A stretch of DNA of 55,795 nt, filler included, from Dugesia japonica (lineage: Eukaryota): NCBI GenBank assembly GCA_001938525.1. It is 5 parts of 5 records of this genome, joined end to end, with 100 filler letters (N's around TTAATTAATTAA, not from the genome) between each part and the next. Parts side by side here need not be neighbours in the genome. Positions count along the whole stretch, not along the records: positions 19,352 to 37,437 come from MQRL01636858.1; positions 37,538 to 46,578 come from MQRL01618752.1; positions 46,679 to 55,795 come from MQRL01627205.1; 2 more parts are not named here. The stretch is one strand, 5' to 3'. Positions 1 to 55,795 of the stretch are shown here, piece by piece. Each line of letters opens with the position of its first letter. The first letter of the stretch is position 1. The notes beneath the pieces are model-generated. The model saw only the letters and a list, made by a program, of their open reading frames with translations, was not told where the DNA came from and did not search any database. Both the position numbers and the translations under genes were made by a program.

Positions 1-59
1 TATGTTAAAAAATACATGGTTGCTATGTAAATAATACAAAGTAACTATGCAAATAATAC

Positions 60-290
60 ACCCTCTTCATTCTTTTAACCTCTTCTTTCTTTTTTACTCT
101 CTTCCTTCTTTTACCCTCTTCCTTCTTTTACCCTCTTCCTTCTTTTACCCTCTTCCTTCTTTACCCTCTTCTTTCTTTTACCTTATTCTTTTTTACCCTC
201 TTCCTTCTTAACCGACTACTTTCTTTTACCCTTCCTTTCCTTTTCTTTTACTAATCCTTCTTTAACCCTCTTCACTCCTAAATTCTATAC
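60..290. repeat. Pyrimidine-rich ~17-bp tandem repeat (TTTTACCCTCTTCCTTC)
   Basis: The unit repeats exactly several times at 111-165 and is degenerate on both sides. Confidence 0.9.
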
Positions 291-423
291 ACCACTAAAC
301 CATATACACTCATAATTCCTACACCAATATCAAAATATTTACTTAAAGATTCTATATAGACTTATTATATGGAAAGGTTCTTTGAATTTATGATTTTTAA
401 TTTTGTAAAGAAACGTTCCCAGC

Positions 424-785
424 TAATATGTTATTTTATAGAAAATTGTCACTAGTAATATGTATTTTTATGGACAAATTGTATTACCAATATGTTTTAA
501 ATTAGAACAATGCATCACCAATATGTTTTATTTTGGAAAATTACATTGTCAATATGTTTTTTAATGGAAAATTACAGCACTAATGAGATTTTTTATAAAA
601 AATTGTAAAACTAAAGAGATTTTCAATTAAAAATTGCATCGTAAATGATATTTTTTATTAAAAATTACATCAGTAATGAGATTTTTATTAAACAATGCAA
701 TGGTAATGAGATTTTTTATTCAAAAATTGCAGCCCTTATGAGATTTTTTATAGAAAATTAGCCCTAGTAATATGTTTTTGAATAA
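424..785. repeat. Degenerate ~31-bp minisatellite, about 12 units
   Basis: Units read AAT(A/G)(T/A)G(T/A)TTTTT...AAAATTGCA...; AATATGTT or AATGAGAT starts recur every 30-32 nt. Confidence 0.85.
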
Positions 786-827
786 AGTTCTAAGTATTGT
801 TTTATCATTTTGTAATGAAAAGTTTTA

Positions 828-1445
828 ATTTGAATATTTATTAATGTATATATCACAAAGACTCACCTCTTTGATTATTTTTAATAGTCATACTTTTATC
901 ATGTAAATATCACATAGACTCCCCTCTTTGAACTTTTTTATTTGAATATTTATATAAGTTATATTTATTATGTAAATATCACAAAGACTCCCCTCTTTGA
1001 TTATTTTTGATAGATACATTTTAACATGTAAATACTCAAAAAAATAAATGTAACTCAGAAGCATTACAGCTGCAACACACATACACTGAAAATCACAAGT
1101 CTGAGAATTTTTAAAACTCAATAAAGCCACTATTTTGATTTATTTTAAATGCAACTCTTTTACAACTCAGATGCAACACACATACATTAAAAATTACGTG
1201 CCTATGAATTTTAGACTGCCTCATACCTTGCAAAATATCAAGTATGTCTCATCACATGCTAAATATAGAGGCTCCCATGTTAAATATATTGGCTCCCTAT
1301 TCAAAATTTCAAGACTGCGCATATCATGCAAAATACCAAGTTTCTCCGATATCTTGTAATTATATCTTGTAATAATATCTTAAAAAATATCAAGACTGCC
1401 CATAACATGCATAAATATCTTTAAAAATATCAAGACTCCCTTCTT
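828..1445. repeat. Several short direct-repeat arrays
   Basis: ATATCACA(A/T)AGACTC(A/C)CCTCTTTGA occurs three times (~850, 907, 976); TGCAACACACATACA twice; AAATATCAAG(ACT) three or more times. Confidence 0.8.
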
Positions 1446-2009
1446 CCCCAGTCGAAAATCTTACAAAACAACACTTCTCTGATCAAAATACCGAAAAAAT
1501 AACCAAAAATACCTCAAAAACTCAAAAATGATTTTACTTTCATTAAATTCATCAAATTAAGCAATATACAGCATTTTTTACCAAATTATTTATTTCAAAA
1601 ATTTATGACGTCATAACCAACCGACAGAAAAATTTCAAATAAATCTTATAAAATCCGATAATTAATTCTCTTTCAACACATACCAACCTCCACCTCACGA
1701 AAATTTTTTTAACACACTTATACTACTTACTAAATAAACCATTCAAAAAGTAGCCCTTAAAATAAAACATCAAAGCACATTCGACAACCAACATCTTCAC
1801 CATCACATTACCTCTCCAACAAGCCATCAACCAACAAATTCCATCAACAACATAAAAAACTACAACCAAAACATAAACCACCCACGATAACTCATATTAT
1901 GTGCCCGTGTGCACATAATCGGGAGGGGGCTCGATAACTGCTTTAAAATAATTGTGCCCGAATTTCGGCTCATTGCCAAATTGTGCCCGTGTGCCACTAT
2001 CTACCTACT

Positions 2010-3150
2010 TATGTCAGATAAATTGGATGTAGGACGCACACATCTGACAAGTCAAAAAATAATCACAAGTGGTGAACCAATCAATGTAAAACCATACAGG
2101 CAACCAATAAACTTAGAATCTAAAATTGGAGAAGCTATCCAAAGCTTTTCGAGAAAAATATTTTCCGGAAGTGCAACTTTCCATGGAAACACCTCACTGA
2201 TTTGTGTCTGGAAAAAGGAAACGAAAGATATAAGAATATGTTTAAATTTTAGGCAATTGAATTCAGTAACAAAATGACAAGCCTTTCCGATGCCTAATGT
2301 CGGTGAAATGCTAAACAAGTTAGATGGAGCCAAATATTTTAGTTCAATAGATTTGGGAAATGCGTACTATCAGGTAGAGCTCGAAGAAGAATCTCAAGAA
2401 AAAACGGCGTTTTCAACGAAGCACGGACAATATTGTTTTAATAGAATGCCATTTAGAATCGCAGCGCACCATGGACATTCCAAGAGATGATGACAAAAGT
2501 GATTCGCAGAATCAATGGAGCCATGGTTTATCTTGATGACATTCTGATATTTACGAGCAATAAAGATCAACACTATGAAGTAATTGAAAAAGAATTGATG
2601 AAAATAATGAAGGCTGGTCTAAGAATTAATCGAAAAAAGTGTCAGTTTCTTCAAAGCGAAATCAAATTGCTTTAACATATAATTAACAGAGATGGTGTCA
2701 GTACTGATCCTTTTAAAATAGAAGCAACAAGAATATTTGGCAAGTCTAACTGTGTGAAGAAGCTGCGAAGTTTCTAAGAAATTTGTAATTATTACAGTAA
2801 ATTTATAGAAAACTACCCAAGAAAATTAAGGATCTTAGAGCAGTTGTGTTGCGGACCAAGCAACAAGAAATTAGAACGGACAGATGATATAAACGATACT
2901 TTTGAGAGTCTCAAGAAATTTCTAATAACTTCACCAATATTATGTTTTCAAGCATTACTTGTACGGTAAAAGATTTAATCTTAGAACAGCTCATAAGGCT
3001 CTAACTTTCATGATGACGACAAAAAAACTAATTATGTCACATTTCCAGGCATGGATTAATAATCTGAGTAGTTAAGACATTTTTTTATAATATAAAAAAG
3101 GAATACAACATGGTAATGCAGATATTTTATCTAGACCAAGATTTGAGGTA
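2010..3150 (+). mobile_element. Ty3/Gypsy pol remnant (RT and partial RNase H), pseudogenised
   Basis: Motifs KPYRQP, IDLGNAYYQV, KTAFST, RMPF, YLDD and ADILSR; contains stops, frameshifts and an internal deletion near 2950. Confidence 0.92.
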
Positions 3151-3410
3151 AGTAATAGTGAATAGTACGATTTTAGCCGAGACCGTAACGCTACAAAATA
3201 ATGTAAAGATATTTATGAAAAAGTCAATACCAGGACAACAGAAATTAAGCAGTNATTACAGAGGAAAAAGACGGTAATCTATACCAGTACAACAGATTTA
3301 AAAATTGAAAAAATCAAGGCTTGTGTTTTTGGCTTGTGGCTTCACAATAAAAAATCAGTGCATATTTAGTAAAGAAAATCTAGGCTAAAATCGTATTATT
3401 CACTATTACT
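3151..3410. mobile_element. 260-bp mini element with ~28-32 bp terminal inverted repeats (AGT...ACT)
   Basis: AGTAATAGTGAATAGTACGATTTTAGCC (3151-3178) versus GGCTAAAATCGTATTATTCACTATTACT (3383-3410), one mismatch; no perfect TSD. Confidence 0.75.
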
Positions 3411-3443
3411 CGGTATTGTATTTTATTTTATTATTTTAGAAAA

Positions 3444-3658
3444 ATGGAAGAGTTTATTGAAGATATACTATAAAACAAGATCTTGAGTTTATGAATAATT
3501 TACAACAAGATTATTTTAAAGTTATAAAATCTACATCTGAAGAACAAAATTTAATATTAAAAGAAGTTTATTCAAAATTTAGATTATATGAAAAGGCTAT
3601 TAATTTAGCTGGTGATGCTATTTATGAACTATCAATTGAAAATGAAAACAAAATATAA
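3444..3658 (+). pseudogene. Orphan virus-like small ORF with an early frameshift
   Basis: AAAATG start; reads MEEFIEDIL/QDLEFMNNLQQDYFK...IENENKI*; intronless; first of a packed ORF array. Confidence 0.4.
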
Positions 3659-3818
3659 TATTGAAATAAAATATAAATAGTTTTTATTATTATTCTTTTT
3701 GCTAGTACAGTATAAGAGTATAATAGTATGGCATAATAGTATAACAAAATAGTATAACAGTATAGAATATTAGCAAATAGTATAATAGCATAATATTATC
3801 AAATATATTATTAATAAA

Positions 3819-4151
3819 ATGTCTTCTAATAATACAATTGTAATAAATGGAATAAATATAGTAAGTGGATTAAGTAAAGCAGAATTGTATAAACTTTTGA
3901 AAAGTTATAATTTTATTGAAAATTCAGTTTTGGCTTTTACTAAACAAAATAATGTAAATGAGAAACCATTAAGAAAATATTTAAGAGAATTTTATATTCC
4001 ATTTAATAGAAGAACAACGATTAAAACTTTAAAAAGAGATGTTAATGGGCAAAATAAATTTTTACCTAAAGAATTTGAAAAAAATCAAAGTCAAAATCAA
4101 ATTCAAAATAAAAATGAAAATCTTATAAATAAGCCTAAAACTGATTATTAA
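3819..4151 (+). CDS. Orphan 110-aa basic protein in a virus-like ORF array
   Basis: Open 110 codons in extremely AT-rich DNA; TAAAATG start; the next ATG (4155) lies 3 nt after the stop. Confidence 0.5.
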   Translation: MSSNNTIVINGINIVSGLSKAELYKLLKSYNFIENSVLAFTKQNNVNEKPLRKYLREFYIPFNRRTTIKTLKRDVNGQNKFLPKEFEKNQSQNQIQNKNENLINKPKTDY

Positions 4152-4245
4152 AAAATGAGTAATGAAGAATTTTTAAAAAATGTTGAAAAAACAATAAAAA
4201 CAGCAAAAAGTGAAAATAAAAAACATTAAATTATAAATAAATAAA

Positions 4246-4539
4246 ATGGGAAGTAAAAAACAAGTTATTCAAAAATCAAACAATCGAGAAATGTTGGATA
4301 TAAATACTTTGTTTAGTACTATGAATAATTTTGCAAAGATTGAAAATTATAGTATCGTGAAAATTGAAAGTTTTGCCCAGTGGGAAATTACAAATAAATG
4401 TGCAAACAAGTATTTAGCTGCTTTAAAAGAAATGTATACTCAAGTTGAAAATTTTAAAGATAATGAAAAGTTTAAAACATTAGGTTTAATGCTTGCTAAA
4501 TTTTGTGAATCAGAATGTAAGGGAAAAAATAATAAATAA
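4246..4539 (+). CDS. Orphan 97-aa protein in a virus-like ORF array
   Basis: Open 97 codons; TAAAATG start 16 nt after the stop of the short ORF at 4155-4229. Confidence 0.5.
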   Translation: MGSKKQVIQKSNNREMLDINTLFSTMNNFAKIENYSIVKIESFAQWEITNKCANKYLAALKEMYTQVENFKDNEKFKTLGLMLAKFCESECKGKNNK

Positions 4540-4644
4540 TTTATCTAAACAAGAAGCAAGGAATATTAAAATAATAAAACAATTATAAATCGGCAATCCA
4601 AAAAGAAAGAGATGAGTGTAACAGAAAAATTGATCTGCAACATC

Positions 4645-6849
4645 GATGCGTAAACGATTAGGATATGCAATGGAGATTCTAGAAATTAACAAAGATCATA
4701 GATTGACTGCAATTATTCAGAATAATGAGGATGTATTTATGGCGGATAAATGCGACATTGGATGCACACACTTAACAAGCCATCGAATAATGACTAAAAA
4801 AAGTCCAATCAACCTGAAACCGTACCGCCAACCAATGAATCTAGAAGAAAAGATTGAAGAGGCCATCAAGAATTTATATGATAATGATATCATCCGGAGG
4901 TGTAATTTGCAATGGAATACGCCATTAATCTGCGTTTGGAAAACGGAAAAAAAGGATATACNATTATGCACAGACTTTAGACAGCTCAATGCAATAACAG
5001 AAAGACAAGCTTTTCCTATGCCAAATGTGGATGAAATGTTAGATGCTTTGGAAGGTACGAAGTAGTTTAGCTCAATAGACTTGGGAAATGCATACTATCA
5101 AGTGGAACTCAGTGAAGATTCTCAAGAAAAAACCGTCTTTTCGACCAGACAAGGGCAATTTTGTTTCAATAGAATGCCTTTTGAAATTGCAGCAGCACGA
5201 AGTACGTTCCAGGGAATGATAAATAAAGTAATCGGGAAAATAAAAGGAGCGATGGTTTAGATTGCTGGAACAACTAAGTAGTGAGCCAAGTAACAAGAAA
5301 ATTGAATGGGCAAATGAATTAGAAAAAGTTTTTAATGGAGTGAAGGAAGCACTAATGATGTCTCCAATATTATGTTTTCCAGATATAAATAGAGGATTTA
5401 TTTTGGACACGGATGCGAGTTTTGATAGGATTGGGGCAGTACTATCTCAAAAAGACAATAATGGGCAAGAAAGAGTAATTGCATATAAGTCACACGAAAT
5501 GACTAGTCATGAGAAATGATATTGTACTACACGGAAAGAATTTATCGCAATTTGCTACTTTTGTATTCATTTTAAACATTACTTATACGGAAAGAGATTC
5601 ATCTTTAGAACAGACCATAAAGCTATCACTTTTATGCTAAATATCAAGAAGCCGATTATATCACAGTTTCAAACCTGGATTAATTATTTGAGCAGTTTAG
5701 ATATAAAATTGAAATATAAAAAAGGATCACTTTATACAAATGCAGATATTTTGTCAAGGAGTGAATGCAGTACATCTGCGCAATGTATAATGTCACATGA
5801 TGATTCCATTAGTGTAAAATTAAAAACAAGAATGTTAAATACAGTAGATATTCAAGAAAAACAAGGCAATTTTAATGAGAATGATGAAGGAACATGAATA
5901 TCTGATGATAAAGTAGAAGAGGTTATAATGAGGATACCACATTTTTTTAGTCATGCTGGAGCAAAAAAGGTAGCAGCGTATATAAAGGATAAATATAACG
6001 CAAAACATTTGTGAAGCAAAGTACAAAAAGTTATATGAAACTGTAAAACATGCCAGATAGCTAAAGTGTTGACAAAAAAAACGAAGGAAGAAACCAAAAA
6101 GACTCAGCCAGCCGAAATGTTTGAACTGTTATTTATAGATGTGTGTGAACCACTGCCGGAGACAAGAGGTCGGTAAAAATATGTTTTCGGTATAATAGAC
6201 CAATGGAGTAAGTATGTAGCCTAGATAGCAATGACAAAACAAGATGAAGATACTATACGGAAAGCAATATTGTAGAAGTGGATATTAAAGTTCGAGTGTC
6301 CAAAATAAACTCGAGTTGATTGTGAAAGAGTATTTTAGTCTTAATCATTGAAAGATTTCGCAGCTGAACAATGAATTACCCTCAGGTTTCCGAGTCCATA
6401 TCATCATAACACAAATGGGCAAATCGAGAGGCAGTTTAGAACTATGCGGGATATGATTAATGCAACACTTAAAGAAAGGAAAACCTCAGATTGGGTGGAT
6501 GTATTGCCAGGGATGGAATTTACCTTAACGCTACAACACAGAAAACTATCGGGAAAAGCCCTGCTGACATCGTATTTGGGAAGAGAATCAGTACAGAAAA
6601 ATCGTATGAAACAAATACTCAAAGAGTGCACAATGAACAAGAGATATAAATATTAACCAAAAGACAATTCGAGGTCTGTGATGAGTTCTTATTGGAATCT
6701 GAAACAAGAAACAAAAATCAAGATCGATATGAAGGACCCTATAAGATCAAGAGGAAAGTTCATGACAGACGTTACATCTTGGAAGATACAAACGGAAAAA
6801 TTCTCAAAAGAAACACAGAGAAGATCAAAAAATTTCTTAAAAGATGGGA
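4645..6849 (+). mobile_element. Ty3/Gypsy pol remnant (RT with deletion, RNase H, integrase) ending in a polypurine tract
   Basis: Motifs DFRQLN, LDTDASFDRIGAVLSQ, TDHK, SPYHH.TNGQIER and YEGPYKI; purine tract AAAAGATGGGA at 6839-6849. Confidence 0.93.
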
Positions 6850-7340
6850 TGTGAGGAGTTTAGAAGCGAGTTAAAATTTTTTGTGCTCTGGTTAGAAATT
6901 GTGTTTTTAAAAAAATTTTTTTAATAAGAAACAAAATCACAAATTATTTAAATTAAAATAAATTAAAATTTTTGGAAATGACAATTTTGTTTTGAAAGTT
7001 CAGAAGATTTTAAATTGATAATTTAATAGCAAGTGATTTTGTTTTGAAAATTTTTTGGAAGTTTTTGTGAAAATTTTAAAGGATATTTTATTAACAAATG
7101 ATCATTTTTTTGTTTTAAAATTTTATGAAAATTTTAAAAGGATTTTATGAAAATTTTAAAAGGATGTGTTATTAAAAAATATTTATTTTCTGAAAAATTA
7201 TTAAATTAATTTAAATCGAGTTTTAAATCTAAATTTTTAAATTTGTGAAAATTAATTTTCGATTATAGCATGAAGTTTTAATTTGTTTGATTAAACAAAT
7301 AATGATGGCTATAGTTTTTATTTGAAATAAATTTTATGGA
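6850..7340 (+). mobile_element. 3' LTR of the Gypsy element, with internal AT-rich tandem repeats
   Basis: Starts TGTGAG right after the purine tract; homologous to 18721-19251 (TTTTTGTGCT(C/T)TGGTT, ACAATTTTGTTTT, AGCA(T/C)G...GTTTTAATTT). The right end is approximate. Confidence 0.7.
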
Positions 7341-7385
7341 GTTGAATTGTAATGTTGATAATCCGAATTCTCAAAACTCATCTAA

Positions 7386-7387
<2 letters not shown>

Positions 7388-7441
<54 letters not shown>

Positions 7442-7491
7442 NNNNNNNNNNNNNNNNNNNNNNNNNNNNNNNNNNNNNNNNNNNNNNNNNN

Positions 7492-7547
<56 letters not shown>

Positions 7548-7560
7548 GTTATTATTATTG
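7388..7560. repeat. (TTA)n microsatellite spanning a gap
   Basis: Directly visible. Confidence 0.97.
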
Positions 7561-7739
7561 TGAGGCTATCAATATTGTTATTATTATTGTGAGGCTATCA
7601 ATATTGTTATGATGTAAAAAATTATTTATTATTGTAATGAAATTATTATTATAAAATGTAATTAAAATATAAAATTATTATTATTATTACAAAAATTTAA
7701 ATAATTAAAATATATTCATTTATAGATTTTATTATTGCT

Positions 7740-8673
7740 ATCTATGTGAGTCATAATGACTCAGTTGTAAAGTACAGCAGCGAAAAGTTGAATCGCCGGC
7801 TGGAACGCGATTGACAAACTTTTAAAGAAACCCAGCTTGTCGAGTTCAACATAATAACCCAGAGCAACACATGCATAGAATTTCTAAAAAACAATTATGC
7901 AAAAGGTCAACGAGTAACTGCTTTGGAAAACCCAAAAAGAATTTTTAAAAAAGCAATTGACACTCATAAAATAAAATAATAACAAAAATATAACAAAATA
8001 TGAACAACGTTAATAAAAAAATCTAAATAAAAAAGACATGAAATTGAAAAAGAAATGGAATTATAAATGGAGGCTTGGCGAGTTGTCACTTTTACATCCT
8101 TAATAAATTTTCATCATTACACTTGATTGGACCGACGATTACACCATAATATCCGTTAGGTCATTACGCATGTAACGATACAATAACAGTTGGCATAGCA
8201 TGTATGTACTTGTTTTAAATTGAATTTTTAAAGTCTTTGTTCGAGTGCACTACACCCTTTTGATGAGAACGAAGCATTTTATGACCAAGGTTCTTTAGGT
8301 AATTTATAGGTACTTTTTAATGTTCATTAGAATGATGCCAAGATTGATTTAATCCGATCAAAAATGGAGGCTTAACGAGTCTCGATCTTACGACCTTAAT
8401 AAACTTTTACGATCACACTTGATTGACTCGTCAATTGTACCATAAGATCAATCACGTCTAAGCTCATCCAACGACGCCATAGCGATATATTGATGATACT
8501 GTCCAACCGAGAAAGATTTGAATTCCTGGCAAATTTCTCGGATACAAATTTTCAAACCAGGTCCAAAGGTCAAACCACAAAATACTAAAACAGGTTCAAA
8601 GGTCAAAACAAGAAATACATAAATACTTTGCCGGCATTGGTAGAGGGTTTATGAGCGTTACTATCTACCTACT
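7740..8673 (-). mobile_element. Polinton/virus-like fragment with AGTAGGTAGATAGT terminus and two tandem decayed paralogous ORFs
   Basis: The terminus 14-mer is shared with 1996-2009; a module is duplicated 297 nt apart (~8065-8200 and ~8362-8520) and is homologous to 24190-24380. Confidence 0.45.
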
Positions 8674-9200
8674 AAGCAGTGAAAACCTTTTACAGCACCA
8701 TAATATTATTCACAACTTTGCGTAAACAATCCTCTCATGAATTTATCGCTAACGGATCGACACGATCGTTGGAGATGTCACCAATGTACTTGTAAGCAAG
8801 ACATCATTGTTTGAAAAAGAACGTGGCTGTATACAGACAATTGGTACAAATTAGAAAGACCATAATTTAGTTAAATAAAAAAAATTATAAAAAAATTGAT
8901 TTAAGTTAATTAAAATGGAAGTACCGAAATTAATTAATAAATTTGATTCTTTGCTCTTTTATGATTATGACTTAAAATCCATATCAAAATTTGTTCTAAA
9001 TAAAATATAATTTTTTTAATGTTAAACTATAAAATAATAAATAAATTCTGTGATTTGATAATTATCAATAATCTATTTTACTGTTTCCATTAAATAATAT
9101 TTATTAAACATTTAATAATATTAAAATGCAGGGCGATCAATTACCAGTTTATCCGCCCAATGTACAAGGTGAATTAAGACTTGTTTTACAAAATAAAGAT

Positions 9201-9300
9201 NNNNNNNNNNNNNNNNNNNNNNNNNNNNNNNNNNNNNNNNNNNNTTAATTAATTAANNNNNNNNNNNNNNNNNNNNNNNNNNNNNNNNNNNNNNNNNNNN
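9201..9300. other. Artificial scaffolding gap: 44 N + TTAATTAATTAA + 44 N (linker also at 19296, 37482, 46623)
   Basis: The identical 12-mer, which has stops in all six frames, is centred in 100-nt N runs four times. Confidence 0.95.
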
Positions 9301-9849
9301 ATTAATATAATTTTATAAATCAATTATTAATATAATTTTATAAATCAATATATCGAAATTTTCTTTAATTTATCTCGTAAATTCTAAATTGATATAATTT
9401 CTGTTTTCAATAATTCGCTAATAGATACACAAAAAAAAATCACCAAAATGTACTCAAATAAATCTAGAGGGTGGCAAATTTTTAGAAAAAAAGGAAAACA
9501 TGAGGCAACATGCAATTTCAGCCAAATCATTATTCAACGACAAGGAGCCAATACTACTTGTATGATAAATCAAAGTTTGAATGCATAATTTGTTTTCCAT
9601 TGATTATTTACCCGGGTATAAATAATAAAATTTATCGATTCTCCGGATCGTAAAATAATCGAGTATTTGGATACACTAAATCTAATCATTAACAGTGAAA
9701 TTGTTGATTTATTCTGTGCATGCGCCGAATATACTTTACTTATCCCCTGGTTCATTCCTCTCTCTTGTTGTGTATTGTTGTGCATTTAATAATCAATAAA
9801 TTATACAGTGAAAACGATAACTTCAATAATATTATAATTCAAACAAAAT

Positions 9850-10480
9850 TTCTGTCAAACATTGATTTTCTTTCTGTTTAGAGATGTCAAAAATATGCGG
9901 ACGACCCACCTGAGATGATTTATTGGCGGAGCAAACAAAATGTAGAGCGGAATTGAAGAAACTGCTTAAAGAACTAAGAGAAACCCTCGAGGACAACCAA
10001 CTATTCAAAGATAAAGTAAAAGCGACAAGAAGTCGAGTTAGTGATAGAAGAAAGCAAGAGCTATTCACTTACACAAAGCAATGAAATGCTACTCGATGAG
10101 AAAAAAATGTTACGTTGATCGATAAGTGAGTGAGTTGGCAAGTTCTATGACACTTTGGCAAGAATAAAACTAACCTCTTGAGCTACATGGGAATATTGAA
10201 GATGTGTTCAGAATACGTTCAGTGACATTNTATAAATACAGTTTTCTTATTGAAATGTGTTAATTAATTGATGAAGTTACAAATGACACTGAGCAGTGAG
10301 AAAAAAGAACATTAATATCTTCCAAAGACAGACTACCGCTGAAATCAGGAAAGTGACACAGGAGGAGGTATCACTCAGATTCTTATGGTTCAGGGGTATC
10401 ATTGCTCCGGACAATAAAGTAACAGAAAAGAAAACACCAAGAGTTGAAAGCCGAATAAATGTAAATTCCTTGGAGCCCAA
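9850..10480 (+). mobile_element. Decayed gag-like retroelement fragment related to 15400-16530
   Basis: TGGTTCAGGGGTATCATTGCTCCGGACAA (~10387) resembles TGGTTATGTGGTATCATCCCCCAGACAA (~16466); coiled-coil-like frame with stops. Confidence 0.4.
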
Positions 10481-10504
10481 TAATAATAATGATAATAATA
10501 ATTA

Positions 10505-10891
<387 letters not shown>

Positions 10892-12059
10892 TGATACAAT
10901 AATACAATTTTTTCTAGTGAAAAGTTCAACTATTTTATTATAAATAAACAAAAATGACCTTAAAACTGAAAATAAATGATAAAATACAGTGTTATTTAAA
11001 AATATGAATTATTTTATTCAACAATATAAATTATTTAATTCTGGAACAAAAAATATTTTAATCGAAAATAAAAATCATTAAATCAGAAACAGAAATAATT
11101 AAAAATTATATCTATAAATTATATGCATCTATAAATCAGATAACTATTCCTTATAATCGAGACCGAAAGAAAAAAGAACTACACTAACTACAGATAAGTG
11201 CAGAAACATTCGGAAATATAAAGAAAAATTTTAAAATAGATTTCATCTTTACTTACTATATTGTATAGTCCAATCAACAATACCTGCCAAAATATTGGGG
11301 AAATCAGTACTTAAAAGCACGCAGACCACACACAACATATATTCACACATTAACATTCAATTTAAAATCCATTCAATCAATATTCGAATTCAAAACCAAA
11401 ACAAAGAGATTTAGTTAGTTAAAATCCACGATCATTAACCAATATTCATAAGCAGAAACAAAATTCAATTATTAAATACAATAAATATTTAAATTTGACT
11501 TTTATGATCAATGCTCAAAATCCAATAATTTGACTCTTATATATTAATTAAATATTTAATTCATTATTCTTTGACAATTTTCGTATACTGAATTTATTGA
11601 TTTGTTAATTCATATAATTAGTTTTGCTAATGTAAGTTTTATTGTCGGAAATTTTTATTATTCAAACTTTGTAAGTAGTTTAGTAAATTTTGTAAAATTA
11701 ACCTTACTTTTCATAAATAATTTTATTTTTCGAAAATTTCTGTAATTACTTATCAAAACCTGTCTCAACTTTAATAATTTGATATAAATATTTATGTTTT
11801 GAGTAAATATAAATACTTATATGAAATTCAGTTTTTATCCATTTTTTGAAGTCTTAAATAAAGTCTACTACTTTTATTTTTGCAAACTAAAGAAAAGATA
11901 ATAATGTGTAATATTTGAATAGTAATTTGTAATAATTAGATATGAATAAAAAATTTTAAAGTCAATTTTTTATAACCAATAAAGTACTATATTATGTATC
12001 TATATTTGATATTATTTTATTTATAATAATCGTATTAAGGTAACCTCTGTCACTTTGTA

Positions 12060-12900
12060 TATAAGTTAGATATTCATATAGTTAAATATTTCTGATTAAA
12101 CTCATACAATTGTTAACTTGCCTTTGTATTATTTTCAAAGACACATCAAGAAAAATATATTACAAGGCCTACCGAACGAAGAAATGGTAAATACTAAACA
12201 GGCAGAATAAAGAATGAGTTAAAAACATAACTTTCTTTAAATCGTGAAAATTTTTTAAAACATGGAGTTATGATGCAATTAGTAAGAGAAACTGGAATAA
12301 CTGAACCTTAACGTAAAATAAGCAAAGCATTAAATGAAATTTAAATGGACGGGAAAAATTAAAAAATACTAGGTGAAAGAAATATTGAGAGGTTGATTAA
12401 TTTGAGGTATCAATATGTAGTTAAATTGGTTTGTTTCACTTAAGCCATAAGTTTATAATGATGAAACCGGCTTAAATTTACATACATCAGTAAACTACAG
12501 ATATTCTTTAAAAAATGAAAAGACATGTAAGACGATTCCTGCAAGCAAAGGTTTTAATATTAGACTCATGGCTGAAATTTCTCGAAGAAGAGTTATTGCT
12601 TATGAGTTTTGAGAGATGCATAGTATAGATAGATTTATAACTTTTATCCAGGAGAAATTGATTTTTTATTTAAAAAACCATAATCGATCAATTCTGATTT
12701 GAGATAACTAAGGCTTTTATCATAAAGCTAATGCTATAAAAATAGTTAATGAAACATAAAGTGGATACAAGTTTCTATCGCTATACTCTCATAAACTCGA
12801 TTAGACAGAAGANTATTTCAGTGGACTTCAATTATGTTATATAAGACTTTGACTATCATCAAGAAATAAAGAAATCGCAATAAAAAAGAAATCATCTTGG
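12060..12900 (+). mobile_element. IS630/Tc1-like DDE transposase remnant
   Basis: DETGLNLHT...KGFNI...ILI*DN*GFYH...KFLSLYSHKL..TE.YFS resembles DETG / DNAxFH / FLPPYSPxLNPIE. Confidence 0.7.
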
Positions 12901-12989
12901 AACATTTAAAAATCTAATGAATTAATTAAAACGTTTAAACCGTCACAAACACTAAAAAACATGAAACAACACTAATATCAGTATCAAGA

Positions 12990-13150
12990 CGAGAAAAATC
13001 AAGAAATAAACTAATTATTGAATGTCATGTAGCAGGGATACCAGTAAAACTATGTTTGACACGGGAGCTGATTTGAATGTTATAAGCCAGAAATTAGCCG
13101 AGTTTATCTGTGTTGGGTTAAAACGAGATGACAATAAAAACAAATAATGA
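12990..13150 (+). mobile_element. Retroviral-type aspartic protease fragment
   Basis: MFDTGADLNVIS motif. Confidence 0.6.
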
Positions 13151-13551
13151 AATTGGACTCAATAAATAAATGGTAAATGAGTTAAAAGTTAAGAAATGAA
13201 ATATCGAAAGAAACAAGAAAAAGAAAGGAAGGAATCCAGAAATAATGTCGTGATTAAAATAAATAACTAAAGCTAATAAAATAATAAATTAGGAATGAAA
13301 CGGAAATTGGTTGAATAATAAGTTGCAGGAAATAACAGAAAAATAGATTGAAATAATAATATGGAGATGAATGTACAATAAAATATATCTTTTATTTATA
13401 AAATATGAATGCTATAAAAGTAATACTATAGTAAAATAATGATATTGAAACAACATCAAGATAATTAGTATTATTATAGTTACAGGAATAAATTATATTA
13501 TGAAAACTAAAACAAAAGTACAATTTTTATCATAATAAAATTGAAATTAAG

Positions 13552-13552
<1 letters not shown>

Positions 13553-13605
<53 letters not shown>

Positions 13606-13606
13606 N
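13553..13606. repeat. (TTA)n microsatellite running into a gap
   Basis: Directly visible. Confidence 0.97.
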
Positions 13607-15299
13607 NNNNNNNNNNNNNNNNNNNNNNNNNNNNNNNNNNNNNNNNNNNNNNNNNNNNNNNNNNNNNNNNNNNNNNNNNNNNNNNNNNNNNNNNNNNNNN
13701 NNNNNNNNNNNNNNNNNNNNNNNNNNNNNNNNNNNNNNNNNNNNNNNNNNNNNNNNNNNNNNNNNNNNNNNNNNNNNNNNNNNNNNNNNNNNNATAAAAT
13801 AATAAGATAAGTATTGTGTCATGTCCTTTAATTATGAATATTATCGATTATTTCTATTATTATTATTATTGCTATTATCGCTAGTATTATTGTCGTAAGA
13901 AATAAAATCTATTAAATAATATATTAATTTTATTTAATATTTAACAGTCCCGCAAACATGACCTTTAAAAAATAAAAAAAATCAAAAAATGAGTCAAATC
14001 AAATTTAAATTAAATTAACACACAAACACTGAAACAATTAGTTTGAAATTTTGCAAAAATAAATAGACACTATCTACAGTTTTAATTCAATTACGAAAGC
14101 TCAAACATGAACAACAATATTTGAACTTCCAGGATCCACATAAATCATCAAGTAACTACTTGAAGATTATGAGTGCTTATCCGAAGTCCTCCACCCATCC
14201 CTNCAAAGAGAAAAAGAAATGTAAATGAAATGAATATTAAGTGTGCAGCAACAAGAAATAGATAAAAGAACTTTGAATAAAATAAATATTAAATGTAGTG
14301 ACGATAAAGAGATAAACAAAATTTAACGTAAGTCATAAAATTGGCGGTGAGTATTAGATGCATGTAAAGACAATTACAAGAAAGATGAAAGAGCTCGAAG
14401 GTCAAATATAATTTAAAATACTTGCTGGTGATGGTCTGGAGCATTACAGAGAGGCGTAAGCATATTTTACTGCTATTTTTTTACTGTAAGTTATTACTTA
14501 TGTTTTATATGATGCCAATTATATTTTATTAATAACTCTGTTTTTTAATGAATTTTAAAAATTATATTCTATTAATGACGATTATTTTGTTAATATTAAT
14601 GAAATTTTATAATTACATTTTGCTAATAATGAGTTTAACTTCGTTTTCGTTAGTATTAATGAATTTGAATAATTCTTTTTTAACGATTGTTTTTTATAAT
14701 AATGCAAATTTAATGATATATTTTAATGATTATTTTTGTTTATGAAATTTTAATATTTATATTGGGTTAATAATGATTATAACTTTGTTTTGGTTTAACT
14801 TTGATAATCAATAATTTTAAGACAAAGGACTTGATAACGCGCTAAAAAGAGTTTAAAATATTTGGAATGATAAATTTTATGTTAATACAATTTCCTCAGT
14901 TAATTTTTAGAATAACGACGCTTACTAATGTTCTAAATTACAGTGGATAATGAAATATGATAGAACTATTCTATAGTAATAATAATACTAATACCTTGGT
15001 TAAGATCTAATGTTCGCAATACTAGATAATATTGATAATATTTTGTACATTGTTTTTGTGAAAAGGATAAAGATGCTACCACAATATTAATTAATCGAAT
15101 AAAATGAACCTACGTGATTTAAAATTAAGCCTAATAATGTTGAACGCATAGTGAAGGAAGAAGTGGAAGTCCTCAAGAACAATAAGGGATTAAGTTCTCA
15201 CAGCGGAATTCCAACTCCCGCTTCACTCATATAATAGTGATATGAAGTAATAACCAATATTGAAAATTGATAAGAGTCATAAACTAAACCTGGTTTAAT

Positions 15300-18200
15300 T
15301 ATATTTTGTTTTTATAAGATACATATATGTGATTTAGATGTCGAGAAAAATAGCTGTAACAGAGGCTGGAAATCACTCCACGGATAGACCTTTACAGCTG
15401 GAACATGTAATAACATGCCAACTCTGTATGATTTCTGGTCAGATTATGAGACAGATAAGGAACCTTGGTAGATGGCTGCGAACAGGCTCTGATTAAAAAA
15501 TTTAGAAATACAAGACAAAGATAATAAAATAGAAGCACTGAAGTCACAAATAATGAAATTACAAGGACAACTCCGTCAGAAAGAGGGGAGCAGCAAACAA
15601 CGCCGTCGCTGATTTGTTATATCATGTCTCTTGACATCTACAAAGTCCCCCAACAATCAATGAGCACGATTCAGTATATGAATTGCTACCCCTGCCTCAT
15701 AACCAAGCAGGTAAAAAGCTGAACCATCATATTGAGCAAACGATGCCAACCCTGGTAGGACAATTAGAGCCTTTAATGGAAGAGGAGATAGCAGTGTAAC
15801 ATATTATCAGTGAAAAATNTCAATAGCATTAATATATATTGCTCGGCAAATTTTATTAAATGACTTCTAAATGATCTATCAGATGATGAATTTTTAACAG
15901 ATATAAGTTAATGATAATAAAATGAGAAATGTACTTGAAAAATCCTGATAATGAAATAACAGAAAATGTCATACATACTTTCAAATTAAAATTATTCGAT
16001 AACTATTTAACATTATAGAGCATGAAAAAACATGTTTAATTATAAAAATTATTTAATCTACAGTATGTTTATGTTCACTACAAAGCCGAGTGGCGTAGAA
16101 AGTGTGAGCCAACGCCAAGAGCTCCACTCATTGCAACTAATTGGATGATGTCCGAAATTAAATTCGGGTCACGAAGCAACAATAATAAAAAATGTAAAAA
16201 CACTCTGGAAGAAATATTCAATCAAAGACAAAGCGAGCGACAATGGCACCATAACGGAGGAAACTATTTTCGGATCGCCATAACGACAATTGTTGTAAAT
16301 ATATGTGTATTTCCAATCAGTTTCATTTATGTCAAACCTTGAAATACTGAGTACACTCTGAGCTGATAGATTATAGACTTTCTGAAAGACGAGATAAAGC
16401 AAGGTCTCGACGAACTCGGGAATGAGGGATCATGATGCGGGAGGAGGCATCTTACAAATTTCTGTGGTTATGTGGTATCATCCCCCAGACAAAGACGTTC
16501 AGCAACAAGAGAAGATTTAATAACATTCATTTAGTAATATGCCAAATTTATTTCCACATCTATGTATTAAATTAAGAAGCATGAAAAAATACGAAATAAT
16601 GGTGGATGTAGCTAATGATGGAATAATAATACAAAATTTTATCATTCCATTTTATTCAAAAACAGTTGTACCTGAGTCAATAAAACACTAACGCCGACCG
16701 TGTTAATGAGTTGTTATACGGGACTCGGAAAAACAGAGACTCGTAAAAGTTTTAATGATAATCAATGTTATAGAATTTTGTTATCTAAAAACGTAAATGC
16801 AAGTGGAATTGGTAAATATTTTATGAAAGGTATGATAATGGACAACACAAATCAGAAAATTACATATGACACGAGTAAAAATGGATTTTTATAGAAAATG
16901 GCCATGCAGAAACGTTTAGTAAAAGATGAAATTGCACTCAATAATAATAGATGCATGTGGATAAGAGTATATATGTTAGAAGGAGAATGTAAATCTATTC
17001 ACGCCGGAACAACACTAGGATGTGTGGAAGAGTTAAACCTAAAAGAAGTGTTTGAAAAGTATCACTTAGACAATTATCCACTGAGAAACAAAGAACAGAA
17101 GAAAAAATTACAGGCCATATACTGAAGAAAATTAAGAATGACATGGAAGTTGCAAACAATTACTGCGATGTGGTCAAGGCATTAGCAATTCTTGAAAAGA
17201 GTAAAGATGTATTTAGTTGATATAAGATGGATGTGGACAAAACTGATATGATTGAACATAAAATAGAAACAACCGATAGCAGACCAATTGCTTTCATACG
17301 TTGAAGAATACCAAAAGGACTCGGAGAAGAAGTAAAACATATCGTAAAAGGTTTGGTTGATGCTGCTGTTATAAAGATAAGTACTTCTCCATGAAACTCT
17401 TCAATTGTAGTGGTGAATAAGAAAAANNNNNNNNNNNNNNNNNNNNNNNNNNNNNNNNNNNNNNNNNNNNNNNNNNNNNNNNNNNNNNNNNNNNNNNNNN
17501 NNNNNNNNNNNNNNNNNNNNNNNNNNNNNNNNNNNNNNNNNNNNNNNNNNNNNNNNNNNNNNNNNNNNNNNNNNNNNNNNNNNNNNNNNNNNNNNNNNNN
17601 NNNNNNNNNNNNNNNNNNNNCAAAGTTTAGACAATATGAATTGACCAGAATGCCGTTTGAATTATGCTACGCACCAGCCAAATTTCAGCGGCTTATGAAT
17701 ATTGTATTTTAGAATAAAAATTTGAAAAGGTGCATAATATATTTGGACGATGTTTTAATATTCGGTAAAACTTTAGAAGAGCACAATGAAAGACTAGATT
17801 CAATATTAAAAGAACTTAGAGAAGATAGACTAAAATTAGCACCAAATAAATGTAAATTTAATAGAAAAAAATACAGTATCTTGGACATATAATAACTAAA
17901 AATAGAATTGTAACAGATCCTGATAAGATAATAGCAATTCAAAAATGTGAGATTCCTCAATGTTGAAAAGAACTTCAAATAGTTTTAGGGTTATCAGAAT
18001 CTCTCAGTTCAATGCATACGAAAGAAAACAAATTTAAGTGTACAGATGAAAATAAAGAATATTTTTACAAGATACGTAAAAAGTTGACAGAACCACCAGT
18101 ACTAGCTTTGCCAACAAAGGATGGAAAATATATCTTAGATACAGATACTTCTCACAACACAATTTACGCTGTACTTTCTCAAGTACAAAATGGAGAGGAA

Positions 18201-18720
18201 CGAGTATTTTACTATGCATCGAAGATACTAATAAAAAGTCAGAGACAGTACTGCGTCACAAGAAAAGATCAATAAAAGAAGAATTAAAGCACTNNTACAG
18301 AATATATCTGAAAAAGAACGATTTCAAAGTATTGCAATTGATATTAGAGGACCATTTAAATCAACGTAATATGGTTATAAATATATTCTTGGAGTTGTGG
18401 ATTATTTTTCAAAGTTTATTTGTTTAATTCCATTGCAAACAATAATAACAATAACAACTAAAGATATATGTGAAGCTCTTTAGATAGATTAGATATCCAA
18501 GTTTGGAATATCTAATCGAATTCACTCGAATTGTAGTAGTAATTTTAGTTCAAGTACATTTCAAAAGTATTGTAAGCTATTTGGAATCGTGAGAACAACA
18601 ACACACAAAACGACTAAGTACTCTTCGTATAAAATAGTATTTGAGCGGAAACCTAGAATCGATATGTGGAATGCTGAATGGTGGGAAACGAAATTCACAA
18701 AGAATTTTGATAAATATGTA
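15300..18720 (+). mobile_element. Decayed Ty3/Gypsy element of a second family (gag, RT, RNase H, integrase)
   Basis: Motifs IEHKIET, RMPFELCYAPAKFQRLM, YLDDV, PPVLALP, LDTDTS, YCVTRK, IAIDIRGP, VDYFSKF and RIHS. The left boundary is approximate. Confidence 0.85.
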
Positions 18721-19251
18721 TGTGAGTATGTTTTAAAAAGCGACTTGAAATTTTTGTGCTTTGGTTCGAAATAATATATTTAAAATACTTTTTTAAAAAA
18801 ATTGAAAGTAACAAATTAATTAAGAAATTAAAGTAAATTAAATTAAATTTTTTGTACAAAAATGATGAATAGTTAAAGATTAATTTAAAAATTTTTATTC
18901 ACAATTTATTGTAGATGTTTTAGAAATTACAATTTTGTTTTAAAATCTCGAAAGAATTTTAAATAATGTTTTAATAACGAATAATTGTTTGTTTTAAAAT
19001 TTTAAAAAGATTTTAAAGGATATTTAAATTACAAATGATCATTTTATTTTAAAATTTTGTGAAAACTTTAAAGGATATGTTAATAACAAATGATTACTTG
19101 TTTTAAAATTTTGGAGAATTTTAAATGAAATTTTGATTAAAAAAAATAATTTTTATATTAAAATCTTTAAAATTTTTTTAAAATGAAAGTTTAATCTAAA
19201 ATTTTAAATTTATTAAAAATAATTTCCAATTAGAGCACGGGGTTTTAATTT
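18721..19251 (+). mobile_element. LTR of the 6850-type family, truncated by a gap
   Basis: Begins TGTGAG and is colinear with 6850-7285. Confidence 0.7.
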
Positions 19252-19351
19252 NNNNNNNNNNNNNNNNNNNNNNNNNNNNNNNNNNNNNNNNNNNNTTAAT
19301 TAATTAANNNNNNNNNNNNNNNNNNNNNNNNNNNNNNNNNNNNNNNNNNNN

Positions 19352-20258
19352 CATTATTCATTTGGATGAAAATATTTTCTCACTAATACATCTTGTTGAA
19401 GACTGCAGGCATGATTCCATTATGCATCAATTCATAAAGAGTCCAACTGATTGTGCTTTCGAAATTCTACCTTTTTGTGATTTTCCGACGATCGCTGGGC
19501 TTCATAGTCTGAATGAAATCTCCAAATACCAACGAGACCGTTCAAATTCTGTTCAGAGTTCGGTTTCGTAGCAGCAGTTAGTATCATTATTTTAGGGATA
19601 TTGGCCTGGCTTAATACAGGAATTTTCTTTCTGGGACTTTTGTCATGATATATTTTCGGAGTGAATCACCGTAGCATGAACCATTTTTCATCAATGTTCA
19701 CACACATGTCCCATGTGTTACAGCGGTGTTGTCGGCACCACTTCAACCTTTTATCCTTCTGATTTTCTGTTATGAGAGGGCGCATTTTCCCAGAGACAGG
19801 TCTTAATTGTTCATCTACAACAATTCTTTGCACGCTGATCTTTGGTATTTCAGTAGCTTTTGAAACTTTGGAAATGCTACTATTGCGGCGCTTATGAATG
19901 GTATTCGACACTGCTGCCCGTGTCTCTTCATAATTTCCAATATAAGGTCTTCCAGAACCCTGCTTCCTATCAAATGTGCCATGTTCAAAAAATTTGTCCC
20001 GTAATTTTCTGGCATAATTTTTATTAACTTCGAAAGTTTACATAATTCTTTGACAAAACCGTATTCGGATTCCATTTTTCCATTTTGACCATTATTACAT
20101 CTTTCATAATGTAATAGAAGCAACAGTTTTTGGTCTTCCGAAAAATTTAAACAAAAGATTTAAACAAAATAGTTAATTAAAACAAATGCCAATCAGAAAG
20201 AAAACAGTTTATCTAAATTAAAATTAAATTTATTAAATCCACTTTTTATGGGATGGAG
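19352..20258 (-). mobile_element. Tc1/mariner transposase remnant of the IDEKWF (DD39D/plant-mariner-like) type
   Basis: RPLITENQKDKRLKWC...VNIDEKWF; 5' end TA|CTCCATCCCATAAAAA at 20258. Confidence 0.8.
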
Positions 20259-20429
20259 TAAGTATGATTTCTTTAGTTTAAATTAAAAAAAGACGCGTAA
20301 AATTTAATGTTCATACAATGAAGCGTCAGTATTTATTATTATTGACTTTTTACTTTTGTGCGAGCTTTCTTTATGAGTCACTGAGTGAATATTTAGTTTA
20401 CCTTAAATATATTAATTTAAATATCAGTG

Positions 20430-20680
20430 TTCTCGATTGAATCAGTGAGAAAATTGGGTGTTTATATTATAAATGTTTTTCGTATAAGTGCGATGATCAT
20501 TAACAATTTCTCCTTGGTAAAGCGATTCGTTGATAAACCTTTTAAGGTTTTCATGATTTCTGTAACGTAGACTTTGCCATGAGCGAAAACTGGTTCAAGC
20601 AAATACATGCCAACTTTATCAAATTATTGACCTTGGGTCTTATTGATGGTNATAGAGAATGCCAAGATTAACGCAAAATT
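20430..20680 (-). mobile_element. Helitron Pif1-helicase C-terminal remnant
   Basis: LAFSITINKTQGQ*FDKVGMYLLEPVFAHGKVYV matches the Pif1 TINKSQGQ...FSHGQLYVA motifs. Confidence 0.85.
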
Positions 20681-20704
20681 TTAAGCATATAAATTAAGAT
20701 TTTA

Positions 20705-21125
20705 TAAGATTTTTAAGCTTAAAATATTTTGTTTAACTGAAGCGTTCCAGAGTAAGTGAGCCAGTGAGTGAATCGGGTAATTATATATTGTAAGCTTATT
20801 TTTGTAGCAATAAATTATAAATAAATTTTATAATTTACTAACAAAAAGTAATATCGCTCCATATTAGTTTAAACAATTTTTAATGATCAATAAGTCCAAA
20901 AAATAAATTTCTTTTCGTTGCCCTGTAATAAAATAAAGCATCCACTTCTATTTTCGTTATTTTAATTACATGATTTTTGTTAATTTGAATTTAATATACT
21001 TATTGCTGATTAGTACATTATCTTTATTATAATGTAATTTAATATAGTTACCCAATTCACTGATTGACTCACTTTGGAACGCAGTTCAGTTAAACAAATT
21101 ATTTTAAGCCTATAAATTTTAAGCT
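20705..21125. mobile_element. MITE-like element with ~80-bp imperfect inverted repeats
   Basis: TTTGTTTAACTGAAGCGTTCCA...GGGTAATTATAT versus ATATAGTTACCC...TGGAACGCAGTTCAGTTAAACAAA. Confidence 0.7.
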
Positions 21126-21689
21126 TATCAATTCTGATAGAATATGATGAATAAATCAGAACCTGGTATATTTTTTTAATAATGCTCACTAAACTTGTTA
21201 AAATTTGAATTGATTCGGTTAATGGTACATGTCTTGTAAGGCCATTTAGGGATTAAACTTACGTGATTCGTACAAACTCTCAAAACTTATATGTATTTAA
21301 TATGAATTAATTTGCAGNNNNNNNNNNNNNNNNNNNNNNNNNNNNNNNNNNNNNNNNNNNNNNNNNNGGTACATGTTTTCTATTTATTCTTTTGAAAAAG
21401 TCAACTTTTTAAAAACAAATATTTATCAGTACTGTAATCCCAGTAATTACATTAGTTGCAGTTCCGTGGATTACGGTACAAAAAACGTACGGGACTTTCG
21501 GGATCTCCGAATTAGAAGCACTACTGAAAAATACAACGAATGAAAAAAATTTTCTTTTCTGCGAAGTATCACATTATTGAATTTGTATTTGAAAAAATAA
21601 AATTACGAATATGTACAAGTTTGTATTGTCGAAGATTTTCTATTTTCTCTTGAAATTTAATTTAAAATTATTTGAATTATTTTATTTAG

Positions 21690-21986
21690 ATAAATGGTTG
21701 CCGAAATATTACTTTGTTCCCGAAGAATTTTTAGAAGAAGAATGGCAAGCTCCCGGATCAGTCCACCGACTAAGTAGTTTATCGAATAATGATCCTTTTC
21801 ATTTAATGGGCCAATCTCTTTACCTTATTTCACAGCTTTTAGGTTCGCTATGAATGTTTTTAAGATTTATTGAGAATTTATTTAGTGTCTCGATGCTTAT
21901 TGAATCATGATATTGATCCTCTTACACGTCATATGGCTGCTGATGAAAGACCATCTTTAATTTTTGGGCGTCACTCGTCATTAATG
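21690..21986 (+). CDS. PHKB: Phosphorylase b kinase regulatory subunit beta, two internal exons (21690-21842 and 21886-21986)
   Basis: DKWLPKYYFVPEEFLEEE..APGS...LMGQSLYLISQLL|VSRCLLNHDIDPLTRH resembles PHKB VPKYYYVPADFVE...PGS...WGQALYIIAKLL...DIDP; 43-nt GT-AG intron; phases are consistent. Confidence 0.88.
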
Positions 21987-22069
21987 GTAATTATTAAAAT
22001 TATATATATCAAAGAAAAATTGCAATTTTTTAATAAAAACTTTGAAACCCCATTAAATATAAATTTTTG

Positions 22070-23170
22070 TATAACTTATTTCGACAGAATAACTGTCATC
22101 TTCGGATGCAATAATTTATTCTTTGTTGAAAATTCTTTATTGAAACAATATTTATTCCTTTTTTAATTTCTTTTTAAAAATTGATTATATAAAATAAATT
22201 CAGATTATGTAAGCAATTATGCAATCTCTCCAATAAATCAAATTAATTAAAAACATTCAATAAAGATTTAGAAAGACCAGGTTGAATATTAATTTTTGGA
22301 TCAATTGATCTAATCATCAATGCTTCACACATGACTATCCAAATAATCTTTGAAGTTTTTGCACAAAATTTTAAAATTATTTATACTGATAACTGATTTA
22401 AATTTATATTATGATCAGCAATATTACTTCCACTATCAACTCGACGATGTTCTTGAATTCTTGTACAGAGATGACTGAAGTTTCTCCAATGTATGTGGCA
22501 TTATACCCATTGGTAGTGTAAGTAATATTGCTGAACATAATNTATAAATTGTTAAGCTTTATTGTTAATTAATAGTGCGTATTAAACAAAATTGATAACA
22601 TAAATAAGAAGTGCTTTATGCTTTTTATTTCTAAGAAATTTTGTTCTCCTAAAACTAATCTTTATTAATGATTGTTTACTTGCTTGGCTTACTACAATCA
22701 CTTATCATTTTAACGCATCTAGTTTTTGACTGGAAACATATTGAATGTAATGATTAATTTTTTATATTTAATATATTTTTGTAAATGTTGATATTGAGAT
22801 TCTGTTGTAACCAAAAGTATCTCAACTAAAAAAGGTAAATTGGTTTTTGTAAGTGTAGGTTTTACGATAATCCGACATTTCGTTTCGAATTTTGACTTTA
22901 ACCATTGGCACTATTTCATAATAATTTCCACCTATCAACTTTTTGTAAAATATATTTTAAACGCGACTTAGAAAGAACACATTGTTACTTCTTTAAAAAG
23001 CATAGTCACAAAAATATTATAAAATAAATCATTGTTTTTTTCAAAATCAAGAGATAATGTCATGTTTTTTTCGAATTTATTAGTTGCATTCTTGATAATA
23101 ATTTTTATTCTAAAATTAATAGCAATAATAATGATAATAATAATTTTAGTTCCTCGTGATGGACAACATT
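22070..23170 (-). mobile_element. Penelope-like element 3' remnant (GIY-YIG endonuclease and pseudo-LTR with a degenerate hammerhead)
   Basis: ATYIGETS/HLCTRIQEHRR and EALMIRSIDPKINIQ; downstream CCGAAGA-T-GACAG-ttatt-CTGTC-GAAA at ~22105-22079. Confidence 0.82.
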
Positions 23171-23774
23171 AATCAAAATATCTGCTTTTTATTTGAAAGA
23201 AATTTTTTTTTTTGAGAAAATATATTCGTTAAAGTTATTTAAATTTAAAAATTGGATTTTAGAAAATTAAGCTTTTAATTTTAAAACACTGAAAGTATTT
23301 TAAATAATATATATCAAAAAATATAGAAAATTATAGTTTGAAACATCAGATTTCAATTAATGGATTTAAAATAATTCCTGCAATAAACACAAATATATAT
23401 TCATTTCCAACAATTATAGTACTGGTAAAAAATATAAGGACAGTCAGATTTTTTGAAATGATGAATCAAAAATTTTAATTCATTAGGACTTTTTTAACCT
23501 ATAAAGATCTATAATATTTAGCAATAAATTGTGCTCAATAATTTACATGTTTAAAAATATTGGTACAAAATAATTTTATTTCTATTATATAATAGCAGCA
23601 TGTCGTAAAAACTGTGATATAAATTTTAAAGACACATTAAGATTCAAAATATTTATTTAGTTTTACTCTATTTTAAAATACTAAAGTTATAATATATGTT
23701 AAAAACAAAATAATTTACAAAAAATATAAGATACATACTAAAAATAACAATTTTATATTTTTAGAATTTACAAA

Positions 23775-24110
23775 TATTTTATAAGGTTCTCTTCTTTAAT
23801 GACGGCTTTTATTCTTTTAGTTATCGGTTCAATATGCTTTACATTCATTGACTTATCTATTTTGTTATTCAAATTTTCAAGACATTAAATATCTATTCAT
23901 GTTTGTTTTTGGTCTTTTTTTTTGAAACATTTGACTTCATTTTTTGCTAGAGGTTTTTGATGGTATTCGGATCAAGGCCGTTACCAATTAAATCCAAGAG
24001 CTCTATACCCTGATTTTCAATCCATTGTTGAAATTTTCTTGAAGTATGGCAAGATGTACTATTTTGTTCGTTTATGACATTTGTTCGAAGGTCATCAATA
24101 TGTAGTAAAA
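23775..24110 (-). mobile_element. Tc1-like transposase C-terminal remnant
   Basis: QNSTSCHTSRKFQQWIENQGIELLDLIGNGLDPNTIKNL...KRIKAVIKE resembles DNAPCH...WPGNSPDLNPIENLW...RIKAVI. Confidence 0.75.
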
Positions 24111-24189
24111 GTCCTTTCCCCAAGATTTCAATATGAGGTCAGTAAATTTAGTAGCGCACTGAACAACCCAACTAGTGCTGAAATTTGTA

Positions 24190-24420
24190 TATAAATATGT
24201 ATGCGCTCGAATTCAAAATTTCGTATTGACTTTCCCGTGCGATACTTATTGTAGAGGTATCGCTGTGGTAACGTTTAATGCGTAATGACGCGACGGATCT
24301 CATGGTGGAATCCCTGAGTCAATGGCGTGATGGTGAAGATTTATTAAGGAACACGTATAAGTCCTGCCAATTGATTGTGCATAGAAGCATCCAAAAACCT
24401 CAATTTTAATGTATGCTTTA
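24190..24420 (+). pseudogene. Third copy of the orphan gene family at 8.1-8.5 kb
   Basis: LSRAILIVEVSLW*RLMRNDATDLMVESLSQ aligns with the minus-strand frames near 8.1 and 8.4 kb. Confidence 0.55.
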
Positions 24421-24701
24421 CAGTTTTCGTGAAGTTTGGTGAATAAGGGTTTTGTAAGGAAAACTTTGTAACATACTTCTTTTAGCTGCCAAGTTAAAGT
24501 GTGATCATTTACTCATCTGGAAATATTACAAAGACATATCAAGCAAAAATAAATAAATAAACAAAATTTTTTATATTATATAATTTTTAATTTTTATAAT
24601 TATTACCAGAATAAATTAAAAAGAATTTAATGAAATCAATATTTGATTACTCTATCAATCATGTCAAATTTCTTTAAAAAGATCTTAGCTTTGTTTATAA
24701 C

Positions 24702-26469
24702 TAGGGCAATCTTTTTTAACCTTATAAAAAAGAAAATTTTTACTTGAAAATTTTTGACAAATTTTTTACCTTATATTTCTTTTTTAAACAATTATCACTG
24801 CTTAGTAGTCTTAAGATCTAAGAAAATTAAGGTTTGTAAATGATAAATTTATCAAGACTTAATTATTTATTGAACATTACAACAATAGAATATTTTATGT
24901 TTTCATGGGCAAAGTTTCGGTCTTTAGCTAAAAGTTTATTCAGCATGGAAAAACTCTTTTTTTGAAAAACTCAAAAAACACTCTTTTTTCTGCATGGAAA
25001 AAACACTTTCTTTTGCCCACTTAACAATTATTCCATCATCTTTAAAGTTCTCAACAATTGCTTTGATCGTCACAAAGTGCTCAGCATAGTACTTTGCAGC
25101 ATTTAACCAATTTGCCCATCTTGTGACAACATGTTGGGGTGGCATTTCAATATCTTTAAACAGTTCCTGTCTTATGTGGTTCTTTGTTATAGAAGCTTTT
25201 AAGGTGGCAATTAAGCAGTCAACATCATTGTAATGAGACTTTATTTTCAATGCACAATTCTGTAGTAAATGAGAAATGCAAGTCACGTGTATAAGCTTTG
25301 GATAGAATATTTCCAAAGCTTTGCCAGCAGTTACCATATAAGGTGCTGCGTCGGATATTAAAAGTAAAAAGTTTTGCCTAGAAATTTTCATCTTTAGGAT
25401 GTTGTCATCAATTCTTTGACACATCATTGAAGCATTTGGTGATGAACTTTTGTCTGGCAATCTACCAAATATGTTTTCTGGGGATCCGTGATCAATCCAA
25501 TTAATGTGTTCACAAATTTTGAACCACCAATGTCAGTTTCATTAATAACCAGAAAGCATTTTGCTTCATCAAAGTGTGCAATGAATTTATTAATTATATC
25601 ACTCGCAATTGTTTGAACATGGGATCTTGCATTGGTTTGAGAAGACCAAAGGTTTTTCGATTCCTTAAACAAATCATTTAGACTTTTAGAATTCAATTTG
25701 TGCAGAGGAATGTCTGCCTTGAGAAAGGCTTTTGTGATTTTGTAAGTCCATGAATTTTCACAAGCAGGATAGGATTCATCAATTTTAGGTTGTTTTGATG
25801 TAATGTTTTCGATAAATCTTTGATGTTTTTTTGAACTTCTGTGAGATTCAATAAAAAACTTTTTATCACAACAAACGCTGATCAGACTAACTTGCAAAAT
25901 AATTCGTTGTTTGAGTTGACAATGAACTAGTTTGAATAAGTGTTAGCAACAACTTTTGCTTTTGAAACATGAGCTTGCTTATCAATAATTTAATGATTTT
26001 TAATTTGTTCGCCAAAAAATAGTCAAATTAATTTAGTACATAAGATAAATAAAACCAAATTAAAATTAGAATCAAGTTATAAATAATTTAAATATTAATT
26101 AATTAATAATTATAAATACATAAAAAGGTTATAAAATTTCAGACTACATTTTGAAATAGTCTAGATAAAAAATTAGTAAAAAGTCATTTTCTTGTCTAAT
26201 GATAATTAATGAGTATATATTAAAAACAATTGAGTGTATTTCATACAAAAATGTTGATTTTTTTATCATGTGGCATAGATTAATTTGATAATCATTTGAA
26301 ATTTTCACTGGTCAAAATATTTTTGACCTTTTGATCAAATTTTTGACAATTTTGACTTTATCAATTTTAAAATAAGATACGTTTATGTAATTAAAGGTGA
26401 TTTTACATATTATTAACCTGTTTTGAGTAATTTAAGATGCAATTGACTTTTTTGACAAAAATTGCCCTA
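24702..26469 (-). mobile_element. hAT-superfamily transposon (DUF659/CGGBP1-like transposase) with both ends and an 8-bp TSD; ORF disrupted
   Basis: TIRs TAGGGCAAT...ATTGCCCTA; TSD TTTATAAC at 24694-24701 and 26470-26477; motifs LISDAAPYM, HVTCISHLL and TRWANWL. Confidence 0.92.
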
Positions 26470-28356
26470 TTTATAACATTTCGCATATAATAATAGTTCT
26501 TAGTAAAAGATAAGATAACGCAATATCTGTAGTGTCTTAAAACTTTTTATCAGTATTCTACATTAGTTAACTTCATTCTCGAATAGATATTTCTGAATTA
26601 AATTGAATATTTATTTGGTGCTTTCAGATTTCTTGAGATCTTTTTTAGTTGAGGATGTGTACAATGTTGACAATTTTACTTTTTTGATAAATATTTAATA
26701 ATGAATGTAATATTTTTTTTATTTTTTTAAAACGTTACTTATATTTTAAATTGATTTTATTTATGCTTTATAACTGTTTAATTTTATATTTTATATTTTT
26801 CAGTATCCAGTAAGTGAATATGTATATATTTTATGTTGTAAGTTTAATTAAACATTTGATGTTTAAGTTGATGTTGGCAGTATTTTTTTGCTTTGCTTAA
26901 TAGCAAAAATAATCTTATAATAGTCATATTTGACTTTTTTTACGTTATTGCATTAAATGCCTACATTGTAGCATTGATTTCATTATTTATAACATGTAAT
27001 TGAATTTTTATTAACAAAATAATCATTTAAATGGAGGTAATATTGTATTTTTAAATATATGAATAAAATATTTAATTATTATTCTCGCAATAATTGAAAT
27101 TGTAAAATATTCTTTGGTTTTTCAAAGATGCATTTATTGTTACAATGCACAAATAATTGTTTGTAAAAATCATCACAACTTAGTTGAAATTAATATAAAT
27201 GAAAATTTATATAGCGCTGTTGATAGTAATTTATTAAAGTTTAAAGAGCAGCGAATTGAATTCGACAATGACAAGTTCCTCCTCGAGAGAAGATGATTGA
27301 GCCAGTATTACAGAGAATGAGTACATTCTTCAAAGAATACTTTTTTCAATAGGGTCTAAAGGAATAATATAGGAAACAAATAACTATTATATGCTAATAT
27401 CAAAGAATGCAATCAAATACTATATTGGAAACACGGTGCAATGTAATTAAAGATGAATTCTGATCTTTTTCGGATATCTGGATTAAATCAAATATTTCGG
27501 AGTCTATTTTAAAACACCCCACTCATAGAGACTGCATCTTATTAGACTATTCATATTAAAAAAAATAATTTGAACACCTGGTAAACATTTGTGTAGATAA
27601 ATTCATATTAAAATTTAAAGGATTTTTATTATTATTTGAAACCAACGAGTGAGAGCATAAGAATCTGTTAAATAGGATGTTATGAAACAGGGTAAATCTA
27701 CGCTATCTTACTTTAATTGTGGATATATTACATAAGAAAATGTTTACCCTAGGAAAACACAATCTTCTGAAAATACACAAAATTTGCTGATGAATTTGGT
27801 GATTATCTACGCGTCTTTACAAAGTCATTGAAATATTTTCAATCTTTCACAGAGGTGCAATCATGACTTTATAAATAGTCATATTAAAAATTGCTGGATA
27901 TAAAGGGTTAATTGTTGAATCTGCTACATTCAAAATGTAACATTCGCATATCCATAGAAGAGTTAATAAAGTCTGTTTTATGTTTCAAATTTACATAACA
28001 ATTTAAAACTATTTAAAATAAAAATTAATAGCATTTAAAATAGATTCACGAAAGTTCGCATTTCCGAGACTTTCATGTGTAGTCCTTGAACTTTCTGTGA
28101 TGTCATATTTTGTAACATGTTTCAAAATCGAGTACTAAAATTTACCAAAATAATAATAAAAAGAAATTATAAAAAACGACAGGATATTAATTTTTTATCA
28201 TTAAAATTGACTAAATTTAATATTCCATATTAAAAATGTAATCCTTATGAAAAAAATTAATAGGAAAACAATAATTTTCTACAAAAATATAACTTATAGT
28301 TGAGTTAATAAAGTGAATTAATAAAATGATTTCATTAAAAATAATTTTTTTAATTT

Positions 28357-28591
28357 TACAATTACAATTATTATAGCGAGAATAATTGTTGGACGTAACC
28401 ATTGATCGTTTTTTAGAAAACAATAAAATATAAGCTTCGATAAATTTTTTTTGTTTTTATAATTATTCGAATTTTCGACTTAGTCTTCGTCAGGAATTGA
28501 CATTTTCCATTATCTTCAATTCCTGACGAAGAATAAGTAAAAAATTCGAATGGTTATCAAAAACAAAAAATTACTTGAAGCTTATATTTTA
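28357..28591 (-). ncRNA. Fold-back repeat copy A, with a minus-strand minimal hammerhead (28466-28500) and a degenerate plus-strand copy
   Basis: Minus strand reads aattc-CTGACGA-a-GAC-taa-GTC-GAAA-at-TC-gaat; ~75-bp inverted arms; CAATTATT..GCGAGAATAATTG tail. Confidence 0.7.
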
Positions 28592-28929
28592 ATAAATTTT
28601 TTTAATATTAATATTAAATAATTTTAAATATTTAAAATGTAAATAAATTACAGTCTAATAACTCTACATTTTAAAATTTAAAAATAAATAATTGTGATGG
28701 ATAACTGATGCAGACAAATTTTGATTGTTTTATTTCTACTTTTGTTAATTATTATTAAAGTGAAAATTGAGTAAAATTAAGTTGGTTTAAAAAGCCAAAG
28801 ATTAAACTCAATTTTTAAATGTCTTGTTGATGTGACTTTGGACATTTTAGTATTGACCATAGGTAAATTAAAATAATGTTTAAAATTTTGAAAATACGTT
28901 ACAATGGTTAACAAATAGTAATTAAATTC

Positions 28930-29270
28930 ATCAGTCAGTGTTCCTATTACGGGTATGCAAAAGTTTCCATAGATTTAAAAGAATTTTTTTTATTAATTTA
29001 ATTCAAATAACAGTACATTTAGCCAAAATATTTTCCACCACCATTTACTACATTTTTGCATCTTTAAGGCAAAATATAAATATCCCGATGAAAAAAGTCT
29101 TTGCTCTTAGATGGAACGAAGTTATAAATGAATTTTGGAACTTAAACATTGAGATTTTCTATCAGAAAGACTGTTGCAGAGATCGAAATAAGTGAGCATC
29201 TAAAGGTGAAATTCCTAGAGAATATGCCGTTTGTGGTAGAACTTCACATTTTAATTCAATTAAGGTGAAA
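28930..29270 (-). mobile_element. mariner remnant, C-terminal part
   Basis: Reverse-strand SP...LF.SL...F-type segment and W*KCS..NG.Y end; heavily decayed. Confidence 0.45.
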
Positions 29271-29799
29271 ATTGGGAGAATAAATATTTTATCACGAACA
29301 ATAATAAATTTATTATTTCGTTTTATAAATTAATTTTTTTTCATTCAACTTTTGAAAAGAACATCGATACAAATTTAGTTCTTTTAACACATATTTTGCT
29401 TCATTTTATTTATTAATTGAGATGTCAACTATTTAATTTTAAGCTCGCACAAAAGTCATCGTAAAAAAATCATTTCTTGTACGTTGGTCCAACGTTTAGT
29501 TTTTAATTTCAATTTAATTTATTAATTCTAATAAATGGTTTTAATTAAAATTATTCGATATCTAGTTTGTTTGTTTATTCGTTTCAATTTTTGAACTTAT
29601 TTGATTTTTAAAATATATTTATTTGAACAAAGGGTTTTCATTAAATTTTGTGAGAAATTAAATTAATTCTACGAAAACACCTAAAATTATTCAGGAAGCA
29701 TTCAGTGATTAATCATTATCGAGAAAACTGTATTCACATGGCACAGGCTTGTCATAGAAGGTCTTTTTTTGAATGTATAATTTCAAAAATAAATTGAAT

Positions 29800-30530
29800 G
29801 TATATAAAGTGTTTCGAAGTTTATATTCAACGTTTTTCATATATATGTAGCAATGGAAATGAATTACTTTGAAGGAGACAAGAAATTTGTATAAATAATT
29901 AAATAGGTAGTATTTTTCAGGGATAGATCGACATGATAGCCCATATGAGCTTCCGTGCTAGAATATATTGGATGAGGATGCAGTTCCTGGCCATTTTTGG
30001 GGATGGATCCGACAACACGACAATGAACATGTGGATGTGTATTATCGTGCAATACGATATGCTTATTTTTGTGAGGTATTTTCGTCTCTATTGCAGCGCA
30101 AATGTCGTCAAGTTGAGCCAGGTAGACGTCGCTGTTGATATTTAATTGCCGCTTTCCATTTTTGTCCGGTATCCGCTACTGTTGACGCTCATCGTCGTCA
30201 TTCCACCAATAACAAATAACGTTTGAGAGGATTTCCCAGTAAATAATTCCGTTTCTATCTCACCAAACACACCACATTACCTTATGAAAACGCCTTTCGG
30301 TGAAATACCTGGCGAAACACAAACCTTCTTTTTTACGATTTTGAAGAGAAGCCACGATTCATCCCCAGTAACGAGATTCTTCAGTAACATGGTTTGCTCG
30401 TTTCCCTTCAGCAAATCGATGAAAATTAGGATAGACTCAACTTTGATGTTTTATGACAGTTCATGGTAGACCCTTCCAACTAATTTCCATATTTTCTGAG
30501 CTTTTTAAGACGAAAAAAGCAAACGTAATG
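29800..30530 (-). mobile_element. mariner (DD34D-like) transposase remnant
   Basis: LVTGDESW, MHDNTHPHV and LHPHPIYS motifs. Confidence 0.85.
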
Positions 30531-30540
30531 TTTTAATATT

Positions 30541-30590
30541 TTTATTTGCAAGACATTTCGAACAAATCTAGGTCCATCATCAGTTACTGT
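30541..30590 (-). ncRNA. Minimal type I hammerhead ribozyme motif followed by AATAAA (Penelope pseudo-LTR-like)
   Basis: gtaa-CTGATGA-t-GGAC-ctagattt-GTTC-GAAA-tg-TC-ttgc-aAATAAA; stems I and II pair (with G-U). Confidence 0.7.
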
Positions 30591-30719
30591 TGTAAAATAA
30601 GATATGAATTTTTTTTAATTTGTGTGGTATGTGTATTAATTATTTAATGAGCATGTGCAATTAAAAATAAAGGTGAAACTTAACATTTCACATATCTGTC
30701 GAAAATAATTTTAATAAAC

Positions 30720-31480
30720 TAGCATACGTTTTTCGGCTTAATATATGACTACCTCATAAACTCACACTGACCAATTTAACATCACAAATATCAGTTTTTC
30801 TATTCTCTTTTGAAACATCAAGAAAACCAACTAGTTTTTAAGCACTTGGTTACTGTTGATGAAAAATGGGTTGTTTAATATAAAGTAGCGTGGTAAAGAT
30901 CACGGAGTCTTAATTCCATTTCATGACAAACAACATCAATGGCAGATTGCACCTCAATAAGATAATGGTTTCAGTTTTGTTGGATTTTAGAGGTTTCATC
31001 TACTATGAGCTGTTATCATCCCGCACAACTATTGATTCAAATATATACTGCTCACAATTATCTAAATTGAACATTGTAATCCATAAATCGAAAAGATGTT
31101 ATCTTTCAGAATGGCAATAAGAGGCCTCATATCTCTTTGGTCAACCGGATAAAAATAATAAGCCTAGGTTGGGATGTTTTGACTCATCCACTAAAATCAT
31201 TGAACTTGGCTCCTGTCGACTACCATTTATTTCGGTGGTGGCAGAATATCTTGAATGTGAAAACTTTCAAGGATAAGGAATCCGTTAAAGTGCATCTTGA
31301 TTCATTTGTTGAAAATAAATCCAAGGAGTTCTACGAACGCGGAATAATGAAGATGATAGAACGATGAAAGGAGATTATTGCTAAAAAATAGATAACATTA
31401 TTGAAATTGTTTTTATCAATAAAAATTTTTTATTTTTTTCTTCTGAAAAATTTGAACGAACTTATTTACCAATCTAATAT
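30720..31480 (+). mobile_element. mariner transposase remnant with its 3' end
   Basis: LVTVDEKW, KIMVSV, YYELL, LGWDVLTHP..S.NLAPVDYHLFR and FYERGIMK motifs. Confidence 0.88.
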
Positions 31481-32913
31481 AATGTATCAAATATATTTTG
31501 TTTATTTATTACAACATTGTGTTTAGAAAAGTGGATTATAAATTTGTTTTTATTTAAAATTTCTTTTGCGTCCTTAGTAACTAAAAAATTGCCGGTCACA
31601 TGTATAAATTAATATGATAGATTATTCATTAAAACTATTAATTTTTTGATATTTTATGCTTATTATATTAAAAATAGATAGCGATTTCTTATTTAGGTTT
31701 ATTTTAATTTTAGATGCATAAAGTGAGACTTTATTCTTCAATGTTCGCTAAGGGTGTAATACCTTTATTGATTATTAGCTTGCTTAATTATTTTATTAAA
31801 ACTAAAATGTTAGAATGTGCTTTAATATCGCTAAATTTATATAATTGAAAAATAATTCCTGAAAATTCTTTCAAAAGAAATTTTTTACTTTAATTATTAA
31901 AATGCATTATTTTTCGAAATTAAATAACAATTATTAATCCGTAGTTTGATCAAATTTTAAAAGAAATTCGATATAAAATTTTTAAACTGAAATTAATTTT
32001 CTTTAAAAAGCTTAATTATATAAATAACTTTCTAATAGATTATATCGTATAGATCGTTGTAGTAAATTGTACTTGCAAATCTTCGTAACAAACTACTAAC
32101 TTCTGAGTTTAGAAAAATTCATATAGATTCTAAGAATAAATGTAAGTGTAATGAACAATGAAAAGCTCAGGAAGAAGTATCTAACTTATTTCACTGACAG
32201 CATTATCGAGAAAATTACCTTAGGATATGTAGTGCAAATCATGTTCGAATAAAAACAAAGCATCAATTAAATTAAAGTGCATCTAAAATTTAAATGCAAT
32301 TTTATATTATTTTTTTTAATAATGTATAACTTATTAAAATTTAAAAAGAAATTATTATAAAATATATGGTAACATTTTAAAAAAGTAAATTTACTGATTA
32401 AATTGTTTTTTATGACAAATATTAATGTGAGTATTTAATACTGAATTATTAGAAAAATTTTTTGTTCTGTTTATCATTTTGGTTTCTATTTTCCTAAAGT
32501 CTTTCAAAATTCTATTTGTTGTTTTACGCGAAAATTGTTCAATAACATGTTTTATCGATAACAAAATCAAAAAAAAATGAAATGAAAATAAATAAAATTT
32601 CATTATTTCAAAAATTATAAATTTCTGTTCTATTATTACTCTATGCCGTTTAGAATTCATGTTTATGTTAACTAAAATATTTATAAAATTTATTTATATG
32701 AATTAATTTATTAGTAATTAATATTATCTTAATATGCAATATTAATAATTTAGCACTTGTAGTTTAATTAGATAAATTCTTAATTTTTTCTTCTATACAA
32801 TAATCTTCATCGAAATATTTTCTAGTATGTGCCATTTATAATTGCTATATTTAATTAATACATTTTTTAGTTTCGTGTTTAATTAGGTTGAATATAATTG
32901 ATTTTTTAAACAG

Positions 32914-33033
32914 AACAAACCTTTAAATCTTGTGATTCAAGTTGTATTGATTTCGGAATCCGTTAGATTGCAACAATTGCTTGCAACATATGGTATTGTA
33001 TGTCAAACTCCAAGGCAGGTTGAACCTATTCAA
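32914..33033 (+). CDS. PHKB: PHKB next exon, after a 10.9-kb intron
   Basis: NKPLNLVIQVVLISESVRLQQLLATYGIVCQTPRQVEPIQ resembles PHKB [35 protein letters not shown]; flanked by cag| and |gttagt; phase 0 matches 21986. Confidence 0.9.
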
Positions 33034-33319
33034 GTTAGTTTTTATGATTTTAAATTGTATTTATTTTTTAAAATTTTGGTTTATTTACAATCTAATAGTT
33101 TTACTTTCTTTATTGGAAGCTGCTATTATTTTTATTAATTATTTCAATTCAATGAAATAAAATATTTCCACATTAATATTTTTTATTCAAATTTTAATGA
33201 TATGTATTATGAGGAAATAATTATTAATTAATAATTTTACTCAATAGAAATTGAGTTATATAAATATTAATATTAAAATGCTTGTATTTCAATATTATTT
33301 GTATTATGAAACATGGTTT

Positions 33320-36050
33320 GTAGTAGTAAAATAAATGATGTCTCAAAATATTAGTAGTGATTTGCAAAATGAATTACCAATTGAAGATTTACCTAACATG
33401 GTGGCAGCGGTAAATACCGATTCTATTACAGANAGGTTATTGCCGAATATGTTTTGCAGAGGCGATGATATTGAGAAATTTATCAAACGGTGCGAATTGT
33501 ATTTTAAAGCTAAAAACATCACCCAGATGAAACAACAGGAGAGATTAATCTCGTATTTGTTAAATGAAGATTTGTTGGAAGAATATGCAAAGACATTGAA
33601 AACAGTTGAAGGTTTGCAGACTCGTTTACATATGGCATTTGAGAAAAAGAAAGATGTTATCAAAGATTTTCAAAATTTGATTAACTACAGGCGTGGAAAT
33701 GAAGAGATTCAAGTTTATTTTAAAAGTGTAAAAGATTTAGTAAAAAGATTATTTACAAATGAAGATTTTACTGAAGATAAAATGGCAGCAATAATGCTAG
33801 TATATTGTTCAGATAACAAAAAAGTTGAAGAAGTGACTTTGTGGAAACGAGAGAATATAGAAGAAATTGAAGAAACAATGAAGTTAGTAGATCGAATAGA
33901 GAAAAACAGAGATCGAGTTGATGCAGTTAGAAGTTACACAAGAAACCGGTAAATCGGTGAATAAGAAACCGGTGAATAGACATGTCGAGCAAAGAAAGGA
34001 AAAATAAAATATCGAATGTTAGTTATGTCATAAGATCGGTCATACTAAAGCAAATTGTCCGACAAAAAGTGGTAGAGTGCTGGAGTTGTCATAAAACAGG
34101 ACATGCAAGTCGAAATTGTCCAAACAAAAATCCAACAAAATGTTTTGGTTGTGGAAAGGTTGGTCATATTAGAAGGTTATGTCAAAAAGTGAGGTGTAAA
34201 CGATGTGGTAATGGTGGACACAGATCAGAAGAGTGCTAACCAAATTTGAAAGGGAAAAGAACAAGTGAGAAATTTATAACTGCATAAAGATCAAGAAACC
34301 GATATAATCGAGTACATGCGATTAAAGATGAAGATGTCAGTACAAGCGATGTATATGAGGAAGTATATTAAAGTGATTCCGATAGGCCAAAAGGCAGGGC
34401 TCCACTAGTAGAGGAGATGGTTGGAGCCATCCATTGTTAAATGAAGTTAGTAATTATCCTCAAAGGGTCAAAAATTAAGATGATATTGGAAAAGTTACAG
34501 AAAAGTACACAGATTCTTAAATAGTGACAATTTTGCGGAGGATAAAAAAGTAGAATGGGTGGGAACAGTTGAAGTAGAACAGAAAACAAATATTTCGTAC
34601 CATAAATTGCATGGCAGACCAAGTGTTACGGTATCAATTCAAGGAAATAAAGTAGAATGTCTATTAGATACAGGGGCTCGAATTAACGTGATGAGTTTGA
34701 GTGTTTTAATAAATTACAAGAAGTAAATTTAGAAATGAGTGATAAAAGATTGTGTTGTGTGAATAATAGTACACTTGAAATATTTGGGAAAGTTAGAACC
34801 GCAGTGATAATTGATGAAGTTTGCAAAGAGATTACTTTCTTAGTTGCTGAAATAGATATGCAGAAGATTTTTGGATACCAGCTTATGCGAACAGTTGATA
34901 GCAAAACAGATGAAAATGTCGAAAATTACATTTGCAATATTGAAGCAAAATTCTGGAGACAAATTAAAAAATTAGAGCGATTGACAAGAGCCTTAAAAAT
35001 TTTGAAGATTAAAGAGAATTAACATTTATTGAAAATAATTGAAAGTAAAGAAGATGCTTTTGTCGCAGATAAATGGGATGTAGCACGCACACATCTAACA
35101 AGACACAAAATAATCTCAAATGGTGAAAAGTGGTAGGCGGAATCAATGGAGCCATGGTTTATCTTGATGACATCCTGATATTTACGAACAATAATGATTA
35201 ACACTATGAAGTAATTGAAAGAGTATTGACGGAAATAATGAAGAATTAATACGGAAAAGTGTCAGTTTTTTCAAAGTGAAATTANNNNNNNNNNNNNNNN
35301 NNNNNNNNNNNNNNNNNNNNNNNNNNNNNNNNNNNNNNNNNNNNNNNNNNNNNNNNNNNNCAAACCTAACTGTGTGAAGAATATACGAAGTTTCTTGGGA
35401 ATTTGTAATTATTACCGGAAGCTTATAGATATTTACGCAAGAAAATCAAAGATATTAGAGCAGTTGTGCAGAAACCAGAAATTAGAATGAACAGATGAAA
35501 TAAACGATATTTTTGAGGGTATGAAAACATCTCTAATGACTGCACCAATATTGTGTTTTCCGGACATAAACATAGAATTTATATTAGATACGGATGTTAG
35601 TTTTGATACGATTGGAGCAGTATTGTCACAGAGAGATAAAGACGGAAGAGAAAGAGTTGTTGCCTATGGATCACACTCAATGACAAGTCATGAAAAAGGA
35701 TACTGCATTACACGAAAAGAATTATTGGCTGTTTGTTATTTCTGTATGCATTTCAAACATTACTTGTACGGTAGGAGATTTACTCTTAGAACAGATCACA
35801 AATCTCTAACTTTCATGATGACGACAAAGAAACCAATTACGTTGCAATTCCAGGCATGGATTAATTATCTGAGCAGTTTAGANNNNNNNNNNNNNNNNNN
35901 NNNNNNNNNNNNNNNNNNNNNNNNNNNNNNNNNNNNNNNNNNNNNNNNNNNNNNNNNNNNGTCAAATGTCACATGAAGATGCCAAGAAAGGGAAGATTAA
36001 ATCGAGAATACTGAACATAATTGAAAAGGAAAAAAACATCATTTAAACAT
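33320..36050 (+). mobile_element. Ty3/Gypsy remnant (gag, four CCHC knuckles, protease, deleted RT, RNase H), related to the copy at 2010-3150
   Basis: 205-aa gag ORF; CxxCxxxGHxxxxC repeats; LLDTGA, YLDD, LDTDVS..IGAVLSQ, KELLA and RTDHK motifs. Confidence 0.92.
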
Positions 36051-37537
36051 TTCTGAGGAAACAGATTTGATCAAGAATAAGAAAATTCCGGATGCTAAAC
36101 TACATGAAATTATTTGTTTAAATTCGGTGTTTATCTTCAATGTTCATTTTCAAATTCATTTTAAATAAAACATTTATCACATCAAGGAACAGATTACAAT
36201 TAAAAAGATATATTACTCTAATTTTTGGAGGAAGTCAACAATAACGTTTGCGGTAAGAAATTTTAATTATTATTTTATTTATTTGGTACATTTGAGATGA
36301 GATGAAACTAGTACTGAAAAGATTAATTCTAAAGTTTGCGGAGAAATAAAGATCATGGGTACGGAATGAATATTGAAAGAATGTGGTTCAGATGTCTAAT
36401 CTCGATATGGAAGAAATATTATTGTTCTTTTATAATTTTAACGAATATGGATTTGGAAGCGGTGACAGTCATTGATATATTTTTCAATCTGATACACTAA
36501 AATTGATAATAAAACAGAAGATCAAGGACAATCAATTATTTTGAATCGAAATAAATGTATCTTATTATATTTGTTATTTCTTTGTTAATTATTTACTATT
36601 ATTTTTTTTTACTGTCAATGTCAAATGAAATCGCTTAGTTTATACAAAAAATTAATAATTATACTTAATTTAAACAAGAATAATTTCACTTCATTTAAAT
36701 AAAAAATATTTAAAAAATCATAGTGAGGTGTTCCAGTGCGCTTCTATCTCACTACGTTTTAATATATAAAACAACTTAAAACATTAAAAACAGTTAATAT
36801 GTAAAAACCGTGCATTTTATTTAAAAATATTGAAATAATTAATAAAATAACATATGTAAATAAATTACCATCTTTAGTTATTATATCAAATGTCATTTGC
36901 TATTTAATATTTTAGTATGAAATACTATTTTATTTGTGTTTAAAATGCTTTATATTAAAATTAATTACTTATTATAGTTCTTCAAGGTTTAAGTTCTTTA
37001 TTCATGATTATAAATTTTTTATTCAAGGTTTTAAAATTTTTCAAGATTATAGTTTTTCTTATTTAAAGTTCTAAATTTTATAAAAAATTTTTAGAGATAT
37101 ATAACTTATTAAATTGCATCAAATAAGTTAAAGATATTGAAAATACTATTAAGAATGTTGTTTAATAAATAAACGGCTCTCTTGTGAGCATTACTTAACA
37201 CTTCTAATTTTTTTCTATAAACAATTGCATTGGTTTAAGTAGTCATTGTTGCTGGATAAAATTTCATTTAGTGCTCCTTCTATGGTTATTCCATTATTGA
37301 TAGGTTTAATGCTTCTAAATTTAGATGTTTTTGATGGTAAGGAATTCTAATACAACTTTTTTAAAAATAAGAAAAAGCTTCGATCAAAATAAAATTTATT
37401 TGTAAAAAGGTTCAAATTTTCGACAATATTCTTCTTCNNNNNNNNNNNNNNNNNNNNNNNNNNNNNNNNNNNNNNNNNNNNTTAATTAATTAANNNNNNN
37501 NNNNNNNNNNNNNNNNNNNNNNNNNNNNNNNNNNNNN

Positions 37538-37900
37538 GTCTAAGAGAACAATGGAAATTTGCCTTTGTTTCCTAAATCCATATCATCACGAAACTTTCAA
37601 ATCAGGTATAAATTCTTCCAAAAAATAGATGAACGCTACTTAACAACCAGAAAAGCCGGCTCAGATTGTATTTTGGAAGAGTTTTAGCAGAGAAAAGATG
37701 GCGTAAAGAAAACTGAAAAAATATGCCGGAAATACATACTATTAGACAATTCAGAGTAAGAAATTACGTTCTTGTGAAACTATAAACAAGGAATGAAAAT
37801 CAAGACAGATTCAAAGATGCTCATCGTATAAATGAGAACATTTGTGACATAGTGTATGCAGTACAAGACATGGATGGAAAACGGTTAGAGAGGAATATTA
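37538..37900 (+). mobile_element. Gypsy integrase 3' end remnant
   Basis: TTRKAGSD and GKRLERNI segments parallel 6530-6840. Confidence 0.6.
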
Positions 37901-38199
37901 ATAAACTTTAAAATACTTTTGAGGTGAATATAAAGAAAATATGTTTATTAAAAATTTTGGAAATTTGATTTTTTAATTTGAATTTGGAATTAATTAAAAT
38001 TGTTAGCCAATAAAAGTAAGTTAAATTAAATTTAATTAGAAAATTTTTCGTTTTCTAGTTTTTGTTAAAGCTAAATTTTAATTTTTTTAACAAATTATGT
38101 ATGAAACTGATAATGTCCTTTTTGAAAAAAAATTGTATAACAACATGGAGCTAATATTTCAGAAAATATATATTAGATTAACGATGCTAACTAAATAAG

Positions 38200-39170
38200 T
38201 TGCTAAATGAGGTGAGATCAATTTTGAGATGAAATGAACTCTGCACTTGGTGATAAAATCTTTATAATCACACGAAATAAAATTTAGTATATGAAAGTCT
38301 TCGTATGGTGTTAATCGACTTTTTATTTAATTCTGATAAGTAAACTAATTATTCCAGTTCAAACAAGTGTTTCAGTATTTAAAGTACCGGTTTGAAAGAG
38401 AAAATATAAGATCATCTAGATTTTCAATATCGATTAGTTGGTTTGATTGTTTTTATTTTTAAAGAATAAACAACTTAGGCCAGAAAGAAATTCGAAATTA
38501 ATAACGATCAATGGAGTCCATTTTGATAAGATACTCAACTATAATTTAATAACACGTTTCTCTCTAAATGTCACAAATAACGAACTTTATGAAAGAAAAA
38601 TCAACATAGAACACCGGCAACATATTCCGTGGATGTCAGGTACATCCTCTAAAGATAATTGGAATGATTAATTTCACACATAATTTTATTTTCAAATTAA
38701 AACTAAAATGTTTGTAATAAAACAATTACAAATAGAAATTAATCATTATTAAAAATAATTTATCTTAATTTCTATTGATTGAAATAATTCTCTTATAATG
38801 AACATTGTTGATATACTATCAGTCGACGTGATCCGACGATTATAAAACCAAGGGCAACCGCTGGAAAAAGCAAACAAACGTGTAGCATTCGAGTTTGATA
38901 TAAAAGAAACCAAAGGAACCTGCTGTTTTCCCACAGATTCATTGGACAAGTCTGAACTTCTGATAAAATGCTTGCAGGCTCTAAAGGCTTACTTTAGCAA
39001 ACGTATAGTGGGGAAGGAGGAAAAGAAATGATCACCTACAAATGCCTAGCAATAAATTTAGAAGTCAATGAAATATTTATTCAAACACTGATGATGCAGC
39101 TTGTCTTCAAAAACAGTTTGTGCACAACAACTACATATTAGATATTAAATCGGAGAAGAAGAAAGAAGAA
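38200..39170 (+). mobile_element. Non-LTR (RTE-like) retrotransposon 3' remnant
   Basis: FKYR, VTNNELYER and a GAAGAA-type tail near 39155; heavily decayed. Confidence 0.4.
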
Positions 39171-39348
39171 ATAATATTAATATTACTAATATTAAACACA
39201 ACTTTTATTCGGTAATTTACCAACAAATTTGATTGATTTTTAATTTAAGATTATTATTTTTCTAATACTTTTTATTGATTATACTATTGATTTTTATAGA
39301 AAAAATAAAACAAATCTGATTTCAAGCATTTTTCAGGAAAGACATTTT

Positions 39349-39709
39349 TTAATCAAAAGTATTATTTTCGAAATTTATAGCATATCGAAAAGAGCATCTA
39401 ATTTAATCAGAATTTCAGAGTTTTTGATATATTTAATAAAGTAAAAATTTTTCAATAATCTAAATTTGTTATGAAAAATGAATTTACNNNNNNNNNNNNN
39501 NNNNNNNNNNNNNNNNNNNNNNNNNNNNNNNNNNNNNNNNNNNNNNNNNNNNNNNNNNNNNNNNNNNNNNNNNNNNNNNNNNNNNNNNNNNNNNNNNNNN
39601 NNNNNNNNNNNNNNNNNNTATCAAAAACTCTGAAATTCGAAAAATTCTGATTAAATTAGATGCTCTTTTCGATTTGCTATAAATTTTGAAAATAATACTT
39701 TTGATTTCA
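39349..39709. repeat. Long inverted repeat (~80-bp arms) flanking a gap, MITE or fold-back
   Basis: ATCAAAAGTATTATTTTC...CAGAGTTTTTGATA versus TATCAAAAACTCTG...GAAAATAATACTTTTGAT. Confidence 0.8.
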
Positions 39710-40555
39710 ACAACAACAAATTTATTCTTTTATTTATTATTCTATTTAAATTTAAAAAATCCAAATCCAAACTTCAGATATTTGCAATTGTTATTTTTTT
39801 CATTCCAATACACTGTAGTGCACTGTGACAAAGACTTTTTAAAATTAATTTTAAAACAAAGAGTTATTAAAGATTTAAAATTTTAAAGTTCAAAGACCAC
39901 GCCTAGCCTCTAATTTTTATGATCAGCACTTGAATTTGATATTATCGGATAGGCAATTGAAAACTACCTATACATTGTTTAAAGGATTACTATGGTAAAA
40001 TGTATACTTTGCGAGAAAATTTATTTTAAAACNNNNNNNNNNNNNNNNNNNNNNNNNNNNNNNNNNNNNNNTTTTTTGATAAAACTGTGTGTATGTATTT
40101 GTGTGCTTGCTGTGTGTTGGTTTATTTTGTCTTTCCTTTTTAGATTTCTATATTAAATTCATCTGTTAAACTTTTAAGTAAGATTTTATGTATATAAATT
40201 TAATTTTCTTATATTATAGGGATCCAATCAAAATCCAGCAATTTATTATCAGGTAAGAATTTGATTAAGGAATAATGAAAATAATTCTTTTGCAGAAGAC
40301 AAATTACAGGAAAAATTAATTAATTATTAAAAGTTTAAAAAAATAGAAATTTGATTTATTTTCCAAATTCAAGTGTAGGTCCAACATTTTTTAATAAATA
40401 AAAACAAATAAATGAAGATTAAATGAAATGATTTGATATTTCATGGTCATATTTGATAAGTATATGTAGAAAACATGAAGTTTTAGTTTAATAAAATAAG
40501 TAAATTTATGAAAAAAATTTATTCCATTCACTCAATTATAAAAATGGTTTTATTG

Positions 40556-40940
40556 TTATAAGCAACAGGCTCTTTTCAAAATCGAAGGTTTTCTTAATTT
40601 AATAACATCTGAAGCTGAAATGATTAATACAGAACTTGAAAAATACTTTTCCAACAAAAAAATTACTTTGAACATCAATCATATCTGAATATCCATGAAT
40701 TTGTTCCCAGATTTGAACTGCTCTAGAAAATCCAATATCGACATTAGTGTTCTCTTTGGCGCTAGTCGGTAAATATGGGATTCCATTTTCCAACCAAGAA
40801 AACCCTGTGTAGTTTGACTGATCAGCCTTACTATCTTTCTTTGTCATATCAGATATTTTCACNTCCTCTTTGGTGGATAAAGAAGCAGAACATTTTTGTT
40901 TAGTAAATTCCGCAACTTGTTTTAATGATTCACCATGTGT
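40556..40940 (-). CDS. RAB9: Rab9 exons 3-4 (40940-40667 and 40614-40556)
   Basis: THG...ENGIPYLPTSAKENTNVDIGFSRAV...IDVQ|TSDVIKLRKPSILKRACCL*; G5 TSAK and C-terminal CC; 52-nt GT-AG intron. Confidence 0.85.
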
Positions 40941-41130
40941 CTATAGACTAAAGTTTAATTTATCATTTCATGTGATTTTAAATTAATCGAATTAAATTCC
41001 AAAATCGATCATTAAATATCAATAAAATTTTTTTCAGAGAGTATTGAAATATTTTTATTAATAAAACTTTAATTGGTTTTCAATTCATAAATTACCGATT
41101 TTACATCGTTTATGAATACAATATTTTTTT

Positions 41131-41320
41131 ACAATTGCAATTATTGCGAGAATAATTGTTGGACTTAAAACTATTGATCGTTTTATAGAATTCATTTAAT
41201 ATAAAAGCTTTAATCAAAATTTTGGTTTTTTNATTGATATTGGATAACAAATGGATATTTCGACCTTGTCTTCGTCAGGAATCGACTTTTGTTATATTAA
41301 GCTTTTATATTAAATGAATA
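41131..41320 (-). ncRNA. Fold-back repeat copy B with a minus-strand hammerhead core (~41253-41286)
   Basis: attc-CTGACGA-a-GAC-aag-GTC-GAAA-ta-TC; same tail as copy A; the right arm is reduced to AAGCTTTTATATTAAATGAAT. Confidence 0.65.
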
Positions 41321-41399
41321 CAATATTTATTTAATTAATTAGTCAATTCATTTTAATTATCATTTTGAAAAATTGATGATTTAGATAAATTCTGCTTTA

Positions 41400-41990
41400 C
41401 ACTGCTTTCATTGGTTGTCAAATGATATTCGATTAATCATGTGTGTGCTTTATCATTTATAATACCACGAAAATTTATTGGGTTAACAATTTAACAAAAT
41501 TTTCGTATTTGTTCGAGTAATTTATAGTGGAAAAATTGATTTTGAGAAAGATAAATAAGAGTAATAATTTTTTTCTAACTTTAAAGCCAGTTGAAATCAG
41601 AATATTTGAAAAATACATAAAATATTTTTTTTATCATTATTACTTATCATTTTTGTTTACTAAACAATTTAAAAATTTTTGAATGAGAGACGTTGATGAT
41701 TATATTTCATAATCCAAGCATCAATATACAAACAATTCTTTCAACTAAATTAGTAAACGTTTTTTGAATTTAAATTTGAATTTTTTGTTTTTATAATATA
41801 GATTTCTAATTTAATGTTAGGATTTTAACAATTTAAATTTTTGACAGTATAATTGCTTAAATCTTTGTTTGAATGATATCATATTTTTCATTTTGTCTGA
41901 TGACGACGGTTGATCCGTCAAAATATTTATCAATAAAGTTTTATTTTAAACGGCATTATTTAATTTTTACTAAAATTTGACATTATTTTT
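41400..41990 (+). mobile_element. Deleted Penelope-like remnant with a degenerate hammerhead and AATAAA
   Basis: VDD and NPSINIQ fragments; CTGATGA-c-GACGG-ttgat-CCGTC-AAAA (GAAA mutated) at 41897-41923, then AATAAA. Confidence 0.55.
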
Positions 41991-42170
41991 CTTACACACA
42001 CACATATATATATGTGTGTGTGTGTTGTTGCAAAAATAGGAATACAGTAGTATCACATCAGTGAAATTAGTTGCAAATTAAATAGTTTGCACTCATCATA
42101 TAATCATATTTTATTTAAACTAATAAAAATTCACGTATTTTATATTAACTTTTTTATTTTTTGTAGCTGA

Positions 42171-42438
42171 CCCTACAGTGTGTAATTGTTTTTTAAATAA
42201 AATAAATCGTACATAAAACATATATTGGAGCATGAAAAAAAGAAATAAAATAAATATTTTATTATTTTTAGTATTTATACATAAAAAGTATTTTAAAAAA
42301 ATAGTTAAGTAAATTTTAAAAAGATTTAAAAAATTTAAGTATTTAAAAAAGTGGAACAGGGCATAAGTTGTTATTTATGCTGTTGTTCAATAAAATATCA
42401 AAGAAATATGCACATGTGCATCAATGCACACTGTAGGG
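42171..42438. mobile_element. piggyBac-like MITE
   Basis: CCCTACAGTGTG...CACACTGTAGGG|TTAA; the left TTAA is degenerate (CTGA). Confidence 0.7.
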
Positions 42439-43123
42439 TTAATGCGGCAATATAACCATGCTGATCATTTTTCGAAAGAGAAGCGCAAATGGATTTTAAA
42501 AATACTGAAAAACAAAGAATTTTAAGTGTAATAGATGAGTTTTTTATTTTTTTAACCAATGGGACCCACTATTTATCGACTATGTGAGAAATTTGAGCAG
42601 ACAAGTAGTATCCAAAGCACACGCAAGAGTGGTAGATTAATTATTGTGACCACTCTAGTGAAAGGCATTCACCCAACACAACTAAGTCTACATTAACACT
42701 TGACTAATTAGTTATAAGTCAGTGAAAATTAATCAACTAGAATAAATTAATAATATAAAACTCTAATTTATTTTTCAGTAGTTTCAGTTTGGTAGAATTA
42801 TTAAAGTATAATATCATATATCAAAGTTAAGTTAATAATAATTAAGTTAATAATTTCGGAATACACTTCAGAACCAATAACTAATAAGTTTTTCTGTTAT
42901 TATTAGATTAATATTACTAAATTGATATTATCTAATTATTCAGTTATCTCAATATTACTAGGATATGAATTATCATATTTATGCTTATAATTAATACTGA
43001 AAATTGACTTTATTATTAAGATATTTTGGTGTGTTGAAAGTTTTTGATTTAATTTTATCGAATATATGATCGTTTTTACATTTTTAGGTTATATACTAAA
43101 TTTCATTTTAAAGAGTAGATTTT

Positions 43124-43265
43124 ATAATTACAATTATTGTGAGAATAATTGTTGGACTTAACCATTTATCGTATTTGAGATTTCATTAAAATAAAGTAAT
43201 AACTTCGATCAAAATAAAATGAATTTGAATTTCTTTACAAATACATTTTATTTTGATCGAAGCTT
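43124..43265. repeat. Fold-back repeat copy C (tail plus short hairpin, no hammerhead)
   Basis: Same tail as copy A; arms CTTCGATCAAAATAAAATG / CATTTTATTTTGATCGAAG. Confidence 0.75.
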
Positions 43266-43624
43266 TTTCTTTATTTTAAAGAAGTAGATTTTATATTTTA
43301 TTAAATACTAAATTAGAATTAATCTTAATATGAAAATATTTTTTTGAATGAATTTTAATACTTCAGAAAGTTGAGATTAATTATAAATTATTAAAGTTTT
43401 AAAAGAATTTAAGTTTTGCTGATTTTTGAAAAAAATATTTTTTGGTTTAAAGCATTATGCGGAATATTTGTTTATATATTCACTTAAAGAAAATAATAAG
43501 CGAAAAGTTCAAAAAAGGTTGGAATTTATTGTCAAGGACAGAATTGTTTTAATGAATAAAATAAAATTATGTTGAAAATAATAACCTATAATTAATTAAT
43601 AATAATAATAACTAATAAATAATT

Positions 43625-43845
43625 TACAATTGCAATTATTGCGAGAATAATTGTTGGACGTAACCATTGAACGTTTTTGAGATTTCATTAATCTAAAAGC
43701 TTCGATCAAATTTTTTTTATAATATTTTGAATTTTCGATATAGTTTTCATCGGAATTGATTTTTTCAATTCCTGATGAAGAATATTTCGAAAATTCGAAA
43801 TAATATCAAAACGATTTTGATCGAAGCTGCTATTTTAATGAAAAC
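43625..43845 (+). ncRNA. Fold-back repeat copy D, with a plus-strand hammerhead (43765-43800) and a degenerate minus-strand copy
   Basis: aattc-CTGATGA-a-GAA-tat-TTC-GAAA-at-TC-gaa; stem II shows a compensatory change relative to copy A. Confidence 0.68.
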
Positions 43846-43949
43846 TAATAATTAATTAATAACAACTGACGATAATTTTTATTAAACCAGCAAATTGGAA
43901 ATCATTTCTATTACATACAAATATACTTGCTATATAGTTTTTCATTTAT

Positions 43950-44830
43950 TTAGACAAAAAGAAAAACTAAATTCAATTTTTATGATCATTCAATCTTAAT
44001 ACCTATAATTATTTGCAAAGAAAATGGAGTGTCAAATAGAATAATACGGTCATTTCCGACATATATTATTATTAAGTCAATTGAGAAGTTATAGCACTGG
44101 AAGCCGCTAGAACCAACTGTGTTGTTTATGGAAAGAATGCAGCTGTGGAGTATAACACGAAAACGGTTTTTCCATTTCAAAGAAAGTAATTTTGACAAAC
44201 TTTTTTCAACGTTCTGAAAGACAATCAAACCTTGATGAGGATTATATGATGTCTTATTTTATTAGAATTCAAGCCAAGCAACTCCGGAATTATTCATTCT
44301 GATAGATTATAACCAGTGAACTAAAGTGAGACATTTAAAATCCATGGACAAAGTTCAAAATATGTGCCACATGCTTTAACTAAAATCAATAAAAATCAAC
44401 ATGTCAACATTTGAGCCTCATCGCTAGCTCATCATTACTTAGTTCGTCAAGTGTGCCTTTACGAGAACACCAAGAAAATAAAGAAATAACTTAGCCCTAA
44501 CAAAAAGGCAACTTCTCCAGAGAAACCTAATACTCAACCGTGTAAAGTGATGTTGTGGGACAAAATGATGTCATATACTATAAATTGCTTCCAAAAATAT
44601 AACTATTACTTCCAGCATTATTAATGCCAATAACTTAATCATATTGAAGCCACAATCAAAGAAAAAAGACCGAAAATAAATCATAAAGTATTTTTGTAGC
44701 ACGATAACACTCAATCTTCCACTGCTAACATCACAAAGGCAGAGTTTCAGGATCTTGGTTGGGAAGTCATTCTACATCTACTTTACTCTTCACGTTTCGT
44801 TCCATCATATTTTTGCCTGTTTCAATTTCT
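43950..44830 (+). mobile_element. mariner remnant inside Rab9 intron 2
   Basis: HDNTQSST and LGWEVILHLLYSS..VPS.FCLF motifs; many stops. Confidence 0.75.
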
Positions 44831-45263
44831 AGCTAATAAAACCAACATTAATCGTGTCATTGATGAAATTAGAGCTGATTTGTGTGAAAAAGTTACCAAA
44901 AAAAGGGGTTTCAGAATCACATTTCTTAAAGCGTCCAGATGCAATCATTTACAAGAAATGATTTTTTAATGAAAATTTTATGAACCAATATTTAATATAA
45001 ATATAAATCACATTGGCATCTTATATATCGTTTTCTTTTTATTTCAAATTAAAAATATTTAGCTGTTATTTAATAACCCTTATCTGTATTCAACTTCATT
45101 CTTATATAAAATTGAGAGAAACATAATTTATCAAAATAACTCAATAGATATCTAATTACTAGTTTTATAAATTTCCTCTGCACTGTACAGAAAATAAAAG
45201 AAACGTTGGCTGAATCGATTAATTAATGAATTAGATTTTAATCAAATTTCAATTGAAACTTAC

Positions 45264-45739
45264 TGCACACCAATCAAGAATTTTTTGTTCTTCAACATTT
45301 TCCATATTTAAATCGCATTTATTTCCGAAAACAATAAAAGGAAATTTCGTATTTTGTTGGCCGGAATATCTGAGAAATTCTTGCCACCAAACCTCTAAAT
45401 GATCAAAACTATCTACATTATCAAATGAAAATGTTAATACACATATATCAGCTCCACGATAAAACGGTGTTCTCAAACTCCGATATTTTTCTTGTCCAGC
45501 CGTATCCCAAATCTTGATGATAAATTTTATAGCACTTTTTACTTTATTATAATAAATCTTGCTTGCAATAGATATCTCTGATTGTTTACAACGATTTCTT
45601 TTCGAAGAAATTCTACCCCAATTGTATGATAATTGTCCTCTTTATATTTGTTTGTAACATATCGTTGCATCAATGAAGACTTTCCAACATAACAATCACC
45701 AAGAAGTATTACTTTTAATAAAATTACACAATCTGACAT
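45264..45739 (-). CDS. RAB9: Rab9 exons 1-2 (45739-45563 and 45512-45264)
   Basis: LLKVILLGDCYVGKSSLMQRYVTNKY...HTIGVEFL..|[24 protein letters not shown]...FPFIVFGNKCD; SLRTPFYRG is typical of Rab9; 50-nt GC-AG intron. Confidence 0.92.
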
Positions 45740-46679
45740 TTTTGAGAGTAATTATTTATAAAAATGAAGTTATAAATTTTCTTGGTCATTTTTTGAAATA
45801 TTTTTTAATAGTTTTCACTTGTTAACAAAGGTCAATCAAAGAATAAAGTTCAATTTAGTTTTTTATGATTAAAAATAATCAATTAATTTAATCAATTAAT
45901 TATTTTCTACTTACAGACTTTAATATAGAATTTGACAATTACTATTTATTTGTAATTTTGAAATTTAATTAAAAATTTTAATTAATGAAATTTTCCACTT
46001 GTGTTCAAATAGATGAAATGATAATAAACCTTTCAGCAGAAATTATAAATTGTTTTGAAGATGTTATAGTTGCTTAATAAAATTTATACTTATCAGTCAG
46101 TTAATTACACGCACATACACATCAACTTAATTTTAATAATTTAGTTTATATTATATGGTATAATATTAAAATTATTTTTTGAAATATTTATATATTAAGT
46201 ATATTTTTTAGAAATTATTTGAAATATTTTATTGTAAAAAATGTATTAGTAGATTTTTGAAATAGTACACATTTTTCGAATGTTTTCCAATGGTTCCTAT
46301 TATTTTTCTGTTCATTCTAGAACCAATAATAATATATACACACAAATATATAAAATCAAATTTTACTAAATAATTCATTTTTGAAAATGACAGATTTAAT
46401 CGCACCTCAATATGACACTATGAAATGATTAGACAATTTGGGATATGCAGCAAAGATAATGAAGATTTTTAGATGGGCAATGAAAGAAATGTTGGATGTA
46501 AAGTTAATTCAATCATTGATTAAAGATATACTTTGGATTATCATAAGTATTTATCCAGATGTGTAGAGAACAGAGCAGNNNNNNNNNNNNNNNNNNNNNN
46601 NNNNNNNNNNNNNNNNNNNNNNTTAATTAATTAANNNNNNNNNNNNNNNNNNNNNNNNNNNNNNNNNNNNNNNNNNNNT

Positions 46680-47910
46680 TAATGTCGTGTTTAAAATCAA
46701 TATTTTTGTCTAAATTTAATTTTGATTTTTCTTCGCTCATTTTTTTAAAAATGATTTAATTCTAATTAATTTTAAAAATAAAGTTATTTTTTTTTACTAA
46801 AAATAATTGTTCCATGCATGGAACTTTTTAACCAATCAATTTAATTCAAAACGAACAATGGCATTGTTCACTTTCTAAAAATAAATTATTTAATTTTCGA
46901 TTTATTTTTAGAATGGTACGGCGCGCCGTACTTTTCTATTTATAGTTATTATTAAAAATTTTNNNNNNNNNNNNNNNNNNNNNNNNNNNNNNNNNNNNNN
47001 NNNNNNNNNNNNNNNNNNNNNNNNNNNNNNNNNNNNNNNNNNNNNNNNNNNNNNNNNNNTTTTTTTATTGTTTTGAAAACAAAAAAGACTATAAATTTTT
47101 TATTAATAAAAAAAATCTAATAATTGTTAGAACTAGTATTTAAATATTTCTNNNNNNNNNNNNNNNNNNNNNNNNNNNNNNNNNNNNNNNNNNNNNNNNN
47201 NAAAAATAATTTAATTCTAATTAATTTTAAAAATAAAGTTATTTTTATTTACTAAAAATAATTGTTCCATGCATGAAACTTTTTAACCAATCAATTTAAT
47301 TTAAAACGAACAATGGTATTGTTCACTTTCTAAAAATGAATTATTTAATTTTTCAAATTTAATTTTCGATTTATTTTTAAAATGGTACGGCGCGCCGTAC
47401 TTTGCTATTTATAGTTATTATTAAAAATTTTATTTTCAAATTAATTTGTTATATAAATTTAATGATGTTATTTTTAATAAATTTATTTTGTTAATTCTTT
47501 TAATAATTTTATATTTAAATAATTTTATTTTTTTATTGTTTTGAAAACAAAAAAGACTAAATTTTTTATTAATAAAAAAATATTCCAATAATTGTTAGAA
47601 CTAATATTTAAATATTTCTATATCAATTTTTCATGATAATTAAATCCATCATTTTGCTATAATTAATAATTTAATAAATTAATAAACTATAAATAATTTA
47701 CCTTATTATNNNNNNNNNNNNNNNNNNNNNNNNNNNNNNNNNNNNNNNNNNNNNNNNNNTTAATAAATTTATTTTGTTAATTCTTTTAATAATTTTATAT
47801 TTAAATAATTTTATTTTTTTATTGTTTTGAAAAAAAAAATAGACTTTAAATTTTTTATTAATAAAAAAAAAATCCAATAATTGTTAGAACTAGTATTTAA
47901 ATATTTCTAT
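46680..47910 (+). repeat. Tandem array of a ~470-bp AT-rich unit with a GC palindrome, possibly a Helitron-derived concatemer
   Basis: GTACGGCGCGCCGTAC at 46916 and 47385; other segments occur three times; gaps blur the copy number. Confidence 0.8.
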
Positions 47911-48953
47911 TTAAAAAGCATTTAAATCTGAAGACTGCGTTGGCTGGTTAATGATGGTAATGCTGGGAACAAGTCTCCGAAGTCATTGAAGTGTTTAACA
48001 TTATTCTTTCCAACGTGAGGGCGAGCATTGTCGATTTGAATAATCACATTCTGACACTATTGCACTTTTTTGCTGATTGTTGACACAATTTCATTAGTAA
48101 TCTGGTCGAAAAAATTATCTGCCGTTATTAGACAATCAACTTTGTAAATATCATTCTTATTATGACTTTTAGAAGAACGCCAGACTTCGACATGTTTCTG
48201 AATTCTTTAAATAACAATCAATCCATTAAAGCCATTTCTCATATCAGGCTTAATAATAGCTGAAAGTATGATGATTTTTGATTGATTACCTTTAATGAGT
48301 AATGACTGTTTCTTCGTGGACTGTTATCAGGATATCAATGGAAAGGATATAACTCAAACCACTTCTCATCTATATGAACATGAACATTCCATAGATTATA
48401 ACGATTCTGTCTACTCCATTTTAGCTTCTATAATTTCTGATAATCACTTAAGCGAGGACTGATTCTTAGGGCAAAAGTCTTATTCTTTCTTTGATAATTC
48501 TTCGAACACTAATATTAGGAATATTAGTCTCTTCAAAAAGAGACGCAATGCTAGAGAATTAGCACTAGCAAAAATCTTCGACAACTCATTGTCATCTANN
48601 NNNNNNNNNNNNNNNNNNNNNNNNNNNNNNNNNNNNNNNNNNNNNNNNCTGAACCACTCTTTTTTATCCAGTATACCTTTTTCAAAATATTTTGTTCTTA
48701 AATTGTAGGCATAATCTTTGTTATCATGGAATGCGTCGCATAAATTTTCCATTTTACATATTCTGGTAGCACTTTTCCAATTTTCATATGAATACACTTA
48801 TAGTGAATTAGCAATAATAGTTTTTAATCATCTGATAGCGTCATAGTATCTAAACAATATTATTTCAGCTAAACAAAAAAGAATTACTAACGTTTTTTTA
48901 AATTTTGGTTGTTAACAATAAATAAATGAATCGGTTTTTTTTATGGTATACAG
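47911..48953 (-). mobile_element. Second IDEKWF-type mariner-like remnant
   Basis: HVHIDEKWF and QIDNARPHVGKNN motifs; 5' end TA|CTGTATACCATAAAAA resembles the end at 20258. Confidence 0.8.
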
Positions 48954-50934
48954 TAAGTATATATATTTATTTAGAGTGTTTATCATATATGTTAACATAC
49001 TTTCATTTCATATTGCAAGTTTGAATTAGATATTGGTACNCCAAAATTCAGAATTAAGAAAAAAGGCAATCAAGAAAGAAACATCATTTTATCACTCCAC
49101 CACCAAGTAAACAAATTATTAAATAATTAATGGAAAATCTTAAAAATACTGAAAGTGTAAATGGTAAAATAAAATCAAGTCGATTTCGTTCTATTATAAG
49201 GAAAGAAACCATTCAGGTTTTTTTTGATAAATGCTTGAGCAATTGATTAATTTATCAATCTAACAAAGTGCTCTTAAATTAGACATAAATGTTAGCAGCG
49301 ACTGCAATGCCACTAAATTGGTAAGGTTTCACTCATTTAAACTGACTACAATAATTAAGCTTTGCAAATATGACTTTGATAGATGAATCGAGTAAGTAAA
49401 AAAATATTAGCAGAATATTTAAAACCCTTCAATTAAATTTTACATGTACATTGCAGAAATTTTCAAATTAAAAATAAGTATAAAACGTTTTACACTTAGT
49501 ATTTATATTTAAAATTCTTTCAATTAAATTAAAAATTTTAAATTACAAATTTCTACAATGAAATTTTAAATTTACATTTAAAACTGACTTTACATTAAAC
49601 TGACTTTTTTTCTTTGATGTTGATAAAAAAAATATGAAATCCAAGTAAGATACATAGACCATATAAATGTATATCGTTTTTTGCTATTGATGAAAGTTTT
49701 TAGATTTTATTTTTATTAAAGATGCCATAATAACGACCGATATTCAGCTTAACTATGAAAGAAAACATACTATAAATGTTGCTATAAAGACAAAAAATAT
49801 TTCTAAAGCCACTAGATATTTATAATTTTTGTTAAAAGTTGCAGACTGAATATTTTGATAACAATTATTAGGAGAGAACAATCAATGGATGACCAACAAA
49901 ATAAAACTAGATTAATTAAAATTAGATTAATTAGAAAGTTAATTAGATTTAAAAGAAATTTAATATCCAGCAGAAAAATATATGATTTGACTTTTTCGGA
50001 TGAGAAGAGCTTTGACCAATATATTACAAAGCTAACAAACGAAATGACAGATGATCATGCAATGCCTCCTTATTTCTTTCTTTAATGTCATAGTACTAAG
50101 TCTGATGCTATTATTGATTTTCATATAATTAGATTTAATTTCTGGATTTACTTTATATGAAATGTAAAGATACATCCGATTACTACGGGTGGAGCGTTAA
50201 ATAGAGAGAGGCCAGTAAATTCCTTAACACCACAAATGATTTTTTCCAAGTTGTAACATTAAGAATCGTTTAATTCAACCACATAGACGTTATTGTAGCT
50301 GATTGTGTCTTCATTGAAAAAAATTATAAAAATATACATTATTCCTTCGTTAAAGTGTTATTCCATAATAAAATTAGTTAATTTTTTTTATTAGATATAA
50401 TATCTAGAATAGTAAAAAGAAGAATAATATTAGAAGCTTACCAGAAATGTTCTAGTTAAGATGAAGCACTTAAATGATCTTAATTACATCATTAATTGTG
50501 TTGGAAATCTAAATCAAGAGGTTACATAAGTAATTACACATAACTGACGATCTTTAGCTCATATTTAAAGAAAATGAAATAATTTTAATTAAAATAAATT
50601 AATTATAATAATTCATATTAATTATTTTAATCACGCAGTTTAATTTATATTATAAATAACTTTAAGCAGCTACTATATATAATATAAATTTGTAAAAAAA
50701 AATAAAACATAAATAAAAAACAAGATAAATTAGATAATAAATAAATAATTATCAATATTTCTTTAGGATGACATTAATCCGGTTCTCATGAAAATTGAGA
50801 TGAATAATAATATCGAAATGTAATAATAATAAATCAAAATGTCATTAGAAATAAAATTTTATAATAAATAATGTGAATTTTTTGATAAATAAAATTTCAT
50901 AATTTAATTCTTAAAAATAAATTCTATGAATTAG

Positions 50935-51145
50935 TGAAATTTAATCAAAATTTATTTTTTTGGTTTTTGATATAAAATTCTATATTTCGACTTTGTCTTC
51001 GTCAGAAATTGACTTTTTTAAAGACGAAATTTAGAATTAGAAAAAAAAACAAATTTTGATGGAAGCTTTTATTTTAAATGAATTCTGAAAAACGATCAAT
51101 GATAACGCCCAACAATTATTCTCGTAATAATTGCAATTATAAAAT
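50935..51145 (-). ncRNA. Fold-back repeat copy E (reverse orientation) with a minus-strand hammerhead (~50976-51012)
   Basis: aattt-CTGACGA-a-GAC-aaa-GTC-GAAA-ta-TA-gaatt; tail CCAACAATTATTCTCGTAATAATTGCAATT on the right. Confidence 0.68.
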
Positions 51146-51641
51146 AATGAAATTTATATTAATTAAAAAAAATAAATTTCTAATATGGTTTAATTTAACT
51201 TATTTTTCTAATTCATTGCGAAATTAAATAAATATTAATTCAGCTTACATAAAATAAATTAGAATAGTTTTTTTTTTAATTATCAATTTTAAATTGAAAA
51301 AAATGTATTTGATATTTGTTTACTTATTAAAATTCAAAGAACCTCTAAAAATAATAAAGAAATAGCAATTAAAAGAAATTCCTGTGATTGTTTAAATCAT
51401 TATTACACATATGCATAAATTCACAAATTAATTTGTTTAACCGAATTTGAAAGATTTTGAATTATCTTTGGTGTTGTACAATAGCAAAATATTTTAATCA
51501 GATTTTTTAAAAAATTTTTAAATATTACAATATCAGAAAAATTGAAAACCGAACTCCTTAATTTATGTAACTTTAAATAAATTTTAAAAATCACTTAATT
51601 ATATTTACATTAGAAATCCAACATAATACAATGGTTATAAC

Positions 51642-54600
51642 TAGGGTTTCCATCCCGGGTCTTCCCGATCGGGAATTCCTGGGATTTTCCCAAAATTTAT
51701 TTTCCCGTTTCCCGGGTATTTTTTGAAAAATTTCCCGGGAAATATTCCCAAAATAAAAATTGAAATAAAGCAAGCTTTCTAGTTAAATACTAATAAATAT
51801 TTTGAATTCGGTCGATATTTCTAAAATTTTATTATTGTTTTAATTAGTTAACTTAATTAATTAATTTACAAACTATTAGAATTAGTAAGACATTATTATT
51901 AAAAAATAATTTTAGATTAGAGCTTTTAGATTTTCCATTCACAGATGTATACTAAAAAATTAGACCACTTTAAAATAAAACCATCGACATATTTTTCTTT
52001 TAAACTAGTAATCTACTTTATTTAAATTATNNNNNNNNNNNNNTTGATCTAATATTCAGGTCCTCTATCATTTTTAAATTTGAAAATATTGAAGGGTTAA
52101 TAAAAATATCATGGATGACTTTGAAGATATTAGCACAGTATGAAAATCGCAAGTTTGGCAGTACTTTTTGTTGAAAAAAAGTGAGGAAAAGGCCATGTGT
52201 AAGATTTGTGCTGCGATACTAATGATATCAGGTTCGAGCACTAAAGGTCTCATTACCAATCTAAAATTAAAACATCACATTGAAATGAAAATCTTAGAAA
52301 CTTCAAAACCACAAACCAAAATAATAAAAAGTGATTCTTTCTTCAGTAAAAAACGTGAATGCGTTGAAGAAATGATCTCAAAGCTTGTGGCTGTTGATGA
52401 CTTACTTTTCATCAAATTTTTAATAGCATTTATTTTCTTCAATGAGCCTTCAAATCAGAAGGAACTGCTCTAACAACCAGTACAACACAAATTAAAACTC
52501 TTTTCATGAAAAACTTCCAGAAAGTTAGAGCTACAATCACTAAAGAAATTGATGAAATTAAAGAATCAGACGGCCGCTTTTCAATAAGCTTTGAATCAAC
52601 ATCTATCAGAAATCGAAGATTTTTGAACCTGAATTTACATTTGACTGGCCAATTCTTTTTTCTGGGATTGATTAGAGTAATAGGTAGAATTACAGCAGAA
52701 TAAATGACGAACTTGTCAAATATCTGCTACAGGAATATCATGTATGTATGGATGACGATGTTATTGCATCTATGGCAGATGGAGCAAAGGTAGGGCATGC
52801 AAATTTACCGGAACCTTTTACAGATACTTCCAAATATATGCCTCTTTCTTTGTCTATCTAAAACAAAATCATTTCCTCTTTTATTGTTTTTTCTAAACTT
52901 TTAATATCCGAGATAATAACAGATGTTTTCACTGCATCTGAATATTTCAAACCTTTTTTTTGGTTGATTGCCTGATGGAGTCGTTCTTCCATTGAAATAG
53001 GTTTTTGTTGTTTTATAGCAACATCATATAAAAGTTCATTTTGATCCAAATTCAATGGGACTGTTCGTCAGAGTTTTCTTAGTCATATGCTCAATAAGTG
53101 TAACAATAAGTTTTGTTATTTGTTACTTAATTTATTTAAAATTCCATTGCGATCGTTTTCTTCCATTTTCTTGTAATCTATGTGATGATGTAAATATTGT
53201 AAAACATAAGAATATTTTGTTCGTCGCTGTTTAATCCTATATATTAATTCAGAATGTAGTTCTTTACTTAGTGACGTATTTTGAGATAACAATTTGTCTA
53301 GCATAAATGTAAGAACAATATTAGCATTCAATAATGTAAAGTCGTAAGAACTTAGTGATTCAACTGTGAGCTTAATAGGTTGCAAAGCTTTTATTATTTC
53401 ATTAATTTTGTTCAATTATGCTTCTGAAAAATCCAAATTATAATTTATGTTTATTAGACTTTTTCTAATACAGGATCTGAGTTGATAAAAACGCTCCAGC
53501 ATGTCTAATAAACTGTTCCATCTAGTTTTGATGTCTAATATTAATTTTAATTCATTATTCTTTCCAAATTCTAGTACAATATTTCTTTGTAAAATTTCGT
53601 TTTTTGTAGGAGATAATCGAAATATTTNNNNNNNNNNNNNNNNNNNNNNNNNNNNNNNNNNNNNNNNNNNNNNNNNNNNNNNNNNNNNNNNNNNNNNNNN
53701 NNNNNNNNNNNNNNNNNNNNNNNNNNNNNNNNNNNNNNNNNNNTTATTCGATTCATCGTTAGATGAAGTAGATTGTTCCAATTCAGAAAAATTTACATTC
53801 TGTTTATATAGAATTTGAATTACTGCTAGCTGGATTTCATGTGCGAAACATAATTGATGGATTGCATTTAGATCGGATCCAATCTTTTTCATAATAGCTG
53901 CACCATCTGTTGTTATTCCAACAATATTACTGAAGTTAATTCCAAAGTCGTTTAACTTATTTTCCAATAACTCGATACATTTCTTTGCAGGCATTGAACT
54001 GTGAATTCTAGAAAGGCCTTAATTCCAGAAAGTTTTTTCAACGTGAACATTAATGTTCATACATCAAGGATGATGCTGCAAGGGTGATGCTTAAATTTGG
54101 ACACGATACAGAGCCGTTGCACGTTACATGCTTGGCCCATGCCATCCATCTAGTAGTATGTGAAAATATTTACAAGTACAAAGAGAAAAATGTCCAGAAA
54201 AACACTATCAACCATTCAGAAGATAATGAAGAAAATGAATATGGCGATGACACTATGGAAGAAAACTTTACAGATGAGGATTTAGATGTTGTTTCTGAAA
54301 TCATTCCTGATTACAACNAAATTATTAAAAAAATCAGAACAATTGTCAAACTTTTCAAAAAGTCTCCAGTTAGAAATGATAATCATTTGCTACCTCAGAA
54401 CCTCAAAAGCCTCGGATCGGAAAAGTCTCAGGTTGAAGACTGTCAAACTCGTTGGAACAGTTTGCATGCAATGTTGAAAAGTTTTTTTTCTTTGAGAAAA
54501 GAAGTTAAAGTTGTTATGATCCAGCTTGAACAGATATTTGATCTAAATGATTTAGAATTAGCAAAAACCAATGAACTTTGTGATGTACTCGCCCCTCTAA

Positions 54601-54745
54601 AACTTGCAGTTAAATATCTGTCTCAAGAAATTGCTGATATTTTTTTAGCTGAAAATGTTATTTCTTTCACTTTAAAAAAATTAAATGAATTAAAAACCTC
54701 ATTAGGTGATGCACTTGCTGAAAAATTAGAGATTAGAGTACAGAA
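51642..54745 (+). mobile_element. hAT transposon (BED finger and transposase), interrupted at 52791-54065 and 3'-truncated
   Basis: TAGGGTTTCC end with TCCCGG subterminal repeats; VWQYF...CKIC...H; ADGA(K)|VMLKFG, CLAHAIHL and TRWNSL motifs. Confidence 0.88.
52791..54065 (-). mobile_element. Second hAT transposase fragment nested in opposite orientation
   Basis: ITTDGAAIM, CFAHEIQL, DIKTRWNSL and ALQPIK motifs; TAGGGCATGC end at 52791. Confidence 0.88.
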
Positions 54746-55620
54746 ATATTCAAGTGGACTTAAAATAGGTGATATTGGCTGCCATAAGTTCTTATCAATA
54801 ATGGGGCCATGGAAAGTTCTTCTTATGTGCTGAGCCATAATATTTCTGGCATGGAAAGTCGCTGAGTTCTATTTAAAAAACCAATCTGTTTTCTAATAAG
54901 CTGATAATTGATTTACAAAATTATCAATGATATCACAGCTTTCAATATGTATTCGATATATGTATTCAATACACCACTAAAGAATATTGGTTCCATAATT
55001 CTACAAGGTGAAATGGCTACAGATATTCATATTTTCATAGCATGAAAAGTGATTCAATAAACATACGAGAATTAACAATGCTTTAGTGGCAACTGTTTTG
55101 AGCATGGGTGTAACCGGATAAATCTGAATATATTTTAGAAACTAATTATTGGGTTTTTCAATTTAGAAATAAATTATAAATCACAGGAAATTTTATTGCA
55201 AAGTCAAAATTTTAATTAATTATTTAATAAAAGGTTACTTTATTTGACCTTTTTTCGAGATAGTCAATCATTTGCGAATAAAATCTTTCATATTACATTG
55301 AAAACTTATCATGCATCCTATTATTGTTGTGATCAACATTCTAGGAAACTTTTTTCTATTATTTAACGACATTTTTTAAAATGTCGTTAAAAATCCTTTA
55401 ATTGGGTTGAGCTGTAATAGAAACTTCAAAAGAATGCGGTATTCTCAAAATCGATATTCAAATTCATCTGTGATTCCAACATGATAAGTATTTTCCTGGA
55501 TTTCTCGTCAAATTTGGAAAGCTAATGTCAAGTAAACAGTAAAAGTCGCTGCAAGTTAGATTCATATGATGTTATTTAAATGCAAAATAGACTTTTATTA
55601 GGCGACCATAAAAACGTCAG
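54745..55620 (-). mobile_element. Tc3/mariner-like transposase remnant
   Basis: NSATFHARN...LWQPISPILSPLEYF resembles QDGAP.H...WPPRSPDLTPLDF. Confidence 0.65.
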
Positions 55621-55795
55621 CAATAATCAAAGCGCACATTCAAAAAGTGAACATTCAAAAATAACCAATAAAAAAAGAGAGTATAAAAACTTTAAACGAA
55701 ACAAAATTTAATTAAATCTAGTTCAATTGTGGGCAAATGGTGTGTTGCAGCACAGTAGTGTGAAGCAAAAATAATTAAATAATAAAAACAAACTG

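What the first reader, a model, noticed from the sequence alone, without database searches (positions are those of the whole stretch)
28357..51145. Dispersed non-coding fold-back family carrying hammerhead ribozyme motifs on opposite strands
Seen: five ~140-240 bp copies (28357, 41131, 43124, 43625, 50935 reversed) and two fragments (~27078, ~37370). They share an unpaired tail followed by an inverted duplication. In the fullest copies each arm holds CTGA(C/T)GA-a-stemII-GAAA-NN-TH with a pairing stem I, so the two cores face away from the hairpin centre on opposite strands. Stem II covaries (GAC/GTC versus GAA/TTC) while its loop varies (taa, aag, aaa, tat). Known: Penelope-like pseudo-LTRs carry such minimal type I hammerheads, whose tiny palindromic stem III (here AATT or ATAT) suggests dimeric cleavage, and they often insert with inverted ends. 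Inference: this is an abundant non-autonomous ribozyme retro-element (retrozyme-like) mobilised by Penelope RT, and it could yield self-cleaving RNA in either polarity or long hairpin dsRNA. In each copy here only one core looks intact.
Basis: partly seen in the sequence, partly recalled or inferred. Interest (0 to 1): 0.78.

Follow-up and report, generated by a model that had tools for sequence, protein, structure and literature searches.

The report
Penelope fold-back remnants in a planarian
These short hairpin-shaped repeats with a self-cleaving-RNA motif are real and very abundant in a planarian flatworm genome, but they look like the short leftover insertions that Penelope-type jumping genes are already known to make, not a new self-propagating RNA element.

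Summary
The family is real: five 160-240 bp copies and two fragments in a dugesiid planarian genome, three inside Rab9A intron 2. Four minimal type I hammerhead cores lie in copies (0.1 expected by chance). DNA runs show a sharp tail end with over 1,000 contigs running into unlike flanks. The layout (tailed arm, head-to-head untailed arm, TSD) is the described Penelope inverted pLTR plus tail, and opposite-strand minimal hammerheads were reported in Schistosoma. A single hairpin master is disfavoured: arm variants group by copy (33 sites) not by side (2), and the junctions differ. Read-through RNA buries the ribozyme in the hairpin; stem II covariation rests on one arm; RNA is passive on both strands with no ends at the cut site. 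Best model: a Penelope RT primes both target strands at two internal start sites 66 nt apart and copies the short 5' end of its RNA twice. No autonomous partner was found. The scan noted the same pattern in two other genomes, called shark-type in those notes.

The parts
28355..28594 (-). Copy 28k, the fullest: tail 28355-28423, tailed arm 28424-28500, 15-nt loop 28501-28515, untailed inverted arm 28516-28594 (strand given = ribozyme sense of the tailed arm)
   Evidence: (z -12.0)
28469..28493 (-). Minimal type I hammerhead core: 3-bp stem II, palindromic stem III AATT, C17, 4-bp stem I
28343..28358 (.). TSD left copy; partner 28595-28610; 15 of 16 identical
   Evidence: null p 0.004
41128..41313 (-). 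Copy 41k: tail, tailed arm with core (C3 41278, N17 41254, stem I lost), untailed arm only about 24 nt
41112..41131 (.). TSD left copy; partner 41314-41333; 19 of 20 identical
   Evidence: null p 0.0005
43121..43282 (-). Copy 43.1k: tail, tailed arm cut about 37 nt in, untailed arm reaching only the 3' half of the hammerhead
   Evidence: (z -7.5)
43114..43124 (.). TSD left copy; partner 43283-43293; 11 of 11 identical
   Evidence: null p 0.0095
43623..43835 (-). Copy 43.6k: tail, both arms reach the hammerhead; intact core on the untailed arm (+ strand, C3 43772, N17 43796, 3-bp stem I), core on the tailed arm broken
   Evidence: (z -10.2)
43603..43624 (.). TSD left copy; partner 43836-43857; 19 of 22 identical
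   Evidence: null p 0.001
50944..51147 (+). Copy 50k, opposite orientation: tail 51078-51143, tailed arm cut inside the core, untailed arm with intact core (- strand, C3 51005, N17 50981, 5-bp stem I)
   Evidence: (z -3.6)
50935..50943 (.). TSD; partner 51148-51156; 9 of 9 identical (the weakest of the five)
   Evidence: null p 0.043
27078..27107 (+). Tail-only fragment, about 30 nt, between two identical 8-mers at 27065 and 27104 (possible TSD; AT-rich, may be chance)
37362..37437 (-). Untailed-arm fragment of the 43.1k subfamily (51 of 58 identical), cut by an assembly gap
43633..43653 (-). Tail stem-loop (8-bp core stem, variable loop) about 10 nt from the tail end, shown for copy 43.6k; candidate RT start signal
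40559..45739 (-). Host Rab9A gene; intron 2 (about 45263 to 40941, GT..AG) holds copies 41k, 43.1k and 43.6k
   Evidence: (spliced loose end)

Best explanation
These are ORF-less insertion products of a planarian endonuclease-positive Penelope-like element: a tailed pseudo-LTR piece joined head-to-head to an inverted, tail-less copy of the same piece, inside one target-site duplication. Mechanism, inferred by analogy with the anole Penelope element PAc: the RT-endonuclease binds a stem-loop about 80-145 nt downstream of the hammerhead and nicks both strands of AT-rich DNA with a 9-22 nt stagger. It primes cDNA from each nick at one of two internal start sites, the tail end and a site 66 nt upstream. 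Each cDNA runs towards the 5' end of the uncleaved RNA and stops 7-19 nt before the hammerhead core, or earlier. The two products are joined head-to-head. The copies then decay. Read-through RNA of either strand folds back and buries the ribozyme, so the copies are tolerated in introns. SHOWN: the anatomy, TSDs, shared outer ends, variable junctions, arms grouping by copy, high abundance and passive two-strand RNA. INFERRED: the Penelope enzyme, twin priming, the position of the template 5' end, and that the tail is the start of the partner's ORF.
For: TSDs flank tail plus fold-back in 5 of 5 copies, and each own pair has the top score in its row of the cross-copy control. The tail end is sharp at 43119-43120 and 43623, with 327, 333 and 523 DNA contigs of run X1 running into unlike flanks (agreement 0.44-0.47). 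A second shared end lies at 43283 (145 RNA reads, agreement 0.48). The untailed arm ends within a few bases of the same point, 66-69 nt from the tail end, in 4 of 5 copies; the 50k copy ends about 20 nt short. Junctions differ: 6 of 10 arms stop 7-19 nt 5' of C3 and 4 stop earlier. Informative sites are 33 by copy, 2 by side and 0 cross, over 10 non-independent quartets. Literature: inverted pLTR, optional 31-bp tail and 9-10 bp TSD in Adineta (PMC3846280); an inverted 5'-truncated copy and a 30-40 bp tail as general PLE features (PMC8557442); dual minimal hammerheads 100-700 bp apart on opposite strands in Schistosoma mansoni, ascribed to truncated PLEs (PMC4209133); a minimal hammerhead in a partial Schmidtea PLE (its supplement); two internal RT start sites that define the tail, both strands nicked and extended, and uncleaved RNA as the main substrate (PMC11167929). 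The tail reads as an ATG-started frame of 22 codons in 2 of 5 copies, and the untailed arm stops at that ATG, much as the Adineta pLTR and tail overlap the ORF start.
Against: No autonomous partner was found. None of 131 stop-free frames of 58 aa or more in the window has a GIY-YIG hit, and the RT hits sit with RNase H and protease pieces of LTR elements. The 45-aa tail frame gave 0 hits among 1.84 billion representative proteins. None of the loose-end rows shown continues into a common ORF (24 of 2,284 rows shown). The tail (65-68 nt) is about twice the 30-40 bp in the papers read, and stem II (3 bp) is shorter than the 7-8 bp of the Schistosoma motifs. Two variant sites are shared by side between the 28k and 43.6k untailed arms. 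The tree resolves only the 28k arm pair (89/89). By-copy grouping could also come from gene conversion within a hairpin or from young, perfect hairpin masters. The tail frame is short and is broken in 2 of 5 copies.
Confidence: 0.72

Rival explanations
1. A linear non-autonomous monomer (hammerhead, arm and tail, about 150 nt) is its own short transcription unit, SINE-like, and is twin-primed in trans by a Penelope RT. The fold-back arises anew at each insertion, but the template is the short RNA and not the mRNA of an autonomous element.
For: Very high abundance with no ORF seen. Six of 10 arms stop in a narrow zone just 5' of the core, as at a transcript start. The tail stem has 0 of 80 differences against 6.5 expected. 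pLTRs act in cis for mobilisation in trans (PMC3846280).
Against: RNA reads come from both strands about equally, 83-95% run on into unlike sequence, and no start or end pile lies in the element. Internal priming on a normal PLE mRNA gives the same product without a separate unit.
Confidence: 0.15
2. One reading: the whole fold-back is a self-propagating retrozyme-like unit that self-cleaves in either polarity and perhaps circularises.
For: TSDs enclose the whole unit. Both outer ends are shared. There are 2 by-side sites, and GAA occurs in three untailed arms. A few contigs join a right end to another tail (1-3 contigs per run).
Against: 33 by-copy sites and differing junctions. No copy has two intact cores. 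The core is buried in read-through RNA. The copies are not tandem, whereas non-LTR retrozymes are tandem repeats with canonical hammerheads (PMC7229834; bioRxiv 10.64898/2026.07.22.740005). No RNA ends at the cut site.
Confidence: 0.08
3. A non-autonomous DNA element (Helentron/HINE or foldback/MITE type) with a chance or captured hammerhead-like motif.
For: A small stem-loop about 10 nt from a T-rich end resembles HINE ends (PMC4067079). The copies have long inverted repeats, no coding capacity and AT-rich targets.
Against: 9-22 bp TSDs of varying length; Helentrons leave none and MITE families leave fixed-length ones (recalled). The inverted repeats are not terminal, since a 65-nt tail lies outside them. 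The arms are 5'-truncated to different extents, which is an RT signature. Four hammerhead cores against 0.1 expected.
Confidence: 0.04

Closest known systems
Canonical EN+ Penelope-like element insertion units: inverted pLTR, pLTR and tail (Adineta vaga Pen2a, PMC3846280; scheme in PMC8557442)
   Same: Head-to-head inverted repeat, tail on one arm only, TSD around the whole unit, variable truncation, hammerhead in the repeat, tail possibly overlapping the ORF start.
   Different: No ORF and no second direct pLTR in any of the five copies; tail 65-68 nt against 30-40; TSD-like repeats 9-22 bp against 8-10; at least about a thousand insertions against very few in Adineta.
Minimal hammerheads of metazoan PLEs, including opposite-strand pairs in Schistosoma mansoni (PMC4209133)
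   Same: Type I core, extra nucleotide before stem II, G10.1-C11.1, palindromic 15.2-16.2 with no loop 3, 4-5 bp stem I, dispersed single motifs, pairs on opposite strands.
   Different: Stem II only 3 bp in the window copies (4-5 bp in the commonest variant among laid contigs) against 7-8 bp; the two cores lie about 30 nt apart against 100-700 bp.
PAc, Poseidon element of Anolis carolinensis (PMC11167929)
   Same: Hammerhead about 80-145 nt upstream of two fixed ends, a stem-loop near the end, AT-rich targets, uncut hammerhead in the copies, no RNA ends at the cut site.
   Different: PAc is autonomous and was tested in vitro. The parts read do not propose twin priming as the source of fold-backs. 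No enzyme is known for the planarian family.
Non-LTR (animal) retrozymes (PMC7229834; bioRxiv 10.64898/2026.07.22.740005)
   Same: Short, non-coding, type I hammerhead, AT-rich, PLE-related.
   Different: Retrozymes are head-to-tail tandem repeats with canonical hammerheads and abundant circular RNA. These copies are dispersed head-to-head fold-backs with minimal, mostly broken cores, and three lie in an intron.

Membership tests
EN+ Penelope-like element insertion | Hammerhead motif in the terminal repeat | tested here: met
   4 cores, all in copies, against 0.1 in shuffles
EN+ Penelope-like element insertion | Inverted 5'-truncated copy adjacent head-to-head | tested here: met
   5 of 5 copies; junctions differ
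EN+ Penelope-like element insertion | Tail extension at one end only | tested here: met
   65-68 nt, sharp end in the laid contigs; longer than the 30-40 bp reported
EN+ Penelope-like element insertion | Target-site duplication of variable length in AT-rich DNA | tested here: met
   5 of 5, null p 0.0005-0.043, own pair best in each row; no empty allele was seen
EN+ Penelope-like element insertion | Sequence continuity with an RT plus GIY-YIG ORF | tested here: inconclusive
   None in the window; 0 protein hits; no genome held; a 22-codon ATG frame in the tail is suggestive only
Minimal PLE hammerhead | Core, N9 bulge, G10.1-C11.1, palindromic stem III, short stem I | tested here: met
   Met with stem I of 4 and 5 bp at 28493 and 51005; 3 bp at 43772 (no C11.1 partner change needed, G-C kept); stem I absent at 41278
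Minimal PLE hammerhead | Cleavage as a dimer | not testable with these tools
   A one-sided double-hammerhead fold scores +0.2 to +5.1 kcal/mol against dimer minima of -16.6 to -19.3: not favoured without help
Non-LTR retrozyme | Head-to-tail tandem repeats, each with a hammerhead | tested here: not met
   No tandem array at any copy; tandem-like joints 1-3 contigs per run among the rows shown
Non-LTR retrozyme | Canonical type I hammerhead (6-bp stem I, 4-bp stem II) | tested here: not met
   Minimal cores; no Rfam hammerhead match at E up to 1
Non-LTR retrozyme | Abundant monomeric linear and circular RNA | tested here: inconclusive
   Two cDNA/oligo-dT runs, 6% and 25% read: no discrete ends, depth 0-17 per strand over the hammerhead bin; such libraries lose circles
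Helentron/HINE | 12-15 bp subterminal inverted repeats, 3' stem-loop, TT insertion without TSD | tested here: not met
   Stem-loop present, but 9-22 bp TSDs and no subterminal repeat pair; the absence of TSDs in Helentrons is recalled
MITE or foldback DNA transposon | Terminal inverted repeats abutting a fixed-length TSD | tested here: not met
   The tail lies outside the inverted repeat and TSD length varies

The most novel reading that the evidence does not exclude
The family is a high-copy record of an unreported step in Penelope transposition: twin priming from two internal RT start sites on a short uncleaved RNA that begins just upstream of the hammerhead. That RNA may be a dedicated non-autonomous monomer of about 150 nt. 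Each insertion would then be born as a head-to-head fold-back that silences its own ribozyme and supplies hairpin dsRNA from host introns. Thousands of dated copies would let the start sites, nick stagger and template 5' end be read from the genome alone.
Probability: 0.25. Interest if true: 0.6.

Novelty: new member of a known kind. Interest (0 to 1): 0.3.

Why it matters
How Penelope elements make their tandem and inverted ends is still called undefined in the papers read (PMC8557442, passages). A planarian family with at least about a thousand short, TSD-bounded fold-backs is a good natural data set for choosing between twin priming and the self-priming model of PMC3846280. It is also a likely unannotated or misannotated repeat in a regeneration model, and a possible source of intronic dsRNA in an RNAi-competent animal. 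It does not establish a new class of ribozyme element.

Tried and rejected
No whole genome is held for this window, so copy number, empty sites and ORF links could not be tested directly. Rfam at E up to 1 gave only a chance miRNA-hairpin match. Two short patterns found 0 matches in metagenome contigs and one found 0 in viral contigs; these collections are not expected to hold planarian DNA. The 45-aa frame covering the tail found 0 proteins. Pfam on all 131 stop-free frames of 58 aa or more found LTR-element, Tc1/mariner, hAT-like and Rab pieces but no GIY-YIG. The run search listed no indexed RNA holder (no evidence either way); two raw RNA runs were laid instead. 'Opposite strand' joints at 43712-43718 to 43811 were not used, because they fall at mirror positions of the palindromic reference. 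Summed contig depth (1.2 million against about 12) is not a copy number and was not reported as one. Pair counting on the tail stem shows no two-sided change, so it gives no covariation support. Literature searches for this family: 'Dugesia' with 'hammerhead ribozyme' gave 1 review, 'Schmidtea' with it gave 7 listings, and searches listed no paper on it by title or abstract start. Lunse et al. on dimeric PLE hammerheads is not held (title seen only in a reference list). Repbase and Dfam were not available, one supplement file of PMC4209133 could not be searched, and the bioRxiv supplement is closed, so the family may already be catalogued.


Full report
Setting. The window is AT-rich animal DNA (GC 16-31% per 2 kb) with many assembly gaps. 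A Rab gene at 45739-40559 on the minus strand is closest to Dugesia japonica Rab9A (best hit 90% on the query frame, next 58%; exons mapped), so the host is a dugesiid planarian. No whole genome is held. An RNA loose end at 45264 reads into the next exon and the intron has GT..AG ends. Three of the five copies therefore lie in Rab9A intron 2.

The observation. BLAST and profile searches give five copies and two fragments at the stated places and nothing else below E 0.8. Each copy has a 65-68 nt tail followed by an inverted duplication. The four copies folded with shuffles give z = -12.0, -10.2, -7.5 and -3.6. A minimal type I hammerhead descriptor hits four places in the window, all inside copies, against a mean of 0.1 and a maximum of 2 in 300 shuffles. 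Stem I has 4, 0, 3 and 5 bp at 28493, 41278, 43772 and 51005. Rfam finds no hammerhead. No copy has two intact cores. The claimed stem II covariation rests on one arm, and GAA also appears uncompensated in two other arms, so it is not evidence of selection.

All five copies lie between direct repeats of 16, 20, 11, 22 and 9 bp (15, 19, 11, 19 and 9 identical). Null p values from 2,000 random flanks are 0.004, 0.0005, 0.0095, 0.001 and 0.043, and each copy's own pair scores highest in its row of the cross-copy control. The far ends were anchored by eye and the repeats overlap the element ends by a few bases, so exact lengths are soft. Tail and fold-back were thus inserted in one event.

Abundance and ends. 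Laying two DNA contig sets and two raw RNA runs on 43000-45800 at 80% likeness placed 35,555 and 35,321 contigs, with depth concentrated on the two copies. The tail end is sharp: 327, 333 and 523 contigs of X1 leave at 43119, 43120 and 43623 into unlike flanks (agreement 0.44-0.47). That points to at least about a thousand insertions. Seven pieces in 55.8 kb suggest far more, but summed depth is no copy number. A second shared end lies at 43283. The commonest variant 5' of 43222 is another hammerhead with a CTGAAGA core and a palindromic stem II. Depth falls steeply from tail to hammerhead, as expected for 5' truncation or faster divergence there. Only 24 of 2,284 loose-end rows and 15 of 272 joint rows were shown.

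One master, or built at each insertion? With all arms turned to ribozyme sense, variants shared by both arms of a copy outnumber variants shared by side 33 to 2, with 0 cross, over 10 quartets that are not independent. Arms within a copy are 78-89% identical. The tree of the nine longer arms supports only the 28k pair (89/89) and a 43.1k/37k subfamily; two short arms were left out. The junction differs between copies: 6 of 10 arms stop 7-19 nt 5' of C3, two stop inside the core and two stop well before it. The outer end of the untailed arm is the same within a few bases in 4 of 5 copies, 66-69 nt from the tail end. Two fixed outer ends and a variable middle are what two primed, independently terminated cDNAs would give. 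Gene conversion, later deletion of hairpin centres, or young perfect masters are not excluded, and the two by-side sites remain unexplained.

Can the ribozyme act? The cores face away from the centre, so a read-through transcript of either strand makes the complement first. P(stem II) in whole-copy RNA is 0.000 for three copies and 0.019 for the 41k copy; for free arms it is at most 0.15, and a one-sided double-hammerhead fold is 17-24 kcal/mol above the dimer minimum (nearest-neighbour models miss tertiary contacts). In the stranded run X22, element reads come from both strands at similar depth (for example 338 against 235), 95% of reads run on into unlike sequence, and the only end piles are at the Rab9A 5' end. 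This fits passive inclusion in host transcripts. It is weak evidence against cleavage, because the libraries are cDNA or oligo-dT and depth over the core is low. In Rab9A sense none of the three intronic copies has a complete ribozyme.

Mechanism. Frangieh et al. (PMC11167929; parts 1-2 of 4 read) showed that a Penelope protein nicks and extends both strands of AT-rich DNA, starts RT at two internal sites in a stem-loop downstream of the hammerhead, that the tail is the stretch between them, and that uncleaved RNA is the main substrate. Here the two fixed ends lie about 80 and 145 nt downstream of the core, with a stem-loop 10 nt from the tail end. Its 8-bp stem has 0 of 80 differences against 6.5 expected (post hoc and seed-biased; no covariation). 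The tail reads as an ATG-started 22-codon frame in 2 of 5 copies, and the untailed arm stops at that ATG. I infer twin priming from a staggered double nick, run-off near the RNA's 5' end and head-to-head joining. Arkhipova et al. explain inverted junctions by self-priming instead (PMC3846280; passages and Discussion read). The enzyme was not found, so the Penelope link rests on anatomy.

Comparison with what is known. An inverted pLTR, a tail on one end and a 9-10 bp TSD are described in Adineta and as general PLE features (PMC8557442, passages; PMC8969392, passages). Cervera and De la Pena (PMC4209133; parts 1-2 of 4 read; supplement passages) report dual minimal hammerheads 100-700 bp apart on opposite strands in Schistosoma mansoni, a second opposite-strand motif at the 5' end of a truncated PLE, and a motif in a partial Schmidtea PLE; they found low cleavage and only in multimers. 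Non-LTR retrozymes are tandem and circular (PMC7229834, passages; bioRxiv 10.64898/2026.07.22.740005, part 1 of 5), which is not met here. HINEs share a terminal stem-loop (PMC4067079, passages), but the TSDs and hammerhead argue against them. I saw no paper on this Dugesia family (listings only), and PMC11410931 does not mention Penelope; repeat databases were not searchable. Two earlier notes of this scan describe the same pattern in other genomes, called shark-type in the notes; they are unchecked and were read after my first reading was recorded.

Verdict. The feature is real and abundant, and it works like, and very probably is, the ORF-less inverted-pLTR-plus-tail product of a Penelope-like element. 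It is a new member of a known kind. Its value lies in the mechanistic record, which a genome-wide analysis could test. Interest 0.3.

Noticed in passing
window 39351-39706: A different inverted repeat, arms at least 65 nt and 97% complementary, spanning an N gap (39488-39618); another fold-back family or an assembly artefact.
   Followed up: no
window 44836-45160 and 44316-44410: Further moderately repeated segments in Rab9A intron 2: summed contig depth 300-3,400 against about 12 on exons. Unnamed repeat families.
   Followed up: no
window 1891-5894, 17713-18272, 33335-35880: Broken LTR-retrotransposon pieces (RT, RNase H, protease, zinc knuckle).
   Followed up: no
window 19669-20037, 24939-25942, 30914-31117, 52144-54830: DNA-transposon remnants: Tc1/mariner-type, DUF659 and BED-finger/hAT-like pieces.
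   Followed up: no
window 10505-10801 (-): A second Rab-family frame about 30 kb from Rab9A; Rab2-like by recalled motifs; gene or pseudogene not tested.
   Followed up: no
window 9201-9300, 19252-19351, 37438-37537, 46579-46678: Identical 100-nt spacers of N44, a 12-nt AT palindrome and N44: scaffolding filler, not biology. They create false repeats.
   Followed up: yes
window 43593-43622: About 140 RNA reads in X22 align partly to the flank of the 43.6k tail with shared differences, probably one well-expressed transcript elsewhere that carries a copy.
   Followed up: no
window 423-760, 6966-7192, 18914-19172: 31-bp and 54-bp tandem arrays, the latter at two sites 12 kb apart.
   Followed up: no
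window 45283-45680: Both RNA runs differ from the DNA at eight or more fixed Rab9A exon positions, so they come from a different strain than the window.
   Followed up: no
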